Part shown: piece after piece, positions 1 through 64,000 of the stretch | Layout: the number at the start of each line of letters is the position of its first letter | How positions within the stretch are numbered: the stretch's first letter is position 1 | DNA from: Candidatus Nealsonbacteria bacterium | GTDB taxonomy: Bacteria > Patescibacteriota > Minisyncoccia > Minisyncoccales > CAZKCU01 | Length of the DNA stretch: 64,000 bases | NCBI GenBank assembly: GCA_047456305.1 | Contig: CP179888.1 | Span: 1,690 to 65,689, forward strand | Direction: 5' to 3' | Position numbers and translations under genes: made by a program | Notes under the pieces: model-generated | Seen by the model: only the letters and a program-made list of their open reading frames with translations | The model's database searches: none | What the model was told of the DNA's origin: nothing

Positions 1-4
1 ATTT

Positions 5-358
5 TTGAAATTCCAAAAAGAACACAAGATAAAGTGGTTGGAAAGCGAGAAGTATGTCTATAGCAAGAAAAACAAGTTCGCTGGGATTCTTGATGCGATT
101 GGGAAAATGGATGGAAAGTTGGTTCTTATAGACTTCAAATCGAGCAAAGGAATTTACCCAGAAATGTTTTTGCAGGTGGCTGGATACAATATCGCCTACC
201 AAGAGGAAACAGGAAAGAAAATTGATAAAAAGATAATTGTGAAATTCGGAAAAGAAGACGGCTCATTTGAAATTAAGGAATTGGAAAACGAAGGAAAAGA
301 CGAAAAGGCATTCTTGGCCTGTCTTGAATTAACGAGAAGATTAAAAGAAATAAAATAA
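5..358 (+). CDS. PD-(D/E)XK nuclease, RecB/Cas4-like phage exonuclease (N-terminus may lie left of the window)
   Basis: ORF at the window edge. LVLIDFKSSKG...QVAGYNIAY resembles the D..(D/E)xK...QxxxY core of RecB-family nucleases. Confidence 0.5.
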   Translation: MKFQKEHKIKWLESEKYVYSKKNKFAGILDAIGKMDGKLVLIDFKSSKGIYPEMFLQVAGYNIAYQEETGKKIDKKIIVKFGKEDGSFEIKELENEGKDEKAFLACLELTRRLKEIK

Positions 359-359
359 T

Positions 360-776
360 ATGTCAGAGCCAACAATCCCAAAATGTCCGAGATGTGGGGC
401 AACCTTGGTAAAAATAAAGGACAAAGATTACTATGGTTGCCCCAAGTGGATGCCGTATGGCCAGGGATGCGAGGGAACAATATGGTTTCCTGAAGGGCAA
501 AGAGAGAAAAATTATCCGAACATTTCTTTCACTCATAAGGTTGAGAGCAAATCAAATCCTGGGCATTTTCACATAGTAAAAGTCTATGAGGATGGAAATA
601 TAGATTGTCCCTGTATCGCTGGGGTGACGAACAAATTTTGTAGGCACAAGAAACAAACAATCAAAGATCTGGTAATGGTTCTTAAAAAAATAAAGGAAAA
701 CTATTTAAAGAACTATGGAGGAGAAAAAAGAAAACAAGTTAATACCAAACTCGACGCAGATCCCGAATGTAATTAG
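360..776 (+). CDS. zinc-finger protein (N-terminal CxxC zinc ribbon plus SWIM-type CxC..CxH finger)
   Basis: CPRCGATLV...YYGCPKW resembles a topoisomerase-type zinc ribbon. DCPCIAGVTNKFCRHK fits the SWIM pattern. Confidence 0.5.
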   Translation: MSEPTIPKCPRCGATLVKIKDKDYYGCPKWMPYGQGCEGTIWFPEGQREKNYPNISFTHKVESKSNPGHFHIVKVYEDGNIDCPCIAGVTNKFCRHKKQTIKDLVMVLKKIKENYLKNYGGEKRKQVNTKLDADPECN

Positions 777-1608
777 CGACTTGATTGAACCCCGGGTTCC
801 AGAGGGAGAAGTGAGGTGCCTAAAATATATCTGCCGTAGAACTTACGGATTCCACAAAGAAAGGGACAGGATAAGCCTGACTCAATTTACAGATGGGTTA
901 AAGAATAAGGACGGGAAAAGATTAGATTACGGGGCCGGACTGTCAAGGCCGAGTGTAGTAGAGGCATTAAGAAATCTCATAGGAGCTAATATAGTCAAAG
1001 TTATTAAAACTTCCGGAGGCAATTATTACGAAATTAATCTTGAATTGTTTGTGAATAAGGATGTGGAAAAGGTAGCAGATGAGGTAGTTAAGAAAGTTAA
1101 CCAGTTAAGAAAGTTAACCAGAATTGGTAAAGAAAGTAAACCAAAACAGGTTAAGTTACTTAACCCACAAAAGAAAGGAAAGAAAGGAAACAAAGTAATT
1201 GTGTCGGACAAGCCGACGATTTGGAATTTAAAAGAAGAAATAGATAAACTACTAACTGACAAAAGGAGAGATCTCCAGGTAATAGGATTCTGGATTAAAG
1301 AAAGAAAATTCAAACCGGAGAATTCGCAACAACTCCAATCGCTCATAAAAAGAAATCTCCGGTCAGCGAAACTTTTAGAAGGATACAAGAATGAAGACAT
1401 AGCCGAAACGATAAAAGTAGTCCAAAACACCGATTGGATCAAGAAAATAACTCTCGAGACTATCGGGAAATTCATCGATGAGACAATCTCCCAAAAGAGA
1501 AAAGAAGGCCCGAAGATAATCAGATTCGAGCAGATAAAAGAAGACGGGCAGATAAAAATGAGGCCGATTTATGAAATACAAAAAAATTTCTTTAAATCAA
1601 AATTTTAG
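715..1608 (+). CDS. phage DNA-binding / replication-organizer-like protein
   Basis: 297-aa ORF in the early-gene position. The N-terminal segment VRCLKYICRRTYGFHKERDRISLTQF resembles replication-protein N-terminal wHTH domains. Assignment is weak. Confidence 0.3.
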   Translation: MEEKKENKLIPNSTQIPNVISDLIEPRVPEGEVRCLKYICRRTYGFHKERDRISLTQFTDGLKNKDGKRLDYGAGLSRPSVVEALRNLIGANIVKVIKTSGGNYYEINLELFVNKDVEKVADEVVKKVNQLRKLTRIGKESKPKQVKLLNPQKKGKKGNKVIVSDKPTIWNLKEEIDKLLTDKRRDLQVIGFWIKERKFKPENSQQLQSLIKRNLRSAKLLEGYKNEDIAETIKVVQNTDWIKKITLETIGKFIDETISQKRKEGPKIIRFEQIKEDGQIKMRPIYEIQKNFFKSKF

Positions 1609-1718
1609 GGAACCAATAAATAAAAATCAATCTCGTCTGATGGCCAAAATAAAGGAAGCTAAAGAAAGGACGAGACAATGGGCCTTGGGCACGGAGGTCG
1701 AATGGCCGGCAAAATCGG

Positions 1719-2150
1719 TTGATTCCAATAATAAAGAAAAATGATATGATTCCCATATTCGCCACAGGCCCAATCAACAAGATAAAAGTCATCGTCGGCT
1801 GGCTGGACACCGGAAGCAGGACGGCCGTATTCGAGATAACGCCAAAAAGGTATTTCCGGGAGGCCGGGACCTGCGGGATTGACTCCGACGTTTTCAGGAG
1901 GAAGTCGGTGAACTGGTGCAGGGAGTTCGTCTTCAAATTCTGGGACGGAAGGACATTCAGAATTAAGAAGGAGGATTTTATGTCTCATTGCTGGGAATAT
2001 CCGCCAGGGAACAACAAGGAATACAAGGCCAACCGGGGGGTCTTCAAGCCGAAGCTGATGATTCTTATTAGCAATTTGGAAAAGTTGGCGATTAAGCCCC
2101 CGACAAAAGAAGAAAGGGAAAGGGAAATGTTAATAGAGGCGATGAAATAA
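1719..2150 (+). CDS. hypothetical phage protein
   Basis: ORF in the + strand gene train, in a region that looks GC-rich. No motif recognised. Confidence 0.35.
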   Translation: MIPIIKKNDMIPIFATGPINKIKVIVGWLDTGSRTAVFEITPKRYFREAGTCGIDSDVFRRKSVNWCREFVFKFWDGRTFRIKKEDFMSHCWEYPPGNNKEYKANRGVFKPKLMILISNLEKLAIKPPTKEEREREMLIEAMK

Positions 2151-2152
2151 CT

Positions 2153-2371
2153 ATGCCAACTTGGAAAGGCGAAAAATGTAAAAACTGCGGACGACCCTAT
2201 AAAACAGGATTTAAAGTTTCAGATGTGATGTGGAGAGAAATTGTGCCCAAAAGATTACAGAATAAAAACCTTTGCCTGGACTGTTTTGATAATTTCTGCC
2301 AAAAAAAGAAAATCAGACCTAAAATTAAGATTTATTGGGCGGGATTTATTGAAATGAATTATCTAAAATAA
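2153..2371 (+). CDS. small zinc-ribbon protein
   Basis: Two Cys pairs, CKNCGRP and CLDCFDNFC. Tightly packed after the previous ORF. Confidence 0.4.
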   Translation: MPTWKGEKCKNCGRPYKTGFKVSDVMWREIVPKRLQNKNLCLDCFDNFCQKKKIRPKIKIYWAGFIEMNYLK

Positions 2372-2488
2372 CTATGCCAAAAACCAAAACAATTAAAGCG
2401 TGGGCGATAGTGAATAAAAGAAGTGGAAAAATTGAAACAGCTATGGGTTTTGACCCAATGATTTTCAAAAGAAAAAAGAAGCGAAATA

Positions 2489-2836
2489 ATGTCGAAGATA
2501 AGGGGCAAAAGAACAAGGCCAGAAATTTTATTTCACAATCTGTTGAAGGGGAATAGGGTTAAGCATGAGATGTGGCCGGGAATGTTTGGCAATCCGGATG
2601 TTCTATTAAAGGATTTTAAAGTTGTAATTTTTATAAATGGATGTTTCTGGCATGGGTGCAGAAGGCATTTCAGGGCGCCGAAAAGCAACAGAAAGTTTTG
2701 GGCAGAAAAGATAGAGAGAAATGTTTTGAGGCAAAAGTTAGCCATCGGGAAGCTGAGGAAGATGGGATTTGCGGTTGTTGTATTGTGGGAGCATGATTTG
2801 AGGTTTGCCGATAAAAAAGCAGTTAAAACACCTTAA
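2489..2836 (+). CDS. vsr: very-short-patch-repair (Vsr) type DNA mismatch endonuclease
   Basis: RPEILFHNLL..GNPDVLL..VVIFINGCFWHGC...P.SN..FW..KI..N..R....LRKMGFAVVVLWEHD matches the Vsr family signature. Confidence 0.8.
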   Translation: MSKIRGKRTRPEILFHNLLKGNRVKHEMWPGMFGNPDVLLKDFKVVIFINGCFWHGCRRHFRAPKSNRKFWAEKIERNVLRQKLAIGKLRKMGFAVVVLWEHDLRFADKKAVKTP

Positions 2837-2851
2837 TCGTTGAGGACTTTT

Positions 2852-3295
2852 ATGGGGGATAAAACCGATTTAGAAAAAGAGAAATTGTTGGAGGACGTCG
2901 AGGAGCTTTTCATAATGGGCATAACCAGGCCTGCCCAGATTTTGAGAGTGCCGGCCATCGCCGGAAGGATAGCGGAGCCGGAAACGGCCAAGAAATATCT
3001 GGACATCATCAGGCGGCGGTTGAGGAACAGATATAAGCAGGTGGAGAGGGACAAGATACTCAAAAAGGAGCTGAGGGATTTGGACTTTATGGAGAGGAAG
3101 CTTTGGCTTGTTTACAATTCGACGACTCTCGCCAATGAGAAGACGGGGGTGATGAACTCAATCCTCAAAATCAAGGAGCGCCGGGCAAAACTGTTGGGAT
3201 TCGACATTGAAACATTTAATATCAGCAAGGCCCCGAAAAACATCTGGGCATTGCTGGCGGAAGAAAATGATAAGGGACCACAAAAGGCTGATTGA
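2852..3295 (+). CDS. putative terminase small subunit
   Basis: 148-aa helical protein immediately upstream of, and overlapping, the large terminase. ATG at 2852 lies inside the TTG-started track ORF. Call is by position only. Confidence 0.35.
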   Translation: MGDKTDLEKEKLLEDVEELFIMGITRPAQILRVPAIAGRIAEPETAKKYLDIIRRRLRNRYKQVERDKILKKELRDLDFMERKLWLVYNSTTLANEKTGVMNSILKIKERRAKLLGFDIETFNISKAPKNIWALLAEENDKGPQKAD

Positions 3296-4649
3296 GCGGT
3301 TCTTCTTTATCGAGAACAAGCAGAGAAAGACTGTCCAGTTTATGTTCAATCTTGCCCAAGTAGACTACACATTGAAGCAGACATTGAAGGACATTCTGCT
3401 GAAGGCGAGGCAGCTCGGTTTTTCGAGCAAGATACTGGCAGAATGGCTGATAGAGTGCCTGACAGTAAAGAACACAAACGCGGTGGTAATCTCGCACGAG
3501 AAATCAGCAACCCAAAGGTTGCTGGCGAAGGTCAGGTTTTTTATCCAGAAGCTGAAGGAGCAGGAAATCCCAGAACTGGTTCCGAGAATCCAATACGAGA
3601 GTAAAAGCGAGATATACTTTCCGGAGCAGAACTCAAGATACTACATAGGGACGGCCGGACAGAGGACATTCGGAAGGGGGGATACCATCCACAGGATCCA
3701 CTGCTCGGAGATGGCCTACTGGCCGAACGCCGAGAAGCTGATGTCGGGGATATTGGAGGCCGTGCCGGAGAGGATAGGGAGGATAGTGATAGAATCGACT
3801 GCCAACGGGATGGGGGGAGACGGCGAGTATTTTTACAGGCTTTGCGAGGAATCGAAAAAGAGGGAGAACGACTTCAAGCTCCATTTCTATCCCTGGTGGT
3901 GGGATTTGGATTATAAGTTGGACATCAGGTCGGAGGGAGAATTGACCCAAGAGGAAAAGAATCTGATGGCCAGATATAATCTGACGGACTATCAGATAGC
4001 TTGGAGGAGGATGAAGAAAAAGCAACAGAGGGACAAGTTTTCGCAGGAATACCCGGAGGATTCGGAGACCTGCTTTTTGCAGTCCGGGAGGCCGGTCTTT
4101 TCGGGGAAGATTAAACTAAAGGGGAAGCCGGAGGAGCCGATAGCCAAAGAGGAATATGTGATCGGAGCGGACCCGGCCGAGGGACTGGCGACGGGAGACG
4201 ATAGTGCTGCGAAGGTCTTCAAGAAAAGCACTTGGAGGCAGGTGGCTGGCATCAGGGGGAAATGGGATCCGAGGACGTTCGCCGTAAAGCTGGATCAGTT
4301 GGGCAGGAAATATAACTTTGCCCTGATAGGGGTCGAAAGGAACAATCACGGTCATGCGGTCCTGCTCAAGCTGAGGGAGTTGGAATATCCGAGAATCTAT
4401 GTCCATTGGGACAAGAAATACGGGTGGATCACGGACTCGAAGACAAAATACATTCTGCTGGACGAGTTGGGAGAGGCCCTGGAGGAGGATTTGGTCGGCT
4501 TCTATGAAGAGGACATTCTGGCCGATGTGCGGGCCTGCCAATACGACGACAAGGGGAATGTCGACACCCAGGGGAAGGACGGGCTGATGGCGATGGGCAT
4601 TGCCTGGCAGATGAGGAAGGTGGTGTCGCCCGGCATCGAGTGGATTTAA
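3267..4649 (+). CDS. terminase large subunit
   Basis: About 460 aa. ATPase region followed by a nuclease-like C-terminus (GADPAEG..DDSA). Position upstream of the portal. ATG at 3267 chosen within track ORF 3207..4649. Confidence 0.75.
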   Translation: MIRDHKRLIERFFFIENKQRKTVQFMFNLAQVDYTLKQTLKDILLKARQLGFSSKILAEWLIECLTVKNTNAVVISHEKSATQRLLAKVRFFIQKLKEQEIPELVPRIQYESKSEIYFPEQNSRYYIGTAGQRTFGRGDTIHRIHCSEMAYWPNAEKLMSGILEAVPERIGRIVIESTANGMGGDGEYFYRLCEESKKRENDFKLHFYPWWWDLDYKLDIRSEGELTQEEKNLMARYNLTDYQIAWRRMKKKQQRDKFSQEYPEDSETCFLQSGRPVFSGKIKLKGKPEEPIAKEEYVIGADPAEGLATGDDSAAKVFKKSTWRQVAGIRGKWDPRTFAVKLDQLGRKYNFALIGVERNNHGHAVLLKLRELEYPRIYVHWDKKYGWITDSKTKYILLDELGEALEEDLVGFYEEDILADVRACQYDDKGNVDTQGKDGLMAMGIAWQMRKVVSPGIEWI

Positions 4650-4692
4650 AAAAAATGTCACAAGAAAAACTCATCGAAATAAAGGTCAAAAA

Positions 4693-4917
4693 ATGGAGGG
4701 AGAAAAAATAAAAATAGAGTTGACAGAGAGTGAGGTGGAATACTTTAAAAAGTTCAGAAAGTATCAGGATGATTTTGATATTTTGTTAAAGGCGGGGATA
4801 TTTGATTTCACCAATGGGTGTGCTATAATACATAGAGATTCGACAGGGACATTGAAGAATGTAGAAATTAAAATAATGTCTTTTGTCAAATCAAAAAAGG
4901 TCAAGGTTATTAAATAA
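4693..4917 (+). CDS. hypothetical phage protein
   Basis: 74-aa ORF after the terminase. Confidence 0.3.
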   Translation: MEGEKIKIELTESEVEYFKKFRKYQDDFDILLKAGIFDFTNGCAIIHRDSTGTLKNVEIKIMSFVKSKKVKVIK

Positions 4918-4921
4918 AATT

Positions 4922-5368
4922 ATGGATGATATGGCATTAAAAAATAAAATTTCAAAGAACTGGATTTGGATTATTTTGGCGGTTTCCTTGGTGGCGATTA
5001 TATTGATTATCAATAGCGGAAAAAAGATTGAGACCCAAGAGATTCAAACTCCCGTGGTTGAAAGTGGAAAGTTAGATATCGGAGAGGAGGGAGTTATCAA
5101 TTTCAGGGAAGATAAGAGCGATTGTAGTGGTGAGGACAAAATAGTTTTGGGGATAACCAAAGAAGACCAAGATAAAATTGGCAAGGCCCTTTCTGCGGAA
5201 GACTGGATGGGAATCACAGAATTGATATCTATAGGAAAAGCATTTTCGGTGGGCATTTGCACAAAGGCGAAAGTTATTGACAGAGCAATGTTTCTTCGGC
5301 AGGTTCGCATTTTGGAGGGTGAAAATATCGGCAAATCTGGTTGGCTACCATACGAGTGGATAAAATAG
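4922..5368 (+). CDS. membrane-anchored hypothetical protein
   Basis: N-terminal TM segment WIWIILAVSLVAIILII. ATG at 4922 lies within track ORF 4883..5368. Confidence 0.4.
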   Translation: MDDMALKNKISKNWIWIILAVSLVAIILIINSGKKIETQEIQTPVVESGKLDIGEEGVINFREDKSDCSGEDKIVLGITKEDQDKIGKALSAEDWMGITELISIGKAFSVGICTKAKVIDRAMFLRQVRILEGENIGKSGWLPYEWIK

Positions 5369-5380
5369 CATAGTAAGGGC

Positions 5381-5410
5381 TTGACAAGCTGTTTTGGTTT
5401 GAGATATTAT
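5381..5410 (+). promoter_or_regulatory. sigma70-like promoter (TTGACA-18-TATTAT)
   Basis: TTGACA at 5381-5386 and TATTAT at 5405-5410, in the gap before the portal gene. Confidence 0.4.
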
Positions 5411-5464
5411 AAAATAATAGTTTTGCCCTAACTCAAGGCGAAGCGAAATAACTTCTAACCACGA

Positions 5465-5526
5465 GCGGGCAATTACAGAAGCTTACGCTTTTTGCGTTGG
5501 CATTTGTAATTGCCCGCTTTTTATTT
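5465..5526 (+). terminator. intrinsic terminator-like hairpin
   Basis: Perfect 13-bp stem, GCGGGCAATTACA (5465-5477) pairing with TGTAATTGCCCGC (5505-5517), followed by TTTTTATTT. Confidence 0.6.
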
Positions 5527-5539
5527 GGGCAATTTTTAA

Positions 5540-7648
5540 ATGGGATTAGTAGCAAATCTTAAAAACTTTTTAAATATTAGAACAAAGGCAGCAGGATTTC
5601 TCTCTCGTTCGGATTTCGGTTTGGTGAGCCGGTTATTCGGGCAGGAATGGGGAGAGCTCAAATATCTGGAGGCCTATGGGAAGTCGCTCTATGTATATGC
5701 CTGCGTCTCGAAGATAGCCGAGAAGATCGGGAGCATCGATTTCAAACTCAACAAGATAATCAACAAGGAGGGAGACACGGAGGAGGTATTGAGCCATGAG
5801 ATTCTCGACCTGCTTTACATGGCAAACCCCTTTTATACGAAGGCGGAGTTCCTCGAGACCGACGTGATAAACAGGAAGCTGACAGGTGATTCGTTCATTT
5901 TGAAAATCAGGAACACGGCTGGTCAGATTGCCGAGCTTTGGAACATAAGGCCAGACTTGGTGACCATCCATCCCGATCCGGAAAACTACATCGGGTATTA
6001 CGAGATACTGACAGCGCAGGGAAAAAGAAAGAGGGTCGAGACGACGGAGATGATTCACATAAAATACCCGTCGCCCCTCAATACGCTCTTGGGAATGTCA
6101 CCCTTGTCGTCGGCCAAAGTCAGGGTGGACATAGAGAAGTATGCTTCGGAATTCCAGAGGGACTTCTTCCTTAACAATGCGAGACCCGATGCGATGATTG
6201 AGCTGGAGGGCGGATTGACCGAAGTGCAAAGGCAGGAACTGAAAGAGGGTTGGGAGAAGAGACACAAGGGTGTTGGTAAAAGTTCAAAGATCGGAGTCCT
6301 GTTCGGTGGGGCGAAATACCATCAGGTGAGCCTGACCCAGAAGGAGATGGACTACATTGAGTCGATGAAGTTCACCCGGGATGACATTCTGGTGGCGTTC
6401 AAAGTTCCTAAGCCGATCGTGGCCATAACCGACGACGTGAACCGGGCCAATGCCGAGACGGCTCAGGAGATATTCTTGAACGAGACAATAATTCCAGAGG
6501 TAAAGAGGCTCGTTGACAAGCTGAACGAGCAACTAATAAGGCCAGACTTCGGAGAGGAATATTTTGTATCATTTGCCGATCCTGTCCCAGTAAATAGGGA
6601 GATGCGGTTGAACGAATTCGACAAGGGAATCGACAGATGGATCACCATAAACGAGGCGAGGAGGGAAATGAAGCTCGAAGTGATACCAGGTGGAGATGTC
6701 CTTTTCAGGCCGATGATGGTTCAGCCGGTTGCCACTATTGGGGAAAAGCCAGAAGAGAAAAATTATAGGAATCTCCATGGCAAAAGAGTTCTGAAATATA
6801 AGTTCCAATTAAGAGAGGAACTGCAAACTAAAATTAAGGAGATACAAATGAAAGTGAAAGAAAAGGTTAAAGAAAAAATAGATATATTAAAAAAGGGTAT
6901 AAAAGACAATTCTCTTTTCAAGGATGTGGGAAGAAGGAGACAATATTGGGATTACAGAATGAAGGATATTGATGTAAAGAGTAAGAGAATGAGGTCTCTG
7001 GTTATCACTATAAAAAATCAACAGAAGGAAAAGTTTATTGATAAATTTAAGAAAGTTAATCCAAAAACAAAATCTGACATCAGGAAACTGTTTAATAGAA
7101 AAGAGGCGAACCGAGAATTTAAGAAAGCGATACTGCCCTTGATGCTCTCGATCTTCAAGGAGGCGGGAGAGGATGCGATGTCGCTGCTGAGATTGGACAA
7201 GCCATTTGACATCGAAAAGAAAGTTGGCCCAACGATATTGGGACTCCTTGAAAAACGGGCAGCATTCTTTGCGAGTAGTGTGAATGAAACGACTCTTCTT
7301 GGATTGGCAGAAACCCTTGCCATAGGTATAGAGGCAGGAGAAAGCATAAAAGACCTTGAAAACAGAATAACTGATGAGTATGACAACTTCCAGAAATACC
7401 GGGCTGGAATGATAGCCAGAACGGAAACCAATGCGGTCGTGAACGAGGCTCATTTAGAAGCATATGACCAGAGCGAGGTTGTGGAGGGCAAGGAATGGGT
7501 GGCTACTCTTGATGACAGAACCAGGGACGAGCACCTGATGATGGACGGGGAGATAGTCGGCAAAGATGCACCATTCAGCAACGGGCTTGACTATCCTTCA
7601 GAGCCAAACTGCCGATGCACTGTAGCTCCTGTGGTTAATCTGATTTAG
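5540..7648 (+). CDS. portal protein fused to a Mu F / SPP1 gp7-like minor head protein domain
   Basis: 702 aa. The N-terminal ~400 aa is portal-like. The C-terminus ARTETNAVVNEA...WVATLDDRTRDEH..MDGE...PNCRCT is the Mu F-like head morphogenesis signature. Confidence 0.8.
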   Translation: MGLVANLKNFLNIRTKAAGFLSRSDFGLVSRLFGQEWGELKYLEAYGKSLYVYACVSKIAEKIGSIDFKLNKIINKEGDTEEVLSHEILDLLYMANPFYTKAEFLETDVINRKLTGDSFILKIRNTAGQIAELWNIRPDLVTIHPDPENYIGYYEILTAQGKRKRVETTEMIHIKYPSPLNTLLGMSPLSSAKVRVDIEKYASEFQRDFFLNNARPDAMIELEGGLTEVQRQELKEGWEKRHKGVGKSSKIGVLFGGAKYHQVSLTQKEMDYIESMKFTRDDILVAFKVPKPIVAITDDVNRANAETAQEIFLNETIIPEVKRLVDKLNEQLIRPDFGEEYFVSFADPVPVNREMRLNEFDKGIDRWITINEARREMKLEVIPGGDVLFRPMMVQPVATIGEKPEEKNYRNLHGKRVLKYKFQLREELQTKIKEIQMKVKEKVKEKIDILKKGIKDNSLFKDVGRRRQYWDYRMKDIDVKSKRMRSLVITIKNQQKEKFIDKFKKVNPKTKSDIRKLFNRKEANREFKKAILPLMLSIFKEAGEDAMSLLRLDKPFDIEKKVGPTILGLLEKRAAFFASSVNETTLLGLAETLAIGIEAGESIKDLENRITDEYDNFQKYRAGMIARTETNAVVNEAHLEAYDQSEVVEGKEWVATLDDRTRDEHLMMDGEIVGKDAPFSNGLDYPSEPNCRCTVAPVVNLI

Positions 7649-7651
7649 ACT

Positions 7652-8344
7652 ATGGATTTAGCATATGTCGTAGGCAAAGGAGACTCACAGAAGCACAATG
7701 AGCTGAGATTTTCAGTAAGAAGTGCCGAAAAATATTTAAAATTTGATAGGTTGTTTCTGATAGGATACAAGCCGACCTTCTTCAACGATAAAGCGATACA
7801 TACATTTGTCCCGGACGACCAAGGGCACAAATACAAGAATGTTGCCAAGAAGATAAGGATCCTGTTGAACGACGAAAGGATATCTGATGACTTTATTTTT
7901 ATGAATGACGACTTCTTCATCCTGAAGGAGTATGAGGAAATCCCATATTATTACAACAAGACAATAAAGGAGTGGATCAATGATTACCCGACCCGCAAAG
8001 GAAGATATTACGGGCAGATAGAGGGATTGTATAAAGTGTTCCCAGAGGGGAAGTTTTTCGAGGCACACTTCCCGATAGTTTACAACAAAAGGATGGCGAG
8101 AGCAGTAATGGAGAAATACCAATTGAAATTGACCCTGATGCTGAGAAGCTTCTACTGCAATGAATACATAGACAGGATAAAGCCAGAGGAATCAAGGGAT
8201 CATAAAATATACAACTCGGATAAGATAGAATCGACATTTAAGAGCACTCCATTTGTCTCGTCCACAAATGCAATAGCAACGAATTCGATATTCAAAAACA
8301 TTCTTTTAACGAGGTTTCCTAAAAAATCTCAATATGAAAAATAA
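7652..8344 (+). CDS. Stealth (CR1/CR2)-like sugar-phosphate/glycosyl transferase-like protein
   Basis: DLAYVVGKGD..HNELRFSVRSAEKY...FIFMNDDFF resembles Stealth conserved regions (ELRYSLRS, NDD.F). Confidence 0.45.
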   Translation: MDLAYVVGKGDSQKHNELRFSVRSAEKYLKFDRLFLIGYKPTFFNDKAIHTFVPDDQGHKYKNVAKKIRILLNDERISDDFIFMNDDFFILKEYEEIPYYYNKTIKEWINDYPTRKGRYYGQIEGLYKVFPEGKFFEAHFPIVYNKRMARAVMEKYQLKLTLMLRSFYCNEYIDRIKPEESRDHKIYNSDKIESTFKSTPFVSSTNAIATNSIFKNILLTRFPKKSQYEK

Positions 8345-8376
8345 TCAAAGTCGAAATAAATAACAATATTAAAAAA

Positions 8377-9333
8377 ATGGAACTGATAAAGAAACAATTA
8401 GATATAAAGGTGAAGGAGTTCAATGAGGAAGAGGGGACAATAAGGGCGATTCTTGCTTCTGGCATGCCTGATAGGCAAGGAGATATGATTGATAACTCAA
8501 GCTGGAATTTTGATGATTATAAGAAGAATCCAGTGGTTCTTTGGGCTCATGACCATACTCAGCCAGCGATAGCACAGGCATTGGAAATAGGGATCAATTC
8601 AGATGGGATGCTTGAGGCAGTGGTTAAGTTTGCTGTGGAGGAATATGAATTTGCCAAAACAGTATTCAAACTAATCTCTGGCAAGTTTATGAGGGCTTTC
8701 TCCGTTGGATTTTTCAGCAACAAGATAGAAGAAATAAACGATATCAGAATTCTGAGAGACAACATCTTATATGAGTTTTCTGTAGTCAATGTAGGAGCAG
8801 ATGCTTTGGCGCTTGCCAAGACAAAAGGGATAGATGTCAGTTCGATTGAGAAGATGGAGGAGAAAAGAGACATAGAGAAGCCATATCCAACTGAACATTC
8901 CTGCCGCCTTGAGGATCCTGGCAAGTATAAAAAGTTTAGAAGAGATAACTGTGCGGCTAAGCACGATGGAAAGTGTATAGACTATATTTACGGAATTTTA
9001 AGTCCCAAAAAATCAGAATTACAGGCTATGAGATATGATAAGGAAATATGGACAGAAGCCAATGCCAAATCTCATTGTAAGGATAATGATGGAACTTTTG
9101 AACCGGCTAGTGAAAAGGAACACAAAGTTCGCCTTGAAAAGGAGGGGAGAGTTCTATCAGCAAAGAATAGAGGAGTGATAGAGAAAGCGAAAGGCGCTCT
9201 TGAGGATGTTTTAAGAGCTGATGAGGACAGCCGGGCAGACAAGAAGAAGAGTAGGATTGCGATAAACCAAACAAATTATAAGAGAGTCTTAAGCAAGGCA
9301 ATACGGGAGTTAATAGAGGCAAGGAACATATAA
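8377..9333 (+). CDS. prohead (HK97-type) maturation protease with C-terminal extension
   Basis: GTIRAILASGMPDRQGDMID...VVLWAHD..P...FSVGF resembles the HK97 prohead protease family. Lies between portal and capsid. Confidence 0.7.
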   Translation: MELIKKQLDIKVKEFNEEEGTIRAILASGMPDRQGDMIDNSSWNFDDYKKNPVVLWAHDHTQPAIAQALEIGINSDGMLEAVVKFAVEEYEFAKTVFKLISGKFMRAFSVGFFSNKIEEINDIRILRDNILYEFSVVNVGADALALAKTKGIDVSSIEKMEEKRDIEKPYPTEHSCRLEDPGKYKKFRRDNCAAKHDGKCIDYIYGILSPKKSELQAMRYDKEIWTEANAKSHCKDNDGTFEPASEKEHKVRLEKEGRVLSAKNRGVIEKAKGALEDVLRADEDSRADKKKSRIAINQTNYKRVLSKAIRELIEARNI

Positions 9334-9334
9334 A

Positions 9335-9907
9335 ATGAAATTATCGGTTGCGATAATGATGCATCTGGCGAGGGAGAAATATAAAGAGTATCTTCTTTCA
9401 AAATTAGGGAATGTTCCCATCGCAATGGATAGGGGAAAAGGATTGTGGGATACCGCAAAAAGAGCATGGTTGGCACACAATCCAGAGGAAAAATACCATA
9501 TTGTGATTCAGGACGATGCCATCATAGGGAAGGATTTTTATCTGAACATTGAAAAAGAAATAAACAGATATCCGAATCAAGCATATAGTTTCTATTTTGG
9601 CAATAGAAAAGGCATGAGAGAGATTGCTGAAAAAGGAGAAAAAGACGACGGAGTGATGATGAGGTGGATATCGTGGGGAGTGGCGATATGTTTGCCGACG
9701 AGAATTATCCCTGAGATGGTAAAATTTTGCGACGAGATGAAAACTTTGGAAAAGCATGACGACACGAGGATATCTCATTTTTTAAAAAAAATAGGGATGA
9801 AAGTATGGTATCCGATACCTTCATTAGTGGATCATCGGCCGGAAAAAAGTTTAATCCAGAGCGATTTAGGCGGAGGCCGGAAAGCATATAAATTTATAGG
9901 AGAATGA
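9335..9907 (+). CDS. putative GT-A fold nucleotide-sugar glycosyltransferase
   Basis: 190 aa with HIVIQDDAII (DxD-like) and a C-terminal VDH. Similarity judged by eye only. Confidence 0.35.
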   Translation: MKLSVAIMMHLAREKYKEYLLSKLGNVPIAMDRGKGLWDTAKRAWLAHNPEEKYHIVIQDDAIIGKDFYLNIEKEINRYPNQAYSFYFGNRKGMREIAEKGEKDDGVMMRWISWGVAICLPTRIIPEMVKFCDEMKTLEKHDDTRISHFLKKIGMKVWYPIPSLVDHRPEKSLIQSDLGGGRKAYKFIGE

Positions 9908-10608
9908 TACAAAAGTTTTTACATCATATTTGGGTTGGCCCATTAAAGAGACCGAAAAAGTGGATGGATACTTGGCCAGCGAAACATCCCGATTGGAATT
10001 ACATTTTATGGGACAATAGAAAGGTTTTTAACAAAAGCTGGATAAATCAAAAGCAAATTGATTTTTATAAGAGTAGGAGGGAGTGGCCCGGGATAGCAGA
10101 CATTATCAGGTATGAAATACTCTACGAATATGGCGGGATTATGCCCGGTGCTGATTGGGAATGTCTAAATCCCATAGATGAATTGCTTGATGACTGTGAA
10201 CTGTTTGCAGTATCGTGCTGTGGCGACAAAAATATGTGGAAAAGAGTGGATGGGAAAAAGGATACAAAGCTGCCGATATTCTTATCGCGGGGAAAAACAG
10301 AATTTGAAAACCTTATCACGCCAATAATAGGAGGAACAAAGGGACATTGGTTTTTTGGCAGATTGAATGAAGAAATCGGAAAGATAGTAAATTTTGGCCC
10401 TCCATGGAGAACCACAGGAAATATGTTTTGCCAAAGGATGGTAAAGACATATAAACCCCAGATAAAAGTATTCCCGATGCATTATTTCATCCCAGACCAT
10501 CCTCGGACAGCCACATCGCATTCCCATTATAAATACATTGGAAAAGACAAAATATATGCAAGACATCATTGGGGAACGACAAGGCATGCTTACAAAGAAG
10601 GAATTTAA
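9904..10608 (+). CDS. glycosyltransferase, sugar-binding DXD-region family (GT32-like)
   Basis: HHIWVGP..P..W..W...HPDWNYILWD and ADIIRYEILYEYGGIMPGAD match the Gly_transf_sug pattern. ATGA overlap with the previous gene. Confidence 0.55.
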   Translation: MIQKFLHHIWVGPLKRPKKWMDTWPAKHPDWNYILWDNRKVFNKSWINQKQIDFYKSRREWPGIADIIRYEILYEYGGIMPGADWECLNPIDELLDDCELFAVSCCGDKNMWKRVDGKKDTKLPIFLSRGKTEFENLITPIIGGTKGHWFFGRLNEEIGKIVNFGPPWRTTGNMFCQRMVKTYKPQIKVFPMHYFIPDHPRTATSHSHYKYIGKDKIYARHHWGTTRHAYKEGI

Positions 10609-10725
10609 AAATATTTTAAAAAATCAAAATAAAGAACCGATAATCCTATTAAAAAATAAAAGGTCTGAACCCCAAAATAGGATGGGCGGATTATTAAACC
10701 ATTTAACAAAACCAAATAGAAAAAA

Positions 10726-12081
10726 ATGAAAATCAAAAAGCCAGACGGAACGATAGTGGAAGTGGCCGATGACTATACATTGTTGGAAGGCGAAGAGGAA
10801 GTAAAAGACAAGGGAAAAGATGAGGGAGCTGATGAGTCTCCTGCTGGGACACCTGGAGATGATGCTGGAAATGATGCTGGAGATGATAAAGATAAAGAAA
10901 CCGATGAAGAGAAAAAGGTTAAGACAGGATTGAAGACCTTCATTAGGTCAGAAACTGTTAAGTCCTTGGAGAAGGAGTTGAATAAGATTTCCGATGGATT
11001 GGTCAAGAAGTTCTTTGATGGCGTGACCAAGCAGAGAGCGAATTTGATTGACACCAAGAAGGAAGTCAAGAAGGACAGCGACCAGGAAGTGGTGAGGAAG
11101 TGGTTCAGCGCTCTTATTCGCAGGGACTCCCAGGCAATGGCGGAAATTCAGAAAGGGTTCATGGGAGATACTGATGTAACTCAGGGTGGAAATTTAGTCC
11201 CTACCCAGTTGCTTGCCGAGATAAACAGGTTCACTGAGGAATACGGAGTGGCGCGCAGAGACATGAGATATCTCCCATTCTCTGGACCTGGAAACAACAG
11301 ATGGATTCCAGCTTTGGCAAATTCAGTTAGTGTTTATTGGACTGCTAAAGGTGAAGCCAAGACATCGACCAAACCTACTTTCGGATTAGTTGAGCAGACC
11401 CTTGAAAAGCTTGCTGCCATCGTCCCGATAACCGAAGAGATTCTTGAGGATGCTGCAATCAACATTATAGCGTTGCTTGGTGAGTTGTTCGGTGAGGCGA
11501 TTGCGAAAGAGGAAGACAGAGTTTTCTTGAACGGAGACACCGGGGCAGGAGATCCTTACATGGGCGCCATCAGAGCAGTTGGAATCATTCCTGTGCCGAT
11601 GGGAGTCGGAGTTATTGCGAATATCACTGCCGATGATTTGAACAATCTTATCTATGCTGTTCCGAGAGCGATTAGAGATAAGGGTAAGTTCTACATGCAT
11701 AGCACCATCTTCCAGATTTTGCAGCAATTGAAGACTGCTCAGGGAATCTATATTGTGCAATCTCCTGTTGGAGCTAAGCCCGGCTCGATTTGGAACAGAC
11801 CTTATGAGCTGGTTGACATTCTTCCAGACAATTCAGTTTCAGGCGAAGATGAGCCAGTCATGTTCTATACTGATCTTTCCAAGACTTGCGTTTACGGAGA
11901 CAAGCAGGGTTTGAGGGTGAAGTTGCTCGACCAGGCAATTGTTAAGTCTGCAGAGGAGTCTCCTTCCGATTTGAACCTTGCCACCCAGGATATGGTTGCC
12001 TTGAGAATTGCGAAGAGGGTAGGCTATGTTCCTGTCCTTCCTGCCGGTATCGCTGTGTTGCAGTTAGGTGCAGAATCCTAA
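10726..12081 (+). CDS. major capsid protein, HK97 fold, with acidic N-terminal delta/scaffold-like region
   Basis: 451 aa. The acidic, low-complexity first ~130 aa are followed by a typical HK97-family capsid core (GGNLVPTQLLAEI...). Position after the protease. Confidence 0.85.
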   Translation: MKIKKPDGTIVEVADDYTLLEGEEEVKDKGKDEGADESPAGTPGDDAGNDAGDDKDKETDEEKKVKTGLKTFIRSETVKSLEKELNKISDGLVKKFFDGVTKQRANLIDTKKEVKKDSDQEVVRKWFSALIRRDSQAMAEIQKGFMGDTDVTQGGNLVPTQLLAEINRFTEEYGVARRDMRYLPFSGPGNNRWIPALANSVSVYWTAKGEAKTSTKPTFGLVEQTLEKLAAIVPITEEILEDAAINIIALLGELFGEAIAKEEDRVFLNGDTGAGDPYMGAIRAVGIIPVPMGVGVIANITADDLNNLIYAVPRAIRDKGKFYMHSTIFQILQQLKTAQGIYIVQSPVGAKPGSIWNRPYELVDILPDNSVSGEDEPVMFYTDLSKTCVYGDKQGLRVKLLDQAIVKSAEESPSDLNLATQDMVALRIAKRVGYVPVLPAGIAVLQLGAES

Positions 12082-12176
12082 ACTAATTCCTTGTGATTAG
12101 CCATCCTATTTGAACTCAAAATTGTCCGAGAGATTCAAGTAGGATAGGACAATTGGGTAATCGCAAGAACAAAATA

Positions 12177-12533
12177 ATGACAAAAAAAGAAAAGCTAATT
12201 TACTTAGCTGGAATAATTGATGGAGAAGGTTGTATGGGAAGGGTTTGTAGCACAAGTAAAAAAAGAATGAAGGAAGGCAGGAAGGCATCTTATTCTGTCA
12301 GATGTGAAGTAAGTAATACCTCAAAAAAACTAATAGATTGGTTATATGAAAATTTTGGTGGATACAAATATCCTATTAAAAGAGAAGAAAATAGAAAATT
12401 ACAATATAGATGGAAGTTAAGAAGAAAAGAGATGAAAAAGATTATTCCCCAGATGATTCCTTATTTAATTATTAAGAAAAATGAAGCGAAACAATTGTTC
12501 GCGAGATTTAAGCGGGATAGAACAACCGGATAG
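12177..12533 (+). CDS. LAGLIDADG homing endonuclease (free-standing), copy 1
   Basis: YLAGIIDGEGC motif. Clear paralog of 26358..26768. ATG at 12177 lies inside the TTG-started track ORF. Confidence 0.8.
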   Translation: MTKKEKLIYLAGIIDGEGCMGRVCSTSKKRMKEGRKASYSVRCEVSNTSKKLIDWLYENFGGYKYPIKREENRKLQYRWKLRRKEMKKIIPQMIPYLIIKKNEAKQLFARFKRDRTTG

Positions 12534-12640
12534 CACAAAAATATGATTAAGGCAAAAGATTACATAACAAAACCCTTCAAGAACTTCATAAAGAAGTTTA
12601 AGAGGAAAAAGGTCGCGAAAAATAAAACCAAATAATCAAA

Positions 12641-13180
12641 ATGGCAACATTTGTTTGGCAGTTACAGGGAACAACTCCAACCACAATAATAGACACCGAC
12701 AAACTTCAATTCGCTAATGGTGTTTTCGATGGCAAGATTACAGTTGGTGAATATAATGAAAGCACTCATGTTAAAGATGTCGGAGAGGCTGATAAGAGTG
12801 CTGAGAATACTCCTCGCAATGTAAAATACATTTCATCGGCAAAAGCCGATTGGGGAGACGGGGAAGAAAATTTAGTTGATATTATTGAAGCAGAATGCTC
12901 CCTGAAAATCAAATTTTCAGACACTGGAGTAATAACGGAAGACGCAATTTTCTATGCCTATGATGGGACCACGCCAGCAACTCCTCCAGTTAATGTCACT
13001 ATTTATGGGGCAGAACTTGGGGACACAGATTGGACAGCAATAGCAGGAAGCGGATCGGCTTTGGCTTTGGATGCCCAGGAGGCTGCTGATGACCACGATT
13101 TCTTTATTCCAGTCTCGGCGAGTCCAGATACGGTTGGAGCAAAAACAGGTAAGGTAAGAATTGAATTAACTTACAGCTAA
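12641..13180 (+). CDS. hypothetical virion protein (possible capsid decoration protein)
   Basis: 179-aa ORF between the capsid and connector genes. Call is by position only. Confidence 0.35.
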   Translation: MATFVWQLQGTTPTTIIDTDKLQFANGVFDGKITVGEYNESTHVKDVGEADKSAENTPRNVKYISSAKADWGDGEENLVDIIEAECSLKIKFSDTGVITEDAIFYAYDGTTPATPPVNVTIYGAELGDTDWTAIAGSGSALALDAQEAADDHDFFIPVSASPDTVGAKTGKVRIELTYS

Positions 13181-13204
13181 TAATTAACCATTTTATAGAG
13201 GCTT

Positions 13205-13618
13205 ATGAAAGACTCAAAAGTAAAATGGGCCATATCCCTGTCAAACGGGGAGACGGTCTACGAAGACAAAGGCGATTACAGAATCATCAAAGGCGAGATA
13301 TCGCCTTGGCAGAAATTATTGAAGTTTATTGACAAACAAGGAGTGAGGATTACTTCTCTATCCCTTTATATGGACGACGGAAGAAGATGGAACTTGCCGA
13401 GTGCCGGCAGAAATCCTAAGTTCAAAGAGTTCGCAGATGCCGAGAAGCCGATTAGCTACAGATTCTTCAGGAAGGCAGGGATAGATATGGACTTTGACGG
13501 AGGGAACAGGAAGGAGGAAATCTACACGGTGGCGGAAGCCATTTACAAGGACAAGAAGCTCCAGGTTTGGGTGCCGGAAGAGAATCCGGAAGTTTGCTGG
13601 AGTGTGATTGTTAAATAG
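13205..13618 (+). CDS. hypothetical phage protein
   Basis: 137-aa ORF in the structural module. Confidence 0.35.
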   Translation: MKDSKVKWAISLSNGETVYEDKGDYRIIKGEISPWQKLLKFIDKQGVRITSLSLYMDDGRRWNLPSAGRNPKFKEFADAEKPISYRFFRKAGIDMDFDGGNRKEEIYTVAEAIYKDKKLQVWVPEENPEVCWSVIVK

Positions 13619-13619
13619 A

Positions 13620-16121
13620 ATGGCGAAAAAGATTGAGAAAATCAATTCAAGCACATTTAAAATTCATTATGACAAATGGAGTAATGTTGAAATTGGTGGA
13701 GATACCCAAGAGTTTAAACCAGAAGCTAAACTGAAAAAATGGGGAGATGAATGTTGGATTAAAGTTAGTTTACCGACTGCTAAAAAGAAAACACCAAAAT
13801 TTGAGGGAAATAAAGTTAAGTGGATTGATGCAGATAAAGAAGTTCATTTGTATCCTTTAGAACCGAGAGAGTTTGAAGAAAACGGGCATCAGGTAAAACA
13901 ACTGGAAAACGGTGGATTTGAATTTGAGGTAATCCTTAAAAAGAAACCCAAGACCAACAAAATAGTTCTTAATATAGAAACAAAAGGATTGAAGTTTTAT
14001 TATCAGCCAGAATTGACGCAAGAAGCAAGAGATAGAGGAGATTTTCAGCCAGAAAATGTTATTGGAAGTTATGCAGTTTATCACGCTACAAAACAGCCAA
14101 TGCACGCTTCAAAAGAGGAAGCCGAGAAATACAAAGTATGCAAGTTTGGACACTTCTTTAGACCAAAAGCCACAGACGCCAATGGCGATTGGGTTTGGTG
14201 CGATTTACAAATAGACGAGAAAGCAGGCATCTCAACAATTACAGTCCCACAAGAGTTTCTGGATAGGGCTATTTATCCAGTAAGCACAGGAACAGAGAAC
14301 TTCGGATATGAAACAAAAGGGACTATAAGTGGCACCTCAATAGAAAATCACATTATTGCCTTTGTCTTTACTATTCTTAAAGATGGAACTGGTGAGAGTA
14401 TAACAGCTGGACTCTCGGGGGGACCAGCTAATGCAAAGTGTGCTATTTACAAGGACAGCAATGACGAATTAGTAGCTAATTCCCCCACAGATGAAAAGGG
14501 TGTTGATGTTGCTGATTGGCCAACTGTAACTTGGGAAGAATTTACTATTTCAGGAGATAAACCTTCTTTAGTTAAGGACACGGCATATATTTTATCTGCG
14601 TGGGGAGATGGTCTTGTCTTTATGGCTTGGGATTTTGGGGCAGAAGACCAAGGAAAATCAGAGTCGATTTCTTATGGGAGTTGGCCTGGTTCAATAGCTT
14701 GGGACATAGAGTCGATTGAGAAATACTCCATCTACTGCACCTATACACCAGCGGCGGCCCCAGAGACAGTAAATTCTGATAGAAGCATAGAGTTAAAAGG
14801 GAAGACAACAAGTCAGGCAGAAAGAAGTTTGGAATTGAGAGGCAAGTTGGCCACTAATTCAGAAAGAAATTTAGAACTTAATGGCGAACAATCATTGAGT
14901 TCTGATAGGAGTTTTGAATTACACGGAGTTAGTTCTTTAACAAATGAAAAAAGTTTAGAGTTGACAGGAGAATTATCTGACAATAGTGAAAGGGATTTTG
15001 AATTAGAGGGAAAAGTGGCAGATGAGAGAGATGTGGAACTTATTGGTTCGCTTCCAATTGAGAGCGAGAGAAACCTTGAATTACAAGGCATCGCTCCTTC
15101 TCAATCGGAAAGGGAGTTTGAGTTGAGAGGGAAGGATACAGACGAAAATGAAAGGCAGATAGAAATTATCGGGGAATTAGGACAAAGCTCGGAGAGGAGT
15201 TTTGAACTGGAAGGCGAGCCAGCCATAAGTGAAAGAGATATTGAGCTATTGGGTGAAGCAGAAATTATTGCAGAAAGGGGAATGGAATTGAAAGGGGTCA
15301 GTTCTTTAGAAAGCGAAAGAGGAATAAACATTACTGGAAAAAATGAAGCCAATGATGAGAGAGGCATTGAACTTGTCGGGAAAAAAACAGCTGAAGATGA
15401 AAAGAACATAGAGATTACTGGAAAGATTTTATCTGATAGTAAAAGAGAAACAGAACTACACGGAATAGATGTAGGTCAAGGAGAGAGAGAAATTGAAGTC
15501 ATTGGCAAGTTAGCAAGCGAAGACGAAAAGGGATTTGAATTATTTGGTATTGAAATATTGCCTTCGGAAAGAACTTTTGAATTATTGCCAGAGGGTTCAG
15601 ATGTAAGCGAGAGGCAAATAGAATTACATGGCATCGCAGAAACTGAAGATGAAAAGCAAATAGAACTTGGTGGAGCTTTGAAAGCGAACAACGAGAGAAA
15701 CATAGAATTATTCGGGGCATCAAAAGAAAGCAACGAAAGACAGATAGAGTTAAGAGGAACACTGTTTGGAGATAATGAAAGGGGAATTGAGTTAAGTGGA
15801 AGAACTCCAGTTGAATCTGATAGGGAGATAGAACTTTGGGGAATAGAAAAATTAGAAAATGAAAGAGAATTTGGATTGATAGGTGGATTGGCAAATATAG
15901 ATGAGAGAGAATTTGAATTAGAAGGATGGCAACCATTCATTTCCGAAAGATTATTTGAAATCAGGGTAATAGCGAGAGATCCCTATTGTCCGAAGCCAAG
16001 CCCATATGCTCCTAAAGTATCACCTTATAGTCCAAAAATAAGTCCATATAAACCAAAAGCATCGCCATATAGTCCGATGGCGAGCCAATATCATAAATTA
16101 AAACCAGCAGTATGCCATTAA
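13620..16121 (+). CDS. large repeat-containing virion protein (fibre/decoration candidate)
   Basis: 833 aa from ATG 13620. A unique N-terminal ~385 aa is followed by about 29 tandem 13-14 aa ERxxELxG units and then a SPYxPK-repeat tail. Confidence 0.7.
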   Translation: MAKKIEKINSSTFKIHYDKWSNVEIGGDTQEFKPEAKLKKWGDECWIKVSLPTAKKKTPKFEGNKVKWIDADKEVHLYPLEPREFEENGHQVKQLENGGFEFEVILKKKPKTNKIVLNIETKGLKFYYQPELTQEARDRGDFQPENVIGSYAVYHATKQPMHASKEEAEKYKVCKFGHFFRPKATDANGDWVWCDLQIDEKAGISTITVPQEFLDRAIYPVSTGTENFGYETKGTISGTSIENHIIAFVFTILKDGTGESITAGLSGGPANAKCAIYKDSNDELVANSPTDEKGVDVADWPTVTWEEFTISGDKPSLVKDTAYILSAWGDGLVFMAWDFGAEDQGKSESISYGSWPGSIAWDIESIEKYSIYCTYTPAAAPETVNSDRSIELKGKTTSQAERSLELRGKLATNSERNLELNGEQSLSSDRSFELHGVSSLTNEKSLELTGELSDNSERDFELEGKVADERDVELIGSLPIESERNLELQGIAPSQSEREFELRGKDTDENERQIEIIGELGQSSERSFELEGEPAISERDIELLGEAEIIAERGMELKGVSSLESERGINITGKNEANDERGIELVGKKTAEDEKNIEITGKILSDSKRETELHGIDVGQGEREIEVIGKLASEDEKGFELFGIEILPSERTFELLPEGSDVSERQIELHGIAETEDEKQIELGGALKANNERNIELFGASKESNERQIELRGTLFGDNERGIELSGRTPVESDREIELWGIEKLENEREFGLIGGLANIDEREFELEGWQPFISERLFEIRVIARDPYCPKPSPYAPKVSPYSPKISPYKPKASPYSPMASQYHKLKPAVCH
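14768..15968 (+). repeat. in-frame coding tandem repeat, about 29 units of 39-42 nt (consensus x5-6-E-R-x-[FIL]-E-[LI]-x-G)
   Basis: Units counted directly in the translation: DRSIELKG, ERSLELRG, ERNLELNG ... EREFELEG, ERLFEIRV. The nucleotide copies are diverged. Confidence 0.85.
15978..16095 (+). repeat. C-terminal Ser-Pro-Tyr-x-Pro-Lys micro-repeat
   Basis: Translation reads PYCPKPSPYAPKVSPYSPKISPYKPKASPYSPMASQY. Confidence 0.7.
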
Positions 16122-16675
16122 AAAATTATTGCGAAATAGAAGACATAGAGAATTATTTGCTTACAGAAATCGATGTTGCCTTTGAATCACAGGTTGAGAG
16201 GTGGATTGAGGCGATGGAGAGACACATAGACAAAGAGACAGGCAGGAATTTCAAAGCCGATGAAGAATCATCGGTTAGGAAATTCGACGGAGATGGAGAA
16301 CAAGATTTATTCATAGATGATTGTATTGAAGTAGAAAAGATTGAGGTGGATGGGGCAGAGAAAGAGCATTGGCTTTATCCTTCCGATGAGTTGCCATACA
16401 CGAAGGTGATTCTCAAAGATTCCGTCTTCACAAAGGGAAACCAAAACATTGAGATAACGGCAAAGTGGGGATACTCAGAAGATGTGCCGGCTGACATCGA
16501 GTTCGCCTGCACAGTCTTGGTTGCTGGAATAATCAACAGGAGTTTGAGCCACGAGGGGGAGGTTCAAAGCAAGACAGTTGGACCTTATAGTGTAACTTTT
16601 AAAACAGAAAAGCAATGGTCTGATTTCGAGCAGATAGAGGGAACTCTTGAAAAATATAAGAAATATAGCTTTTAA
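16112..16675 (+). CDS. head-tail connector (gp6-like adaptor)
   Basis: The N-terminus CEIEDIENYLL...VERWIEAMERHIDKETGRNF resembles gp6-like head-tail connector proteins. Position supports the call. Confidence 0.6.
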   Translation: MPLKNYCEIEDIENYLLTEIDVAFESQVERWIEAMERHIDKETGRNFKADEESSVRKFDGDGEQDLFIDDCIEVEKIEVDGAEKEHWLYPSDELPYTKVILKDSVFTKGNQNIEITAKWGYSEDVPADIEFACTVLVAGIINRSLSHEGEVQSKTVGPYSVTFKTEKQWSDFEQIEGTLEKYKKYSF

Positions 16676-16677
16676 AC

Positions 16678-17019
16678 ATGTCGGTTGAAACATTTTTTAA
16701 CAAAGTGGTGTTGGTGAGACGCCTCGTCCCGGATGACAGCGAGTCTCCGGAAGACACCGAGGAATACAGAGAGCATTTAGGAGGAATCAATGTCCCATGT
16801 CTGGTGTATCCGTTGGACGATTCCTATGGCGAGGACTTCTCCGGAAGCTATGGGAAGGACCTAATGATGATTTGCAACATTTATGACATTAAAGAGAAGG
16901 ACAAAATCATCGAGGGCGAAAACGAATATGAGGTCAAGGGAGTCAAGGAGTTCAACTTCTTAGGGACATCGCTGATGGAACTGAGAATCCGTTTAATGCC
17001 GACTCCAGAAGAATCATGA
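16678..17019 (+). CDS. head closure / head-tail joining protein
   Basis: 113-aa ORF in the canonical position. Confidence 0.4.
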   Translation: MSVETFFNKVVLVRRLVPDDSESPEDTEEYREHLGGINVPCLVYPLDDSYGEDFSGSYGKDLMMICNIYDIKEKDKIIEGENEYEVKGVKEFNFLGTSLMELRIRLMPTPEES

Positions 17020-17384
17020 TTAAGCTAAAATTTCAAGTCAAAATAGATGCGAAACTTAAAGAGCTGGTCGAAAGAGGGACAGAGTTGATTGACAACGACA
17101 TAGCCAGCGTCTTTGAAAGGGGGCTTGTCGGTATAGTCGCATCGGCTATAAAGGACTGCCCAGTTGATACTGGCCGGTTGAGGACAGATATTGGTCACAA
17201 ATTTAATAGAAGAAAATTAGAAGCGATAATCTATAATACAGTTGAGTATTCAGTTTATGTCCATGAAGGGACTCGATATATGAGAACAAGGCCGTATATT
17301 TTAAGAGCCATTAAGGATAAGGGAGAAATTCAAATGAGGAGAGAATTAGAGCGCAATGTATTAAAGGAATACAGAGGATTATGA
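17016..17384 (+). CDS. HK97 gp10-family tail-completion protein
   Basis: CPVDTGRLR...YSVYVHEGT matches the HK97 gp10 family signature. Confidence 0.7.
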   Translation: MIKLKFQVKIDAKLKELVERGTELIDNDIASVFERGLVGIVASAIKDCPVDTGRLRTDIGHKFNRRKLEAIIYNTVEYSVYVHEGTRYMRTRPYILRAIKDKGEIQMRRELERNVLKEYRGL

Positions 17385-17797
17385 TAAACACAATTAAAAA
17401 TAAAATTATTGAATTGCTCGGGGGGATCGATGAGATGAAGGGCATTTATGACTATCCCGAAACGAACCCGAAAGGATACCCATTTATGTTCGTTTTGTGG
17501 GAAGGGAACGAATCGGAGGAGCTTACCAATACCCAGGACAGCATTTATCTCAACTATAAAATCACATTAGTCCAGGAAAAGTTAGAGGACTTTAAGGGCA
17601 GGAAGAATGCCGAGGTGACAGCAGAAGACAGGGCCTGGCAGATAGAGACCCTCTTCAGAGAGAACAACGACTTGGGATTGGGGAATGTCTTGAGGATTCT
17701 GCCTGTGGGAACAGCGAAAAGGTATGATGCCCAAGCCACACGAATAATTTTAGAAATAATGATTAAGGTTCATATTGTAGAAAATGTAAAAGTATAA
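17381..17797 (+). CDS. tail terminator-like protein
   Basis: 138-aa ORF between gp10-like and tube genes. Call is by position only. Confidence 0.35.
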   Translation: MINTIKNKIIELLGGIDEMKGIYDYPETNPKGYPFMFVLWEGNESEELTNTQDSIYLNYKITLVQEKLEDFKGRKNAEVTAEDRAWQIETLFRENNDLGLGNVLRILPVGTAKRYDAQATRIILEIMIKVHIVENVKV

Positions 17798-17838
17798 AAG
17801 GTCGAACAAATAAATATAAAATCAACACAGATAAAATC

Positions 17839-18780
17839 ATGCACATAGGACGCAGAAACCAATTGAATATTACATTAGACCCGGTAGTAAGGATAGATAC
17901 CATTCCTTACCTTAGCTGCACACTCCAGGAAAGACACACTCCGATTGCCGACACGCAAGCGAAAGCAAGGAGAGATGCCGAAGGAAGTAAATCAGTGGAA
18001 GGAAAGAAATGGGGAGACGGAAGAGTTGAGGTCGTATTGGATCCGACTACAGCTCCTTACTGGTTGGCTTTGGCTTTGGGCAGGATAAATAGCTCCACGC
18101 CAAAGGACCATCTAATTACCCAGAGTCCAGAGAACGAGCCATTGATAGCCACAATTTCCAGGGAAAGGAATATGGGAGAAATAATTGAATTTCTGAATTC
18201 GGTGGTCGATACTTTTGAGCTTAATTTTGCCGATGATGTAGCAAAGTTGGGCATGGATATTATGTCAAAATATCCAACGTCTCCTGAAAGCCCGGAAAGT
18301 CCGGGAGATGTGGGAGAGGGAGAAGATCTGACCTATTACACATTCAGGAACGCCACTGTGAAGGTCGGCGATTTGGAGAGTCCAGAAGCGATGATACTGA
18401 TTCAGGTCAGGGAGCTGACCTTGAGGATTGAAAATGGGGCAGAGATTATCTTCTTGCCAAGAGGTGAGATTAGGATTGTTTGGAAGGCGATAAGGGTATC
18501 AGGCCATTTCAAGCTTTTATTCGAAGACGAAGTTCAATTAGGAGCTTTTGCCGATATATCTGCCAAACAAGGTTTGCTTATCACCTTTGAAGGAGAGGAT
18601 AGCGACAAGATAGAAATAGCAATTCCTACATTCAGGGTGGATAATTGGAGTGAGGAAGCCGGAATAGATGACTTGGTGGAAGAGGGGATTGACTTTGTGG
18701 CAGAATACGATGTCGATGCGGAAAAGACGATAAGCGCGGAGGTAGTCAACGGGGTCGACAGATACAAAGAAGAGTCATAA
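17839..18780 (+). CDS. major tail (tube) protein
   Basis: 313-aa ORF directly upstream of the chaperone pair and tape measure. No sheath gene is present, so a siphovirus-type tail is expected. Confidence 0.5.
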   Translation: MHIGRRNQLNITLDPVVRIDTIPYLSCTLQERHTPIADTQAKARRDAEGSKSVEGKKWGDGRVEVVLDPTTAPYWLALALGRINSSTPKDHLITQSPENEPLIATISRERNMGEIIEFLNSVVDTFELNFADDVAKLGMDIMSKYPTSPESPESPGDVGEGEDLTYYTFRNATVKVGDLESPEAMILIQVRELTLRIENGAEIIFLPRGEIRIVWKAIRVSGHFKLLFEDEVQLGAFADISAKQGLLITFEGEDSDKIEIAIPTFRVDNWSEEAGIDDLVEEGIDFVAEYDVDAEKTISAEVVNGVDRYKEES

Positions 18781-18787
18781 ACAATCT

Positions 18788-19165
18788 ATGGAAACCAAAA
18801 CAATCACAACCCCAATGAAGGGGCATAAAATTGAATTGCGGGAGTGGATTACTGGGAAGGAATACGAGGAGATACAGAAGCCCATAACAGACATCCGAGC
18901 GATATTTGAAACCACCGGAATAGGGAAAGGCATGGGAAGAGGGGAAGTTAATGTCGGCGAGGCATCAAGGAAATCGACCGAGAATGCCATTAAGATAATA
19001 GTCATCTCGGTTGATGGAGAGGACAAGAATATTCTTGGAAAAGTTCAGTCGATGAGAAGCGAGGACTATCTCTTTGTTCTGAAAGAGGTGGATAATATCG
19101 CCACAGGGAAAAATTTTATCCTGCCCGCTTGGAAGCCAGAAGGCAGTATCGATTCGGAAAGCTAA
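18788..19165 (+). CDS. tail assembly chaperone
   Basis: 125-aa ORF between tube and tape measure. Confidence 0.45.
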   Translation: METKTITTPMKGHKIELREWITGKEYEEIQKPITDIRAIFETTGIGKGMGRGEVNVGEASRKSTENAIKIIVISVDGEDKNILGKVQSMRSEDYLFVLKEVDNIATGKNFILPAWKPEGSIDSES

Positions 19166-19320
19166 CCTCAGAAATGCAGATGGTATCAATCTGCGAGCTT
19201 CTGGGTTGGGATTACGATCAATACATGAGCCAGCCGGTTTGGTTTATTGAGTATTTGAAAGACAAGCTAAAGATCGACAGTGAGAATGCCCAGGAACAGA
19301 CCAGGAGGCTTAAAAAATAA
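19129..19320 (+). CDS. possible -1 frame extension of the tail assembly chaperone (G/GT-like)
   Basis: The ORF is in the -1 frame relative to 18788..19165 and overlaps it by 37 nt. The -1 frame is open from 19096. GGGAAAAATTTT at 19106-19117 is a possible, non-canonical slip site. Confidence 0.3.
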   Translation: MEARRQYRFGKLTSEMQMVSICELLGWDYDQYMSQPVWFIEYLKDKLKIDSENAQEQTRRLKK

Positions 19321-20813
19321 TGCCTGATTACAAGCTACAATTTATCATAGATGCCCAAAATAAAGCTGACAAAGTGTTCAAGCAGGTGGAAACAGGTATG
19401 GGCAAAATACAAAAAAGACTGAAGGACATGCAGCCAGCTTTCAAAAAGATGGCGATGATTGGAACTGCTGCCTTTGCTGCTGTTACTGCAGCTGTCTATA
19501 AATGTGTTCAGGCGTATTTCGCACAAGAAAGAACCGAAGCAAGATTAGCCCATCTTTTGAAACAGACCTCTGGCGCGACGAAAGAGCAAGTAGATATGCT
19601 TAAACTGCAAGCCACAGCTCTGCAAAAAGTCGGGGTTGTAGGGGACGAAGTGGTTATGATGGGACAATCCCAACTGGCGACATTCGCCTTGAATGCCGAT
19701 ACCATAAAGGTTCTTACCCCCTCGCTGATGGATATGGCTGTTTCTGTCAAGGGGGTGAATGTAACGCAGGAGGACATGATAACCATCGGGAACTTGCTCG
19801 GAAAGGTAATGGCGGGGCAGGTCGGCGCTTTGGGGAGGTATGGTGTGACTTTAAGCGACACCCAGATAGAGCAGTTGAAAATGGGAACTGAAATGGAAAG
19901 AGCAACAGTTTTGGCAGAAGTTTTGGAGGGGAACTATGGCGGATTAAATGAAGCAACAAGAGAGACAGCTGAAGGAGGGATGAAGGCCCTGAAGAATGAG
20001 ATGGGAGACTTAACAGAAAAAATAGGAGAGGCTTTTATCCCAATGCTTGAATCGGTAATCGAAAAAGTGTCTCCCGTAGTTGAAAAAATGGATAAATGGA
20101 TTAAAGAAAATCCCGAGCTTACAAAGACCATAATTATTGTTGCTGCTGCCATCGCAGGATTGGTGGCGATAATCGGAGGGCTTGGATTGATTCTGCCTGG
20201 TATAATAGCAGGCTTTGGTCTTTTGTCGGTTCCAGTATTTATTATTATTGGACTTTTAGCTCTTTTAGGTCTTGCCATTTACAAAATTAAGGAAAACTGG
20301 GCAAAAGACTTAGAGACTTTGAAGTGGATTTGGGAAAATTTCAAAGTAGGTTTGGAAGGAATTTGGACTCACATCCATGATTTCTTTGTAGAGACTTGGG
20401 AAGGAATAAAAAGTGATTTTAAGACAGGGGTAAACTTTCTGATAGGGCTGGCAGAAGGATGGGCGAACATGTGGGTCAAAGCGGTCAATGTGATTATAGG
20501 AGCATTAAACAAATTAAAAATTTCAGTGCCGTGGTGGGTTCCAGGGATCGGGGGAAAGTCCTGGGGTGTCAATATAGCAAAGGCAGCAGAGGTTGTGCTT
20601 CCTCGTTTAGCTAAGGGAGGACTGATTATGGGACCTACTGCAGTATTGGCCGGAGAAAAAGAGCCAGAGGCCATAGTCCCTTTAAGCAGAATGGCATTGG
20701 CTGGAGGAACAATCAATGTCTATATCCAGGGTGGCAATTATCTCTCGAGAGACGCAGCATTAATGTTTGGGAAGGAAATTGCCAAGGAGGTAAAGCGCAA
20801 CATCAAATTGTAA
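19320..20813 (+). CDS. tape measure protein
   Basis: 497 aa. Helical N-terminus, central hydrophobic block (IIIVAAAIAGLVAIIGGLGLILPGIIAGFGLL...). Canonical position. Confidence 0.75.
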   Translation: MPDYKLQFIIDAQNKADKVFKQVETGMGKIQKRLKDMQPAFKKMAMIGTAAFAAVTAAVYKCVQAYFAQERTEARLAHLLKQTSGATKEQVDMLKLQATALQKVGVVGDEVVMMGQSQLATFALNADTIKVLTPSLMDMAVSVKGVNVTQEDMITIGNLLGKVMAGQVGALGRYGVTLSDTQIEQLKMGTEMERATVLAEVLEGNYGGLNEATRETAEGGMKALKNEMGDLTEKIGEAFIPMLESVIEKVSPVVEKMDKWIKENPELTKTIIIVAAAIAGLVAIIGGLGLILPGIIAGFGLLSVPVFIIIGLLALLGLAIYKIKENWAKDLETLKWIWENFKVGLEGIWTHIHDFFVETWEGIKSDFKTGVNFLIGLAEGWANMWVKAVNVIIGALNKLKISVPWWVPGIGGKSWGVNIAKAAEVVLPRLAKGGLIMGPTAVLAGEKEPEAIVPLSRMALAGGTINVYIQGGNYLSRDAALMFGKEIAKEVKRNIKL

Positions 20814-20814
20814 A

Positions 20815-22224
20815 ATGGAAATTCAAATTATCATAAACGAGGAAGATAGGACGTCTGACATCGCCCTTGACAGTATCCAAAAGGAGGATCTGATAAACGA
20901 GACGAAAGATACCCTGATGTTTCAAGTCAGGAAATACGGGACGAAGGGCTTTGTGCCGAAAGTGAACGAGGAGGTGGTGATGAATATAGACGGGCAGATA
21001 GAGTTCGGAGGGGCGATAGTGAGCGTCGAGAAGTCAATACAGGCAGGGCAGATGGTCGTTTATGATGTCGTTTGCTCTGACTACTCGCTGTTCCTTAACA
21101 GGAAGCTAGTGCTGGAGAGGTTTGATAATCAAACAGTAAACTACATTATCGATTTCATAGCGGATAAATATGCAGAAGGTTTCACGATAATAAATGTCAA
21201 CTGCCCGGTAGAAGTGAAGACAATGACATTCAACCGCCTGACGATGTCGGAATGTCTTGAGAAGCTGGCGAAGGCCGTGGGATATTCTTGGTATGTCGAT
21301 TACGATAAGGATCTCCATTTCTTCCCCAAAAACGAGAATTCGGCACCTTTCATAGTAGAAGACGACAACGGAAAATACTTGCAGGACACTCTAAAGATAA
21401 CGGACGATTTGAGCCAGATAAGAAACAAAGTCTTCATCAGGGGTTCGGAGGAGAGAGCAACAGCAAGGACTGAGATATACGTCGGCGATGCGGACCAGAA
21501 AATATTCCCTCTGGCCAACAAATTCGCCGAAAAGCCGACAGTTGAAGTTAATGATGTCGAGGTGGATGTCGGTGTGGATTACTTGCACAAGGAAGAGGAC
21601 TATGACTGCTTCTGGAATTTTCTGCAGAAATACATGAGGTTCAAGGAGAACATGGATGGGAAGAAAGTTGAGATTATAGGTATCCCTTTGTTCCCTGTTC
21701 TGGTGGCAATTCCAGAGTCAGTTTCAATTATCAAGTATGGAATTTACGAATTTTTCAAAGAAGAGAAAAGCATCGCAAGCAGGGAAGAGGCACTGAAATA
21801 TGCCCAAGCCCAACTGGAGGCATACAAGGACGGAGTAATGGAGGGGGGCTTTCAGACGGACACTCCCGGATTGAGAAGCGGACAGATAATAAGGATAAAT
21901 TCCTCTTTGCTCGGCATCGACGAAGAGTTCTTGATACAAAAGGTCTCATTCAGTGCGATAGCGAAAGACAAGGGGATATGGTCTGTGGACCTGGCCATGA
22001 TGAGGATTGTCGGTATTATTCAAGTGCTCCAGGATTTGATAAGAGCCAGGGAGATAAGAGAATTTGACCCAGAGAATCTGTTTACTTTATTACAATTAGA
22101 AGATAGTTGCGGAGCGACTGATTCCATAGAAGCTCCAGTTGTGACAACTACAAAGGATTATGTTTGGGTTGGGAATAGCGAACCAAACCCTATAATCTGG
22201 AATTGTTGGACTTGGGCTGATTAA
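20815..22224 (+). CDS. distal tail / baseplate-hub-like tail protein
   Basis: 469-aa ORF immediately after the tape measure. Confidence 0.5.
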   Translation: MEIQIIINEEDRTSDIALDSIQKEDLINETKDTLMFQVRKYGTKGFVPKVNEEVVMNIDGQIEFGGAIVSVEKSIQAGQMVVYDVVCSDYSLFLNRKLVLERFDNQTVNYIIDFIADKYAEGFTIINVNCPVEVKTMTFNRLTMSECLEKLAKAVGYSWYVDYDKDLHFFPKNENSAPFIVEDDNGKYLQDTLKITDDLSQIRNKVFIRGSEERATARTEIYVGDADQKIFPLANKFAEKPTVEVNDVEVDVGVDYLHKEEDYDCFWNFLQKYMRFKENMDGKKVEIIGIPLFPVLVAIPESVSIIKYGIYEFFKEEKSIASREEALKYAQAQLEAYKDGVMEGGFQTDTPGLRSGQIIRINSSLLGIDEEFLIQKVSFSAIAKDKGIWSVDLAMMRIVGIIQVLQDLIRAREIREFDPENLFTLLQLEDSCGATDSIEAPVVTTTKDYVWVGNSEPNPIIWNCWTWAD

Positions 22225-22228
22225 AAAT

Positions 22229-22756
22229 ATGAAATTAAAATTCAAAGACAAAGCAACAATAAAAGGGAAATTAAGATTTACAACCTACAAAGCCGAAAAT
22301 TGGTTTGGCAGGTTATTGGTTTGGCTCAAACTAAAAGAAAGAAAAATGCTAAGGCAGACTGGTTGGATGAAAAATCTCGTTGTCTTAAATAGCACTGGCA
22401 ATGGGCATGGAATGAACTTGCTTGTCAAGAGATTGATAAACAATACAACAAACGATTTGATAATTACGCAGGCGAAGATTGGAGACGATGATACTGCCCC
22501 TGTTAATGGCGATACTGATTTAGGAAATCCATTAGTAAGTGGAATTGTAGTAGCCACAGCAACCGAAACTGCCGTTAATATAGCGACTTTTGAATTCTTT
22601 ATATCGGATGCAGAATTGCCTGAAGATGATTATAAGGAGTTCGGGATTTTCTGCGGAAATCAATTATTCGCAAGAAGTATAATCTCTCCTACCTATACAA
22701 AAAGCATCGGAGAAGACAGCAAAATTGAATATAAAATAACGGTAAATAATACATAA
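22229..22756 (+). CDS. hypothetical tail-tip protein
   Basis: 175-aa ORF in the tail module. Confidence 0.35.
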   Translation: MKLKFKDKATIKGKLRFTTYKAENWFGRLLVWLKLKERKMLRQTGWMKNLVVLNSTGNGHGMNLLVKRLINNTTNDLIITQAKIGDDDTAPVNGDTDLGNPLVSGIVVATATETAVNIATFEFFISDAELPEDDYKEFGIFCGNQLFARSIISPTYTKSIGEDSKIEYKITVNNT

Positions 22757-22757
22757 T

Positions 22758-23327
22758 ATGTCATTTCAAAAAGGACATCCTCAAAAAGAAGAAACAAGAG
22801 AGAAAATCAGACAAACAATGATTGGAAATAAAAATCCAATGTGGGGAAGGAAACATTCAAAAGAAACAATCGCTAAAATGAAGAAAAGTAGGACTGGACA
22901 ACCAAGCAATACACTCGGAAAACATTGGAAGGTAAAAGATACTTCTAATTATAGTAAAGTAGCGAGACGGAGACATTATACAGAAGAAACCAAGAAAAAG
23001 ATAAGTGAATCTAAAAAAGGAGAGAATCATTCAAGATGGATAAAGGATAGAAGTTTAATTGCCCCTGAAAGAAACTCTACAGAATACAGACAATGGCGTT
23101 ACCAGATTTTTAAAAGGGATAGACATATTTGTAGAATAAATAATGAGGATTGCTCTGGAGAAGTTGTGGCTCATCACATATTGAGCTGGTCGGATTTCCC
23201 AGAATTAAGATATAACATTAACAATGGCATCACTTTATGCCAAGCCCATCATCCAAGAAAAAGGGCTGAAGAGAAACGGCTAATTCCATTTTTTAAGGAA
23301 TTAGTGCCAGTATCAAATGAATTATAA
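22758..23327 (+). CDS. HNH homing endonuclease with NUMOD-like DNA-binding repeats
   Basis: Repeated G.KNPMWGRKHSKET / SKKGENHSRW motifs, followed by HNH (VVAHHILSW...NGITLCQAHH). Confidence 0.75.
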   Translation: MSFQKGHPQKEETREKIRQTMIGNKNPMWGRKHSKETIAKMKKSRTGQPSNTLGKHWKVKDTSNYSKVARRRHYTEETKKKISESKKGENHSRWIKDRSLIAPERNSTEYRQWRYQIFKRDRHICRINNEDCSGEVVAHHILSWSDFPELRYNINNGITLCQAHHPRKRAEEKRLIPFFKELVPVSNEL

Positions 23328-23926
23328 TGGCGTTTCCAAAATCCAGCCCAGTCGCCGGTGGCGATACTGGTAGAATTGGACAACATAATGATTTGAGAGA
23401 TGATGTTATAGATGTTAACACTCGAAAGGTTGAGAAAACCGGCAATGAAACGATTAACGGAATTAAAACATTCGGTTCTATTCTTCTTTTACCTGCTGCC
23501 AATCCGACTACTGATAATCAGGCAACAAGAAAGAAATATGTTGATAGTTTTCCTTATGCTCCTAAAAGTGGCGTAGTGACTAAAGATATAGGTGATACTG
23601 TGGTGACTCAGGTAATACCTCACGGATTAGGAAGAGTTCCAAAATTTGTTAGGATAACTGCAACTTGGGGAGTATCTAATGAAAACCAGGAGCATAGTAT
23701 ATCAACAGGAACATATAATGGTTCTACGACTGCGACAGTCTATGGTTGGATTTTCTCAGCTAATTCAGGTTCAGGTTCAAGTTCTACTTATATGGTTTTA
23801 GTATATGATGGTGCACAAAAGTATAGACATGCCACTATCGCAATAGATGCAACCAATATCACCTTAACTTGGAGTAAAGAATCAGTTCCAGAGGGAACTG
23901 CTCGTCTGCTCTGGGAAGTTTTCTAA
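23327..23926 (+). CDS. tail fibre protein
   Basis: The N-terminus HNDLRDDVIDVNTRKVEKTGNETINGIKTF...DNQATRKKYVD is a common tail-fibre N-terminal pattern. Confidence 0.6.
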   Translation: MAFPKSSPVAGGDTGRIGQHNDLRDDVIDVNTRKVEKTGNETINGIKTFGSILLLPAANPTTDNQATRKKYVDSFPYAPKSGVVTKDIGDTVVTQVIPHGLGRVPKFVRITATWGVSNENQEHSISTGTYNGSTTATVYGWIFSANSGSGSSSTYMVLVYDGAQKYRHATIAIDATNITLTWSKESVPEGTARLLWEVF

Positions 23927-24085
23927 ATATGCCTAAAAGAATAAGACAATTGATTGATACCGAATTGGAAGTAGCCTCTTTGGGGATTATATCTATTTAA
24001 AATTTAAGATTCAAAACTAAAAAAGGCATCCGCCAAGCAGAAATCCCGCAAAAGATAACCGCTTTTTGGATGCCGAGTTAATTAT

Positions 24086-24337
24086 ATGAATTTATTTGAA
24101 TTGGCACAATTCGGAGTAGCAATATTTGCGGTAGGTTGTTTAGCTTATGTTATTACTTTTGTGGTGAAGAAGTTTTTAGACTTCCTAAAAAGACAGGAGG
24201 ATAATTTTACTGACATTATCAAAAACCATATAAGCGATGACACAGAAGCCAAGAAGCAATTGGAGAAATCACATGTTGGATTGACAAAAGTAATAGAACA
24301 GTTGCTTAGATTTCTTGAAAGAAACAACAGAAAATAG
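24086..24337 (+). CDS. holin-like small membrane protein
   Basis: One N-terminal TM segment (FGVAIFAVGCLAYVITFVV) and a charged C-terminus. Lies upstream of the lysin. Confidence 0.4.
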   Translation: MNLFELAQFGVAIFAVGCLAYVITFVVKKFLDFLKRQEDNFTDIIKNHISDDTEAKKQLEKSHVGLTKVIEQLLRFLERNNRK

Positions 24338-24363
24338 TTCTTTAAAAGGTGAAAGGAGAAATA

Positions 24364-24582
24364 ATGGGAGAACATTATGAAATGGAGATAATCTACAATG
24401 AGTTCGTTAAAAGCGAAGCGGATATAAAGGCAATTAAAAAGCTGTTGGAAAAGTGGGTAAGAAAGAAAAACAAAGTCCAGATCCAAGTAATCGTGGAGAA
24501 GTGGGAAACGAAGGGAGGCAAAAATGAAGAAGCTCTTGAAGCGGACATTAGGCATCGTCAGGGAATTAAAGAGACTAATTAA
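24364..24582 (+). CDS. hypothetical small protein
   Basis: ATG preceded by AAAGGAGAAATA. 72 aa. Confidence 0.3.
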   Translation: MGEHYEMEIIYNEFVKSEADIKAIKKLLEKWVRKKNKVQIQVIVEKWETKGGKNEEALEADIRHRQGIKETN

Positions 24583-24712
24583 GGGTTTGGAGATAGTAAA
24601 AGGACACACCAAAAAACCCAATGACATCACTACCCTTCTAAATATATGTTTAGGAATGGAGATAATTGTGGAAAATCTGATAAGAAACAATAAAGAAGGT
24701 GATAGAAAATGA
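24524..24712 (+). CDS. hypothetical small protein
   Basis: ATG preceded by GGGAGGCAAAA. Overlaps the previous ORF in another frame. Confidence 0.3.
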   Translation: MKKLLKRTLGIVRELKRLIKGLEIVKGHTKKPNDITTLLNICLGMEIIVENLIRNNKEGDRK

Positions 24713-24846
24713 TTGAGGTTTTAATATGCGAGGAATGCAATGCTATACATCCTGATACTTATGACGGATTAAACTGCCGAAAATGTGGTGGCAAATTAGT
24801 TCTCACTGAGTTTCCTGAGAGGGAAGTCCAAGATGATGATGAATAA
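24709..24846 (+). CDS. 45-aa zinc-ribbon protein (below the ORF-track cutoff)
   Basis: Hand translation gives MIEVLICEECNAIHPDTYDGLNCRKCGGKLVLTEFPEREVQDDDE. ATGA overlap with the previous ORF. A GTCGGGGC/GCCCCGAC hairpin follows at 24856-24892. Confidence 0.35.
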   Translation: MIEVLICEECNAIHPDTYDGLNCRKCGGKLVLTEFPEREVQDDDE

Positions 24847-25001
24847 TCATCTCAAGTCGGGGCTTCTATTTCAAAAGAGTAGTTGCCCCGACCAATTATG
24901 AAAATCATTAAGCTATTAAAACAATTAAAAAAAATAAAACTTCCTTTTAGGCCGAGAGGGAAGAGAAATAGAATTTGGAAAAAGTTAAAAAAGGAAATCA
25001 A

Positions 25002-25913
25002 ATGAGCTTATTTAAAAAACAATTTAATATACCCTTATCCGGTTGTATTCCAAGCCCCCTTGATAAGAGAGATGTTTTAACATCGGAAATTGACCCCGAA
25101 ATAAAAAGATTTCCCAAAATTTGCCCCCCGCCCTTTGACTTAACTGTCCTTAAACAGGAAGGGCCAAGCTGTGTTGGATTTAGCGGAGCTTCCATAAAAC
25201 AGGAAAAAGAGTTTAGAGAGAGAAACTCTGTGATATTTGATGGACTGTGGCTTTATAAGAAATGCAAAGAGATTGATAACTATTCAGGGCCGGGAACTTA
25301 TCTGAGGATATTATTAAAAGTCCTTCAGAAATTCGGGGCAAAACCTCTGGGAGCTTCAGAATCAGAAGCTGAAAAGTATAAAATCGGTGGATATGCCAGA
25401 GTAGATGACTTATCATTTGAAGGATTAAAAAAGGAGATTTTTGTTCACGGAGCTTTATTAGCAGGATTTACCGGCTCAAATGCTGGCTGGAAATCGGCTT
25501 ATATCAGGCTACCAAGAACGGGAGAAAGAAAATGGGGACACGCAACCAATTTACCAGCTTATAGAGAAAATTATCTTGACGGTCAAAATAGTTGGGGAAG
25601 GGAGTGGGGAGGTCATAAAGGATTGTTTTATGTGCCGAGAAATTATCTTCCTTTTGAAGCGTGGGTTATTTTAACTGACCTGCCTTCGCAGTTTTTAACT
25701 CCCTCTATTCAGCAAGGTTATGTGGCTCGGGAGTATCTGCGGACTAATAAATATCTGTTAAATCAGGAAGTTTATCCTGTTGTTGGTCTTGTTTTGAGAA
25801 AAACACCTGCGGGAGAAAAGATCCTTACTTTACAAAAAGGACAGAAGTGTATGGTAATTGGCGAGGCAATTAAAAAAGGAAATTATAATTGGATTAAAGT
25901 AAGGATAAAATGA
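25002..25913 (+). CDS. endolysin: papain-like (C1 family) cysteine peptidase domain plus C-terminal SH3b-like domain
   Basis: QEGPSCVGFS (Cys), WGHATNL (His) and QNSWGREWGGHKGLFYV (Asn/NSWG) mirror the papain C1 catalytic motifs. C-terminus VGLVLRKTPAGEKILTLQKGQKCMVIGE..NWIKVRI is SH3-like. ATG at 25002. Confidence 0.7.
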   Translation: MSLFKKQFNIPLSGCIPSPLDKRDVLTSEIDPEIKRFPKICPPPFDLTVLKQEGPSCVGFSGASIKQEKEFRERNSVIFDGLWLYKKCKEIDNYSGPGTYLRILLKVLQKFGAKPLGASESEAEKYKIGGYARVDDLSFEGLKKEIFVHGALLAGFTGSNAGWKSAYIRLPRTGERKWGHATNLPAYRENYLDGQNSWGREWGGHKGLFYVPRNYLPFEAWVILTDLPSQFLTPSIQQGYVAREYLRTNKYLLNQEVYPVVGLVLRKTPAGEKILTLQKGQKCMVIGEAIKKGNYNWIKVRIK

Positions 25914-25916
25914 CTT

Positions 25917-26294
25917 ATGAACGAAACAAGATTAGAAAATGCAAAAAGAAGATGTAGATGTGGATTTCAAAATCCCAAAAAAGACTCTTGGGCAAGAAGG
26001 AGAAGTATTCATCGGTGTTTAAAAGGAATTTTTATTCCACCAAAATTTCGAAAAATAGAAGAAGCAAAGGTCGCAGAAGTTAAAGAAGCAAAAATTATGA
26101 AATCAATTTACAAATCAAAGACTCTTTGGTTTAACTTGTTGGCTTTGATTCTAATGGTAGCCGGGAATTTCGGGTTTAAAGAATTCATACCTTCCCTTTG
26201 GGTAAATGATGTTGGTGTGGCGATAATAGTAATTGTTAATCTGATTTTAAGGTTTCTAACCAAGCAGCCAGTGAAGTTTTCTCTAAAAAAATAG
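25917..26294 (+). CDS. membrane protein (second holin/spanin candidate)
   Basis: Basic N-terminus and two C-terminal TM segments (LWFNLLALILMVAGNFGF, VGVAIIVIVNLILRFL). Confidence 0.4.
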   Translation: MNETRLENAKRRCRCGFQNPKKDSWARRRSIHRCLKGIFIPPKFRKIEEAKVAEVKEAKIMKSIYKSKTLWFNLLALILMVAGNFGFKEFIPSLWVNDVGVAIIVIVNLILRFLTKQPVKFSLKK

Positions 26295-26323
26295 CTTGAT
26301 ACTCCCATTGCTTTGCCTGTCTA

Positions 26324-26351
26324 TTGACAAGGACTATGAAGGTATTATAAT
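26324..26351 (+). promoter_or_regulatory. near-consensus promoter TTGACA-16-TATAAT, 6 nt from the ATG (leaderless geometry)
   Basis: TTGACA at 26324-26329, TATAAT at 26346-26351, ATG at 26358. Confidence 0.6.
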
Positions 26352-26357
26352 GAAGTA

Positions 26358-26768
26358 ATGTCAATAGAAAAAATAGTTTATTTAGCAGGAATAATAGATG
26401 GGGAAGGATGTGTTAAACCTTCTAAAAGCAATTATCCACGATGTATAGTATCCAATACTTCAAAAGAATTGGTTGATTGGCTTTATGATAATTTTGGAGG
26501 GTATAAAAGTCCCAGTAAAAGAGAAGGAAATAGAAAATTACAATATTGGTGGATGTTACGAAAAAAAGAGATGAAAAATATCCTTCCTTTAATTATTCCT
26601 TATTTAATAATTAAAAAAGAAGAAGCAAAGCAATCTTTAAGATTGGCACAGAAAGAATATCCTAATCCCTTTTTGGGAAGAAAACATACTAAAAAATCTA
26701 AAAGAAAAATGACTAAAGCATTAAAAAAAATTTGGAAAGATAGAAAACTTATGAATTTAAAAAAATAG
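26358..26768 (+). CDS. LAGLIDADG homing endonuclease, copy 2
   Basis: YLAGIIDGEGC motif. Long collinear similarity to copy 1 (SNTSKELVDWLYDNFGGYK..NRKLQYWW..IPYLIIKKEEAKQ). Confidence 0.8.
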   Translation: MSIEKIVYLAGIIDGEGCVKPSKSNYPRCIVSNTSKELVDWLYDNFGGYKSPSKREGNRKLQYWWMLRKKEMKNILPLIIPYLIIKKEEAKQSLRLAQKEYPNPFLGRKHTKKSKRKMTKALKKIWKDRKLMNLKK

Positions 26769-26791
26769 CTGGGAAAGCAATAATACTCCTA

Positions 26792-27235
26792 ATGATTTCC
26801 TTGTGCTTATTGGGTCAGCCTCTTATTGCTCAAGCCCCTTCAATTCCTTCTGAGACATCTCTTGTGTTTATCCAAGAGAATTCGGTGATGGCAGTTTCAA
26901 AGCTCTCTAATCCGCCTAAAACTGGCACTTTAGGAGCTTTATATGGCGAGGAGGATATAAGAGACCTTATAAGGAAGAAATATCCAGAATTATATTGGAT
27001 TGTTAAATGCGAATCAAATTTTAGACCAAATGTATGTTCCTTTGCTGGATGCCCGGCAGGAATGGGATTGATACAAGTCATCCCATCCAGTTTGAGGTTG
27101 TGCAAGAAAGAATTAGAAAAAGAACTAAATCCTTATAATGTTGAGGATAATTTAGAATGCGGAAAGGTTCTTTTAAGAATTCAAGGCTTAAATGCGTGGA
27201 ATTCAAGTAGAAATTGCTGGCAACAGTATTATTAA
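26792..27235 (+). CDS. lytic transglycosylase (SLT domain), secreted
   Basis: N-terminal signal-like segment. VKCESNFRPNVCS...AGMGLIQV matches the E-S...GLMQ SLT motif. Confidence 0.7.
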   Translation: MISLCLLGQPLIAQAPSIPSETSLVFIQENSVMAVSKLSNPPKTGTLGALYGEEDIRDLIRKKYPELYWIVKCESNFRPNVCSFAGCPAGMGLIQVIPSSLRLCKKELEKELNPYNVEDNLECGKVLLRIQGLNAWNSSRNCWQQYY

Positions 27236-27297
27236 AAATATCTAAATATGCTTGCCTGTCTTGACAGAGTTTCTTGCTTGTGTTATTAGCAAAGCGG

Positions 27298-27326
27298 TTG
27301 GGATTGGCAACCAAAACTGCTATAAT
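27298..27326 (+). promoter_or_regulatory. promoter TTGGGA-17-TATAAT
   Basis: TTGGGA at 27298-27303 and TATAAT at 27321-27326. A second weaker TTGACA-17-TATTAG lies at 27261-27289. Confidence 0.5.
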
Positions 27327-27332
27327 ATAGTT

Positions 27333-27412
27333 AGCCGTGAGTAAGAAGTTAATTTCTTCTGAAAGTGGTTGCCCGTGAGTAGGTGCCAATTCCACCGAAA
27401 GCGGGCTTTTTT
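27333..27412 (+). ncRNA. candidate ~80-nt phage small RNA
   Basis: No ORF. Lies downstream of the TATAAT promoter. Hairpins AGAAG-N7-CTTCT (27344-27360), GGTG-N7-CACC (27382-27395) and GCCCG...CGGGC, followed by TTTTTT (27407-27412). Internal direct repeat GCC(C)GTGAGTA. Confidence 0.35.
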
Positions 27413-27469
27413 ATTAGGAGGGATAGAATAAAAGAAAGGCCGAGAAAGAAAATAAAAGAATATGAGAAT

Positions 27470-27694
27470 ATGAAAACACAAAACGGCAGGCCAGCCAAAA
27501 TCGGTTCAATGTATTTCGAGCATTACGACAATGGGGGAGTGGTGAGGAAATTTACTCTTTGCTATTGTCCGTCTTGCAAAAGAAAAATCGGATTGACTCC
27601 CGAAGAGTTAAACAAATTCGCCGAGAATATGCCGGGATTATTGCTAGAGTTTATATCCCGGCTTGTCAGATTAAGGGTGATTTTGCCAAGATAG
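27470..27694 (+). CDS. small Cys-pair protein next to the integrase (regulator/excisionase candidate)
   Basis: The ATG at 27470 gives MKTQNGRPAKIG...CYCPSCKRKIG. The track ORF starts upstream inside the sRNA-like region. Confidence 0.3.
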   Translation: MKTQNGRPAKIGSMYFEHYDNGGVVRKFTLCYCPSCKRKIGLTPEELNKFAENMPGLLLEFISRLVRLRVILPR

Positions 27695-27752
27695 GGGACT
27701 GTGGATAAAACACTTGACAAGACCTCTTGGGTGTGAGAAAATTAAAATAGGT

Positions 27753-27917
27753 ATGAAGAAGAAAAAACAAACAATGGTTAGTGTTCCGATGGCGGAATAC
27801 AAAAGACTAAAGAGGTTAGATGCCAGAGAAATAAAAATGAGGCCACTGGTTTTGCAGTTGGCTTCTTTTATGTATAGCAAGAAAGTGAAGAAGAAAGTAT
27901 CTTTGACAATCCAATAG
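27753..27917 (+). CDS. small basic protein (possible RHH-type regulator)
   Basis: MKKKKQTMVSVPMAEYKRLKRLD has a beta-strand-plus-helix start like ribbon-helix-helix proteins. Call is weak. Confidence 0.3.
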   Translation: MKKKKQTMVSVPMAEYKRLKRLDAREIKMRPLVLQLASFMYSKKVKKKVSLTIQ

Positions 27918-28048
27918 AAATAAATTATTCATTATCATTTAGAACGCCATTAGGGGGTTTATTAAAAAAACCTTATACTTCGCACAATGTAGGTAAAGCG
28001 ACACTTTAGATATAATCAAAAGAGGCTCTTAACCACTCCCCTATAAAT

Positions 28049-29005
28049 ATGAAAAAATCTAACATTCCTATAATTAAACATATCCCCGACTTTTTAGACT
28101 ATTGTGAAGTTGAAAAAGGATTAGCAGATAAAACTCAACTAAATTATAACCGCTACCTCACCAAGTTCACCCACTGGCTCAAAAAGACCAAAAAAGACAA
28201 CCTTCTGCCTCATGAACTGACTGCCGATGATATCTGGGCCTATCGCTTATATTTAAGTCGTTATACAGGAGAAAAAGGCCGTCCCTTGAAGAAAGTCACC
28301 CAGAACTACTATTTAATAGCTTTAAGAGCCCTTTTAAGCTATTTTACAGCCAAAGACCTAATATCACTCCCCGCAGATAAAATAAAGCTCCCAAAAGACG
28401 CTAAAGCCGAAAAAACCTTAAAATTCCTTAATTTAGAGCAAATTGAGAGGCTTTTAACAACTCCTAAGGGAAACAGCCCAATTGACTTACGGAATAGAGC
28501 TATTTTAGAGACACTTTTCTCAACCGGCCTTAGGATAGCTGAATTAGTGGCTCTGAACAAGGAACAGTTTACTAATATAAAAGATAAGAAAGATTTAGAA
28601 ATTGGAATTATTGGTAAAGGAAGTCATCCCCGCACAGTCTATTTTTCAGAAAGAGCCCTGTCTTGGATTAAGAAGTATTTGGAAACTCGTAAAGACAAAG
28701 AAAAACCATTATTTATACATTATAGAGCCCGGGAAGACGCCGAAGCCCGCCTTACAGCTCGTTCTATAGAAAGAATTGTCAAAAAATACGCTGTTTTAGC
28801 TGGCGTTCCTATCTTTACCACTCCTCATACTCTTCGTCACTCAATGGCAACTGATTTATTAACCCAAGGAGTTGATTTAAGAACTATTCAGGAATTTTTA
28901 GGCCACAGAAATATCGTCACAACTCAAATATATACCCACGTAACAAATAAGCGCCTCCGAGACATCCACCGTCAGTACCACAGCGGCAAAAATTTAAAAG
29001 AATAG
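28049..29005 (+). CDS. tyrosine recombinase / integrase, XerC/XerD family
   Basis: N-terminal SAM-like core-binding domain. The C-terminus ...RNRAILETLFSTGLRIAEL...HTLRHSMATDLL..G.DLRTIQEFLGHRNIVTTQIYTHV supplies the R..HxxR..Y catalytic set. Confidence 0.9.
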   Translation: MKKSNIPIIKHIPDFLDYCEVEKGLADKTQLNYNRYLTKFTHWLKKTKKDNLLPHELTADDIWAYRLYLSRYTGEKGRPLKKVTQNYYLIALRALLSYFTAKDLISLPADKIKLPKDAKAEKTLKFLNLEQIERLLTTPKGNSPIDLRNRAILETLFSTGLRIAELVALNKEQFTNIKDKKDLEIGIIGKGSHPRTVYFSERALSWIKKYLETRKDKEKPLFIHYRAREDAEARLTARSIERIVKKYAVLAGVPIFTTPHTLRHSMATDLLTQGVDLRTIQEFLGHRNIVTTQIYTHVTNKRLRDIHRQYHSGKNLKE

Positions 29006-29015
29006 AGATTATTAA

Positions 29016-29168
29016 TTACTTTACTTCTTCGTTTATTTCTTTTAAAGCCTTGAAAATTTCCTTAATAATCTCTTCGAGGGATGCAAATTTTGATGCGTCT
29101 CCACCCCTAAAAAGCTCTTTTACTAATTCTACGGTGTCTTCGTAAATTTTATTTGTTGGAAATGGCAT
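29016..29168 (-). CDS. 50-aa hypothetical protein (below the ORF-track cutoff)
   Basis: Hand translation gives MPFPTNKIYEDTVELVKELFRGGDASKFASLEEIIKEIFKALKEINEEVK. Convergent with the integrase. Confidence 0.25.
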   Translation of the reverse strand: MPFPTNKIYEDTVELVKELFRGGDASKFASLEEIIKEIFKALKEINEEVK

Positions 29169-29230
29169 TTTTATAAAATAATTTATACTTCTAATAAATT
29201 CGACCTTTCATCTTTATTTTAAGTAATTTC

Positions 29231-29264
29231 TAAAAAATAAAAAGCCGTTAGTTTCCCTAACGGT
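29231..29264 (-). terminator. intrinsic terminator after the Doc operon
   Basis: Stem CCGTTAG/CTAACGG (29245-29263). On the minus strand a T-run follows (plus-strand A-run 29231-29243). Confidence 0.5.
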
Positions 29265-29294
29265 CTTCTCTCACCGATTAAATGTCGCACAATA

Positions 29295-29681
29295 TTAACT
29301 CTCCACTTTAGAATGTTTCTCTATCCATAATGCAATTTCCTCTAATGTGAGGTGATTATTTACTACTCGTATAGTAAACTTTTCTACTTCATTCGTTTCT
29401 AATTCGAAAGAGTAGTTGTTTCTGTTTAAAAAAATTTTTACAACAGTTATACTAGTCCTCTTATTTCCATCTATAAAAATATGTCCTTCATTTATTGTTC
29501 GTAAATAAAAGGCGGCTTTAAAAAATATATTTGGATAAAGTTCTTGCCCAAAAACACTCTGGGCAGGTTGCGTTTCTAACATTAAAAGAGCGTGTTCATT
29601 TAACACGCCCCCTAAACCTCCTGTCTTTATTAAGATTTCATCGTGTATCTCTAGAATCTCCTCACTAGATAAATAATACAT
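29295..29681 (-). CDS. doc: Doc (death-on-curing) Fic-fold toxin
   Basis: HIFIDGNKRTS matches the Doc variant of the Fic motif. 128 aa. Confidence 0.85.
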   Translation of the reverse strand: MYYLSSEEILEIHDEILIKTGGLGGVLNEHALLMLETQPAQSVFGQELYPNIFFKAAFYLRTINEGHIFIDGNKRTSITVVKIFLNRNNYSFELETNEVEKFTIRVVNNHLTLEEIALWIEKHSKVES

Positions 29682-29688
29682 AAGTTAA

Positions 29689-29892
29689 TTATTTCTTTGC
29701 GAGAGATTCGAAAGCTTTTCTGTGCTTCTCTATAAACTCTGATGTCTCTTTTCTAACATCAGAGCTATATCTTCTTAAAACAAAAAAGGAGTTTTCCGTT
29801 TTATTAACATTAAATGTTAACCAATTTTTAAACCAATTTGGTCTTTCAAATTGTATACTATTAGTGCTGCTTGAACTAGTAATTGAAGTCAT
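29689..29892 (-). CDS. putative cognate antitoxin
   Basis: 67-aa ORF 7 nt upstream of doc. No Phd motif recognised. Confidence 0.4.
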   Translation of the reverse strand: MTSITSSSSTNSIQFERPNWFKNWLTFNVNKTENSFFVLRRYSSDVRKETSEFIEKHRKAFESLAKK

Positions 29893-29894
29893 AT

Positions 29895-30254
29895 TTATTT
29901 TATTAAAGTTAAATTAATATTAGTGGCTAATTCTTCTTTATCAACAAGAGCTTTAATTGTGTAAATACCCTGTTCAGGAAAAATAATATTAGCAAACCTC
30001 GCAATAAAATAATGAGTTATTCCGGTTGGAACTTCTTTGTCAACAGCAGCTATTTCCTTATGATCTTTTATGACAGAAATTCTAAAATGATGATTGCCTG
30101 GTGTTCCCTGTACAACAACACTAACGATTAACTCTTTGTGTTTGGCAGGAAAATTCAAAGCTCTAATAGAATTATAAATCCCCTCTATCGTAACTTTTTT
30201 AGTGTTATCATCAATATTTACCCTGTCTGAAATAAGAAGAGATAAAATTTTCAT
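29895..30254 (-). CDS. hypothetical protein, first gene of the doc operon
   Basis: 119-aa ORF, with a 2-nt gap to the next gene. Confidence 0.4.
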   Translation of the reverse strand: MKILSLLISDRVNIDDNTKKVTIEGIYNSIRALNFPAKHKELIVSVVVQGTPGNHHFRISVIKDHKEIAAVDKEVPTGITHYFIARFANIIFPEQGIYTIKALVDKEELATNINLTLIK

Positions 30255-30399
30255 ATTTTTATCTTTTCATAATTTGATTAAACAATAAAAGTTTCTTGGT
30301 TTTTATATTCATATGAATCCGCCTGTAAAATTATTTTAGATAAATATATTATATCACAATAAGGACGAGTAAACAATATTTTTTTATTTTTATGATTTT

Positions 30400-30792
30400 T
30401 CTGGTGTGATTATCCGATAACGAAACTTTTTAGTTAAAGGAGCGGACAATATACCTAGTCTGACGTAAATTTTAGCTTCATTTTTTCCCTTAAGTCGCAT
30501 AAGCTAAGTTGTCTGACGCTTTTCGGCCCTATTCGCCACAACCATGTTGTCAGACTGTACATATACCTATTGAGACTCTTATCAGGGTTTAGGTCGCCCT
30601 TTATCTATTATATACCCTTCAAGACTCTTAACACTACAAGGTGTCCTAGCGCCATCCCCTAGTCGGTCTCGAACTTGGATTTTAAGGGGAAATTAAGGGT
30701 TCTTTGAGCGTGTCCCACAATGCCTCTCGGTCGGGGTGTTTTAACCTAAAATGAGACAAATGAGACACTACTTAAGGGTATATTCTATTGTC
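30400..30792. repeat. non-coding element, copy 1 (best-conserved core 30645-30747), paralog of 38041-38429
   Basis: No ORF. The core aligns by eye with 38308-38408 (CCTAGC..TCGGTCT..TTTTAAGGG.AATTA.G.GGTTCT..GTGTC.CAC..TCTCGGTCG.GGTGTTTT). Sits directly 3' of a minus-strand gene. Confidence 0.5.
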
Positions 30793-31545
30793 TCATTTTT
30801 TTGTTAAGATCTCAGAAATAACGATTGGCTTCCAGACAATGCCAATCTCAGTCCCGAAACTACCTATGTTCCTACCTGAATAGACACCGAGGAACCTTAC
30901 TGCATTACCTATGGTATTACCTTTTGATGTTTGATAAATCGATACTCTCTTTGCAATTACAGGAGAACCCGACATACCACCTTTAGTCGTGGCGTCAATT
31001 AAGAACGCTGGTTTCCCATTCCAATCCAAATCAATATCGGAGGCAATATGTCCAGTTTTCCATATTGGAAACATGCCGGCAGAAGTTAACCCTTCAGGAT
31101 AGCCTATAATACTTACGGCTTCGGAGGGATATATCATTAAATCGAAATTACTTAAAGACAAATCTATATCATATACTTCTATATTAGGAGCTATCAAGAA
31201 TTTAATTGCGACAACGTCAATTTCGTTCCCAGAGACATGCTCTAACCATAACTTATTGCCTTTCTGATCAATTAAATTAATCTCGCAGGAAATCCAAGAA
31301 CCCAGTTTTTTTCCATGAAACCAAACTCTTAATTTTTGGGGATCTGCCATTCCGTTTTTCGAAATGGGTTTATTATCTTTTGGATCCCTCCCAGTCACAA
31401 CGTGCCAATTCGTGATGATATAATAAGAATCATCTTTTTTAACTGCAAAACCTGTTCCAACTCCAAGACCCTTATCATTTAAAAGTGTTTCCAAATATAA
31501 TGGTTTTTGAGAAAACTCATCAATAAATTTAATATTTCTTTCCAT
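30793..31545 (-). CDS. trypsin-like (S1/Trypsin_2) serine protease, cytoplasmic
   Basis: The His (ITNWHVV), Asp (IDVVAIK) and Ser (GGMSGSPV) triad appears in the correct order. No signal peptide seen. Confidence 0.75.
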   Translation of the reverse strand: MERNIKFIDEFSQKPLYLETLLNDKGLGVGTGFAVKKDDSYYIITNWHVVTGRDPKDNKPISKNGMADPQKLRVWFHGKKLGSWISCEINLIDQKGNKLWLEHVSGNEIDVVAIKFLIAPNIEVYDIDLSLSNFDLMIYPSEAVSIIGYPEGLTSAGMFPIWKTGHIASDIDLDWNGKPAFLIDATTKGGMSGSPVIAKRVSIYQTSKGNTIGNAVRFLGVYSGRNIGSFGTEIGIVWKPIVISEILTKK

Positions 31546-31592
31546 GTTTCTTTGATTTTGACTCTTCTATTTTTGTTGTCTATTTATTAATT

Positions 31593-31781
31593 TTAATAAA
31601 TCTTCTTCTTTTTTAATTTATATCTTTGAGGATTTACTCTCCTGTCAATTTTGAGGAGTAACTCAAAAAATCCTAATAAATTATAAGCGGCCTCGGAGAC
31701 CTCTTTTTTGCTTAATTTTCTGCCGTAATCTTTTTCAAATATTTCCTGAAGCTCTTTAACGGTTTCTTCTGAAATTTGCAT
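31593..31781 (-). CDS. small helical hypothetical protein
   Basis: 62-aa ORF between the 192-aa gene and the protease. Confidence 0.35.
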   Translation of the reverse strand: MQISEETVKELQEIFEKDYGRKLSKKEVSEAAYNLLGFFELLLKIDRRVNPQRYKLKKKKIY

Positions 31782-31809
31782 GGATTATTGTTTTATTTTG
31801 TTAAAAAAA

Positions 31810-32388
31810 TCATATTTTCAATAAAAGAGGTTTCTGGCTTCTGTCAGTTGTGATTTTAATAATCGCTTTTTGTAATAATTGTTCATATGTTTTAGGTGCT
31901 TTTATCTCCTCTTTCTTAAAAGATATGGGTCTCCAATAACTAAAAAATATCCGTTTATATGTTTTTAATGAAAAATCAACTCGAATAAATTTTTCTGATT
32001 GATTTTTTAAGAAAATTGGTAAAAATATAGGTTTTCTTTCTAAACTTTTCTTTTCATTGATAATTTGGTCAACAATCATCACTCCATCTTTTTCATTTTC
32101 TCGAATTGCTTCACAAATTTTTACATAATTAGATTTGCATCTATAATTATCTTTCCCTATCCATTCTGCTTGAATATTCTCAATTATTAAATTTTCCTTT
32201 GAAGCATTAACTAACTTTAAAGTCATAAACCAATCAAGCATAGAGAATCTATCAATAGGTATAGTCAAATCAAACCCTGCAGCGCTTACAGTAGCCGGAA
32301 CGATACTTACCGAAAACTGCCTGAAGGAGACAGGTTTTGCTTTATTTATATCTATTATTTTATCTATTTTTACTAAATTTATATCCAT
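31810..32388 (-). CDS. hypothetical protein (192 aa)
   Basis: ORF with no recognised motif. Preceded by a degenerate junction module. Confidence 0.4.
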   Translation of the reverse strand: MDINLVKIDKIIDINKAKPVSFRQFSVSIVPATVSAAGFDLTIPIDRFSMLDWFMTLKLVNASKENLIIENIQAEWIGKDNYRCKSNYVKICEAIRENEKDGVMIVDQIINEKKSLERKPIFLPIFLKNQSEKFIRVDFSLKTYKRIFFSYWRPISFKKEEIKAPKTYEQLLQKAIIKITTDRSQKPLLLKI

Positions 32389-32443
32389 CTTTCCTCTAAA
32401 TTATTTTTCTTTTTGTTGAGCTTCGAGTTAAATTTTAGTTATT

Positions 32444-32569
32444 TTAGTGCTTTTCTTCAAATTTCCATTCGGTTTTGTGTTTTGGTAAGTTTGTCCATTT
32501 GGTCTTGTGTTTCTTGGGTGTTCTCGATTTTGTTTTATGTTTTTTTTCGGACTTCCATTTTGTTGGCAT
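32444..32569 (-). CDS. 41-aa lysine/histidine-rich peptide (below the ORF-track cutoff)
   Basis: Hand translation gives MPTKWKSEKKHKTKSRTPKKHKTKWTNLPKHKTEWKFEEKH. Framed by the same Y (5') and X-like (3') junction modules as its neighbours. Confidence 0.25.
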   Translation of the reverse strand: MPTKWKSEKKHKTKSRTPKKHKTKWTNLPKHKTEWKFEEKH

Positions 32570-32581
32570 AAAATTATAAAA

Positions 32582-32608
32582 GTTTTATTTCTCAATTAAT
32601 TCTTCGAC
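32582..32608 (-). repeat. junction module Y, copy 4
   Basis: The minus strand reads GTCGAAGAATTAATTGAGAAATAAAAC, 12 nt before the ATG of the 41-aa ORF. Confidence 0.75.
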
Positions 32609-32624
32609 CTTTATAATTTTCCTT

Positions 32625-32642
32625 AACTTCGGGCTAAATTTT
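32625..32642 (-). repeat. junction module X, copy 4
   Basis: AAAATTTAGCCCGAAGTT after the stop of 32649..33038. Degenerate copies lie at 32420-32436 and 34753-34768. Confidence 0.8.
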
Positions 32643-32648
32643 AGTTAT

Positions 32649-33038
32649 TTAATCGTTAAGTAGTTTAGGATTCTTCTTCCTAAAATATGCAATCAAAATT
32701 ACCTCTACTAAACTACACATATCTTTATCTTTTATTTCCTTATAGGCAAATTTACAATTATCAATAACCCATTTTCGCATTAATTTACCAAATGGAATTC
32801 CGTATATCTCATGTATTTTCTTTCTAAAAATACTTGTAGAACCTCTTCGTTCTCCAGAAATATGATCACTGTTTATCCTTCTATTTAAATTTTTCCCCTT
32901 CCCTGCGTAAATAATTTGATTTTTATTATAAATTAAATAAACTCCCTGGATTTCTGGAATTTTTCTAGTGTTTTCTATGGGTTTATTATTTAATAATTGA
33001 TTGGCAATTTTCTTTGCCTTTTTTAAAATTATTTCCAT
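32649..33038 (-). CDS. GIY-YIG nuclease-domain protein
   Basis: GVYLIYNKNQIIYAGKGKNLNRRI fits GIY...YIG...R. Confidence 0.6.
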   Translation of the reverse strand: MEIILKKAKKIANQLLNNKPIENTRKIPEIQGVYLIYNKNQIIYAGKGKNLNRRINSDHISGERRGSTSIFRKKIHEIYGIPFGKLMRKWVIDNCKFAYKEIKDKDMCSLVEVILIAYFRKKNPKLLND

Positions 33039-33044
33039 TTCCTC

Positions 33045-33062
33045 AATTTCGGGCTAAATTTT
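33045..33062 (-). repeat. junction module X, copy 3
   Basis: AAAATTTAGCCCGAAATT after the stop of 33065..33667. Confidence 0.8.
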
Positions 33063-33064
33063 GA

Positions 33065-33667
33065 TTATTTTTTATTTAATTTTCTTTTAAAATATTTTTC
33101 CGGATTTTTAAAATTTAAAATAGCTTCATTTATTACACTTTTTTCTTTTTCCTTTAACTTACTATTCTTAATTAATTGTTCAATCCATTCTGCAGTGGCT
33201 TTAAGATAAATACATAATAATCTTTCTGCCAGTTTTGTTTTTTCCCCTTCATTGTCAATATATTTTTTCATTTCTTTTTCTGTTTTTTTGATGCTTTGTT
33301 TGGATTTAATTATTCGGTGCATAGCCTCAATCCTTATTTTATTAAATTTTTCAATATCTTTAATAATCGATTTATCCTTTAAAACTCTTTCAAGGTTTAA
33401 TTTTGAATATCCAAGAGGTTTATTGACTGATAATGTCATAGCCTTAAACATGCTTTTTTTAAGGTGTAAATTTATTATATCTTCATTCAACTTAATAATT
33501 TCCTCTATGAGGTATTCAATTATTTGACTTTTAAAAAGAATATATGCTATATAAAATCCTTTTGTATATAGCATACTCCCTCTATCTAAAACTTGCATCA
33601 ATAATTTTGCTCCGCAATGTATCTCTTCTAATTTTTTCCTTAATCGGGTTAACTTCTTTTTTTGCAT
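33065..33667 (-). CDS. hypothetical helical protein (200 aa)
   Basis: ORF between X-type junctions. Confidence 0.4.
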   Translation of the reverse strand: MQKKKLTRLRKKLEEIHCGAKLLMQVLDRGSMLYTKGFYIAYILFKSQIIEYLIEEIIKLNEDIINLHLKKSMFKAMTLSVNKPLGYSKLNLERVLKDKSIIKDIEKFNKIRIEAMHRIIKSKQSIKKTEKEMKKYIDNEGEKTKLAERLLCIYLKATAEWIEQLIKNSKLKEKEKSVINEAILNFKNPEKYFKRKLNKK

Positions 33668-33687
33668 GATTTTTACAAAATTTCTTC

Positions 33688-33705
33688 AACTTCGGGCTAA
33701 ATTTT
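33688..33705 (-). repeat. junction module X, copy 2
   Basis: Identical 18-mer AAAATTTAGCCCGAAGTT after the stop of 33709..34035. Confidence 0.8.
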
Positions 33706-33708
33706 GAT

Positions 33709-34035
33709 TTATTTAAAAATTTTACTAAATGCCTCTATTAAAAATTTTATAGGACTAACTAACAACTCTAAAAAACCTAACAATCTAAACCTTAATGACC
33801 AAGGATAGTTTGCCCCACAATTATGACAATTAAGTGGTACAGGAGTAGAGGTCAAATCCACAAATCCTTCAATAATATAATGACCACGAATTGGAACGCC
33901 ACATTTAGGGCACCTATAAATTGTCTTTGCTCCGCATTTGTCACAAAATTCCTGTCTGAATTTAGGTGAACTATTATAATGGTCGGTTATTTGGTGCCCC
34001 CTCCGGCAAACCTGCATTGTCTCATAATGCCCCAT
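33709..34035 (-). CDS. multi-zinc-ribbon protein
   Basis: Three zinc-ribbon-like units: CRRGH...CDKCG, CPKCG, CHNCG. Confidence 0.5.
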   Translation of the reverse strand: MGHYETMQVCRRGHQITDHYNSSPKFRQEFCDKCGAKTIYRCPKCGVPIRGHYIIEGFVDLTSTPVPLNCHNCGANYPWSLRFRLLGFLELLVSPIKFLIEAFSKIFK

Positions 34036-34040
34036 AGTCT

Positions 34041-34068
34041 AATTTTATTTCTCAATTAATTTTTCGAC
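34041..34068 (-). repeat. junction module Y, copy 3
   Basis: The minus strand reads GTCGAAAAATTAATTGAGAAATAAAATT, 5 nt before the ATG. Confidence 0.75.
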
Positions 34069-34081
34069 TTTTTAGCTATAA

Positions 34082-34336
34082 TCACTTAAAGATCGCCACG
34101 ATTAACGAAAGAATAGTAATAACAGCCATTACAATTGTTATATTTTTTTGAAATCCTTTAACGTGACTTAATGTCTCATTTTGATTTTCTAGCGCTTCTA
34201 GTTGGAATACTTCTGGCGCTGTCATCACCCTTTTACACTTAGCACATATAAAATATGCCGGTATCGCACCCACCTCAAGCTCTCGCCTTGAGTCAGTATG
34301 TATCTCCCACTCGTGGTCGCATTTATTTTTAATCAT
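34082..34336 (-). CDS. small zinc-ribbon protein with C-terminal TM anchor
   Basis: CDHEW...CAKCKRV, then ITIVMAVITILSLIVAIF. Confidence 0.45.
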   Translation of the reverse strand: MIKNKCDHEWEIHTDSRRELEVGAIPAYFICAKCKRVMTAPEVFQLEALENQNETLSHVKGFQKNITIVMAVITILSLIVAIFK

Positions 34337-34342
34337 ATTTTT

Positions 34343-34360
34343 AACTTCGGGCTAAATTTT
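34343..34360 (-). repeat. junction module X, copy 1
   Basis: The minus strand reads AAAATTTAGCCCGAAGTT, starting 2 nt after a stop codon. Confidence 0.8.
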
Positions 34361-34362
34361 AA

Positions 34363-34725
34363 TTAGTTTTTATTTTTTGATTTATGATTGGTTAATAATT
34401 CGTGTTCTTCGTGTAAAATCTTTCCAGTTTTATTATCTTTTACTACGTGATGATATTCGTTTTTCTCACGATCAATTTCCATCTGAACTTCTACACCTTC
34501 TGACAACTTAGGATTTGTACTTGGCTTAAAACCACTGAAAACTTTTTTTAAAAACCCCTTAAAACCAGGACGTTTCTGTATTATTCTTATTGAATCCCGA
34601 ACTTTGACCGTATCAGAAATACATACTTTAAAAAGATTTGGTGTTTCTTTCTGGCATTGTCTACAAAATTTCGATTCTTTTTCTAGACCGCATTCTACAC
34701 AAAAAATTTTATCCGATTCTTCCAT
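34363..34725 (-). CDS. zinc-ribbon protein (120 aa)
   Basis: CVECG...CRQCQ. The true ATG is at 34725; the track ORF starts at a TTG inside the conserved junction. Confidence 0.45.
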   Translation of the reverse strand: MEESDKIFCVECGLEKESKFCRQCQKETPNLFKVCISDTVKVRDSIRIIQKRPGFKGFLKKVFSGFKPSTNPKLSEGVEVQMEIDREKNEYHHVVKDNKTGKILHEEHELLTNHKSKNKN

Positions 34726-34752
34726 AATTTTATTTCTCAATTAATTCTTTAA
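34726..34752 (-). repeat. junction module Y, copy 2
   Basis: The minus strand reads TTAAAGAATTAATTGAGAAATAAAATT followed by the ATG. Confidence 0.8.
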
Positions 34753-34779
34753 TACTTCCCGGAAATTTCATCTCTTATA

Positions 34780-35235
34780 CTAGACCAAAGATGCTTTTAT
34801 CAAACTCCCAAGTTCTGCCTTAATTAAGCTTTCTATATTAATGTTGTCTGCGAGCTTGATATTAAAAGTAATATGAAATTCTTGTCTTTCTTTTTCGCCA
34901 CGCTCAATCCCTTCGATCATATCGATTCCTTCAGAAGAAACTCTGATATTCAAAAATTGCTCTGAAACATTATCTTGGCTCCGAGACATAGAAATAAACC
35001 CCTTTTCATGTAAATATATCAAGGCATTATAAATATCATTATCGCTTCTCGATATTTCTATAAGACTCTTGCAAATTTTGTGCTCCCTATTGTCCATTGC
35101 CGGTGATTTTTCTCCTTTCAAAAAACCTCTCATTTGAAAACTTAATAAAAAATCATTTAAATACGCATAGTCATCTCTTTGAATATAATATAAATACAAA
35201 AGAATCTTTCCTGCAATTCTTTTAATTGGTTCCAT
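34780..35235 (-). CDS. hypothetical protein (151 aa), possible wHTH
   Basis: ATG at 35235. The upstream 26 nt are identical to those of 34363..34725. Confidence 0.45.
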   Translation of the reverse strand: MEPIKRIAGKILLYLYYIQRDDYAYLNDFLLSFQMRGFLKGEKSPAMDNREHKICKSLIEISRSDNDIYNALIYLHEKGFISMSRSQDNVSEQFLNIRVSSEGIDMIEGIERGEKERQEFHITFNIKLADNINIESLIKAELGSLIKASLV

Positions 35236-35264
35236 AATTTTATTTCTCAATTAATTCTTCGAAG
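35236..35264 (-). repeat. junction module Y, copy 1
   Basis: The minus strand reads CTTCGAAGAATTAATTGAGAAATAAAATT, directly followed by the ATG. Confidence 0.8.
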
Positions 35265-35272
35265 TTTTTACA

Positions 35273-36043
35273 TTATTTTTCGCCAATCCTAAACTTCGCT
35301 GATTTTACCAATTTAATACTGTTATAATCTTTAGGATTCTTGAATTCGAATTGCCAGATTGAATAAACATCTTCACCGCTCGCTTTATCAAAAAATAATG
35401 TAATAACTTTTTTCTTTGTCTGTTCTCGCCATTGTCTAAATGGATAAAAAAGCTGGCGGATAATAATATTTGTAGCGCTAAAGTTTTTTGCCTCAATAAG
35501 CACGACTTGATTTTTACCCTCATAACCAGCGTCAACTTCTGTCTGTACGCTTGAAACCTTAATGACTTGTTTGCCAACTTTAAATTCAAAATCAGGAGTA
35601 TATTTTCTGCCTCGTATCGTAAGAACAAGCGAAGGATCTTCCATAAAAGTACGGATTAAACTCGCAGCGTAAGCGAAATCAAGGTGCTGCATTTCTGAAT
35701 TACCTATTTTTGTCGTGTCTAATTGAAAGTCGAGCCTTGAAGAATAAACCACAACTTCTTTTTTAATTTCCGGAATATCGATATATCCTTCGCCTTTAAT
35801 AATGTTGTAGTAGCCATTTCTTACGGGAAGCAAAAACAAATTATGCTTTTGGAAAATATCTGGCCTACTTTCTCTACTATCTTGTTTGCATAAAATACGG
35901 ACTTCTTTCTCGCCCGTCTCTTTGAATTTCTGGCAGGCCCGCTTTATTTGCGTTGCAGAAAGTGGAAACGGCAATTTGTCAAAATCGTGATCTAAAATTT
36001 TATAGTCATCAAAAATTTTCTTCCAAGATTTGCTGTTTGCCAT
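35273..36043 (-). CDS. type II restriction endonuclease candidate (PD-(D/E)XK)
   Basis: 256-aa ORF 4 nt downstream of the methyltransferase. VQTEVDAGYEGKNQVVLIEAKN fits D-x(n)-E-x-K. Confidence 0.55.
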   Translation of the reverse strand: MANSKSWKKIFDDYKILDHDFDKLPFPLSATQIKRACQKFKETGEKEVRILCKQDSRESRPDIFQKHNLFLLPVRNGYYNIIKGEGYIDIPEIKKEVVVYSSRLDFQLDTTKIGNSEMQHLDFAYAASLIRTFMEDPSLVLTIRGRKYTPDFEFKVGKQVIKVSSVQTEVDAGYEGKNQVVLIEAKNFSATNIIIRQLFYPFRQWREQTKKKVITLFFDKASGEDVYSIWQFEFKNPKDYNSIKLVKSAKFRIGEK

Positions 36044-36047
36044 AGTA

Positions 36048-37502
36048 TTAAAGTAATTTACTTTTAATATTTTTATCTAACTCCTCGAATCGTTTAATTG
36101 ATAAATCCAAATATTTTTTATCGGTATCAATACCGACAAAATTTCTCCCTAAAAGATAAGCGGCAATGCCGGTTGTCGAGCTTCCGGTGAACGGATCAAC
36201 AATCAAATCCCCCTTTTTGGTACTAGCAAGCACAATTCTTTTTAATAAATCCTCCGGTTTTTGTGTTGGATGTTTTCCAAATTTTTTTTCAACAGACTTT
36301 GGCGTTCCTATAGACCAGATCGATCGCATTTGCGTATTGGGCTTTTTGATGGAATCTTCCGGCCAACTACCGTTCTTCATTAAATTATAATTGAAAGTGT
36401 GTTTTGCTTCTTTATCTTTCCTCGCCCAAAGCAAAGTTTCATGACTTGCGGTAAAATAACGACAGCTTAAATTAGGCGATGCATTCGGTTTAAACCAAGA
36501 AATATCATTTAAAATATGGAATTTAGCGACCTGCATAGCGAAACCGCATTGATAAATTGAATGATAGGTTCCGCTTACCCAAAGAGTTCCATTGGGCTTT
36601 AAAACACGCCTTACAGCCTTTATCCATTCGAGATGAAACTCAAAATCTTTTTTCAATCCATTACTTCTATCCCATTCTCCTTTATTAACGCTAACACGCC
36701 GCCCGGCATGAAGACTAAAGCCCCCGTTAGAAAGCAGATAAGGAGGATCGGCAAAAACCATATCAATCGAATTCTCTGGAAGCTCTGCGAGAATATCCAA
36801 GCAATTAGCGTGATACAATTTAAATTTAGGTTTCTCATAATATGGCTTCTTTGTTCCTATAATTTCTTTCTTTTGTTCCGAAGCTGTATTTTCTTTCCTC
36901 ACCATCTTTCCGATTAATTGTATTTCGGAAGTAAAGGGAATGTTTTTATATTTCAGATTTTCCGGCTTTAAGAATTTGTAGGGCGGTTTAGTTTGGCAAA
37001 CATAACGTTTTACGGTTGTACCATCTGGAGTTTGAGCTAAAACAATGTCGCCTGAGATGAATTCATTAGTTTTTTTAAACAAGATCAAATCTCCGTCGTT
37101 GATATTAGCATTAATCATTGAATCCCCCATAACGCGGACCACAATCACGTTGTCGGCAATAGTTTCTACGTCTTTTGATAAAGGTTGCCAAGCGTCAATT
37201 TCTTCTATAGCTTCGGTAAAACCTCCGGCCGAAGTATAACCGACTATCGGAGCTAAAGGAGAAACATCTATTGCTCTGTACCCTTTTTTGAGAATTTTGA
37301 TTCCGCGAGCCGAACCTTCTTCGCGAGTAATAAAATTCTTTCTTTCCAAAATAGAAAAAATGTCCAAAAGAGTTTGGTTTGAAGAAATATTGAGCTTTTC
37401 TTTAAGCTCGCTGAAAGAAGGTGGAAAACCGGCAGAAATCAAACTGTCATAAATGTTCTTTAGAACTTCCTTTTGTCTTTTTGTTATAGCTTCTTTTTGC
37501 AT
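36048..37502 (-). CDS. fusion protein: LexA-like repressor (wHTH + S24 peptidase) joined to a beta-class N6A/N4C DNA methyltransferase
   Basis: Residues ~1-205 are collinear with LexA: TKRQKEVL..GFPPS..E....RGIKIL, an Ala-Gly site in TSAGGF, GDSM serine, TVKRY lysine. Residues ~230-484 carry DPPY (motif IV) before DPFTGSSTTG (motif I). Confidence 0.8.
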   Translation of the reverse strand: MQKEAITKRQKEVLKNIYDSLISAGFPPSFSELKEKLNISSNQTLLDIFSILERKNFITREEGSARGIKILKKGYRAIDVSPLAPIVGYTSAGGFTEAIEEIDAWQPLSKDVETIADNVIVVRVMGDSMINANINDGDLILFKKTNEFISGDIVLAQTPDGTTVKRYVCQTKPPYKFLKPENLKYKNIPFTSEIQLIGKMVRKENTASEQKKEIIGTKKPYYEKPKFKLYHANCLDILAELPENSIDMVFADPPYLLSNGGFSLHAGRRVSVNKGEWDRSNGLKKDFEFHLEWIKAVRRVLKPNGTLWVSGTYHSIYQCGFAMQVAKFHILNDISWFKPNASPNLSCRYFTASHETLLWARKDKEAKHTFNYNLMKNGSWPEDSIKKPNTQMRSIWSIGTPKSVEKKFGKHPTQKPEDLLKRIVLASTKKGDLIVDPFTGSSTTGIAAYLLGRNFVGIDTDKKYLDLSIKRFEELDKNIKSKLL

Positions 37503-37508
37503 ATTAAA

Positions 37509-37538
37509 TAATAATACCCGACCAAGTGGTCGGGTGTC
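37509..37538 (-). promoter_or_regulatory. promoter TTGACA-18-TATTAT whose spacer is an 18-bp palindromic operator, 6 nt from the ATG
   Basis: Read on the minus strand: TTGACA (37538-37533), CCCGACCActTGGTCGGG (37532-37515, perfect 8-bp arms), TATTAT (37514-37509), 6 nt, then ATG at 37502. Confidence 0.55.
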
Positions 37539-37605
37539 AACAGAACTTTATCCACAGTCTTCTTATCCGAAATGTCGCACAAGATGCGTTATAAGGCTTT
37601 GAAAA

Positions 37606-37637
37606 TAAAAATCGCCAAGAAGGCGGTTTTTTTGTAA
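37606..37637 (+). promoter_or_regulatory. hairpin/-10 box (P-box) in inverted orientation
   Basis: The plus strand reads AAAAATCGCCAAGAAGGCGGTTTTTTTGTAAGTT. All other copies have this sense on the minus strand. Confidence 0.35.
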
Positions 37638-37676
37638 GTTCCGAGGGACGGACGATGTTGAAACCTATTTGATAAA

Positions 37677-37719
37677 TTAAAACAAAATGCCTACAGACGG
37701 ATAATCTATCTGTAGGCAT
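37677..37719 (-). terminator. intrinsic terminator (usable from both strands)
   Basis: Perfect 11-bp stem ATGCCTACAGA/TCTGTAGGCAT (37687-37719). A T-rich tract follows on the minus strand. Confidence 0.6.
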
Positions 37720-37748
37720 TGCACGATGACTGCCCTCCTTAATATTCT

Positions 37749-37964
37749 TTATTTCGGTACAAATTCTACATCGTAGTTAACTAAGGAAAATAACTGTGTT
37801 GGCTCATTCTCAGTGGTGGGCGGGGCTATTTCTACAGCACCGCCCTCAAAAGCAAGCCCTATATACCCTTTTCCATTCCTGAGCTCTAAAACTTTTCTCC
37901 TGCCAAATATCCCCCTTTTTGTAACCGTAACCCTATAGACAGTAATAGCGTTATGTAATAACAT
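37749..37964 (-). CDS. hypothetical 71-aa protein
   Basis: Strong SD (AGGAGGGATAGA before the ATG) and a terminator directly downstream. Confidence 0.5.
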   Translation of the reverse strand: MLLHNAITVYRVTVTKRGIFGRRKVLELRNGKGYIGLAFEGGAVEIAPPTTENEPTQLFSLVNYDVEFVPK

Positions 37965-38010
37965 TCTATCCCTCCTTTTTTTGTGATTTTATATTATCTT
38001 ATCACCTACA

Positions 38011-38039
38011 ATAAAAAAAATCAAGCCCTAATGGCTTGA
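38011..38039 (-). terminator. intrinsic terminator closing the non-coding region 38041-38429
   Basis: Stem TCAAGCC/GGCTTGA (38021-38039). Eight T follow on the minus strand. Confidence 0.55.
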
Positions 38040-38040
38040 A

Positions 38041-38429
38041 ATTGCGAGCTTCGCGGGTAGAATTCGAACTAATACAAATTATGCGACATTGACTCCTCGT
38101 CCATAGATTATCCGTCTTAAGTCCTCAAACGCTGGTGTTGTGACGTTTATGTCGCACTATGCTCCTCATTCATAGATTGTGAAACAAGATAAGCTTTTGA
38201 CTCCTCTCTGATGCGAAGGACGTCATACGTCGGTGTTGTGGACACAAAGGGCGACATAAGTCCTCATCCGTTAATTATGCGACTCTTTTCGCTTGATTGG
38301 TTCGAATCCTAGCCCCTGGCATCCTCGGTCTGGAAATGAGGTTTTAAGGGTAATTTAGGCGGTTCTGGGGGTGTCTCACCGCCGCGTCTCGGTCGAGGTG
38401 TTTTTGAATAAAAGGAATAAATGCATGCC
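38041..38429. repeat. non-coding element, copy 2 (core 38308-38408), with internal ~65-110 nt sub-repeats
   Basis: No ORF. The core is paralogous to 30645-30747. The internal units GACTCCTC..CATAGATT / ..GGTGTTGTG..GCGACAT recur two to three times. Confidence 0.5.
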
Positions 38430-38708
38430 TTATTCGCACCCCCACCCATCTCCATCTCTGTCTAAATCAAAAACATCTGGACCAATAACACGAACACGCC
38501 CTGTATAATATGGGCCGTTACCAGATCCACCAGCGCAATCATAATCACTAGCATTTGGATTTAAACAGCCAGAATAGCTTGGGTGGCATTTTTGTTCTGG
38601 AAGAGTAACAGATTCCGATGATTGATTTGACTCGCTCAAGTTAGATATTAATCAAATCAAAAAGCCTATAAACATAAGGGTTAAAATTACCTTATTTATG
38701 TTTGTCAT
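38430..38708 (-). pseudogene. Excalibur calcium-binding-domain secreted protein interrupted by an in-frame TGA (pseudogene or recoded)
   Basis: C-terminus DCAGGSGNGPYY...DLDRDGDGWGCE is the Excalibur motif. ATG at 38708 gives MTNINKVILTLMFIGFLI, then TGA at 38654-38652, then the same frame continues LISNLSESNQ... Confidence 0.6.
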
Positions 38709-38723
38709 CTTTTCTCTTTTTAT

Positions 38724-38945
38724 TTATATTTTATGACACTCTTCATTACAATGTTTACATCCATCTATCTTCCATTCAGGAAAGCGTTTCTTGGCCTCCG
38801 CCATAGCATCTTCACAGTTAGAAAAATCACCAAGTCTAATTCTATTCTCTTGAAGAGGGGCTTCGGGACAATTATCATCTTTATGAATTTCGTGCTCACC
38901 ATGCTCTGGATAGGATTGAGGATTTTTATTTATATAATAAGACAT
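38724..38945 (-). CDS. small Cys/His-rich hypothetical protein
   Basis: 73-aa ORF with CPEAP...C....C.HCNEECH. Confidence 0.45.
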   Translation of the reverse strand: MSYYINKNPQSYPEHGEHEIHKDDNCPEAPLQENRIRLGDFSNCEDAMAEAKKRFPEWKIDGCKHCNEECHKI

Positions 38946-39108
38946 TTTATTAATTTTTTAATTGACAATTTCGACCTTTTTACTAATCCATGTTATCTGG
39001 ACAAACGAATTAGTAATCCAAAAATTGGCTTAAATAGCACTCTCAGGTCTGCCTCGATACTGCTCTGACTCGTGCTGCGGGTAATGAACGATGTTAGAAC
39101 CTGTTTGG

Positions 39109-39531
39109 TTAAATAAGTCCGAGCTTTTTCATCTCTTGAATAACTTCTAATCCTCCTGGACGAAGTTTGTAATCTTTCATCTCCTCTAATCTAACCCACT
39201 TAAAATCATCTGCATCATCTCCTGTTTCAACTTCTTTTCCGTTAGTTTCGCATTTAAATAACAGTATCGTAACGAATGGAAATGTCTTATAATTGTCAGA
39301 AGCTTTATTTTTAAAAACAGTTGAATAAATAAATTTTATTCCAGAGATATCTAAATTAACCTCTTCTTTTATTTCCCTTTTAAGAGCAGAGTCTATTGAT
39401 TCATTTTTCTCAACTATACCACCAGGAAAAAACCACAAACCTTCATGAAATTTACCCTTCTTTTTAACTAAAAGGTATTTATCTTTTTTTTGAATTATTC
39501 CGCTTACAACTATTAATGACTTGTTGTTCAT
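39109..39531 (-). CDS. NUDIX hydrolase
   Basis: Nudix box GGIVEKNESIDSALKREIKEEVNL. Confidence 0.8.
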   Translation of the reverse strand: MNNKSLIVVSGIIQKKDKYLLVKKKGKFHEGLWFFPGGIVEKNESIDSALKREIKEEVNLDISGIKFIYSTVFKNKASDNYKTFPFVTILLFKCETNGKEVETGDDADDFKWVRLEEMKDYKLRPGGLEVIQEMKKLGLI

Positions 39532-39540
39532 ATCTTTCTC

Positions 39541-39575
39541 ATTCTACCAAAAAACCACCTCTATTACCAAGTGAC
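39541..39575 (-). promoter_or_regulatory. P-box (hairpin + T-run + TGGTAGAAT), 9 nt before the NUDIX ATG
   Basis: The minus strand reads ...GGTAATAGAGGTGGTTTTTTGGTAGAAT. Confidence 0.5.
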
Positions 39576-39583
39576 AAATCACA

Positions 39584-39644
39584 GCTCCAGGAGCAGGATT
39601 CTAACTAATAAAAGTCTTAACTCCTCATTGATACGTAGTGCGAC
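39584..39644 (-). repeat. R1 repeat (tRNA 3'-end-like piece + GCATCAATGAGGAG block)
   Basis: The plus strand reads GCTCCAGGAGCAGGATTCTAACTAATAAAAGTCTTAACTCCTCATTGATACGTAGTGCGAC. Related copies lie at 38048, 51064 and 52963. Confidence 0.6.
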
Positions 39645-39772
39645 GGGAATAAAAAAGAGGTCTTTTTTTAAGGACGACCTCATGATATAGGCTTGGCTTC
39701 GAGGGTGGGACGTAATCAGAACTTGGTTTTGGGAGAGGTTTCTGGTGTTGGAACCTAGTTTCAAAAGGCACT

Positions 39773-40528
39773 CTAACGCTTTTGAGCAACGGTAATAAAA
39801 CTTTTACTGTCAAAATTGGGTGCGAATTTTAAAACTTTGAAATTGGCTTTGTTTAGGAATCTTTTTAATTCTTCTGGCGAAAATCCTCTTATGAGATCAT
39901 TAGTTTGATAGATTTTAGATTTTTTACCATCTACTTCAAAAGAGTAGAACCATCTAACAATAGTTGGCTTTTTAGAAATAATATGAAAACTGGAGGTTCT
40001 AGTTATTATGTGCCCTCTATTTTTTACTGCTTCTTCAGGTTTAAATATTTGTTTCTTTAACATTTTTTCAGCTTCAAAGTTGTCAAAGATTAGAACACTT
40101 TTATCTTTTAATACTTTATTAAAGCATTTTAAAGCTTTTTTTATATCTTTATCTTTAACCAAATGAGTAAAAGTCCTACCTATCAAGATTATCGCATCAA
40201 ATCTATCTTTTGTATTTATTTTTCTCATGTCACAGTGAATAACCTTAACATCGGGGTTTATAGTCTTAAAGATTTTATTTAAATCTTTAGAGTTATCTAA
40301 GGCAGTTATTTGAAACCCTTTCTTTTTTAAAATCTTTGTTAATCGCCCAGGTCCACTACCAACATGAAGCACACTTTTAACTTTGTAATTCCTTAAGTGT
40401 TTCTCAAACAACGAAGCTATAACGGGATAGTTCCAATGTTTCTCATAGAATAAATCATAAAGTTCAGCGAATTTGCCTTTATACAAATTTGGTAAAAGCT
40501 GATTTTCGATTCCTTGAAAGATTTTCAT
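39773..40528 (-). CDS. class I SAM-dependent methyltransferase
   Basis: Motif I VLHVGSGPGRLT. 251 aa. Confidence 0.75.
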   Translation of the reverse strand: MKIFQGIENQLLPNLYKGKFAELYDLFYEKHWNYPVIASLFEKHLRNYKVKSVLHVGSGPGRLTKILKKKGFQITALDNSKDLNKIFKTINPDVKVIHCDMRKINTKDRFDAIILIGRTFTHLVKDKDIKKALKCFNKVLKDKSVLIFDNFEAEKMLKKQIFKPEEAVKNRGHIITRTSSFHIISKKPTIVRWFYSFEVDGKKSKIYQTNDLIRGFSPEELKRFLNKANFKVLKFAPNFDSKSFITVAQKR

Positions 40529-40535
40529 ATTCTTA

Positions 40536-40565
40536 ATTCTACCAAAAAACCACTTTCTTGGCGAC
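40536..40565 (-). promoter_or_regulatory. P-box, 7 nt before the ATG at 40528
   Basis: The minus strand reads GTCGCCAAGAAAGTGGTTTTTTGGTAGAAT. Confidence 0.5.
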
Positions 40566-40653
40566 GCTCCTCATTGATGCGTAGTGCGACATAAAAAACC
40601 GCCCAAATAAATAGGGAGAATTGTCAGCTCCCCAGGTGGAACGATTTTAAAAT

Positions 40654-41328
40654 CTATTTCTTGGTCAATACAACGCTGTAATAAACGGGAATCTTTGCTG
40701 GTCCTTTTGAAAAAGCTCTAATTTTGAAATGTCTAATAATTTGATATCCAGTATTATTAAGAATTTTATTTATTTCTTTTTTACTCCTACGATAAAGTTT
40801 AAATTTCATAATATTGGGGGGATTTTTAATATAACCTTCGGCATTGTATTGAACTCTTAATTTTTGCAGTCGATGGTTAGGCAACAATAATTCATAAGTA
40901 AAAATAAAGTATCCATCTGCTTTTAATAATTGATATGTCTCTTTAATAATTCTTTTAATATTCTTTATAAATTCTAATACTCCTACTGCAATTATTATGT
41001 CAAAAGATTTATGTTTGAAATGGAGCCCGGTTAATCCATTGCTAATATTATATTTAAAAGTTTTTACTTCTGGGTATTTCTGTTTAACTATTTGTAGCAT
41101 TTTAGCAGAAATATCCACGGTATAGATTTTACAATTTTTATTTATAAAGATTTTTATACTTTGACCTGTGCCGACGCCTAAATCCAACACTGACGAATTA
41201 TTCTTAACTAATCTAAGTTGTGATAGCGTTTTGTTTACTTCATTCGGGGCAGACCACTTACCCTTTAGAGTGGCTTTGTTGTATTGATTAGCAAGTTTAT
41301 CATTATAAAGTTCAATAATTTTTGCCAT
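40654..41328 (-). CDS. class I SAM-dependent methyltransferase
   Basis: Motif I VLDLGVGTGQS. 224 aa. Confidence 0.75.
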   Translation of the reverse strand: MAKIIELYNDKLANQYNKATLKGKWSAPNEVNKTLSQLRLVKNNSSVLDLGVGTGQSIKIFINKNCKIYTVDISAKMLQIVKQKYPEVKTFKYNISNGLTGLHFKHKSFDIIIAVGVLEFIKNIKRIIKETYQLLKADGYFIFTYELLLPNHRLQKLRVQYNAEGYIKNPPNIMKFKLYRRSKKEINKILNNTGYQIIRHFKIRAFSKGPAKIPVYYSVVLTKK

Positions 41329-41335
41329 ATAATTT

Positions 41336-41367
41336 ATCCTACCAAAAAACCGCCCGATTGGCGATTC
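41336..41367 (-). promoter_or_regulatory. P-box, 7 nt before the ATG at 41328
   Basis: The minus strand reads GAATCGCCAATCGGGCGGTTTTTTGGTAGGAT. Confidence 0.5.
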
Positions 41368-41419
41368 TTGGTAGCTCCCCTAGTGGGATGACGTTAGAAC
41401 CTCTCTGGCAGGAAATTCC

Positions 41420-42079
41420 TTATCTTTTGGTGGCTTCGCAAAGATATGAAATAGGGGTTAACTCCGTTATCTTTACTTTTAAATCAACGGTGTTGAACAA
41501 TTTTTTAAGTTGTAGTTTTGTAAATTGTTCAGAAATTAAACCTTCAGCAGTAACAACTGTTCCATCTCTACCTACTTTTTTAATTTTTACCTTTGTCTTT
41601 TTGTAATTTTCTATTCTAGTTAGTAATGCTTTTTCTGAATATACACTTACAATTATTTTTCCTCTTGGTTTAGCTACCCTTTTCATTTCTTTCAATATTT
41701 TAAGTTTGTCTCTTCCAAAATTGCCAAAAGTATTGCCCATACAAATAACATAATCAAAAGTATTATTTTCGAAATGCATATTCCGAGTATCTTCCAAGAA
41801 TACATTAATATTTCTAAATTTTAGGAGGTTTTTCCTCGCTTCTTTCACTGCCTCTCGGTTGTAGTCAATTCCGCTAATATCTTTAGCAATACCTGCGAGT
41901 AATTTTATGTCTTTACCAAACCCACAACCCACATCTAAAACTCGGCAATTCTTTTTAATGTTTCCTCGAAGCCAGATTCCTTCTTTCCTAATCCAATCTT
42001 TGTATATTGGTGAAGGATTTTTGATGGTCTGTTTCCACCACTTGTGGAAAGAATACTCGGATTGTTTTATATTTTTCAT
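41420..42079 (-). CDS. class I SAM-dependent methyltransferase
   Basis: Motif I VLDVGCGFGKD. 219 aa. Confidence 0.75.
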   Translation of the reverse strand: MKNIKQSEYSFHKWWKQTIKNPSPIYKDWIRKEGIWLRGNIKKNCRVLDVGCGFGKDIKLLAGIAKDISGIDYNREAVKEARKNLLKFRNINVFLEDTRNMHFENNTFDYVICMGNTFGNFGRDKLKILKEMKRVAKPRGKIIVSVYSEKALLTRIENYKKTKVKIKKVGRDGTVVTAEGLISEQFTKLQLKKLFNTVDLKVKITELTPISYLCEATKR

Positions 42080-42154
42080 TTATAAAAATAAAAAAATTTA
42101 TTTTAATATACTCTCTTTTGACTTAAATTTCGGATTTTTTCTATACATTCTTTT

Positions 42155-42188
42155 ATCCTACCAAAAAACCGCCTTCTTGGCGATTTTT
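42155..42188 (-). promoter_or_regulatory. P-box, about 75 nt upstream of the ATG at 42079
   Basis: The minus strand reads AAAAATCGCCAAGAAGGCGGTTTTTTGGTAGGAT. Preceded by S hairpin CTCGGT/ACCGAG at 42196-42214. Confidence 0.45.
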
Positions 42189-42389
42189 GATGCGTCTCGG
42201 TCACCCGAACCGAGCACTAGCCTGCTCCCCAGTTCAAAGCTTAAACGAACTTTAGAGGACTTTGGGTATATGGCGATGGTGAAGGAGAAGCTGAACGAAA
42301 TCAAGATTTCCTGCCGCAATTACGGGATACCCCTGTTTCATTCACCCTCCCCCAATTGAACGCCATTCGAACCTGTTTGATGGAATTAA

Positions 42390-43556
42390 CTACTCCGAAA
42401 CCTTAAAAGTAGAAAGTATTTTATCATACAGCGCTCTATTATCTTGGTTGTCCACATCTAACATACTAATGCTAAAGACTTTATCATTCTTTATAAAGTA
42501 AATATCTTCTTGAGACCAAGCCATGGGTGATTTAGGAGTATAAACTTTTACAGCTGGTATGCCGTCTATTTCTGTATTTATCTCATCGGGAATATCTTCG
42601 TAGTATGAGTAATTTTCCTTAACCCAACTAACAAGGTCTGTTCCCGCAGGCGGACTATAATAATCAACATAAACAGAATGGAAAACAACAAATGAAGCAC
42701 CGGTTAAATCAGATTTTGTGCCAGTAAAAGTTCCCAAAGATACCTCGTCTGGATTTTCAGCATTGAAGTAGCACAAACATTCTCTGGGTCTTTCTTCTGG
42801 TGGACTTTGCTTGCAATAACCTGGCAAAGGACCAAAAAGACAATTTTCAGGATATTTCAAAGAATATCCATATTTTTCATTCGTATAATTATTCCAATCA
42901 GCGGTTAGGTCTATGGTTATCTCTAACTTCCCGCATTTCACTGTTACATCTTTGATATCAGGTTCTTGCGGAGTAGACCCTCCAGAAACAGTACAAACAA
43001 TCTGGTCTTTTTTATATCCCACTAATCCAGTAAAGAGGCCGTCAGCTATATTGTAAAGATCTAGCTCAAAACCTCTATCTATCAAAAAAGACTCAACGCT
43101 GTCATACTGCTCGCTTGACATGCGTGTAGCTTTAAATCCTTTTCCTTCTATATCCACTTCTTCTACTTTTGGATCTACTTTAACCACCCATTTCAATTCA
43201 ACTGGTTGTATCTCTGAAAAATCTATCCCGGTTTCTTGTTTGAGGTCTTCTAAAAGAACTGAAACTTCATCTAAAGATACGCATTCGCTTCCATTAAAGC
43301 ATTTATCAGGTCCGCAATCGCAAATCTTTACCTGATGACTATTATCTGGTGAACAACCACAAGGACCAATAAGGCACAAGTTAGGAAAATCACCAGTTGC
43401 TTTACAACACAATGATATTGATACTTGCCCTCCAGAGTCTACGCAAGTTTGTTCTTTTCCGCTTAACTCTTCGGGTGTTATCGTTGACTGATAAATCCAG
43501 TAACCTAATCCTACAATAACGATTATAATAATGATTGCAATTATTATTTTTGACAT
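42390..43556 (-). CDS. membrane-anchored/secreted protein with Cys-rich N-terminal region
   Basis: N-terminal TM segment IIIAIIIIIVIVGLGYWIY, then a cluster of about 12 Cys. 388 aa. Confidence 0.5.
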   Translation of the reverse strand: MSKIIIAIIIIIVIVGLGYWIYQSTITPEELSGKEQTCVDSGGQVSISLCCKATGDFPNLCLIGPCGCSPDNSHQVKICDCGPDKCFNGSECVSLDEVSVLLEDLKQETGIDFSEIQPVELKWVVKVDPKVEEVDIEGKGFKATRMSSEQYDSVESFLIDRGFELDLYNIADGLFTGLVGYKKDQIVCTVSGGSTPQEPDIKDVTVKCGKLEITIDLTADWNNYTNEKYGYSLKYPENCLFGPLPGYCKQSPPEERPRECLCYFNAENPDEVSLGTFTGTKSDLTGASFVVFHSVYVDYYSPPAGTDLVSWVKENYSYYEDIPDEINTEIDGIPAVKVYTPKSPMAWSQEDIYFIKNDKVFSISMLDVDNQDNRALYDKILSTFKVSE

Positions 43557-43599
43557 ATTGTTTTTTAATTAAAGTTATTTACTACGACCTTTCATTTCC

Positions 43600-43634
43600 A
43601 TTCTACCAAAAAACTGCCTGATTGGCGATTTTTT
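43600..43634 (-). promoter_or_regulatory. P-box, 43 nt upstream of the ATG at 43556
   Basis: The minus strand reads AAAAAATCGCCAATCAGGCAGTTTTTTGGTAGAAT. Confidence 0.45.
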
Positions 43635-43700
43635 GATGGCTCGCACCGATACATTAAAAGCGTCCAGGTGCTGGCGAACGATGTAAGAAGCTGGGTTAAA

Positions 43701-43744
43701 TGAAAAAGGCGAGGTATTAGCGAATCTTACGATTCTTCCTCGCC
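43701..43744 (-). terminator. intrinsic terminator
   Basis: Stem GGCGAGG/CCTCGCC (43708-43744). TTTTTCATTT follows on the minus strand. Confidence 0.5.
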
Positions 43745-43804
43745 TGCTGCATAAACAGGAGGGTAGAAGTTGCTGTGGACTTCATATTTAGTTAGAATGA
43801 AATA

Positions 43805-43954
43805 TCAGTGTGAGCGTTTGAGTATCTTCTTTATAGTCTTCTTTATCCAGTTAAAGGGATCAGGAGTTGACAATGCCTGTTTCTCCCAGCAATCAGGATA
43901 GGGGCATTCCCTTGGTGGATAGCCATGTGAACAAAGGAATTCTGGACTCGCCAT
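43805..43954 (-). CDS. 49-aa Cys-containing protein (below the ORF-track cutoff)
   Basis: Hand translation gives MASPEFLCSHGYPPRECPYPDCWEKQALSTPDPFNWIKKTIKKILKRSH. SD AAGGAGGATGATTAA precedes the ATG. TTGACT-17-TAATAT lies upstream near 43990-44030. Confidence 0.35.
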   Translation of the reverse strand: MASPEFLCSHGYPPRECPYPDCWEKQALSTPDPFNWIKKTIKKILKRSH

Positions 43955-44180
43955 TTAATCATCCTCCTTCTTATTTTGATATTAAGAACTGTAAATTGAT
44001 ATTATCATCTTTTATAAAAAAAGTCAACTTAATTAAAACCGTCCAAAAGGGCGGTCAGAAAGCGACAATGCTCCCCCTATTGGACGCATTTAGAACTCTG
44101 GATTTGATAGGAATTAGAGAAGAGTTAGAAATTTGGATGCCCAATTTAACAAAGGGCGGACAGTGTTAGAACCCGGTTTT

Positions 44181-44211
44181 ATAAAAAATCAAGCCCGAGA
44201 ATGGGCTTGAT
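44181..44211 (-). terminator. intrinsic terminator of csp copy 1
   Basis: Stem ATCAAGCCC/GGGCTTGAT. A T-run follows on the minus strand. Confidence 0.65.
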
Positions 44212-44242
44212 TTTCATCTATCTGATTTTGCTGAGTTAATTC

Positions 44243-44440
44243 TTAAATGCGAGTTACGTTTGTTGCGTTGGGTCCTTTTTCAGAATCAGCCTTCTCAAAA
44301 GACACCCTGTCGCCTACTTTTAACTCTTCGTAATTTACGCCCTTAAGTTCATTTTTGTGAAAAAACAAATCTTTTTCTTCACCATCAACGGTAATAAATC
44401 CAAATCCTTTATCTGTAAGGTTTTTAATTGTTCCTTCCAT
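44243..44440 (-). CDS. cspA: cold-shock protein (CspA family), copy 1
   Basis: GTIKNLTDKGFGFITVDGEEKDLFFH carries the RNP1/RNP2-type motifs. 65 aa. Confidence 0.9.
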   Translation of the reverse strand: MEGTIKNLTDKGFGFITVDGEEKDLFFHKNELKGVNYEELKVGDRVSFEKADSEKGPNATNVTRI

Positions 44441-44930
44441 GATTATAGTTAAATATAGATTAATTTAATTAATGTTTTAAGGTTTTATCCTAAAGTTTAG
44501 TTCCCTGAATAAACTCGACTAAATTTTTATTAGACAACTATCTTATTCGAAGAAGATTCCTTCTTCTCAACCTTCGCTCGGCTTCGCCTCGCTCGGGTAT
44601 GTAAATAAGATTAACATTTAAAAAACAATTCGTCAACCTAAAAAATTAAGGCTTGAAAAATCGTGGCTTGGCGATTTTTGGGTGTCTGTTTTAATAAATA
44701 ATTAAACCTATTTAGTAGGATTTTCTTAATTTTTTCTTATCGTTCACTTTTTCTTTGGTTGTTTTCTCCTTCGTTTTTTTAACTTCCTATTAAGTCTTTT
44801 TTGGTTATGCCATCCTATACCCATGTTTTTTTTACTTTTTACTTTTATTAGTTATATTATGACCTTTTATTTATTTTATCAAAAAACCGCTTTCTTGGTG
44901 AGGCGGCATTCCACAAATAGAGAATATTGA

Positions 44931-45173
44931 TTACTCTTTGTATGGAAGAACTTTTAGTGCTTTTTTAACATCATTCTCAGGAACTAAAAGAAAAACTCCT
45001 TTAGGAGGAGGAACGGCTGAAGAACCAAAAATACCAGATGCTTCACTTTTTATCAAAACAGAAATACCATGTTTTTTAAGTATTGTAGCCACCATTTCTG
45101 CCTCGGGGCGTGAAGCATAGTTTGCTATCTTCTTAAATTTAATGGGTGAGTTCTTTTTATTTTCCTTTTTCAC
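44931..45173 (-). CDS. DUF2007-like small protein (putative signal-transducing protein fold)
   Basis: RPEAEMVATILKKHGISVLIKSE... pattern. GTG start 6 nt after a TAGAAT box. Confidence 0.45.
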   Translation of the reverse strand: MKKENKKNSPIKFKKIANYASRPEAEMVATILKKHGISVLIKSEASGIFGSSAVPPPKGVFLLVPENDVKKALKVLPYKE

Positions 45174-45179
45174 ATTCTA

Positions 45180-45214
45180 ATTCTACCAAAAAACCACCTT
45201 CTTGGCGATTTTTT
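45180..45214 (-). promoter_or_regulatory. P-box, 6 nt before the GTG at 45173
   Basis: The minus strand reads AAAAAATCGCCAAGAAGGTGGTTTTTTGGTAGAAT TAGAAT GTG. Confidence 0.5.
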
Positions 45215-45220
45215 ATATTT

Positions 45221-46546
45221 CTACAAAAAATACCTCATCATCAAGGAAGCAACACTAAAATAGATAACTAAAGTAACTATGTCACTAATAATAGTAGCAA
45301 AAGGGCCTGCTGCTAAAGCAGGATCAATATTTAGTTTTTTCAACAAAAAAGGAAGAGAGGTGGCGAAAAATGTAACAACCAGAATACCCAGAAACATGGA
45401 AATACCAATAATTAAACCAAATAGAGGAGGGCCCCAACCCAAGGCTACAGCCAGGGAAATAATGGTTCCACAAATTATTGCAATAGCGAAACCTATTTTT
45501 AACTCCCTCAGAAAGTACTTTTTTATTCGAAATTTCGGTTCTAAAGCCATAGCTCTTATTGTAATAGTTTCTGATTGAGTACCCATAGCATCGCTCATAT
45601 AGACTAATACCGGCATAAACATAGCTAAAGTTATATAAGAACTTAGAGTGTGTTCAAAAAATCCTACAATCCAAGCAGCGACAATTCCTCCCATGAGTCC
45701 AATTATAAGCCAAGGAAGCCTTGCTTTAACCATTAGATTAGCTGGAACACCCACTAAACTATCTACCGGAGTGGTACCAGACATAAGGGCTATATCTTCA
45801 CTGGCTTCCTCTTCCATAACCTCCATAGCATCGTCTGCTGTTACTATTCCCAAAATCTTATCTTCTTTATCTACAACTGGAAGGGCAAGCAAATTGTAAT
45901 CTGTAATGAGATTTGCCGCTCTTTCCTGATCTGTCTTCGGAAGAACCTTTATTACTTCTGCCTGCATTATATATTTGAGTTTTTCTTTTGGATTAGCGAG
46001 AATGAGTTGTCTTAAGGATAAAACCCCCACCAATCTCCTTTTATCATCAACTATATAAACATGATAAACAGGATGGTCTTTAGCTTTTTCCCTAATATAT
46101 CTTATTGTTTCTTGAACAGAAATTTCCTCATTTAAAGCTATAAACTCAGTAGTCATTAAACCTCCAGCTGTTTTGGGGGGATATTTTAATAAAAATGTCA
46201 CCTCTTCTATTTTCTCTTTGCTAAATTCTCTTAAAATCTCTGTTCTTTTTTTAACCGGAATATTTTGAAGGATGTCAACTATTTCATCTGATGGAATTTT
46301 GGAAAGTAATTCAGCAGCCTTTTGAGATGTTAAAGAACCAATGAATCCCCCCTTCACCTCTTCTGATAATTCTGGCAGTAGTTTCACAAGCATCTTGAAA
46401 GATAATTGTGACAATATTTTATTTCTCGTCCCTTTTTGGGTTTCTTCCAAAACCAAAGAAAAATCATGGGGAGGAAATTTTATACCTATCTCTCCCATTT
46501 CCTTCCAACCTTTCTTCTGTATTAATTTTCTCAGTTTCTCCAACAT
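45221..46546 (-). CDS. mgtE: magnesium transporter MgtE
   Basis: N-terminal MgtE_N helices, a CBS pair and a C-terminal 5-TM domain (..PVLVYMSDAMGTQS..DPALAAGPFATIISD). Confidence 0.9.
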   Translation of the reverse strand: MLEKLRKLIQKKGWKEMGEIGIKFPPHDFSLVLEETQKGTRNKILSQLSFKMLVKLLPELSEEVKGGFIGSLTSQKAAELLSKIPSDEIVDILQNIPVKKRTEILREFSKEKIEEVTFLLKYPPKTAGGLMTTEFIALNEEISVQETIRYIREKAKDHPVYHVYIVDDKRRLVGVLSLRQLILANPKEKLKYIMQAEVIKVLPKTDQERAANLITDYNLLALPVVDKEDKILGIVTADDAMEVMEEEASEDIALMSGTTPVDSLVGVPANLMVKARLPWLIIGLMGGIVAAWIVGFFEHTLSSYITLAMFMPVLVYMSDAMGTQSETITIRAMALEPKFRIKKYFLRELKIGFAIAIICGTIISLAVALGWGPPLFGLIIGISMFLGILVVTFFATSLPFLLKKLNIDPALAAGPFATIISDIVTLVIYFSVASLMMRYFL

Positions 46547-46814
46547 AGAATTTATTTTTTCTTGTTTTTGATTCGCCGGTGTTCAAGACGGGTGGCTAAA
46601 CCCCAAAACCGGCGAATTTGCCTGGTAATTTTAACTGATTTTTTCTTAAATAAAGTCCGGGGAGGCCGTTTTTTGGGCAGGTCTTTTATCTTATATTTCT
46701 TCATTATTTTAATTTAACTTATTTTTGGCTTTTTATCAATCTTGAAAATTTTTGATAGAAAATAAAAAAACAACCTACCAAAAAGACGGGCTGCTTAAAA
46801 TTTTGTTATAAATT

Positions 46815-46937
46815 TTATTTATGCTTTCTTTTGCTTGCCTTAGCTTTAAGCATAAGCCGCTTTATTTCCAATCGTTTCTTGGTTTTATGAGAATGTGATT
46901 TCTTATGCTTTCCGACTCCTGTACTTCTTTTTGCCAT
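46815..46937 (-). CDS. 40-aa highly basic peptide (below the ORF-track cutoff)
   Basis: Hand translation gives MAKRSTGVGKHKKSHSHKTKKRLEIKRLMLKAKASKRKHK. TAAAAT lies 6 nt before the ATG. Composition is ribosomal-protein-like but no family was recognised. Confidence 0.3.
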   Translation of the reverse strand: MAKRSTGVGKHKKSHSHKTKKRLEIKRLMLKAKASKRKHK

Positions 46938-47076
46938 ATAAGTATTTTATTAATATGAATTAATTTGACTCCTTATTTAAGACTATATAATATAAGGCAG
47001 AAACAATCAATCTTAATTAAAAAAAGCCTCCTTGGCGATTTTTATTGGCTTCCCCTGTTGTGATTTTTTATAATTC

Positions 47077-47295
47077 TTAAATTTTTTGGGTTTTCTTAAT
47101 ATTTTCTTTTTCTTTAGAACTTAAAGAAGTAAGCCATAAAATAAACGGCCTGCGAAGTTTATCTAAAGACCAATCATCGTCTTTAAAAAGCGAAGTTTTC
47201 TCTATCCTAAAACGTGAAAGCAAAGACGTTGTCGCCTGCAGGTTTAAGGGAGATAGTTTATTATGTTCTGATAAAAATCGCTGTTTTTTAGTCAT
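47077..47295 (-). CDS. hypothetical protein
   Basis: ATG at 47295 (MTKKQRFLSEHNK...) lies inside the track ORF. Confidence 0.3.
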   Translation of the reverse strand: MTKKQRFLSEHNKLSPLNLQATTSLLSRFRIEKTSLFKDDDWSLDKLRRPFILWLTSLSSKEKENIKKTQKI

Positions 47296-47414
47296 TTGCC
47301 AAGCTTTTGCGCGCAAAAGCGAAGTGAAATAAAAGCAACTCTACTCTCAACTTCTACTTTATATAATACGCTTATTTTTTTAAAAAAGCAATCCTTATAA
47401 ATTATTTTGATCCG

Positions 47415-47455
47415 CATTAAAATCAAATCCCGCTTCACGCGGGATTTGATTTTCA
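47415..47455 (-). terminator. intrinsic terminator of csp copy 2
   Basis: Stem AATCAAATCCCGC/GCGGGATTTGATT. Confidence 0.65.
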
Positions 47456-47481
47456 TTTATTTGATCTTACTGAATTAATTC

Positions 47482-47679
47482 TTAAAGGCGAGTTACGTTT
47501 GTTGCGTTGGGTCCTTTTTCAGAATCGGTCTTTTCAAAAGACACTCTATCACCTACTTTTAACTCTTCGTAACTTACATCCTTAAGTTCATTCTTGTGAA
47601 AAAATAAATCTTTCTCTTCGCCATCAACGGTAATAAATCCGAATCCTTTTTCTGTAAGAGTTTTAATTGTTCCTTCCAT
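47482..47679 (-). CDS. cspA: cold-shock protein (CspA family), copy 2
   Basis: Differs from copy 1 at only a few residues. The flanking 5' leader is also duplicated. Confidence 0.9.
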   Translation of the reverse strand: MEGTIKTLTEKGFGFITVDGEEKDLFFHKNELKDVSYEELKVGDRVSFEKTDSEKGPNATNVTRL

Positions 47680-47845
47680 ATTATAGTTAAATATGAATTA
47701 ACTTAATTAATGTTTTAAGGTTTTATCCTAAAGTTTAGTTCTCCGAATAAACTCGACTAAATTTTTATTAGACAACTATCTTATGTAAATAAGATTAACA
47801 TTTAAAAGTTGACCAGTCAACCTAGAGAAATTAAGGTTTGAGATT

Positions 47846-47907
47846 CTGCTCCGGCGGCAGGACTCGAACCCGTCTCGGTCGCCCAGAACCGAGCACTAGC
47901 CTGCTCC
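47846..47907 (-). repeat. tRNA 3'-end-like fragment fused to an S hairpin module
   Basis: The minus strand reads CCGGAGCAGGCTAGTGCTCGGTTCTGGGCGACCGAGACGGGTTCGAGTCCTGCCGCCGGAGCAG. No D or anticodon arm is present. Confidence 0.55.
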
Positions 47908-48021
47908 GGAAAGAAAATATCATCAAACCTTTTCAATAACCCTGCCGAATTTAATCCACCAATCCAAGAAAAAGAATTTACGCTGACTCCTCCCCTACCC
48001 TGATTCCGTTGCTTAGGGTTC

Positions 48022-48771
48022 TTATTCTCCTTTAATTTTTTTTACAAGTCCCATCAGCTCGACCGGAAACAAAATTGTGGTATTGGGTTCTTTGGCAGCT
48101 TCCGCTAATGTCTCAAGGTACCTTAAGGTAATAGGGTCAGCGCTTAAAATTTCTCCAGCCTCTTTCAGTTTTTGAGCAGCCAGATATTCACCATCAGCTA
48201 AAATAATTTTAGCCCTTTTCATTCTTTCTGCTTCAGCCTGCTTGGCAATAGCTCTTTGCATTGCTTCGGGAATTTCCACATGCTTTACTTCCACGGCTGT
48301 CACTTTTATCCCCCAAGGATCAGTGGCTCGATCAATAATGTCGTGGAGTTTTCGATTAATCTTTTCTCGTTCAGCTAAAAGCTCATCTAAGGTTGAAGCC
48401 CCAACCACTCCCCGCAAAGAGGTTTGAGAATTCTGGGAAGTAGCCATCATATAATCTTCTACTTCGATGATTGCTTTTCCCGGATCAGAAATCTTGAAGT
48501 ACAAAACAGCATCAACTTTTATGGGAATGTTGTCTTTAGTAATCACTTCTTGGGCCGGGACATCGAGAGTTAAAATTCTTAGATCTATTTTAATCATCTT
48601 GTCGATAATGGGGATTATTAGGAATAACCCGGGACCTCTAATTCCAGCAAATCTTCCCAACCTAAAAATCACTCCTCTTTCATATTCTCGAGTAATCTTT
48701 ACTGCCTGAGGCAGAATTATCAAGGCGATGATAATTACCCCTACCCAACTGAAAAGTAAATTTGCTAACAT
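48022..48771 (-). CDS. SPFH/band-7 (stomatin-like) membrane protein
   Basis: N-terminal TM segment, then an SPFH core (EYERGVIFRLGR...TKDN..I.VDAV..) and a coiled-coil AEAERMKRAKI. Confidence 0.85.
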   Translation of the reverse strand: MLANLLFSWVGVIIIALIILPQAVKITREYERGVIFRLGRFAGIRGPGLFLIIPIIDKMIKIDLRILTLDVPAQEVITKDNIPIKVDAVLYFKISDPGKAIIEVEDYMMATSQNSQTSLRGVVGASTLDELLAEREKINRKLHDIIDRATDPWGIKVTAVEVKHVEIPEAMQRAIAKQAEAERMKRAKIILADGEYLAAQKLKEAGEILSADPITLRYLETLAEAAKEPNTTILFPVELMGLVKKIKGE

Positions 48772-48798
48772 AATAATTTAGAATTTATGATTTCGAAT

Positions 48799-50085
48799 TT
48801 ATATTTTTTTCACTATGAGGGTGTTTCCCTCAACTTTTACTATCTCGACCTTTAACTTTTTGGGAATTATTTTTTTATCAAAACTTTCAGCTGACCAAAT
48901 TTCTCCTTTAATCTTAACCTGCCCCAAAGGATTAAGGATTTTAACAACTTCAGCTTGAAGTCCAATCAGGGCCTCGGGTCCAGTTTTTGGTTTGACTCTA
49001 AGTGTTTTGGCTACTCCTCTACCTATAATAACAAAAAAGATACAAATAGATAGGACCGCTCCAATAACTACCATGGTCATTGCCTCAAAGAAACCAGGAG
49101 TTAAAAATGGTTCGGCCTCAAAGGTGAAAATTCCTAAAACAATAGCGATTGCTCCCCCAATGCCAAAAATACCAAAACCTGGTTCAACAAAAATCTCCAT
49201 CATTAAAAGAAAAAGGCCGAGTAAAATTAAACCAATTCCTAAAAAACTAAAAGTAATTACCCCCATTCCCCAAAGGCCGATTAAAAGGGCTATTATTCCA
49301 ATAATACCACTTATTTCAAATTCCCCTGCCCGAATGGCCATAATAATTGCCAGCCCGCCAATAGTCAAAAGAAAAGATACCAAATAAGGATGAGAAAGAA
49401 AATCAAAAAATTTTTCAGAAAAACTAGGCTTAATTTCTCTTATTTTAGGCCCTGAAATATTAAGTTTTAAAAAAAGTTCATCTAAGGTTTTTGCTGTCTC
49501 ATCTGCAATTCCAATTTCTTTTGCTTCTTTGCCGGTCAGAGTAAGATTTTCCCGAACAAATTTTTCAGCAACTTCGGCATTTCTCTGATGGATTTCAGCT
49601 AAACTCTTTATCCAGGAAGCTGTCCCCTCAATCATCTTTTGGTCAACTTCTATTGTTTCCCCGATTATCTGTCGCGGTTGAGCTGCTCCAATTGAAGCTT
49701 CGGGATGCAAGACAGCAAAATCTGCTGCCAGCAAAATAAAGGTGCCGGCTGAATAAGCCCAACCCCCCTCTTTGTGGACAAAAACAATAGTTTTTGTTTT
49801 AGTTTCCAGCATCGAATCAACTATATCCTTAGTTGATTTTAAAAGGCCACCGGGGGTGTCTAATTTGATTACTAAAAATTCTGCTTTTTCTTCCTCGGCC
49901 AGTTTAATTACTCTTTTTAAATATTGATGGGTCCCAGCCCTAATTTCACCCTCAATTTCAGCAAGATAGGTTAACTGGCCCTCTGGCTGACTGTTAACTT
50001 CTTGTAACGGTAACAAGAGATTAAAGAATAATAATCCTAAAATAATCAAAAAAGCTAATTTTTTTAGAAATTTAATTTGGCTCAT
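48799..50085 (-). CDS. NfeD-like membrane-bound ClpP-class serine protease
   Basis: Periplasmic ClpP-like domain (IKLDTPGG...AYSAGTFI), a multi-TM block and a C-terminal NfeD OB domain. Classic pairing with the SPFH gene. Confidence 0.8.
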   Translation of the reverse strand: MSQIKFLKKLAFLIILGLLFFNLLLPLQEVNSQPEGQLTYLAEIEGEIRAGTHQYLKRVIKLAEEEKAEFLVIKLDTPGGLLKSTKDIVDSMLETKTKTIVFVHKEGGWAYSAGTFILLAADFAVLHPEASIGAAQPRQIIGETIEVDQKMIEGTASWIKSLAEIHQRNAEVAEKFVRENLTLTGKEAKEIGIADETAKTLDELFLKLNISGPKIREIKPSFSEKFFDFLSHPYLVSFLLTIGGLAIIMAIRAGEFEISGIIGIIALLIGLWGMGVITFSFLGIGLILLGLFLLMMEIFVEPGFGIFGIGGAIAIVLGIFTFEAEPFLTPGFFEAMTMVVIGAVLSICIFFVIIGRGVAKTLRVKPKTGPEALIGLQAEVVKILNPLGQVKIKGEIWSAESFDKKIIPKKLKVEIVKVEGNTLIVKKI

Positions 50086-50422
50086 TTTTATTATTTGGCT
50101 AAAAATAAAAACCCGCTTTGATCATAGCAGGTTTTTTGTTAAATAAAAATTGCCCAGCAAATGAGTTTCCTCAATTTGGCTGGGCGGCTCGGTCCCCCGA
50201 ACACCTCACTAGCCTGCTCCGGGGGACGGACGACATTCGAACCTACTGGAACACCACAAAGGAGTATTTTGAGATACCAGGCGACTTCTCCGTAATCTAA
50301 CCTTTCCCTACTAGTATGTGAGAATATCTTACAGGATAGTTATTTTGCTTACTTTGGTCTTTTTTGGTAAAATAAACAAAGAAAGGTCGCTGATATTCTA
50401 CATCTATTAAAAATAACAAAAC

Positions 50423-50989
50423 ATGATTTTTTCTCTTATTTCGCGTCTCGTTAACGGTGTAAGAGGAGGGGTTAAAGCCGGTTTGGAAGGGGTTAGTGAT
50501 ATTGGTAGTGCTATTGTTAACATTGTAAGAAATACAGCTGTCACAACATTGAAAGAAACAGGAGAATTTGTTGGCAAAGGTATCGAAGCTTCTGCCTCGA
50601 TAGTAAAAGGTGCAATTTCTGGGGTGACTGATGTTGGCGCATCGGTGGTTGGAACAATTAGTGGTATTATAAAAGGAACTGTCCGTGGTGTTATAGAAGG
50701 TGGAGGAAAACAAGAAGAGGCTGTCCGTGGAGCTATATCTCAAGCAGTATATAGTGCAAAAGAGTTAGGAATAAATATTGGTGAGGCAGCAGTCGAGGCA
50801 GTAAAAGGTTCAATTGAGGCTATCAAAGAAGTAGGTGGTGATACACTTAAAGCAACGAAGGAAGCTGTATCAGCTGCCATAGAGACCGCTGAAGATATTG
50901 GTGGTGAAACAGCAGAGGCAGTCAAAGGTTCGCTTGAGAGTAGCATCGAAGGAGCTAAAGAAATTATTGAAGCAACAAAGAAAGAATAA
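50423..50989 (+). CDS. Ala/Gly/Val/Glu-rich repetitive helical protein
   Basis: 188 aa with recurring G.[IV].A...[IV]KG.I.G / EAVKGSIEA units. The only + strand gene in a minus-strand region. The overlapping minus ORFs look like shadows. Confidence 0.5.
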   Translation: MIFSLISRLVNGVRGGVKAGLEGVSDIGSAIVNIVRNTAVTTLKETGEFVGKGIEASASIVKGAISGVTDVGASVVGTISGIIKGTVRGVIEGGGKQEEAVRGAISQAVYSAKELGINIGEAAVEAVKGSIEAIKEVGGDTLKATKEAVSAAIETAEDIGGETAEAVKGSLESSIEGAKEIIEATKKE

Positions 50990-51063
50990 TTATCATTAGG
51001 CTTTCTTCTCTCTTTTAAAATAGACACTCAATTCGAATTGGGTGTTTATTTATTTCGCTACTC

Positions 51064-51126
51064 GGCTCCGGCGGTAGGACTCGAACCAATAATGGTCTTA
51101 ACTCCTCATTGATGCGTAGTACGACG
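51064..51126 (-). repeat. R1 repeat (tRNA 3'-end-like piece + GCATCAATGAGGAG block)
   Basis: The minus strand reads CGTCGTACTACGCATCAATGAGGAGTTAAGACCATTATTGGTTCGAGTCCTACCGCCGGAGCC. Confidence 0.6.
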
Positions 51127-51176
51127 TAAAAACCGCCAAAAAAAGGCGGAATTTTCGGTCCGAGGGACGGACGATA

Positions 51177-51644
51177 TTAGAACCTATTTTCTTTATTAAT
51201 ATAGTTCTTTATAGCTTTCTCACTGGGGAAAAACATAGGTTGGGGTAAGACATACGGGTCAAACCATCTCCATTCAGTTATTTCATCAGGTTCCATAACT
51301 TTAGGCTCTCCTTCAAATTCTTCTGCAAGGAAAACTATTGTTACAAAATGAGCATCTTCAACAACATCATTAGTAACACTAACTATTTTTATTCTATCTT
51401 TGTTTATTTTAATTCCTGTTTCCTCATAAACTTCTCTGTAAGCACATCCTGGAATACCTTCTTTAAAATCGAGTTTGCCTCCAGGTAAAGTCCAAGTTCC
51501 TTCTCCATGAAGTAAGCTATCTGCTTTTTCAGGATCTTCATGTCTTTTGCCAAGTAAAAGTTTGTTATCCTTAAGAAGTATTACTCCAATCCCTACCCTT
51601 GGTTTTTTATTAAAACCTTCCATGATATTATTTTGTTTCATCAA
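51177..51644 (-). CDS. NUDIX hydrolase (MutT-like)
   Basis: Nudix box GGKLDFKEGIPGCAYREVYEETGI. Confidence 0.8.
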   Translation of the reverse strand: MMKQNNIMEGFNKKPRVGIGVILLKDNKLLLGKRHEDPEKADSLLHGEGTWTLPGGKLDFKEGIPGCAYREVYEETGIKINKDRIKIVSVTNDVVEDAHFVTIVFLAEEFEGEPKVMEPDEITEWRWFDPYVLPQPMFFPSEKAIKNYINKENRF

Positions 51645-51933
51645 GGATTATTTTTTCTTTAAAACCGCCTCTTTTCTGATTTTTTTCTTCTCTTAAAAAC
51701 TCTAATTCTTCTTTTTTGATTCCTTTAAACTGACAAATTGCATAGATTACTTCCAAAATATCAGCAAGTTCTTCTTTATTGCTTTCTCCTAAGAATTCTT
51801 TAACCTCTTCTTCGAGTTTTTCTTTTAGCTTCAACCAGTATTCTTTATCATCAGCAATATGAGTTATTGGAATGTCTCTTTTTTGCTTGATAATCTCTGG
51901 AATTTTGTCTCTTACAAGTTTATTGTATTTCAT
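51628..51933 (-). CDS. MazG-like nucleoside triphosphate pyrophosphohydrolase
   Basis: MKYNKLVRDKIPEII...EELADILEVIYAI pattern. The second ATG (51933) is preferred because the first overlaps the TAGAAT box. Confidence 0.7.
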   Translation of the reverse strand: MKYNKLVRDKIPEIIKQKRDIPITHIADDKEYWLKLKEKLEEEVKEFLGESNKEELADILEVIYAICQFKGIKKEELEFLREEKNQKRGGFKEKIILDETK

Positions 51934-51940
51934 ATATCTC

Positions 51941-51974
51941 ATTCTACCAAAAAACCGCCTTCTTGGCGATTTTT
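51941..51974 (-). promoter_or_regulatory. P-box, 7 nt before the ATG at 51933
   Basis: The minus strand reads AAAAATCGCCAAGAAGGCGGTTTTTTGGTAGAAT. S hairpin CTTTCG/CGAAAG lies just upstream (51975-52014). Confidence 0.5.
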
Positions 51975-52190
51975 GATGCCTTTCGGTCGCTCGAAAGACT
52001 CACAAGCCTGCTCCGTATACTTAAAATAGTTCGAACATTTTTCGCCGCCTGCGGCGGCGAGGAACCCCCAAAAAAAATCGGAGCGGCTTCGCCACGATAT
52101 TTAACAATCTCAGGTTTCTTTGGCGGCAAATTCTTTTTTAAAAAAAGAAAACCAGTTGTTAGGTACAACTGGTAAAACCTTAAATTTGTT

Positions 52191-52505
52191 TCAGGCGACC
52201 ATCCAAGCAAAGCCGGTTTCTGGTATCCAAAACTCTAATCCTATTCCAGTAAACAGATTTGTAATCATTCTCATTTGGGAATCTTCCGGAAAAGGATCTA
52301 AGCCGGATTCGAGATTAAATGCAACCCAGTTATTCAAGGTAACATACTGTAGCATGCCCATTCCAAATTCTCCAATTATCTTCTTGCATTCTTCTGCGGA
52401 AAGTACCTTAACATTTGAAATGGGAAGCCATTGACTAACCTCTTCTGTTAAAACCTCTGCGACAGCTTCACTTCTTTCGCCCGCGTTCGTTACAATAACT
52501 CTCAT
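52191..52505 (-). CDS. hypothetical protein (104 aa)
   Basis: ORF with SD AAGGAGG. The SD lies inside the hairpin CTCCTT-CGCCG-AAGGAG (52512-52528). Confidence 0.4.
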   Translation of the reverse strand: MRVIVTNAGERSEAVAEVLTEEVSQWLPISNVKVLSAEECKKIIGEFGMGMLQYVTLNNWVAFNLESGLDPFPEDSQMRMITNLFTGIGLEFWIPETGFAWMVA

Positions 52506-52962
52506 TTTGTCCTCCTTCGCCGAAGGAGTAAATTACTATAACGAACATTTTTGAAAAGAACCGTTCCAAAAATGTTCTGGTGTCCCTCGGCAACTCCACC
52601 CTTGTATCGATTCCTTCTTTATTCTTTTGCAAGAACAGGGAGAAATCTGAGTAGAGACGCCCCTCAATTGCTTCTGTACCCTATAAAAAGCAATTGAGTC
52701 TGAAATTGCCACCGAACTTTAACAATTCCAGTATCCACAACTTTCTGTTTTATATTATACATCCATTCAAATAACTTGTCAAGCCCATAACAAAAAACAG
52801 AAATCTCTATAAAATTTCTGCTCCATTACATGAAAAATTTTCTTTTACTCTTCCGCTTTAGCGGAATACGAAATCGCCAATTGATTTTTTCGCCTAAAAC
52901 TCCGTTCAATTTGGTCGCCGAGCGAAGCGAGGCGACCCACAAATCGTTGACTTTTCCTTACT

Positions 52963-53017
52963 GGCTCCGGCGGTAGGACTCGAACTAATAAAAATCTTGA
53001 CTCCTCACTGATGCGCT
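52963..53017 (-). repeat. R1 repeat copy
   Basis: The plus strand reads GGCTCCGGCGGTAGGACTCGAACTAATAAAAATCTTGACTCCTCACTGATGCGC. Confidence 0.6.
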
Positions 53018-53065
53018 AAGGGATTATTAGTCCTACAACATAGATTGAGCGGCTCTAAAATAAAA

Positions 53066-53088
53066 ATTGCCCAGCGATGGGCTTTTTA
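53066..53088 (-). terminator. terminator hairpin after uppS (usable from both strands)
   Basis: GCCCA-GCGA-TGGGC flanked by A-run and T-run. The leader AAATAAAAATTGCCCAGC recurs at 50141. Confidence 0.45.
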
Positions 53089-53110
53089 AAATTTCTTCAG
53101 ATAACTCATT

Positions 53111-53818
53111 TTACTTTCCGAATGTTCGCTGGCGGCTACTATATTCTCTAATAGCTTCATCTAAATCTTTTTCTTTAAAATCTGGCCAAAGTTTTTCTGA
53201 AAAATAAAGTTCAGAATAGGCTGTCTGCCAAAGTAAAGAATTTGATAATCTTTGTTTACCCCCAGCCCGAATAATTAAATCGGGATCGGGCAAGCCAACA
53301 GTAGAAATGTACTGATTAAAGAGTTCCTCGGTAACTTTTCCTGGTGAAATGCCATCTTGAATAATTCTTTGGGTGGCTTGAACAATATCCCATCTTCCTC
53401 CATAGCTTATTCCAAGATTTAAAAAAAACTTATTGTTATTTTTTGTAGCTTCCTCAACTTCCCGGATGATTTTTTGGAGAGATTCAGAAAGCCTTTCTTT
53501 TTGACCTATTACTCTGATCCTTACTCCTAATTTTTGGTATTTTGGAGTATTAAGGTACTTTTGAAGGTTTTCTCTTAATCCTTTTTCTAAAAACCGCATT
53601 AAAAAAGAAACTTCTCTTTTGGCCCGATTCCAATTTTCGGTTGAAAAACCAAAGACAGTCAAAATTTTCACTCCTCTTTTCTGGCACCAACCCCAAAATC
53701 TTAATAAATTTTTATAACCTTCCCAATAGCCTCTTAAAGCTGGTAGTCCCCTTTCTCTGGCCCAGCCCTGATTACCATCAGGAAATAAAACAATGTGATA
53801 TGGAACCTTGATTTTCAT
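53111..53818 (-). CDS. uppS: isoprenyl transferase (undecaprenyl diphosphate synthase)
   Basis: [21 protein letters not shown] and a C-terminal RTFGK match the UPP synthase family. Confidence 0.9.
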   Translation of the reverse strand: MKIKVPYHIVLFPDGNQGWARERGLPALRGYWEGYKNLLRFWGWCQKRGVKILTVFGFSTENWNRAKREVSFLMRFLEKGLRENLQKYLNTPKYQKLGVRIRVIGQKERLSESLQKIIREVEEATKNNNKFFLNLGISYGGRWDIVQATQRIIQDGISPGKVTEELFNQYISTVGLPDPDLIIRAGGKQRLSNSLLWQTAYSELYFSEKLWPDFKEKDLDEAIREYSSRQRTFGK

Positions 53819-53966
53819 AATATTCTATTTTAATTGGTTCTTTTTCTTGCTGCTTAGCTGTTATATAACCTGTAGCAAAAGAAAGTAAAGAAATTAAAAT
53901 TACGCCAATTAGTAAAATTATATCATCTTGGTGGTCTTTGACAAATTGTAAGATTTTTGCTAACAT
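53778..53966 (-). CDS. small membrane protein
   Basis: 62-aa ORF with one TM segment ([20 protein letters not shown]). Overlaps the uppS start. Confidence 0.35.
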
Positions 53967-53974
53967 TTTATTGT

Positions 53975-54247
53975 ATGGCTAAGACTAAAGCAGCTGGTGC
54001 TACAAAATTAGGAAGGGATTCTCTCCCAAAATATTTAGGCGTAAAACTCTTTGAGGGTCAGAAAACTCGACCTGGCAGTATTATTATTCGCCAGTGAGGT
54101 ACCAAATTTCTTCCCGGTAAAAATGTTAAAAGAGGAAGAGACGATACTTTATATGCCTTAAAAGAAGGTATTGTTCACTTTGTGACAAAGAGAAAAAAAG
54201 GCTTTGACAACTCACAAAGAATCGCTAAGATTGTTAATGTTAAATAG
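53975..54247 (+). pseudogene. rpmA: 50S ribosomal protein L27 gene with an in-frame TGA at codon 41 (absent from the ORF track)
   Basis: Hand translation gives [40 protein letters not shown][TGA][28 protein letters not shown]... It is collinear with L27. The TGA (54095-54097) replaces the Arg of the conserved RQRGTK. Confidence 0.85.
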
Positions 54248-54255
54248 AATCCTGT

Positions 54256-55902
54256 TCAAGATTTAGTTTTCTGTTGTTTTAGGATTATTTTAATAAACTC
54301 TTTAAATAATGGATGCGGCCTCAACGGCCTTGATTTATATTCGGGATGAAATTGAACTCCCACAAAAAAAGGATGATTTTTAATCTCAATAATTTCTACC
54401 AGGTCTTTTTCTGGATTTATCCCGGCCATTATCATCCCCTTCCTTTCTAAAACCTCGCGAAACTCATTATTTAGTTCATATCTGTGTCTATGGCGCTCAG
54501 AGGTATAAAATGACCTGTAAGCCCTAAAACTGACTGTTTTTGGTCCAATTCTACAGGGATAAGTTCCTAATCTCATTGTCTTCTTATCGATCAACGGATA
54601 TTGGCAATTTGGTGAAAATTCAGTTGAATTTGCTCCTTTTAAGCCGCAAACATTTCTGGCAAATTCAACTACTGCTAACTGCATTCCTAAACAAAGTCCC
54701 AAGAAAGGGATTTTTTGTTTTCGGCAAAATTTAATTGCTTTAATTTTTCCTTCCACGAGGGGCCCGCCGAAACCACTAGGAATAATTATTCCATCAAATT
54801 TTTTTAATTCTTTAACTGACTGGGGATTCTTTTTGTAATTTTCAGCTGATAACCAGAAAATCTCTGGCTTTCTTTTAAAAAACCAGCAGCTGTGTTTTAT
54901 TGCCTCGACCAATGAGAGATAGCAATCAGTTACCGAGCCTGTTTTAACGGGCGAAGGTGAAGATAAATCTTTAGATTCATCGACTAAAGTGGTAGCCCCT
55001 CCTTTAAAAGATTTCCCAACTATACCGATCTTAACCGGTTTTTTGCAACTCTTAATTATTTTAACTAACTTTTTCCAATCTTTTAAATTATTTTTTCTGC
55101 GTCGCTCACCGAATTTTTTTAAAATTCGATTGCCTAAATTCTCTTCTTCAAAATTAAGAGGTATTTCATAAATTGACTCAGTATCAGGAGCCGAAATAAC
55201 ATCTTCTTCAGCGACATTACAAAAAATCGAAATCTTTCTTTTTTGAGCTGTCTCTAAAGGAACTCTCGCCCGACCAAGAATTATATCTGGCTGAATCCCG
55301 GCTGTATTTAAAGCCCTTACCGCATTCTGGGTAGGTTTTGTCTTTATCTCTCCAATCATTTTTGGGATTGGCAGATAAGAAACGAAAATAAAAAGAACGT
55401 TTTTGGGATGCGAAATCTTCATCATTCTAGCTGCTTCTAAAAACAGCATGTTTTGGTACTCCCCCACTGTTCCCCCAATTTCAATTAAAACAAAATCAGC
55501 CTTATTTTTTTTGGCTGCCTTTTTTATTCGAGAAATTACCTCTTCTGGGATATGAGGGACTACCTCAACACATTTTCCGTCATATTCCAGATTTCTTTCC
55601 CGTAAAATCACTGCCTGATAAACACGGCCGGTGGTCATGTAATTGGCTCTGGTCAAATTTTCATCCAAGAATCTTTCATAATTTCCCATATCTTGGTCAC
55701 ATTGGTCGCCATCTTCGGTTACAAAAACTTCTCCATGAACCAGGAAATCCATTGTTCCGGCATCGACATTAACATAGGGGTCAATTTTAATTGCTGTTAC
55801 CTTGAATCCTTTTGACTGTAAAATTTTTCCAATTGCTGCTGTTGCCACTCCTTTGCCAATGCCAGACATAACGCCTCCAGCAATAAAAATAAAACGAGCC
55901 AT
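54256..55902 (-). CDS. pyrG: CTP synthase
   Basis: N-terminus FIFIAGGVMSGIGKG, amidoligase core and a C-terminal GATase (GLCLGMQ...HRHRYE). Confidence 0.95.
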   Translation of the reverse strand: MARFIFIAGGVMSGIGKGVATAAIGKILQSKGFKVTAIKIDPYVNVDAGTMDFLVHGEVFVTEDGDQCDQDMGNYERFLDENLTRANYMTTGRVYQAVILRERNLEYDGKCVEVVPHIPEEVISRIKKAAKKNKADFVLIEIGGTVGEYQNMLFLEAARMMKISHPKNVLFIFVSYLPIPKMIGEIKTKPTQNAVRALNTAGIQPDIILGRARVPLETAQKRKISIFCNVAEEDVISAPDTESIYEIPLNFEEENLGNRILKKFGERRRKNNLKDWKKLVKIIKSCKKPVKIGIVGKSFKGGATTLVDESKDLSSPSPVKTGSVTDCYLSLVEAIKHSCWFFKRKPEIFWLSAENYKKNPQSVKELKKFDGIIIPSGFGGPLVEGKIKAIKFCRKQKIPFLGLCLGMQLAVVEFARNVCGLKGANSTEFSPNCQYPLIDKKTMRLGTYPCRIGPKTVSFRAYRSFYTSERHRHRYELNNEFREVLERKGMIMAGINPEKDLVEIIEIKNHPFFVGVQFHPEYKSRPLRPHPLFKEFIKIILKQQKTKS

Positions 55903-55912
55903 AGACGCTAAT

Positions 55913-55961
55913 CGATGCTAATATACGAATTGATACTAATTATACGAATTAGTATCATTAG
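55913..55961 (-). promoter_or_regulatory. long AT-rich hairpin in the rplI-pyrG spacer
   Basis: Inner perfect 10-bp stem GATACTAATT/AATTAGTATC. Outer stem ATGCTAAT/ATTAGCAT with a bulge. Confidence 0.35.
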
Positions 55962-55986
55962 CATACATTAGTATATTGGCATCGCG

Positions 55987-56433
55987 TTACTTCTCTTCGG
56001 TGACTATTATTTTTATTTCTACTTCTAAATTATGTTCAAATTTAATCTTTGCTGGAAATTCGCCGAGCTCTTTGAGAGGCTCTGCTAAATCGATTTGACT
56101 CTTTTTAACTTTAAAACCTAATTCTTTTAATTTTTCAGAAATTTTCTGGGCGTTTATAGATTCAAAAAGTTGATCTTCCTCTCCAATTTTAACTGGAATT
56201 ATGACTTCCAAACCTTCCATGCTTGAAGCAAATTCTTGAACTTTTTTTAATTCTTCTTCCTCCTTTTTTGCCTCTGTCTCTTTTTGGGTCTCCAGCCAGC
56301 TCATCACTTCTTTTGTCGCTAGTTTTGCCAACCCTTTGGGAATCAAAAAATTCCTGGCATAGCCATCTTTAACTTCCTTAATCTCATATTTCTTACCCAG
56401 ATTATCTATATCTTGCAAAAGTATAACTCGCAT
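55987..56433 (-). CDS. rplI: 50S ribosomal protein L9
   Basis: [37 protein letters not shown]. Confidence 0.9.
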
Positions 56434-56487
56434 AAATTTTGTTTAACCCACTACCAGAGTCAGTGTGAGGTTCCTAGCAACTTTATT

Positions 56488-57675
56488 TTATCTCATCTCT
56501 TTTATTACTTCAATAGCCTTATCTAATTGAGGATCCCTTTCCGCTGTATAATCTTCTTCGGTCATTTCTACTTTTATATCCGGCTCCAGGCCAATCTCGG
56601 TAATGAGCTCACCTGAGGGAGTTAACCATCTTGCCACTGTAATCTTAAGAGAAGAACCTTCTTTTAATTTCTCTAATTCCTGAACTGAACCTTTACCAAA
56701 AGATTTTTCGCCAATTATTTTTATACCCCGATTATCACGAAGAGCTGCAGCTAAAATTTCCGATCCAGAAGCCGAACCCTGGTTAATTAAAATCACTATT
56801 GGATATTGTAAAAACCTGGCATTACCTTTAGCTTTATAAATCTTCTGTTCTGTTTCTTGACCAAAATCCTCAATAGCTACAGTCTGTCCTCTTTCCAAGA
56901 ACCAGCCCGAAATATCCCGGGCAACTTCCAAATAACCTCCGGGGTTATTTCGCAAATCTAAAATTATTTTTTCAGCCGGACTATTTAAAATTTCAATTGC
57001 TGCTCCAATAAAGTCAGAACTTGCTTTCTCAGAAAAATGGTAAATCCTTAAATAAGCGATATCTCCTTCCTTTAATTCCCATTTTAAAGAAGGGACTTCA
57101 ATGACTGCTCTAACAATCTTGATTTCTTTTGTAGTCTCCCATTCCTCTCGAAAAATCATTAAAGTAACCTCTGTTCCCTTTGGTCCCCGGATAAGGTTTA
57201 CTGCCTCATCAATAGTGATATCTATTGTCAAAGTATCGTCTATTTTTATAATTTTATCTCCGGGCCTAAACCCTGCTCTCTGAGCAGGGGTTCCCTCTAA
57301 AGGAGCTATTACCTGGAGCTGTCCTTTTCTAATTCCAATTTCCATACCTACTCCTTCAAATTGACCGGTTACATCTTCTAAAAATTTTTTACTATCTTCG
57401 GGGTTTAAAAAGGTGGTATAAGGATCTCCCAAAGACTTTACCATCCCTGAAATTGCTCCATAAATCATTTTTTGAACATCGAGTTTTTCTGGACTGACGA
57501 ATTTTTCTTCAAGTTTCTTCCAGGTTTCCCAAAAAAGCGAAAGGTCAACTTCCTCTAGCGGACAAACCGGGCAAACTACCTGAGCTTTTCCAAACCAAAA
57601 TCCAAATCCAAAACTAGCTAGAATAGCAACAACCAAAAAAACTAAAACAAAATTTTTCTTGACTAAAAAAGCCAT
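56488..57675 (-). CDS. carboxy-terminal processing protease (S41 family) with PDZ domain
   Basis: N-terminal TM segment, a PDZ domain (GTPAQRAGFRPGDKIIKID) and an S41 core (INQGSASGSEILAAAL...GEKSFGKG). Confidence 0.85.
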   Translation of the reverse strand: MAFLVKKNFVLVFLVVAILASFGFGFWFGKAQVVCPVCPLEEVDLSLFWETWKKLEEKFVSPEKLDVQKMIYGAISGMVKSLGDPYTTFLNPEDSKKFLEDVTGQFEGVGMEIGIRKGQLQVIAPLEGTPAQRAGFRPGDKIIKIDDTLTIDITIDEAVNLIRGPKGTEVTLMIFREEWETTKEIKIVRAVIEVPSLKWELKEGDIAYLRIYHFSEKASSDFIGAAIEILNSPAEKIILDLRNNPGGYLEVARDISGWFLERGQTVAIEDFGQETEQKIYKAKGNARFLQYPIVILINQGSASGSEILAAALRDNRGIKIIGEKSFGKGSVQELEKLKEGSSLKITVARWLTPSGELITEIGLEPDIKVEMTEEDYTAERDPQLDKAIEVIKEMR

Positions 57676-57722
57676 ATCTAATATCTTACTTGATTATAGC
57701 AAATATTAGCCAAAAGTAAAAA

Positions 57723-57741
57723 ACCGGAGAACGGTTCTCCG
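57723..57741 (-). terminator. terminator hairpin, copy 1
   Basis: CGGAGAA-CGG-TTCTCCG. T6 follows on the minus strand. Confidence 0.5.
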
Positions 57742-57782
57742 CTAACTTCAGGTCAGTGGTTTAATTTCAATCACAAACAAAA

Positions 57783-57803
57783 ATACGGAGAACGGTTCTC
57801 CGT
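57783..57803 (-). terminator. terminator hairpin, copy 2 (same stem)
   Basis: TACGGAGAA-CGG-TTCTCCGTA with T-runs on both strands. Lies downstream of tRNA-Lys. Confidence 0.55.
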
Positions 57804-57983
57804 ATTTTGTTTAATCGAAAAATAAAGAATAATTCTTTCCGTACTTAAATTTTATAATAAAATTTTATTTAATGCGACACAACTCAGGAGAGCTGAATAG
57901 TTGGTTTATATCTCGCATTTTTAATTTTGAATTTAACAAAAACAAATTGGGCTTACCTCGCGAGGTTGACTTTCCTTAAAAAG

Positions 57984-58056
57984 TGCCCCCACTAGGACTT
58001 GAACCTAGACTTACTGCTTAAAAGGCAGTTACTCTACCAAATTGAGTTATGGGGGC
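57984..58056 (-). tRNA. tRNA-Lys (anticodon TTT)
   Basis: 73 nt. Acceptor GCCCCCA/TGGGGGC, D stem ACTC/GAGT, anticodon stem ACTGC/GCAGT with loop CTTTTAA, T arm CTAGG-TTCAAGT-CCTAG. CCA is not encoded. Confidence 0.9.
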
Positions 58057-58059
58057 ATT

Positions 58060-59151
58060 TTATATTCCTTCTTCTTTCAATTTTTCTAAAAGTTCTTTTT
58101 GTTTTTTGGTTAATCTCTTTGGCGTCTTGACAATCAATTCTACATAGAGATTTCCTCGCCCATAACCTGAAAAATGAGGAATTCCTTTACCAGAAATTCG
58201 TAAAATTTTTCCTGATTCAACACCAGAAGGAACTTTTAATAAAATTTTGGTTCTCTCAAGAGTAAGAACCTCAAGTTCTGCTCCTAAGGCTGCCTGGGAA
58301 AAAGAAATAGGTATTGAGATATATAAATCATCTCCTTTTCTTTTAAAAATTGGGTGCAATTTGACAAGAATTCGAACATATAAATCTCCTGTCTTTCCTC
58401 CTCTTCTACCTGCTTCTCCTTTACCTCCGATTTTTATCACTTGATTGGTGTCAATTCCAGCTGGAATAAAAATTTCTATATCTTCTACTCCCTTAACTCT
58501 CCCCTCTCCTTTACAGACATTGCAGGGAGTTTGTGGCCTCTGGCCCTCCCCACCACATTCAGGACAAGTAATAAATCTGGTAAATGAGCCCAAAAAGGTT
58601 CTTTTTATCTGCTGAACTTCTCCTTTACCCCGGCAAGAAAAACATTCGTTTACAGGAGTATTAGGTTCAGCCCCAGAGTCCCGGCAGCGAGAGCAAAAAA
58701 TCAGTTTTTGTAAAGAAATTACTTTTTCCTTGCCCTTTAGAGTTATCTCTAAGGGAATTTCTATATTAATCTCAATATCTTTTCCTCTTTTTAAATCTTT
58801 TCTTTTTCGAGGAATACCAAAACCGAAGACCTCTTCAAGCATCTCTCCTAAATCTAAATCTCCAAAATCAAACTCTCCACCTTCTCCGGATTCTCCCCAG
58901 GGCCACTGAAAACCAAAATCTGACTCTCCTCCCCCCGGCATCCCTTCAAAAACCCGACCAAATCTATCATATTGAGTTCTTTTTTCCTTATTAGAAAGAA
59001 CCTGATAGGCTTCATTTATTTCTTTGAATTTTTTCTCATCTCCTCCTTTATCAGGATGGTATTTATGGGCCAGTTTGCGGAAGGCCTTTTTGATTTCATC
59101 TTGAGAGGCATTGCGAGAAATGCCCAAAACTTGATAATAATCCTTTGTCAT
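58060..59151 (-). CDS. dnaJ: molecular chaperone DnaJ
   Basis: J domain (YHPDKGG), a G/F-rich linker and four CxxCxGxG zinc-finger repeats. Confidence 0.95.
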
Positions 59152-59153
59152 AA

Positions 59154-61028
59154 TTATTTCTCTTTATATTCCCCTTCTTCGGCTTGGGGACCCTCTTTTT
59201 TCTTCTCCTCCTCTTTACCTTTACCGCCAGCTTGATAAAGTTCTGCTCCTACTTTTTGGACCGCTTGTGAGAGTTCCGAAGTCTTACTTTTTATTTCCTC
59301 TATATTATCACTATCTTTAACTTTTTTCAAAGCCTCAATTTTTTCTTCAATTTCTTTTTTGGAATCAGAGGAAATTTTATCACCTGATTCTCTAAGAGTT
59401 TTCTCACAAGTATAAATCAAATTATCGGCCAGATTTTTAACTTCAATTAACTCTTTTTTTCTCTGGTCTTTTACAGAGTGCAATTCCGCTTCCTTTTTCA
59501 TTTTTTCAACTTCTTCTTTGGAAATACCAATTGAGCCCTCGATTCTTACTGATTGAGTCTTTTGGGTTGCTTTATCTTTGGCTGAAACATTCAAGATTCC
59601 ATTGGCGTCAATATCAAAAGTTACTTCAATCTGAGGAATACCTCGAGTTGAGGGTGGAATACCATCTAAAATAAATCTTCCCAGAGTTTTATTGTCAAGA
59701 GCCATTGGTCTTTCCCCCTGGAGAACATGAACTTCGACCGAGGTCTGATTGTCAGCGGCTGTAGAGAAAATCTGAGTTTTAGCAGTTGGAATAGTAGTGT
59801 TTTTGGAAATTAAAACGGTATTTACTCCACCTAAAGTCTCAATTCCCAAAGAAAGAGGAGTCACGTCTAAAAGCAGAACATCCCGGACTTCGCCCTGTAA
59901 AATACCGGCTTGGACCGCTGCTCCAATGGCTACCACCTCATCTGGATTAATTTCTTTATTTGGCTCCTTGCCAAAAAGATTTTTAATTTCTGCTTGAATT
60001 TTTGGCATTCTGGTTTGACCACCGACTAAAACTACTTCCTCAATATCTTTGGGTTTAATTTTTACTTCTTTTAGGGCCTGCTTTACTAATTCAATAGATT
60101 TATCAATATAATCTTTGACCAAATTTTCCAATTGGGCTCGGTTTAATTTGTAATAGAGGTGCTTGGGTCCCGAAGCATCAGAGGTAATAAAGGGAAGATT
60201 AATTTCTGTCTCTAAAGTGGAAGATAATTCAATTTTTGCTCTCTCTGCTGCTTCTTTTAGTCTTTGTAAAGCCATTTGGTCCTTTGACAAGTCAATTCCT
60301 TGCTCTTTTCTAAATTGGTCAACTATCCACTCAATTATTTTTTGGTCAAAATCATCTCCACCCAAATGAGTATCGCCGCCAGTGGCTTTTACTTCAACAG
60401 TATCTTCTCCAACATCTAAAATAGAAATATCAAAAGTGCCCCCGCCAAAATCATAAACAACAATTTGTTGGTCTTTTTTCTTTGTTAAACCATAAGATAG
60501 GGCAGCAGCTGTTGGCTCGTTAATAACCCTTCTGACATTAAAACCTGCAATTTCTCCAGCTACTTTAGTAGCTTTCCTCTGAGAATCATCAAAGTAAGCC
60601 GGGCAAGTGACAATAGCATCAGTAATCTTCTCGCCTAATTTTTCCTCGGCATCCTGTTTTAATTTTTGCAGTATCTGAGCTGAAATCTCTGCCGGTTTAT
60701 ACCATTTCTCACCCATTTTAACTTCCACTCCGCCATTAGAAGATTTTCTGATTTCGTAAGGTAGGAGTTTTTTATCTCTCTCTACTTCTGGATCAGAAAA
60801 TCTTCTGCCCACTAATCTTTTAATTGAAAAAATAGTATTCTGAGGATTGGTAATCTGCTGACGTCTGGCCAAAATCCCAACCAATCTTTCTCCGCTTTTT
60901 GAAATAGCAACAACCGAGGGAGTAATTTTCCCCCCTTCTTTATTTTCAATTATTTTTGGTTCCCCGGCTTCCACTGCAGCCATAGCTGAAAAAGTGGTAC
61001 CGAGGTCAATACCTAATATCTTTGGCAT
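59154..61028 (-). CDS. dnaK: molecular chaperone DnaK (Hsp70)
   Basis: [27 protein letters not shown] and the rest of the protein are collinear with Hsp70. Confidence 0.97.
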
Positions 61029-61062
61029 AAAATTATAAAGCGTTATGTGCTTAGTCTCAGTT

Positions 61063-61551
61063 TCATTTTGAAACTCTCACCCTGGCAGGGCGTAAAACCT
61101 TACTGTGAATTAAATAGCCTTTTTGAACTTCTTCAATTATTGTACCAGATTCTTTGCCTTTTAGTTCAATTTCTTTTATCAGTTCGTGGAAATTCGGGTC
61201 AAATTTTTTGCCTAAAGATTCTATTACTTCAACGCCCTGACTTTTCAAAAAATCTTGCATTTGAGTCTTAACCTTAAGAATTCCTCTTATATTTTCGTCA
61301 TTTTTCAAGTTTTCGGGCAATTTTTTTTCAATTAAATCAAAATTATCCAAAATGGGCAAAATCTTTAAAATTAAACCTTCTCCAGCATATTTTAAAATCT
61401 CCCCGATTCTTTCCATCTCTTCTTTTTTATAATTTAAAAGGTCAGCCCTCGAGCGCTGCCAACCAGCCAGATATTCATCCTTCAATTTTTGAGATTCTTC
61501 AAGTTTTTTCTTTAATTCTTTTAAACTTAACTCCTTTTTTTCTTCTTGCAT
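61063..61551 (-). CDS. grpE: nucleotide exchange factor GrpE
   Basis: The coiled-coil N-terminus and the [18 protein letters not shown] and VLRPARVRV motifs. Operon order is grpE-dnaK-dnaJ. Confidence 0.9.
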
Positions 61552-61632
61552 CTTAATATTATATAAAAGTTTTAAACTTTTTTCAATACCTTTGTTATAT
61601 TTATTTATTAGATAAACTTTATAAAATTTATT

Positions 61633-61666
61633 TTAGCAAATTAACAATAAAAATCAAGAGTGCTAA
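61633..61666. promoter_or_regulatory. CIRCE-like half site upstream of grpE
   Basis: GAGTGCTAA (61658-61666) equals the right CIRCE arm. The left side has only TTAGCA (61633-61638), at non-canonical spacing. Confidence 0.25.
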
Positions 61667-61777
61667 TTCAAATTTACCATAAAGAGTAATTTAACGAGGC
61701 CTTGCTTCGTTAAATTTACTTAAGCAGTAATAAAGGTTATAGTCTCGCTTTTTATCTAAATATGCTAAAATAATTTA

Positions 61778-63361
61778 ATGGCTAATTTCCTGGGGAAAAA
61801 CAAAGTTCTTCTATTTTTGTTAATCATAATAGCTGTAGCTTCTTTCTTTAGGTTATGGCAGCTATCTTCTATTCCACCAGGACTTTATCCAGATGAAGCT
61901 ATCAATGGAAATGAAGCAATATCTAATCCGGGAAAGTTATTTTATCCTGAAAACAATGGCCGGGAGGGGCTTTTTATTAATTTAATTGCCCTATCTTTTT
62001 CAATTTTCGGAGTTTCTATTTTCTCTCTTAAAATCGTCCCGGCAATAATTGGAATTTTAACTGTTTTGGGTCTCTATCTTTTAACGAAAGAATTATTCAC
62101 TCAATGTGATGAAGCAAGGCCTCGTCACATTGCTCTTTTGGCGAGTTTTTTCTTGGCTATTTCTTTCTGGCATACAAATTTTTCCCGGATCGGCTTTCGG
62201 GCAATTTTACTTCCCTTTATTTTAGTTTTTTCCTTTTATTTTCTATTTAGAGGATTTGGAACTAAAAAAATCCGAGATTTCATTTTTTCTGGATTAATTT
62301 TTGGCTTGGGATTTTACACTTATATCTCTTTTCGAATGGCAGTTTTAATTTTGCCTTTTATTTTAATCCTCTACTGGTTTATTTATAAAAAAGACGGTCT
62401 GCAAAAAAAATTCATACTTCATGCTTCATACTTCATACTTCTTGTCTTTATTGTCGCTCTTCCTATCGGTATCTATTTTCTTCAAAATCCTTATGATTTT
62501 ATTGGCCGAGCAGCGCCAATCTCAGTCTTTGCTGCTGAAAACCCAATCAAAGAATTTGCTAAATCTTTAATTTCACATCTCGGAATGTTCAATTTTCGCG
62601 GTGACTCTAACTGGCGCCACAATTTTTCAGGTTCACCTGAGCTTTTTTGGCCAGTCGGAATATTATTTTTAATAGGGCTATTTTATTCTTTTTACAAATT
62701 AGTCAAAAGTATTGTCTTGGGTAGTAGTAAAGTTTTTCTCGTTTTTGGATTTTTGATTTCTTGGTGGTTAACAATGCTGCTTCCGGGTGTTCTAACTTAT
62801 GAGGGCATTCCCCACGCTTTGCGAACGATTGGAGTAATTCCGGTGGTTTATATTTTCGCTGGTTTAGGTTTCTTTAAAATCTATCAGTGGTTTGATAAAA
62901 ATACAAAGCGCAAAAGATTACTTTTTACTGCTATCTCTCTTTTCCTTTTGATGACAGGGGTTGTTGAATTTGATAAATACTTTAATAAATGGGGTAAGCA
63001 TCCTGAAGTGAGAAATGCTTTTTCAGCAGATTATGTAGAAATTGGGAATTTTCTAAATTCATTATCAGCTGAGACTCAAAAATATGTGATTGTTAACCAG
63101 CCCGGAGTTCCTGTCCCCTGGCCAGATGGCATTCCTATACCGGCCCAGACAATAATGTTCATTGAGAATGCAAAATTTGGTCAGCCCCAATCAACTTATT
63201 TATTGCCAGAGAACTTAAATCAAATTAAAATAAATAATAGAGAAGTAATAATTGTGCCAATGAGATATAATGAGAGTTTATTTGCTAAAATTCAACAAAA
63301 ATTTCCCAAAGGGGAAATTCAGGAAAAAGATGGAACTTGGATATACAGGGTAAATTTTTAA
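61778..63361 (+). CDS. GT39/GT83-type (PMT/ArnT-like) membrane glycosyltransferase
   Basis: 527 aa, multi-TM. N-terminal loop motif PGLYPDEAINGNEA and a C-terminal soluble domain. Confidence 0.75.
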   Translation: MANFLGKNKVLLFLLIIIAVASFFRLWQLSSIPPGLYPDEAINGNEAISNPGKLFYPENNGREGLFINLIALSFSIFGVSIFSLKIVPAIIGILTVLGLYLLTKELFTQCDEARPRHIALLASFFLAISFWHTNFSRIGFRAILLPFILVFSFYFLFRGFGTKKIRDFIFSGLIFGLGFYTYISFRMAVLILPFILILYWFIYKKDGLQKKFILHASYFILLVFIVALPIGIYFLQNPYDFIGRAAPISVFAAENPIKEFAKSLISHLGMFNFRGDSNWRHNFSGSPELFWPVGILFLIGLFYSFYKLVKSIVLGSSKVFLVFGFLISWWLTMLLPGVLTYEGIPHALRTIGVIPVVYIFAGLGFFKIYQWFDKNTKRKRLLFTAISLFLLMTGVVEFDKYFNKWGKHPEVRNAFSADYVEIGNFLNSLSAETQKYVIVNQPGVPVPWPDGIPIPAQTIMFIENAKFGQPQSTYLLPENLNQIKINNREVIIVPMRYNESLFAKIQQKFPKGEIQEKDGTWIYRVNF

Positions 63362-63370
63362 TTTTCAAAT

Positions 63371-64000
63371 ATGTCTAATCGTCTCACAAATATTATCGCA
63401 GCTTGTCTTTTGATACTTATGTTTCTCCTGGCTGTTTTTAGTATGAAAGATGATTCTGCTACCATGGATGAGGTTGCCCATTTACCAGCAGGCTATTCTT
63501 ATCTGACCCAGAAAGATATGAGATTAAATCCTGAACATCCGCCCTTGATAAAAGATTTGGCTGCCTTTCCTTTACTTTTTATTAAAGGAATAAATTTTCC
63601 ATCAGAAATCAAAGACTGGAAAGAAGATATTAATGGTCAGTGGGGGTTTGGCTATTATTTTCTTTACGGAGCTGGAAATCCGGCCGATATTATGATTTTT
63701 TGGGGAAGAATTCCGATGGTTCTAATTTTGATTTTGTTGGGATTTTATATTTTTAAATGGGCAAGAGAATTATTCGGCCCAAAAGTTGCTCTTTTGGCCT
63801 TATTTTTATTTTCTTTTTCCCCAACTTTTCTTGCCCATGGAAGGCTAGTTACTACTGATGTTGGAGCAGCTGCCGGAGTATTTATAGCTACTTATTATTT
63901 TATTAAAGCCTTAAAAAACCCATCTAAAAGAAGTATTATTTTTGCTGGAATTGCTTTCGGTTTAGCTGAACTTTGCAAATTTTCCGTGATTCTTTTAATT
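63371..64000 (+). CDS. second GT39-type glycosyltransferase, 3'-truncated by the window end (absent from the ORF track)
   Basis: The frame is open from ATG 63371 to the window end. MSNRLTNIIAACLL...DDSATMDEVAHLPAGYSYL...RLNPEHPPLIKDL is typical of the ArnT/PMT-like family. Confidence 0.75.
   Translation, partial: MSNRLTNIIAACLLILMFLLAVFSMKDDSATMDEVAHLPAGYSYLTQKDMRLNPEHPPLIKDLAAFPLLFIKGINFPSEIKDWKEDINGQWGFGYYFLYGAGNPADIMIFWGRIPMVLILILLGFYIFKWARELFGPKVALLALFLFSFSPTFLAHGRLVTTDVGAAAGVFIATYYFIKALKNPSKRSIIFAGIAFGLAELCKFSVILLI

Follow-up and report, generated by a model that had tools for sequence, protein, structure and literature searches.

We describe the P-box, a short repeated element in which an intrinsic terminator would overlap an extended -10 promoter firing leaderless mRNAs, and we propose, with a probability of about three in four, that it is a dual-purpose signal of Patescibacteria. 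The element was studied in a stretch of 64,000 nucleotides from Candidatus Nealsonbacteria bacterium (the window), and we infer from its sequence where transcription would start and end, that translation would be leaderless and that recombination may take place at the P-box.

According to the proposed mechanism, AAAAAUCGCC-loop-GGCGGUUUUUU would act as an intrinsic terminator for the co-oriented upstream gene, its stem having four G-C pairs, reaching about 10 bp once U·G and A-U pairs are added, and being followed by a U-run. The last T of this run, the next G and the hexamer would make up an extended -10 promoter, TGnTAGAAT. Transcription would start about 7 nt past the hexamer, in most copies at the A of the ATG or 1-3 nt before it, so that the box-led mRNA would be leaderless and translated without a Shine-Dalgarno sequence. 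In a leadered minority the transcript would begin at or near AAAGGUCG and carry an AT-rich leader, also devoid of Shine-Dalgarno sequence, with the ATG about 25-40 nt past the AAAGGUCG motif. As terminator, promoter and start codon lie within about 45 bp, a gene and its box would form a self-contained, insulated expression unit, and such units may be moved or reshuffled via recombination between boxes. The combination of terminator, extended -10 promoter and leaderless mRNAs had been suggested by a preceding sequence-only reading of the window, and it agrees with all sequence-level tests run.

Genomic setting

The right half of the window is Patescibacteria chromosome (grpE-dnaK-dnaJ, rplI, pyrG, uppS), and the block of phage structural genes adjoining it is a probable prophage. 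The presence of these chromosomal genes led us to reject the view that the window is simply phage. The idea of the P-box as an element of a phage accessory region was likewise corrected: it is part of the Patescibacteria chromosome and of its relatives.

All seven P-box cores lie in a 12.4-kb island of small co-oriented genes, which also contains seven copies of a gene-end motif and some ten tRNA-3'-like fragments. The housekeeping and phage-like parts of the window are free of all three kinds of element. Every P-box copy in the window is intergenic and co-oriented with its gene. The gene-end motif, CAGGTTCTAACATCGTCC-N7-GGAGC, precedes P-boxes, as at 41386-41403 (minus strand); the other six copies are at 51169-51186, 50228-50245, 44158-44175, 43676-43693, 39086-39103 and 37650-37667. 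A conserved spacer, GGAGCAGGCTAGTGCTCGGTTCGGGTGACCGAGACGC, stands directly upstream of a P-box at 42192-42228 (minus strand) and recurs at 51978-52014, 47871-47907 and 50184-50220; genuine tRNA-Gln genes of other genomes are followed by this element as well.

P-box copies in the window

The core TTTTTTGGTAGRAT occurs without mismatch at seven sites, every one of them in the 39.5-52 kb interval of the minus strand, with none expected by chance. Allowing up to two mismatches, the window holds 15 matches, compared with 5.0 +/- 1.9 in shuffles, and the full 34-mer with up to three mismatches is found only at 42155, 43600, 45180 and 51941 (again 0 expected). A stable 10-bp hairpin, AAAAAUCGCC-N5-GGCGGUUUUUU, is present on five of the seven cores, with folding energies from -5.8 to -11 kcal/mol (z from -3.4 to -4.2 against shuffles). 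The sequence-only reading had counted at least eight copies; its seven sites all carry perfect cores, while the hairpins at 39541 and 40536 are weak. As a whole it was right about cores, positions and spacing and wrong about compensatory pairs, a LAGLIDADG gene and a MazG assignment.

The exact consensus is represented by the copy at 51941-51974 (minus strand), with hairpin and U-run at 51949-51974, TGG at 51947-51949 and TAGAAT at 51941-51946 (hairpin -11 kcal/mol, z -4.1). It leads a 101-aa ORF (51628-51933) whose ATG at 51933 is 7 nt past the hexamer; this ORF, thought to be MazG-like, has no Pfam or NCBIfam match. The copy at 45180-45213 (minus strand; -9.1 kcal/mol, z -4.1) has a GGTGG arm with a G·U wobble and leads a DUF2007 gene (44931-45173) from a GTG at 45173, 6 nt past the hexamer. 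Such a GTG start is unusual for a leaderless mRNA. At 43600-43633 (minus strand) the arm is GGCAG, with one C·A mismatch (-5.8 kcal/mol, z -4.2). This copy belongs to the leadered class: AAAGGTCG starts 8 nt past the hexamer, and a 43-nt leader separates the box from a 388-aa gene of unknown function (42390-43556, ATG 43556). Box and gene together are 88% identical to L066.

Two copies carry TAGGAT. In that at 42155-42188 (minus strand), an ATG at 42148, 6 nt past the hexamer, opens a 16-codon mini-ORF, and a third methyltransferase, of class I (41420-42079), starts 69 nt further on. The other, at 41336-41369 (minus strand), has the loop AATCG and a complete hairpin (-11 kcal/mol) and leads a 224-aa methyltransferase (40654-41328; ATG 41328, 7 nt past the hexamer), whose L066 homologue is likewise box-led with a 6-nt gap. 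The remaining two cores keep T-run and hexamer, with hairpins no better than shuffles. At 40536-40569 (minus strand) the hairpin is degenerate (-2.9 kcal/mol), another hairpin, which has its own T-run, is located a short way upstream (about 40590-40615), and a 251-aa methyltransferase follows (39773-40528; ATG 40528, 7 nt past the hexamer). At 39541-39574 (minus strand) it is divergent (-4.6 kcal/mol) and precedes a NUDIX gene (39109-39531; ATG 39531, 9 nt past the hexamer). The proposed start 6-9 nt past the hexamer thus holds for the NUDIX gene, two methyltransferases, the DUF2007 gene and the 101-aa ORF (9, 7, 7, 6 and 7 nt), and, as had been stated, none of the five has a Shine-Dalgarno sequence.

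Partial copies reported at 44875 and 47016 were recovered. The first, at 44873-44912 (minus strand), consists of a GCCGCC...AGCGG hairpin, T6 and GATAAAAT; next come AAAGGTCA and an extended AT-rich leader toward a cold-shock gene (44243-44440). The second, at 47011-47044 (minus strand), has a AAAAATCGCCAAGGAGGC hairpin and T7 with a poor hexamer, TTAAGA. The inverted copy noted at 37606 is present at 37606-37640 (plus strand; -11 kcal/mol in this orientation and -7.7 on the opposite strand), but as a hairpin alone, with no -10. As it sits between the gene-end motif at 37650-37667 and the promoter of a LexA-methyltransferase gene, it would be a terminator-only version. An eighth promoter of P-box type, TTTTTTGGTAAAAT, lacks a strong hairpin (50360-50373, plus strand); AAAGGTCG starts 9 nt past its hexamer, upstream of a 188-aa gene (50423-50989, ATG 50423). 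Among genes said to share the start geometry, the LexA-methyltransferase promoter (TTGACA-18-TATTAT-8 nt-ATG) and a 40-aa basic peptide (TAAAAT-6 nt-ATG) do show it; for the supposed LAGLIDADG gene, no such domain turned up in the window ORFs tested. The domain search of window ORFs gave a GIY-YIG domain at 32649-33038.

Terminator half

Among the matches listed from other genomes, a sample biased in that loci were picked for containing the box and the search pattern dictated the 3' arm, a GC hairpin abuts the T-run in 143 of 213 sites with T-run and hexamer; such a hairpin accompanies 3.3% of other T-runs and 1.9% of hexamers that lack a T-run. The complementary arms vary between genomes (CGCC/GGCG, GCCT/AGGC, GCCA/TGGC, CTGC/GCAG, GCTT/GAGC). 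Stem pairs comprise 132 G·U and only 17 A·C (among the matches listed), and this excess of G·U suggests that the pairing takes place at the RNA level. Co-orientation of the gene upstream is seen in 110 of 117 cases (94%, among the matches listed), against a baseline of 78%. The compensating pairs originally described for the window (GGTGG/CCACC, GGCAG/CTGCC, GGGCGG/CCGCCC) do not exist there: GGTGG faces TCGCC as a G·U wobble and GGCAG faces TCGCC as a C·A mismatch. True compensatory stem pairs were found only in P-box copies from other genomes.

The GC stem has merely 4 bp, and 40536 and 39541 are without convincing hairpin though their promoter half is kept. A simple terminator scan of the window did not list the P-boxes, probably because the scan extends stems into the T-run. 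Hairpins are nearly identical in many genomes, more so than a terminator needs, and our best explanation does not account for this.

Promoter half and leaderless output

In copies found by the hairpin alone, the following bases are, in descending frequency, GGTAGAAT, then GGTAGGAT, GATAGAAT, GGTATAAT, GGTAAAAT and GATAAAAT; that is, TGn plus TAnnAT with T1, A2 and T6 fixed. In sequence terms this variation is that of a -10 element. A promoter consensus scan described three window copies as TCGCCA-17-TAGAAT with TG. The -35 position is occupied by TCGCCA, a 4/6 match to TTGACA, with an A-tract near -40; since the hairpin takes up the -35 position, the promoter probably does not depend on a -35.

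The distribution of distances to the start codon, called for by the sequence-only reading, has its peak at exactly 6 nt in box copies of other genomes: among the matches listed, the 143 sites include 23 ORF starts at 6 nt from the hexamer, 11 at 7, 7 at 8 and 7 at 9, and ATG makes up 56 of the 60 start codons at such spacing. A comparison with ORFs lacking the box gave a broader picture than had been supposed. Of 710 such ORFs, 59 have a TANNNT whose end lies 6 nt upstream of the ATG, compared with some 25 as background, and only 16-19% of genes carry a Shine-Dalgarno-like motif. The leaderless geometry, as judged from these counts, is general in these genomes and not special to the P-box. Our literature search found no report of leaderless expression for the low-GC Patescibacteria group.

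Occurrence in other genomes

The pattern RGYRGTTTTTTGGTAGRAT matches at least 118 loci in reference genomes, mostly Patescibacteria MAGs, of which about 35 would be chance matches by our own estimate; in 2.9 million viral contigs it matches only 7 times. Among the matches listed, the box-bearing MAGs are almost all of Parcubacteria, Nealsonbacteria or Paceibacteria type, although the labels of many MAGs cannot be relied on: 'Saccharibacteria' is a doubtful name in TPA assemblies, and archaea or Proteobacteria are given as the source of some contigs. Matches outside CPR resemble chance background. In several MAGs the box lies 5-50 nt 3' of a tRNA gene. Tandem arrays of box-type units are also present in MAGs (L110, L104, L070, L090).

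Alternative explanations

It is possible, though doubtful, that the P-box is mainly a recombination site and that its promoter and terminator functions come second. The box would then border mobile gene cassettes, as PeSLs do, or act jointly with the CAGGTTCTAACATCGTCC and tRNA-3'-like motifs in a site-specific system. This explanation is compatible with the one we prefer. It is favoured by the clustering of seven copies with gene-end motifs and tRNA-3'-like fragments in one island, by the tandem arrays, and by the hairpin arms and loops being more alike within a MAG (46.5%) than between MAGs (37.0%), a difference reached in 0 of 1000 permutations. Cassette order points the same way: in JBARPC010000018 boxes lead both the methyltransferase and the 388-aa gene, which occur there in opposite order with other genes between them, and homology extends no further than box and stop codon. 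The window moreover codes for a XerD-like tyrosine recombinase (28049-29005), but it stands beside the phage-like block, outside the island. Neither an excision product nor presence/absence polymorphism was seen in the single pair of genomes compared. At most one of 125 gene-end motifs has an inverted partner and integron-like architecture is absent, and boxes also lead MurJ, RsgA and DHODH and trail ordinary tRNA genes. For the terminator-promoter reading, the two reordered genes and the likeness of hairpins within a MAG fit the portable unit proposed by the sequence-only reading; portability has modest support and is the weakest step, the shuffling comparison covering one related genome.

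We consider it improbable that the hairpin is a DNA palindrome serving as shared operator, through which a dimeric repressor or activator would co-regulate the island genes. The 5' half, ATCGCCAA...GGCGG, is indeed conserved beyond terminator needs, and the palindrome overlaps the -35 and spacer region, a frequent place of repressor binding. The asymmetry between G·U and A·C, however, indicates sense-strand RNA pairing, unlike a symmetric DNA site, and disfavours this earlier suggestion. Several unrelated stems and two loop lengths (5 and 10 nt) moreover occupy the same position, the hairpin always abuts a T-run, it is found as well behind tRNA genes and in a solitary, terminator-type copy (37606), and the driven genes are functionally unrelated.

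Even less credit is given to a selfish short repeat of REP/RAYT or MITE type with incidental promoter resemblance. The box is a short palindromic extragenic repeat in many copies, more alike within than between genomes, and contains the REP-typical tetranucleotide GTAG; but this GTAG lies 3' of the palindrome, past the T6 run, and its G varies (TATAAT, TAAAAT). Orientation is strictly tied to the downstream gene with ATG spacing fixed at 6-9 nt, no terminal inverted repeats or target duplications were seen, and there is no Y1 transposase among the window ORFs tested.

Very unlikely, too, is a regulated attenuator, with hairpin and U-run in a long 5' leader coming from further upstream and TAGAAT not being a promoter. 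A terminator-like hairpin about 20 nt before the start is the usual layout of an attenuator or riboswitch platform, but no conserved aptamer or antiterminator lies upstream (Rfam is empty across 37-54 kb even at E<=1), where a gene end or tRNA is found instead. The hexamer shows -10-type conservation with TG, the downstream genes are unrelated in function, and a read-through transcript lacking a Shine-Dalgarno sequence has no evident route to translation start.

Finally, the view that the 3' half GGCGGTTTTTTGGTAGAAT is what remains of the 5' portion of a tRNA (its acceptor and D-arm, cf. AATGGTAGAAC), akin to the tRNA-3'-like pieces that fill the island, draws on TGGTAGAAT, a common tRNA D-loop/D-stem string frequent in tRNA-fragment papers and similar to AATGGTAGGAC / AATGGTAGAAC of local tRNA-Gln and tRNA-Asn, but appears close to refuted by the -10-type hexamer variation (GG to GA, TAGAAT to TATAAT or TAAAAT), through which G18/G19 are not kept, while nothing tRNA-like follows the hexamer, ARAGORN and Rfam detect no tRNA there, and the fixed ATG distance is left unexplained.

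Comparison with known systems

The closest known analogue of the P-box is the PeSL cassette of T4-type phages (promoter-early stem-loops; Arbiol et al. 2010, PMC2839356; Comeau et al. 2014, PMC4122927). Like the P-box, PeSLs combine terminator and promoter in a small conserved motif that recurs many times, in one orientation, ahead of small non-essential genes in a plastic region. PeSLs belong to phages, whereas P-boxes reside in cellular Patescibacteria chromosomes. PeSL copies flank units that vary in order and presence between related genomes, for which the P-box offers a single genome comparison. In PeSLs a full sigma-70 -35/-10 early promoter stands beside the stem-loop and genes have ordinary ribosome-binding sites, while in the P-box an extended -10 promoter shares its -35 and spacer region with the hairpin and the start codon follows 6-9 nt on, the mRNA being presumably leaderless. 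Recombination, mini-circles and promoter and terminator activity of PeSLs are experimentally demonstrated (PMC2839356; PMC4122927), while the P-box is known from sequence alone.

Unlike A-tract (bidirectional) intrinsic terminators and overlapping terminator-promoters of compact genomes, the P-box has a fixed -10 spacing, a U-run that supplies the T of TG, a stem sequence strongly conserved across genomes and a G·U bias favouring one strand. It shares with the former the GC stem, short loop, U-run and an upstream A-tract able to pair with the U-run, and its hairpin also stands alone inverted (37606). Promoters of leaderless genes in Actinobacteria, Deinococcus-Thermus and the middle and late genes of Thermus phage phiYS40 have TANNNT about 6-7 nt before AUG, which is strongly preferred, no Shine-Dalgarno sequence and often no distinct -35; such promoters were reportedly treated by Cortes et al. 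in 2013. The P-box resembles them in hexamer spacing, AUG preference and the lack of Shine-Dalgarno sequence and of a distinct -35, but belongs to low-GC Patescibacteria and, unlike them, is both fused to a preceding terminator and repeated as a 34-nt element in near-identical form. Mycobacteriophages, too, have short conserved repeats immediately upstream of many start codons in one genome, the SAS/ESAS and stoperators; SAS include a ribosome-binding site and stoperators are repressor-binding sites. Unlike the P-box, they show neither terminator-promoter fusion nor conservation across a bacterial lineage.

Conclusions

No paper describing the P-box was found in our literature search. The genes behind boxes in other genomes are functionally unrelated and include the housekeeping genes MurJ, RsgA and DHODH, so the initial idea of a unit that insulates and drives accessory genes would have to be widened to housekeeping functions. 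Because near-identical copies occur in many Patescibacteria genomes, the element would not be peculiar to the window, and we regard the P-box, on these comparisons, as a lineage-wide gene-expression module of ultra-small Patescibacteria (CPR).

Results

Genomic setting of the repeats

Phage structural genes fill the first part of the window (1-28 kb), including those for terminase (3207-4649), portal (5540-7648), capsid (10726-12081) and tape measure protein (19320-20813), and a XerD-like recombinase is encoded at 28049-29005. The structural proteins are only remotely related to those of known phages; phages of Patescibacteria (CPR bacteria) are in general poorly known. Housekeeping genes occupy the DNA from 53 kb onwards (uppS, pyrG, rplI, S41 protease, tRNA-Lys and dnaJ-dnaK-grpE, to 61.5 kb), and the stretch tRNA-Lys-dnaJ-dnaK shares 67% identity and synteny with a contig of a CPR metagenome-assembled genome (MAG). 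From these genes and this synteny, the island that holds the repeats studied here is part of a Patescibacteria chromosome and borders on a probable prophage; it is not a phage accessory region. Phage origin of the island was rejected: phage records gave no megablast match, the structural proteins are distant, and the right half of the window carries bacterial housekeeping genes and is syntenic with a CPR MAG.

Other repeats are present in the window as well. In the 32-35 kb region, AATTTAGCCCGAAGTT (five copies, 32412-34377) and CGAAGAATTAATTGAGAAATAAA (four copies, 32580-35268, spanning a putative TTG start) stand ahead of small genes; AATTTAGCCCGAAGTT is also located 3' of a repeat of the type described below in Parcubacteria DG_74_1 (locus L043). 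A cassette of about 350 nt, consisting of a cold-shock protein gene and its long conserved 5' region, is duplicated at 44207-44558 and 47446-47796 (90-92% identity) and is 82-86% identical in three loci of other genomes (L016, L026 and L079).

Copies of the P-box

The P-box is a 34-nt repeat composed of a hairpin, a T-run, TGG and the hexamer TAGAAT or TAGGAT. Seven perfect matches to its core, TTTTTTGGTAGRAT, are present, on the minus strand only and at the positions first reported (39541, 40536, 41336, 42155, 43600, 45180 and 51941). All seven copies read TGGTAGRAT and lie inside 12.4 kb of small co-oriented genes, the rest of the 64 kb containing none. When up to two mismatches are allowed, 15 matches are found, against 5.0 +/- 1.9 in shuffled sequences; the full 34-mer with up to three mismatches has four sites, none being expected by chance. 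Five copies (41336, 42155, 43600, 45180 and 51941) contain the hairpin AAAAAUCGCC-N5-GGCGGUUUUUU, whose folding energies range from -5.8 to -11 kcal/mol (z -3.4 to -4.2) and whose stem is abutted by T6. Copies 40536 and 39541 have a weak stem and keep the T-run and hexamer. The partial copies (44873-44912 and about 47011-47044) and the inverted copy (37606-37640, a hairpin without the promoter half) described earlier are present too, and a promoter of P-box type is located on the plus strand at 50360-50373. The compensatory stem pairs quoted by the sequence-only reading are absent from the window, where the changes are G·U wobble and C·A mismatch only.

Distribution and possible portability

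Genomes, one per species, were scanned with the pattern RGYRGTTTTTTGGTAGRAT, which constrains the 3' arm; the loci sampled are those that carry the box. The scan returned at least 118 loci, of which about 35 are attributable to chance by a rough estimate. Matches in Bacteroides, Lachnospiraceae and the like lack the hairpin and resemble the chance background. The remaining loci belong to MAGs labelled Nealsonbacteria, Parcubacteria, Paceibacterota, Minisyncoccales, Portnoybacteria, 'Patescibacteria group' or 'Saccharibacteria', labels that are unreliable and, for 'Saccharibacteria', often doubtful. The whole box, including AAAAATCGCCAA, is found in most of these MAG copies. Viral contigs yielded no match to the long pattern and seven to the short one. 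Genes led by the box in other genomes are diverse (HAD hydrolases, ABC transporters, MurJ, RsgA, DHODH, PCMT), which points to a general-purpose signal.

Several genes and intergenic pieces of the window are 80-88% identical in DNA to these MAGs. Homologues of the 224-aa methyltransferase (82% identity) and the 388-aa gene (79%), each led by a box, are present in contig JBARPC010000018 (loci L066 and L114), where their order is reversed compared with the window and other box-led genes separate them. DNA homology between the two genomes has one limit in the T-run or hairpin and the other at the stop codon, a pattern that, in this single genome pair, fits recombination between boxes. Hairpin arms and loops are also more alike within MAGs (46.5%) than between them (37.0%), a difference reached by none of 1000 permutations. 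A role of the P-box as a recombination site is less likely than not, and is compatible with its reading as a transcription signal.

The putative terminator half

The first half of the box was examined on every occurrence, in 870 kb of CPR loci, of at least five T followed by G[GA] and TA[GAT][AG]AT. A GC-rich stem abuts the T-run in 143 of these 213 sites; the frequency in controls is 3.3% (other T-runs) and 1.9% (hexamers without T-run). In other genomes the stems fall into several complementary arm classes, with loops mostly of 5 nt (n=97) or 10 nt (n=41). Non-Watson-Crick stem positions comprise 132 G·U and 17 A·C pairs. Such an excess of G·U is expected when RNA of the sense strand pairs, unlike in a symmetric DNA operator. 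The possibility, raised with the first description, that the hairpin is an operator shared by the genes is disfavoured by this asymmetry, and likewise by the multiplicity of stem classes and the obligatory T-run.

In 110 of 117 hairpin-bearing cases the box follows a gene of the same strand; for neighbouring genes in general the share is 78%. In several MAGs a tRNA gene ends 5-50 nt ahead of the box. The idea of an attenuator, with the hairpin controlling the gene that follows, fails on this point: what precedes the box is either the end of a gene or a tRNA, and a search of Rfam is negative there. A simple terminator scan of the window did not list the P-boxes, likely because extension of the stem through the A-tract absorbs the T-run. 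In its sequence the first half of the P-box has the make-up of an intrinsic (Rho-independent) terminator, and is a strong candidate for one.

The putative promoter half and probable leaderless starts

When copies are collected by hairpin alone, the bases that follow it are most commonly GGTAGAAT, then, in decreasing order, GGTAGGAT, GATAGAAT, GGTATAAT, GGTAAAAT and GATAAAAT. They conform to TGn + TA[GAT][AG]AT, in which T1, A2 and T6 are invariant and position 3 is free. Fixed T1, A2 and T6 together with TGn are the signature of an extended -10 element and not of a tRNA D-arm. If the spacer is taken as 17 nt, TCGCCA (4/6 match to consensus) occupies the -35 position; other hairpin classes carry different sequence there, so a -35 element is probably dispensable. 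An alternative sigma factor with a sigma-H-like GAAT -10 was considered and dropped, as there is no AGGA-type -35 and the loops vary.

In the window the hexamer ends 9 nt before the NUDIX gene, 7 nt before each of two methyltransferase genes, 6 nt before the DUF2007 gene and 7 nt before the 101-aa ORF, with no Shine-Dalgarno motif upstream of any of the five. This agrees with the arrangement first proposed for these genes; the label 'MazG-like' applied to one of them is without HMM support. The DUF2007-type gene is the exception in its start codon, GTG. Behind box 42155 a mini-ORF of 16 codons (MYRKNPKFKSKESILK, 42098-42148, minus strand) begins after 6 nt and is followed by the third methyltransferase gene; it may, to judge from its position, be a leaderless upstream ORF. 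The window thus has five genes and one mini-ORF with a leaderless-type gap; box 43600 has a leader of 43 nt. For the 101-aa gene the longest-ORF rule puts the ATG within the -10 hexamer itself (TAGAATGAG, 51933-51942); the ATG at 51933, 7 nt past the hexamer, is the more likely start. Box-led genes may be systematically mis-started by gene callers.

The same spacing is seen elsewhere. Among 143 sites in other genomes, 48 have a gap of 6-9 nt between hexamer and ORF start (6 nt, n=23; 7 nt, n=11; 8 nt, n=7; 9 nt, n=7). With the modal gap of 6 nt the A of the ATG falls on the canonical +1 position, and 56 of 60 such starts are ATG. This spacing, tied to a fixed orientation, also bears on a REP or MITE origin of the box, which would make it the trace of a mobile repeat. 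Orientation and spacing of this kind speak against both types, and for REP/RAYT in particular GTAG sits 3' of the palindrome after T6, its G is variable, and no Y1 transposase was found among the window ORFs tested; the explanation fails. That GGTAGAAT is a tRNA relic fails as well, its pattern of variation contradicting such descent.

Outside the boxes, 59 of 710 ORFs without a P-box have a TANNNT that ends 6 nt ahead of the ATG, compared with a background of about 25. Five further window genes have the same layout with a TATAAT-like hexamer, which lies 6-8 nt before the ATG of grpE (61551), the LexA-methyltransferase gene (37502) and genes 26358 and 61778; the fifth encodes a 40-aa peptide. 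For the LexA-methyltransferase gene (8 nt) and the 40-aa peptide this geometry had been noted; a LAGLIDADG gene had been named along with them, and no such domain was found among the ORFs tested. A Shine-Dalgarno-like motif precedes only 16-19% of genes in the window and CPR loci (11/68 in the window). The recurrence of this geometry outside the boxes suggests that leaderless expression is general in these genomes, the P-box being its most stereotyped form; starts look leaderless genome-wide.

The LexA-methyltransferase gene is a single ORF (36048-37502) with a LexA-like repressor as its N-terminal part, which exceeds the TIGR00498 cut-off, fused to a CcrM-type adenine methyltransferase. Its promoter (37511-37540) reads TTGACA-18-TATTAT and contains a perfect 8-bp palindrome, CCCGACCA/TGGTCGGG. 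A conserved promoter type of other MAGs reads TTGACAATAC-palindrome-GTATTGT and has a Shine-Dalgarno motif downstream of it.

A possible second class of transcript starts

The motif A(A/G)GGT(C/T) occurs within 30 nt past the hexamer in about 11% of sites (about 2% expected), and in most of these begins 6-9 nt past the hexamer. Between its usual form, AAAGGTCG, and the ATG lie about 25-40 nt of AT-rich sequence lacking a Shine-Dalgarno motif. About 24 such sites are found in CPR loci. In the window the class is represented at boxes 43600 (motif 43584-43591), 44873 (44861-44868) and 50360 (50382-50389, plus strand), and AAAGGTCG also precedes the genes at 12641 and 17839. Judged by this placement, AAAGGTCG appears to coincide with the predicted mRNA 5' end or to lie close to it, forming a second conserved class of transcript starts.

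Gene-end motif and tRNA-like sequences

A further motif, AAA-CAGGTTCTAACATCGTCC-N7-GGAGC, marks gene ends. It has 124 copies in 870 kb of CPR loci, 100 of them behind a gene of the same strand, with a median distance of 32 nt from the gene end, and a P-box or another promoter type follows at variable distance. The motif is better conserved than the P-box and forms arrays in four loci (L110, L104, L070 and L090). Its seven window copies, all on the minus strand (37650-37667, 39086-39103, 41386-41403, 43676-43693, 44158-44175, 50228-50245 and 51169-51186), are confined to the 37.6-52 kb island. Three interpretations of the motif were rejected. As an integron attC site it would need a full inverted partner, found for 0 of 125 copies, and GTTRGAAY lies within 150 nt of only 1 of 125; the sole recombinase, of XerC/D type, does not reach the cut-offs for integron integrases. 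As a phage att site it is not favoured by the 23 viral matches, which roughly equal a chance estimate that is itself rough; several lie in apparent coding sequence and at most two have the true context. A coding relation was dismissed too, the TAA of the motif not being found in frame with the upstream stop codon.

Fragments resembling tRNA 3' ends (GGTTCGAGTCCTACCGCCGGAGC, T-loop to GGAGC[AC]) that lack the 5' half of a tRNA are located at 52961-52986, 51062-51087, 47845-47870, 39581-39606 and 38048-38079, and such an orphan recurs in locus L094. A conserved spacer of 37 nt, GGAGCAGGCTAGTGCTCGGTTCGGGTGACCGAGACGC, is present at 42192-42228, 47871-47907, 50184-50220 and 51978-52014; in loci L019 and L051 it sits between a genuine tRNA-Gln and a P-box. 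ARAGORN called only tRNA-Lys in the window and none of the box or T-loop-like repeats, and Rfam gave nothing else at gathering score and nothing at E<=1 in 37-54 kb. Beside one tRNA-3'-like fragment, a non-coding stretch of 300 nt contains five GAGGAG/GAGGAC motifs about 30-60 nt apart (38098-38265, minus strand) and might yield a structured RNA or one that acts like a sponge; pieces akin to it (CGCATCAATGAGGAG) occur at 39621, 40567 and 51102.

Discussion

Taken on its sequence features, the P-box is probably a terminator fused to an extended -10 promoter with a leaderless start. Its closest described functional counterpart would be PeSL, the promoter-early stem-loop of T4-type phages, a composite terminator/promoter repeated in the hyperplastic regions of these phages, for which a role in modular shuffling has been demonstrated (PMC2839356, PMC4122927). 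In PeSL, and by prediction in the P-box, a promoter and an adjacent terminator stem-loop form one unit that is repeated among small dispensable genes. The P-box differs in belonging to a cellular chromosome of Patescibacteria, in the overlap of its hairpin with the extended -10 promoter and in the placement of the start codon for a leaderless mRNA. It would thus be PeSL-like in its working, outside that phage family. Leaderless promoters of this geometry occur in Actinobacteria, Deinococcus-Thermus and phage phiYS40; fusion of these promoters to terminators is not known, nor is any report of leaderless expression for the Patescibacteria lineage. Within the part of the published literature covered, no account was found of the P-box, the gene-end motif or leaderless expression in Patescibacteria, and a study of TM7x start sites (PMC12641261) does not mention the P-box.

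A more far-reaching proposal is that many genes of Paceibacteria-type Patescibacteria are autonomous cassettes, whose conserved borders permit excision, exchange and reinsertion between genomes. The border would have three parts: the tRNA-3'-like gene-end motif CAGGTTCTAACATCGTCC-N7-GGAGC, the terminator hairpin and the extended -10 leaderless promoter. We consider this proposal unlikely as it stands. If true, it would present either the cellular equivalent of the shuffling by PeSL in phages or a cassette system of a new kind linked to tRNA-like sites, and would define the native start rules of transcription and translation in a largely uncultured lineage.

Patescibacteria account for a large share of bacterial diversity, and, as far as we are aware, almost nothing is known of how they start and stop transcription or initiate translation. 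The genetic tools of one published study rely on complete tuf or rpsJ flanks. With its apparent ability to terminate, to promote and to position a leaderless AUG, a 34-nt consensus would offer an expression part ready for use, and would sharpen the calling of gene starts in CPR MAGs. The present observations suggest that leaderless translation, free of Shine-Dalgarno motifs, is common in the group. If the boxes also shuffle cassettes, they would help to explain the variable islands of these tiny genomes.

Follow-up and report, generated by a model that had tools for sequence, protein, structure and literature searches.

Mosaic intergenic modules as probable joints of a hypervariable accessory-gene cassette array in a Nealsonbacteria-type chromosome

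The BIME/REP sequences of enterobacteria and the BOX elements of Streptococcus pneumoniae are mosaic intergenic repeats. In Neisseria, Correia elements are intergenic repeats that supply promoters or terminators, and 'minimal mobile elements' are cassettes between conserved flanks that are exchanged by homologous recombination after transformation. The islands of Prochlorococcus, including tycheposons, are tRNA-anchored flexible islands with partial-tRNA remnants (bioRxiv 10.1101/2020.12.28.424599), and putative mobile promoters, or promoter propagation, have also been described (PMC3488235, PMC3575422).

The locus described here lies in a 64-kb stretch of a Nealsonbacteria chromosome (hereafter, the window, meaning all of the DNA analysed) and shares features with each of these systems. 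As in BIME/REP and BOX, its modules are short, fixed in order, intergenic, gene-polar, transcribed and lineage-specific, and may affect termination and expression. Unlike BIME/REP, they lack the REP-type unit of GTAG plus a palindrome, and no RAYT gene was seen; unlike BIME/REP and BOX alike, they include a complete predicted terminator-promoter fusion and tRNA-half-like motifs, and, instead of being dispersed, they cluster in a hypervariable stretch of cassettes, at least in the window and in four sister loci. Correia and minimal mobile elements offer parallels in repeat-supplied promoters or terminators and in cassette exchange by homologous recombination, but the present repeats are unrelated in sequence to Correia elements and have no terminal inverted repeats, and the joints would be the repeats themselves, not flanking core genes. 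As in tycheposons, the genomes are streamlined, hypervariable regions adjoin tRNA genes, pieces of tRNA 3' sequence are dotted through the island, and very close strains differ in content; however, each unit here is one gene and brings no integrase, the tRNA-like pieces have diverged yet are conserved across species and no closer to resident than to foreign tRNAs, and the repeats run into a common promoter. Like integron arrays, the locus consists of co-oriented single-gene cassettes, each with a conserved 3' site, that turn over rapidly, but it has no IntI and no attC-type imperfect hairpin (module a is unstructured), each cassette carries a promoter, and the nearby recombinase is Xer-like and sits at the far convergent end of the array. 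Highly similar promoter segments stand 5' of unrelated genes within and between genomes, as with mobile promoters, but here the promoter is fused to a terminator, has predicted leaderless starts and is matched by 3' modules that frame whole cassettes.

We consider it probable that positions 37.6–53.1 kb of this Nealsonbacteria-type (Patescibacteria/CPR) chromosome form a hypervariable array in which small accessory-gene cassettes, each expressed individually, have lineage-wide modules as joints. Module matches in the window are confined to 37,612–53,081, always in gene-strand orientation, and their recurrence far exceeds chance. Module a (AGGTTCTAACATCGTCC), an unstructured 17–21-nt motif 3' of stop codons, occurs seven times with ≤3 mismatches, each time on the minus strand (37650, 39086, 41386, 43676, 44158, 50228 and 51169), against 0.14 expected; the sequence-only reading had reported such copies, including weaker ones at about 42361 and 39703 that are recognised by eye only. 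The P-box has five copies at ≤3 mismatches versus 0 expected, and 8–9 under looser matching. Recurrences reported in the same reading were confirmed for the core of module b (GGAGCAGGCTAGTG; 42215, 47894, 50207 and 52001), for GCATCAA leading into the P-box (42190 and 51975) and for module e (AAATAAAAATTGCCCAGC; 50141 and 53058), which scores as a terminator. Its gene labels stood for two NUDIX proteins, three class-I SAM methyltransferases and a DUF2007 protein, whereas the 'MazG' label found no match in Pfam or NCBIfam.

Read from 53.1 to 37.6 kb, with features on the minus strand unless stated, the array opens directly 3' of uppS with module e (53058–53081), a small terminator hairpin (GCCCATCGCTGGGC + AATTTTTATTT). 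It is followed by a d-like segment and d3, a tRNA-Asn-like 3' fragment (GTTCGAGTCCTACCGCCGGAGC; 52964–53025) without a tRNA 5' half, where ARAGORN and Rfam found no tRNA. A left module ending in GTTCGAACT..TACGGAGC then leads into module b (class II hairpin CTTTCG/CGAAAG) and GCATCAA (51975–52095), ahead of a P-box of perfect consensus (51941–51970; terminator hairpin and TGGTAGAAT, followed 7 nt later by an ATG; −11.5 kcal/mol, z −3.9) that heads the MazG-like/NUDIX cassette (51177–51942). As had been noted, the TAA stop of the NUDIX gene (ORF 51177–51644) lies inside module a (51169–51185); a CCGCC-T7-GGCGG terminator hairpin, d (GTCGTACTACGCATCAATGAGGAG) and d3 (a tRNA-Asn-like 3' end) follow at 51065–51149. 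The next cassette is inverted (50353–51059, plus strand; gene 50423–50989), with its own T-tract/GGTAAAAT promoter, an AAAGGTC leader and 81% identity to another locus (L089). Upstream of nfeD, the interval 50107–50244 holds modules a (50228–50244), b (50175–50220) and e (50141–50164) and a terminator (50107–50136). Module b is fused directly to a d3 tRNA-like 3' end (GGTTCGAGTCCTGCCGCCGGAGCA) at 47848–47907, and a P-box (45180–45209) precedes the DUF2007 cassette (44931–45173). At 43600–43692, a degenerate module a (43676–43692) and a P-box (43600–43629) with an AAAGGTC leader after the −10 head a secreted/membrane protein (42390–43556); this P-box and the N-terminal half are 88% identical to L024, and the C-terminal half matches L052. 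The three methyltransferases follow: that at 41420–42079 is preceded by 42155–42377 (a-variant AGGTTCGAATGGCGTTC, a 140-nt insert, b at 42192–42228, GCATCAA and a P-box at 42155–42184), that at 40654–41328, 82% identical to L024, by a minimal spacer of module a, a GGGGAGC tail and a P-box (41336–41402), and that at 39773–40528 by module d fused to a P-box (40536–40597). Two degenerate copies of a, a terminator, d plus a d3-like segment and a non-canonical hairpin with GGTAGAAT (39541–39761) precede the second NUDIX gene (39109–39531), which has module a 3' of its stop codon (39086–39102). Beyond it, an a2 element (CCCTTAAAA..TTCCAGACCGAGGATGCCA; 38275–38423) abuts an inverted tRNA-Gln 3' fragment (GGTTCGAATCCTAGCCCC; 38299–38316, plus strand), with a second a2 copy at 30644–30768, and the distal end (37612–37666) consists of module a (37650–37666) and an inverted P-box hairpin without a good −10.

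The modules are not private to the source genome, occurring between genes in more than 100 Nealsonbacteria/Parcubacteria assemblies. The P-box pattern was found at no fewer than 117 loci, and among the matches listed nearly all were Nealsonbacteria/Parcubacteria MAGs; 459 module matches fell in 810 kb of loci from these bacteria versus 4 in 878 kb from other bacteria, and 2.9 million viral contigs gave 0 and 1. These frequencies are biased, the compared loci having been chosen mostly via the P-box; only L118–L122 and the window are unbiased. Placement relative to genes is not random: module a lies 3' of a co-directional ORF in 124 of 135 cases (92% co-oriented) and inside ORFs in only 3 of 145 copies, and the P-box lies 5' of a co-directional ORF in 162 of 172. 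A lineage-specific mosaic repeat family and serially acquired or duplicated expression cassettes had been proposed as alternatives; the evidence supports both together.

The P-box is predicted to be an A-tract/hairpin/T-tract terminator fused to an extended −10. Its hairpin folds at −11.5 kcal/mol (z −3.1 to −3.9), a promoter scan returned TCGCCA-17-TAGAAT with TG, and 39 of 55 non-canonical P-boxes keep a hairpin of unrelated sequence before the T-tract and GGTAGAAT. An ATG opening at least 50 codons lies 6–9 nt past the hexamer in 88 of 130 P-boxes, which implies leaderless mRNAs. GGAGG ribosome-binding sites precede other genes of the window, where a canonical TTGACA-17-TATAAT promoter is also present. 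The P-box would thus terminate the upstream transcript and start the next one on or beside the ATG, so that each cassette may be transcriptionally insulated and its mRNA leaderless.

Gene content 3' of uppS differs in every sister genome. In L118, the pyrG DNA is 98.8% identical and synteny continues through uppS and module e before unrelated cassettes begin; synteny also reaches uppS and module e in L119, L120 and L121/L092, with unrelated cassettes beyond. Module e is the last syntenic position, where homology to L118, L120, L121 and L092 stops. The sister loci hold no modules in 38.5 kb of upstream core and at least 17 in about 11 kb downstream, every sister contig stopping 1–4.4 kb past uppS. 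Near-identical cassettes also occur in new contexts: L024 and L060 share 1178 nt at 99% identity with CGGAGC at both borders, and L007/L120 (1146 nt, 97%) and L052/L110 (657 nt, 92%) share blocks that end exactly after the module a core. Each pair represents different species with differing cassette contexts, a distinction that mis-binned MAG contigs might exaggerate. We therefore suggest, since the same 20–45-nt modules accompany all cassettes across all species of the lineage, that whole genes are swapped between strains and species at shared flanks, with the modules acting as joints for exchange, duplication and reshuffling and recombination probably taking place within them. Block ends at module edges are expected for any universal module and therefore neither locate a crossover nor prove module use. 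As to mechanism, we tentatively favour RecA-type recombination that acts on the short common modules once DNA has been taken up, rather than a site-specific recombinase dedicated to the task. At 17–45 nt, the modules are short for a RecA substrate. Two observations point to homogenisation within genomes: the similarity of tails after module a is higher inside a locus than across loci (0.52 vs 0.39; 0 of 300 permutations as high), and L062 carries a 156-bp repeat, 97% identical, that spans from the end of tRNA-Gln to the promoter. The 17-nt core is equally conserved between and within genomes (0.83 vs 0.85), which requires a constraint that the cassette-exchange model leaves unnamed.

In tRNA-Gln/Asn, the T-loop and the acceptor 3' half have look-alikes in modules a, a2, d3 and b. 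The 3' modules, which comprise a, a2, d3 and the tails with GGAGC/CAGC at their ends, are unstructured primary-sequence motifs that probably descend from or imitate such halves, with b (a T-arm-like hairpin), d and e (a small terminator) as optional fillers. Arrays often start at tRNA-Gln or tRNA-Asn (in L062 and L025 immediately 3' of tRNA-Gln), these two tRNAs make up 20 of 35 in P-box-selected loci and 8 of the 10 with a P-box ≤300 nt downstream, and GGAGC is about 7-fold enriched 0–30 nt upstream of P-boxes. An integron-like or island-like site-specific system is an unlikely alternative: a tyrosine recombinase acting in trans would use the tRNA mimics (a, a2, d3, GGAGC tail) as its sites, and cassettes would excise as circles with the junction 'left module-GGAGC-linker-P-box' and could enter any such site, beginning from tRNA-Gln/Asn genes. 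The array starts at these tRNAs fit this reading. A tRNA-3'-like motif closes each cassette in fixed orientation, the L024/L060 cassette has its CGGAGC on both sides (in L024 also two d3-type direct repeats), and the module a core is kept across species, as expected of a protein-binding site. Direct a2 repeats flank a 7.6-kb R-M island adjoining a prophage and a Xer-like recombinase, a sister genome has the same a2 and inverted tRNA-Gln fragment beside Xer genes, and scattered partial tRNAs are known from tRNA-anchored islands (tycheposons; bioRxiv 10.1101/2020.12.28.424599). However, the arrays have no accompanying recombinase; a homologue of the window's enzyme occurs in 1 of 122 related loci (L086), and this enzyme scores 92 bits against an integron-integrase cut-off of 265. 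At least two block-end positions (after the a core; before or after GGAGC) argue against a single crossover point, one cassette is inverted, and the repeats continue well beyond the end of the tRNA, taking in b and promoter sequence, unlike att cores. The T-loop of module a has an insertion of 5 nt that real tRNAs lack, and tails match resident tRNAs no better than foreign ones (5.96 vs 5.60 of 9).

It is improbable that the repeats themselves are mobile (MITE/REP/BIME selfish elements or 'mobile promoters') and inserted between genes that stayed in place. The 156-bp, 97%-identical mosaic of L062 does stand upstream of unrelated genes, and module b varies in presence in otherwise homologous spacers (L072 has the left module of 52 kb fused straight to the P-box). 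Tail and b variants are genome-specific (GGATAGTG in L021, GCAGT in L039), and comparable promoter propagation is on record (PMC3488235). Against this, neither terminal inverted repeats nor target-site duplications are visible, a RAYT or transposase was likewise not seen, so strict a polarity relative to genes is unusual in MITEs, sister genomes differ in genes and not in spacers alone, and entire cassettes are common at 97–99% identity.

An RNA-level role, in which a and b are folded tRNA-like 3'-UTR or inter-cistronic elements that process or stabilise cassette mRNAs through tRNA-processing enzymes (RNase P/Z, CCA-adding enzyme) or an RNA-binding protein, is very improbable: the modules do lie on the transcribed strand between stop codon and terminator, with T-loop-like GGTTCGA motifs and, in b, a T-arm-like CTCGG/CCGAG stem and a few compensatory changes, but RNAalifold on module a plus tail predicts the terminator hairpin alone, the acceptor 5' strand is absent, Rfam and ARAGORN gave no match, and transcripts are expected to stop at the T-tract rather than at GGAGC. 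Covariation in the hairpin claimed for module b is weak. Folding of the four copies in the window is no more stable than that of shuffled sequence (z 0.0 to −1.4), and in a set of 30 copies drawn from many genomes the CTCGGT/ACCGAG register reaches 80% pairing but shows no compensatory change. With the register shifted to TTCG..CGA[G/A], pairing is 83% and 2 of 7 pairs show compensation (three sequences each). The hairpin reported at 50191 is a different stem, one that encloses the module b core.

The accessory genes of the window are framed by short recurring intergenic motifs (modules a, a2, b, d, d3 and e) together with the P-box, a putative terminator hairpin and T-tract fused to an extended -10, and every copy of modules a and b and of the P-box lies on the minus strand between 37,612 and 53,081. 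Module a (AGGTTCTAACATCGTCC) occurs in 7 copies at ≤3 mismatches (0.14 expected), the module b motif GGAGCAGGCTAGTG in 4 copies, and the 30-nt P-box in 5 copies (0 expected; 8–9 by looser matching). The sequence-only reading had described these recurrences, along with the TAA stop codon of the ORF at 51177–51644 that falls within module a and the repeat AAATAAAAATTGCCCAGC, and all of them were recovered, the last being module e, which scores as a small terminator. Modules d (GTCGCACTACGCATCAATGAGGAG), d3 (GTTCGAGTCCTACCGCCGGAGC, with the look of a tRNA-Asn 3′ end) and a2 (CCCTTAAAA..GGTTCnAGACCGA) had not been set apart there. Of its gene assignments, two NUDIX genes, three methyltransferases and DUF2007 agreed with Pfam, whereas the label ‘MazG’ was not confirmed.

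The module scan found no copy in the 53–64 kb core and none in the prophage-like block (1–27 kb; 1–27300), within which the window begins, so that the left end of the block lies outside it. This block has higher GC and a strong purine skew, encodes a portal protein with a Mu-F domain (5540–7648), a capsid (10726–12081) and a tail tube (17839–18780); the gene of a Xer-like tyrosine recombinase (28049–29005) lies beyond it. Between about 29 and 64 kb, genes are encoded on the minus strand, among them a lexA-methyltransferase fusion, mgtE, SPFH/nfeD, uppS and pyrG; two copies of a cold-shock protein gene with a long 5′ leader (44207–44558 and 47446–47796, minus strand, 90–92% identical) flank mgtE, with 3.2 kb between them. 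The GC content of the window is 0.33–0.38. Among the matches listed, related DNA came almost entirely from Candidatus Nealsonbacteria, Parcubacteria and Paceibacteria MAGs, which places the host in the CPR (Patescibacteria). P-boxes also occur in two closed genomes (CP179887 and CP179889) from DGG-B, a benzene consortium that contains Nealsonbacteria.

The P-box hairpin AAAAATCGCCAAGAAGGCGGTTTTTT has a folding energy of −11 to −11.5 kcal/mol (z = −3.1 to −3.9 compared to shuffled sequences) and is followed directly on its 3′ side by a T6 tract and then by GGTAGAAT. With a GC-rich hairpin and a T-tract, the P-box is a putative intrinsic terminator. In related loci (mostly selected by their P-boxes), the canonical hairpin was found at 171 of 227 T-tract/GGTAGAAT sites, and 39 of 55 non-canonical sites had a hairpin of unrelated sequence at that position (MFE ≤ −6; mean −8.8 vs. 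−4.3 in shuffled sequences). Because these 39 variants keep a hairpin, it is the structure 5′ of the T-tract that is conserved, as would be expected of a terminator; a protein operator is disfavoured, since the variants retain structure with unrelated stems.

The downstream half of the P-box has the form of an extended -10 sigma-70 promoter: TGGTAGAAT is present, and a promoter scan agreed, returning TCGCCA-17-TAGAAT with a TG upstream of the -10. Promoters of this type that yield leaderless transcripts are recognized by TGnTAnnnT, a start codon that coincides with the transcription start some 7 nt downstream, and the lack of a Shine-Dalgarno sequence. An ATG opening at least 50 codons followed within 40 nt at 130 of 199 P-boxes, in 88 of these 130 cases 6–9 nt after the hexamer, which is the usual distance from a -10 to the start; we therefore infer that the P-box drives leaderless mRNAs. 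GGAGG ribosome-binding sites are found at other genes of the window, and at 52782–52754 (minus strand) there is a canonical TTGACA-17-TATAAT promoter, showing that the P-box is a special class of signal and not the only one. This perfect canonical promoter precedes a leader of ~245 nt (52506–52782, minus strand) upstream of a 104-aa ORF (52191–52505); the leader may be a riboswitch or another regulatory leader, and had no Rfam match at E ≤ 10. Among 227 P-type promoters, 13 (0.6 expected) have the heptamer AAAGGTC 5–8 nt after the -10, with sites at 43590–43600 and 50385–50395 (+) and in many related loci, followed by AT-rich leaders of 25–50 nt that lack a Shine-Dalgarno sequence. These promoters constitute a second, leadered class, possibly with tiny MKG.. 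leader ORFs.

At the other end of each unit, module a occupies the stretch from the stop codon to the terminator hairpin; the ORF preceding it is co-directional in 124 of 135 cases, and no more than 3 of 145 copies lie within ORFs. A conserved RNA fold was rejected because RNAalifold, applied to 20 complete spacers, returned the terminator hairpin only, with no structure for module a or its tail, and module a is thus a primary-sequence motif. Its core is about equally conserved within (0.85) and between genomes (0.83), and the 14 nt after the core are genome-specific (0.52 within vs. 0.39 between; reached in 0 of 300 permutations). These tails (..CCCCGGAGCA, ..AGCCCCAGC, ..CCGCAGC) correspond in length and form to a T-stem 3′ strand plus an acceptor 3′ strand, and this form is that of the tRNA-Gln and tRNA-Asn ends in these genomes. 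The same two tRNAs account for 20 of 35 tRNA genes in the P-box-selected loci and for 8 of the 10 tRNAs with a P-box ≤300 nt downstream, and the arrays in two loci (L062 and L025) begin directly after tRNA-Gln. In keeping with this link to tRNA ends, the pentamer GGAGC is ~7-fold enriched just upstream of P-boxes. The tails matched the tRNA of their own locus no better than those of other loci (difference not significant), and the module a ‘T-loop’ carries a 5-nt insertion. Hence, the tails are not simple att-site copies, and their derivation as copies of a resident tRNA 3′ end was rejected.

Module b adjoins the 3′ side of real tRNA-Gln genes and of pseudo-ends alike. It consists of GGCTAG, the complement of tRNA-Gln CTAGCC, and a T-arm-like hairpin (CTCGG-TTCGAGCGA-CCGAG). 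The earlier proposal that this hairpin covaries was only weakly borne out: in the pairing originally suggested (CTCGGT/ACCGAG), 30 copies were 80% paired with no compensatory changes, whereas a shifted register unites both hairpin classes (83% paired) and has compensatory changes at 2 of 7 pairs, in 3 sequences each, with 4 of 500 shuffles reaching the observed covariation score. The copies in the window folded no better than shuffled sequence; we therefore regard module b as mainly conserved in sequence, and these data argue weakly for a selected RNA fold. Only one tRNA is encoded in the window (tRNA-Lys, 57984–58056), which was recovered by Rfam (at the gathering threshold and at E ≤ 10) and ARAGORN, and neither tool called another tRNA or tmRNA cloverleaf or tRNA-like-domain fold there, apart from a poor tmRNA in ARAGORN at the 80% threshold. 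The latter, a permuted form with poor pairing, lies at 38.04–38.42 kb, where strings resembling GGGGCTAGGATTCGAACC, which has the look of a tmRNA 5′ end, and TTAAGACGG had suggested a tmRNA as source and integration hot spot. Rfam gave no match for a tmRNA there even at E ≤ 10, GGGGCTAGGATTCGAACC at 38.3 kb proved to be the tRNA-Gln 3′ end GGTTCGAATCCTAGCCCC in reverse complement, and the idea was rejected. In the segment at 38040–38300 (minus strand), three repeats that contain GAGGAG and are related to module d precede a 3′ end like that of tRNA-Asn (38048–38079) and a strong terminator (38021–38039); the segment may be a small RNA gene, and had no Rfam match.

All-against-all comparison of the loci revealed short, highly identical blocks shared by representatives of different species. 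One of them (L024/L060; 1178 nt at 99%) extends from CGGAGC just upstream of a P-box to CCGGAGCAG at the end of module d3, with unrelated DNA on either side. Blocks shared by L007 and L120 (1146 nt at 97%) and by L052 and L110 both end exactly where the module a core ends, and that of L044 and L091 starts at GGGAGCAGG and ends within module a. No target-site duplications were found at the block ends. Cassettes of the window show similar limits: the methyltransferase at 40654–41328 shares the region from the -10 through the stop codon with its homologue in L024, and homology of the NUDIX gene at 51177 to L084 ends after module a. The gene of a secreted or membrane protein (42390–43556, minus strand) is itself a mosaic of two sources that switch near 42,910, with the P-box and N-terminal 180 codons 86–88% identical to L024, L098 and L110, and the C-terminal half 76% identical to L052. 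Taken together, the block ends and these homologies identify the modules, at the resolution of whole modules, as the seams of a mosaic. In addition, spacers are homogenised within genomes (e.g., a 156-bp repeat at 97% identity in L062).

Five close relatives were recovered from metagenome contigs using a uppS-based scan. Identity to the window in L118 is 98.8% over pyrG and 95.4% over uppS, compared to 88–94% in L119, L120 and L121/L092. In all of these loci, homology to the window ends at module e just after uppS (53,038–53,108), and the content that follows differs in each genome: rubrerythrin-like and desulfoferrodoxin-like genes in L121/L092, an SPFH-like gene and others in L120, a 158-aa ORF in L118, and content unlike the other sisters in L119. 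The sister loci contain no modules in 38.5 kb upstream of uppS and at least 17 in ~11 kb downstream. All sister contigs (L118–L122 and L092) stop 1–4.4 kb after uppS, even one that is 279 kb long, and the array thus seems to break assemblies systematically, as would be expected of a repeat-rich, strain-variable region. L121 joins L086 with 100% overlap, showing an array of only ~3.5 kb between uppS and xer/gltX in that genome, compared to at least 15 kb in the window.

These results suggest a model in which the P-box would terminate upstream transcription and restart it for each unit, so that cassettes would be insulated and expressed wherever they land. The shared modules (17–45 nt, identical across species) would serve as joints for cassette exchange, and we favour homologous recombination after DNA uptake as the route, given that block ends fall in several places and repeats span entire spacers. 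The tRNA-like motifs may record an origin at tRNA-Gln and tRNA-Asn genes; tRNA genes are classic targets of integrases. A differently built, integron-like capture system in Nealsonbacteria and related CPR would account best for the strict polarity and for the conservation of the module a core between species. Here, the tRNA 3′-half mimic (a/a2/d3 plus GGAGC) would be the site of a trans-acting Xer-like tyrosine recombinase, single-gene cassettes with their own terminator-fused leaderless promoters would cross species, and arrays would be seeded at tRNA-Gln/Asn. We consider such a system unlikely, however, because no IntI, attC-like fold or array-linked recombinase was found; only L086 among the related loci has a recombinase gene beside its array, and recombinases as regular neighbours were rejected.

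Elements that target tRNA genes lie between direct repeats that copy the resident tRNA's 3′ part exactly, and they encode their own integrase, whereas the cassettes lack integrases and the likeness of their tails to tRNA-Gln/Asn ends is generic. Integrons have an adjacent, divergent IntI, attC sites 3′ of each cassette whose imperfect inverted repeats (R''-L''...L'-R') fold as a hairpin, and a common Pc promoter. The only recombinase in the window (28049–29005) scored 92 bits against the 265-bit TIGR02249 cut-off for an IntI-type integrase, has XerC/XerD/XerA as its best models, and sits at the array's far end in convergent orientation; module a and its tail have no consensus structure in RNAalifold, the terminator being the only conserved hairpin. 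In contrast to integron cassettes, which are mostly promoterless and expressed from Pc, each cassette here has its own P-box or extended -10, and an integron was rejected on all three grounds. REP/BIME elements (REPINs) are imperfect palindromes of ~35 nt that share a conserved GTAG, are often arranged as inverted pairs and occur in genomes with a RAYT transposase. In module b, TAGTG is followed by a weak hairpin, and no RAYT was seen in the window, the part of the genome covered. MITEs have terminal inverted repeats and target-site duplications; the only inverted likeness found was a 6–7-nt match of GGTTCTAAC to the complement of GGTAGAAT. A phage-borne (‘moron’) origin was rejected, with no P-box and a single module a in 2.9 million viral contigs and no modules in the prophage.

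CPR/Patescibacteria have tiny genomes and few recognizable mobile elements, and to our knowledge the gain and loss of their accessory genes is poorly understood. The nearest known arrangements are BIME/REP/BOX mosaic repeats, integron arrays, mobile promoters (PMC3488235) and tycheposons, which are tRNA-anchored flexible islands with partial tRNAs (bioRxiv 10.1101/2020.12.28.424599). Unlike the locus described here, none of these joins a terminator-fused leaderless promoter to tRNA-half-like 3′ motifs framing single-gene cassettes throughout one CPR lineage, and our literature search found no description of such a cassette system, nor of relevant CPR promoter, leaderless or repeat systems. The locus provides a concrete, sequence-defined architecture for gene turnover in CPR: apparently insulated and leaderless one-gene units whose flanks are common across species and at which they appear to be swapped, in a region that varies even between strains 98.8% identical in neighbouring core genes. 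It explains assembly breaks at such loci and supplies motifs with which the flexible genome of these organisms can be searched for in metagenomes, and for a lineage that lacks genetic tools the P-box is a candidate for a strong paired promoter and terminator. If the tRNA-like sites do serve a dedicated recombinase, the locus would represent a new cassette-capture system.

Larger blocks may have a different history. Two a2 direct repeats (30644–30768 and 38275–38423, minus strand) bracket a 7.6-kb LexA-methyltransferase block next to the recombinase and prophage, and the copy at 38.3 kb directly adjoins a tRNA-Gln 3′ fragment in inverted orientation (38299–38316, plus strand), a combination that recurs in a sister genome, where two Xer-like genes and gltX come right after it. 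The bracketing pair looks like the attL/attR of an island integrated beside the prophage. Such larger blocks may plausibly have arisen by classical tandem integration at an att site that resembles a tRNA, and a tRNA-targeting integrative element is possible for both this block and the prophage. Within the 7.6-kb block, at 35273–37502 (minus strand), a single ORF encodes a LexA repressor (above the TIGR00498 cut-off) and a CcrM-like N6-adenine DNA methyltransferase, which would be an unusual repressor-methylase fusion, and is followed by a 256-aa unannotatable ORF that may encode a restriction enzyme. The low-GC region at 29–36 kb also contains two further local repeat families, TTTCCTCAACTTCGGGCTAAATTTTAGTTATTT (five copies) and TAATTTTATTTCTCAATTAATT (four copies), within 32395–35268, which form a separate set of shared flanks.

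Follow-up and report, generated by a model that had tools for sequence, protein, structure and literature searches.

The window analysed here, the whole stretch of 64,000 nucleotides, carries in its host part (~38-64 kb) uppS, rpmA, pyrG, rplI, a gene for a CtpB-type S41 protease, tRNA-Lys(UUU), dnaJ, dnaK, grpE and a PMT_2 glycosyltransferase gene. The rpmA gene, which encodes ribosomal protein bL27, is interrupted by an in-frame TGA codon. The features at this locus are as follows:

53975..54247, plus strand: rpmA (bL27), 90 codons plus TAG, with one internal TGA; assigned by translation, PF01016, identity and synteny
54095..54097, plus strand: TGA at codon 41, the Arg position of RQRGTK; CGA in 8 of 8 related loci examined
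53938..53966, plus strand: promoter-like site TTGACA-17-TAACAT with TG extension, from a consensus scan, of putative function

The rpmA frame extends from the ATG at 53975 to the TAG at 54245-54247, with 90 sense positions and a single internal stop, and reads ...GSIIIRQ-stop-GTKFLPG... around the latter; the middle Arg codon of the RQRGTK motif is replaced by TGA and the remaining motif residues are all present. When Arg was placed at codon 41, the Ribosomal_L27 profile (PF01016; curated cutoff, 20.5 bits) matched residues 2-75 of the product with an E-value of 7.4e-31 and 106.5 bits. The Arg-restored protein is 82-96% identical to full-length Patescibacteria L27 proteins and retrieved 6,723 homologues, the best 120 of which are 90-108 aa long; among these best 120, every named protein is an L27 from Patescibacteria, Parcubacteria or Nealsonbacteria. 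The column corresponding to codon 41 is Arg in all 29 aligned relatives (29/29) and lies within an invariant Q-x-G-T-K-F. Thus, the gene shows the whole-domain match expected of bL27 and is syntenic with L27 in close relatives, its frame is broken at codon 41, and apart from this one codon nothing distinguishes it from the rest of the bL27 family. A mechanically produced list of open reading frames (ORFs) contains at rpmA only a 46-aa stub (53957-54097), which is why the gene is missing from a normal ORF track. All three elements of the preliminary description of the locus, namely, a frame collinear with L27 over 90 codons, a TGA at the conserved Arg of RQRGTK and a gene invisible in the ORF track, were therefore borne out.

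The promoter-like site ends 8 nt upstream of the rpmA ATG and no Shine-Dalgarno sequence was seen by eye, which suggests that the rpmA mRNA may be of the leaderless type or have a very short leader. From the second hexamer of this site through to the ATG, the sequence is identical in the relatives. The site sits within a divergent 62-aa ORF (53778-53966, minus strand) that encodes a hydrophobic stretch and is a called gene in the relatives too, and rpmA does not adjoin rplU in the window or in the related loci examined.

Beyond the stop, the residues that differ from the nearest relatives (E64, A84 and N88) also occur across the wider family, so this part of the gene bears no mark of decay. 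We saw no extra disabling change in rpmA, whose promoter-like site and start codon are intact and whose synteny is preserved. Formally, an internal stop marks a pseudogene, and a pseudogene accompanied by a second copy was one of four options that the preliminary description raised without choosing among them. However, it is very improbable that this rpmA is decaying while L27 comes from another, intact copy of the gene elsewhere in the genome, given that the gene has no further disabling change, that every relative examined has its L27 gene at this syntenic locus, and that a tblastn search of the 64-kb window for the suggested second rpmA found no other L27-like sequence. Ribosomal protein genes of Patescibacteria are normally single-copy. 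Against a second copy also speaks the size of Patescibacteria genomes, ~1 Mb (PMC13059738).

Among the conserved genes of the window that were checked, none is frameshifted or truncated. Inspection by eye of six-frame translations of the gaps at 27.2-28.0, 37.5-39.1, 43.6-45.2, 46.5-48.0 and 51.6-53.1 kb revealed no broken genes; these gene-poor gaps contain small genes and repeated terminator-like hairpins. Copies of one such hairpin, roughly AAAAATCGCCAAGAAGGCGGTTTTT, are spread over many intergenic regions, where six-frame translation turns them into repeated pseudo-peptides, e.g. KKPPSWRF. Two cold-shock-protein paralogues (MEGTIKNLTDKGFGFITVDGEEKDLFFHKNELK...) are encoded on the minus strand at ~44.3 kb and ~47.1 kb.

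When the L9 protein of the window was looked up by exact sequence, it led to two related loci in NCBI assemblies, L007 (GCA_013282455.1) and L008 (GCA_964518365.1), which are 98.8% identical to the window at the nucleotide level across 3.4 kb and belong to the same species. Throughout rpmA codons 1-64, the sole difference between these loci and the window is CGA versus TGA at codon 41, so that comparison with them shows the stop to be a singleton, one C>T transition on a same-species background. Codon 41 is likewise CGA in six sister-species contigs (L001-L006, ~93% nucleotide identity). The closest full-length L27, P0001, is encoded on these contigs (e.g. L001, GCA_964551595.1) and is 96% identical; the six contigs share their gene order, and the order uppS-rpmA-pyrG-rplI-ctpB is common to the window and all eight loci (L001-L008). 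The comparison of rpmA in sister genomes that the preliminary description had proposed thus yielded CGA in two same-species and six sister-species loci, in line with its view of a single C>T change, here at the first base of an Arg codon that is CGA in all close relatives. Across ctpB and rplI, the window differs from L007 by two synonymous codon differences in 545 codons. In the sister species, a gene for a Y-family (IMS/DinB) polymerase lies between ctpB and dnaJ (L001, 7819-8853); the counterpart of this site in the window (57675-58060) holds just tRNA-Lys.

Recurrence of the TGA allele was sought with the pattern ATHMGNCARTGAGGNACNAARTTY, a degenerate DNA rendering of I-R-Q-TGA-G-T-K-F with one match in the window, versus zero matches expected by chance; since it demands Ile before Arg and Phe after Lys, the pattern covers L27 genes with I-R-Q and K-F, as opposed to those with V-R-Q or K-I. 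We scanned the GTDB species-representative genomes (185,579 species) and 241 million JGI metagenome records, two DNA collections from both of which the contig of the window itself is absent. Three matches were found in the representative genomes and six in the JGI metagenomes, and none of the nine lies inside an L27 gene, their translations being stop-rich and unrelated to L27; all nine are chance matches. Neither the 40-aa nor the 46-aa truncated L27 product had an exact match in the protein collection, and the same was true of the pyrG, uppS and dnaK products of the window, L9 being the one protein looked up that did match; ENA, Logan and non-representative NCBI assemblies were covered through such exact-protein look-ups only. 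A literature search revealed no previously described rpmA with an in-frame stop.

Downstream of the TGA, at a distance of ~75 nt, begins a mosaic patch (~54170-54780) that spans two convergent gene ends, comprising rpmA codons 65-70, of which 4 differ from L007, and pyrG codons 376-522, with 31 differing codons, 11 of them non-synonymous. The patch is recombination-like or strain-mosaic, and the alleles within it resemble different strains. A strain-mixed locus of this type is typically the kind of place where a metagenome consensus can mix variants. The 67 window-specific substitutions include 20 C>T, 14 T>C, 7 A>G and 7 G>A, a spectrum like that of the L007 lineage. We considered DNA damage and systematic miscalls and set them aside, the substitution spectrum being ordinary and giving no such signal. 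A GGTACC site at 54098-54103 adjoins the TGA and was considered as the possible source of a methylation-linked basecalling miscall.

Roughly the first 27 kb of the window is occupied, on the plus strand, by a tailed-phage structural block with a GC content of 0.39-0.44 and a GC skew of ~+0.22, the GC content of the remainder being 0.30-0.37. The following genes were assigned in this block and immediately after it:

715-1608, plus strand: replication-O-like protein
2489-2836, plus strand: HNH endonuclease
3207-4649, plus strand: terminase
5540-7648, plus strand: portal plus Mu-F protein
10726-12081, plus strand: HK97-type capsid, <30% identical to any GenBank phage
17839-18780, plus strand: tail tube
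19320-20813, plus strand: tape measure
20815-22224, plus strand: baseplate hub
26792-27235, plus strand: SLT lysin
28049-29005: tyrosine integrase, after the phage structural block

The integrase gene is followed by a minus-strand accessory or lysogeny block that extends to ~37.5 kb. Positions 1-~37500 apparently represent a prophage in a Parcubacteria-type genome, a chimeric join being the alternative; no attachment sites were found in the window, and the left end of the element lies beyond it. Prophages of Patescibacteria are known from Absconditabacteria (PMC13059738). At the edge of the prophage block, a minus-strand gene (36048-37502) encodes a 484-aa fusion of a LexA DNA-binding domain, an S24 self-cleaving peptidase and an N6/N4 DNA methyltransferase, an unusual architecture in which an SOS-type repressor is joined to a methylase. 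Within the minus-strand block, an intergenic motif of ~40-60 nt with the core TTTCCTCAACTTCGGGCTAAATTTTGATTA is present in five copies (32412, 32618, 33038, 33681 and 34336) that occupy the gaps between successive small minus-strand genes (32412-34377), and a second, AT-rich repeat, TAATTTTATTTCTCAATTAATT, is found at 32580, 34040, 34725 and 35235; both may be repeated promoter or operator elements. In addition, genes of the homing-endonuclease type are scattered through the phage block (12153-12533, 22758-23327, 26358-26768 and 32649-33038) and include LAGLIDADG (12153-12533), NUMOD3 and GIY-YIG kinds; the LAGLIDADG gene and the ORF at 26358-26768 have in common a 195-nt repeat with 79% identity.

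Throughout the window, TGA is used as a terminator. It ends 11 of the 75 non-overlapping ORFs, including pyrG, the convergent neighbour of rpmA, and takes part in ATGA start/stop overlaps between genes at 9904, 17016 and 17381. The grpE gene ends in ...VRVSK-TGA, where its orthologues have ...VRVSK-TAA at the identical position, and two more stops follow inside four codons. Apart from rpmA, no long gene of the window, host or phage, contains an internal TGA, and treating TGA as sense gives no real window gene a meaningful extension. Lys-UUU is the sole tRNA in the window; no tRNA with anticodon UCA and no suppressor tRNA was detected in the 64 kb, prophage included, nor any Rfam family other than tRNA-Lys. 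UGA reassignment under codes 4 and 25 would go with many in-frame TGAs, disuse of TGA as a terminator, and a tRNA with anticodon UCA alongside loss of RF2; the window displays neither of the first two, and its one tRNA is Lys-UUU. Genome-wide reassignment, judged unlikely in the preliminary description on the grounds that the long conserved genes lack in-frame TGAs, is excluded within the window by the terminator usage described above; the remark made there that Gly or Trp would not restore the Arg also holds, Arg being present in 29/29 relatives. The host is a Parcubacteria-type Patescibacterium that follows the standard code, in which TGA is a stop.

Programmed recoding of the UGA, whether by reassignment (code 25 Gly or code 4 Trp), by selenocysteine insertion or by programmed readthrough or suppression, e.g. 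with a tRNA-UCA, is an extremely improbable explanation. UGA is read as Gly in Absconditabacteria and Gracilibacteria, in which most genes carry internal UGAs, and a prophage fills the first half of the window, with some phages known to carry suppressor tRNAs (PMC13059738). However, TGA terminates genes of the window at orthologous stop positions, no second in-frame TGA occurs in its long genes, the single tRNA is Lys-UUU, the stop is missing even from other strains of the species, no other L27 with this TGA was found in GTDB representatives or JGI metagenomes, and the conserved Arg would not be regained through insertion of Gly, Trp or Sec.

Nor does the sequence around the TGA contain a recognizable recoding signal. 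A search of positions 53850-54350 against Rfam at E <= 1 gave no match, and the predicted RNA fold of 54080-54170 has a minimum free energy of -18.4 kcal/mol (z = -1.76), with 10 of 200 shuffles equally stable, so that no significant hairpin is present; the hairpin in this segment starts at the UGA itself, unlike the bacterial SECIS, which is located downstream. No stimulatory readthrough context is evident at the TGA, the next base being G and the fold not significant, and the sequence downstream of the TGA is also present in the CGA-bearing strains L007 and L008. We rejected selenocysteine insertion, there being no SECIS stem-loop or Rfam match and the orthologues having Arg (29/29) rather than Sec or Cys, and programmed readthrough, the stop not being conserved and CGA occupying its place in two same-species and six sister-species loci. 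Frameshifting (+1 or -1) was discarded by inspection, with L27 homology resuming in the same frame right after the TGA, and so was production of a separate C-terminal polypeptide, for which the next in-frame start would be a GTG at codon 70. Local recoding, another of the options initially raised, accordingly found no support: the TGA is absent from same-species strains with identical flanks, no SECIS-like or other structure was identified, and the pattern scans of the two very large DNA collections found no further L27 gene with such an event.

Taken together, the change is a singleton at a codon that functions as a stop in this window, with neither recoding signals nor gene decay. We interpret the TGA as an unprogrammed CGA>TGA transition that, with moderate confidence, probably results from a faulty consensus or from the capture of a minority variant, a very recent real nonsense allele being less likely. 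The C>T change affects the first base of the Arg-41 CGA in an otherwise intact, functional, single-locus rpmA, and the T at 54095 would stem either from an error in sequencing or consensus calling or from a minority variant taken up at a strain-mixed locus. The living population would then keep CGA and make normal L27. No element of the sequence serves to decode the stop. Two considerations weigh against an error: the window otherwise looks accurately assembled, and C>T is the commonest natural mutation. The general error rate appears low, given the merely two synonymous differences in the 545 codons of ctpB and rplI. An error or minority variant is nevertheless favoured by the combination of the heavy cost of losing L27, the absence of the allele elsewhere and the nearby mosaic patch. 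The bL27 protein is described as present in nearly every bacterium, and E. coli cells that lack it grow slowly and are 10,000-fold less viable, although they still survive (PMC12871816), so a fixed null allele is unlikely a priori. Such an allele should be strongly counter-selected, whereas errors escape selection. Hence, we infer that the T is erroneous or does not represent the population, as opposed to having become fixed, and class the TGA with artefacts and trivial mutations instead of with genuine biological features.

A possible, although distinctly less probable, explanation is a genuine and very recent nonsense allele, with L27 either lost and its absence tolerated at a cost, or made at a low level via leaky UGA readthrough. 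One transition, with surrounding sequence identical to that of same-species strains, is what a young mutation would look like, and nothing else in the window pointed to poor assembly. For a real allele, leaky readthrough would be the only plausible route to full-length L27, and insertion of Arg at the UGA would restore the wild-type protein. However, basal readthrough is low in bacteria, the UGA stands in no known stimulatory context (a G follows; z = -1.76), and the allele was unseen in any other assembly or metagenome searched. In yeast, UGA readthrough inserts Trp, Cys and Arg (PMC4150775), and E. coli is viable, if poorly, without bL27, but the fitness cost of L27 loss is heavy (PMC12871816).

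It is very improbable that the TGA is real and fixed and that this Patescibacterium has bL27-less ribosomes or depends on unusually leaky UGA decoding. Were that so, a near-cognate tRNA-Arg would re-create wild-type L27 or tRNA-Trp would insert Trp, RF2-mediated termination would be weak in a lineage still employing UGA as a stop, and the organism might represent an intermediate toward the UGA reassignment of other Patescibacteria. A fixed allele would also be a rare natural bacterial nonsense codon in bL27 and a handle on UGA leakiness in Patescibacteria. For a lone in-frame stop in a universal gene on a metagenome-derived contig, same-species assemblies and reads are to be compared before recoding is invoked.

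Among known systems, the window gene most directly parallels the intact bL27 genes of Parcubacteria and Nealsonbacteria-like genomes, e.g. P0003 (L007/L008) and P0001 (L001), which likewise encode proteins of 90-93 aa with 96% amino acid identity and share with it the promoter-like site, the start codon and the uppS-rpmA-pyrG-rplI-ctpB neighbourhood; these genes differ from that of the window in having CGA (Arg) rather than TGA at codon 41. Code 25 of Absconditabacteria and Gracilibacteria offers a parallel within the same phylum, with UGA inside conserved genes. In those lineages, however, UGA is found throughout most genes and has no terminator role (PMC13059738), whereas in the window it is a terminator and occurs in-frame once, and Gly would be unfit for an L27 position at which Arg is conserved. 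Bacterial selenocysteine insertion, which relies on a UGA and a downstream SECIS hairpin, resembles the window in having an in-frame UGA in a coding gene, but here the orthologues have Arg, the downstream sequence is the same in the CGA strains and the fold is insignificant. Finally, leaky readthrough of premature UGA codons by near-cognate tRNAs (Trp, Cys and Arg) is an unprogrammed background process of low efficiency, and the UGA in the window is accompanied by neither a stimulatory context nor a stimulatory structure.
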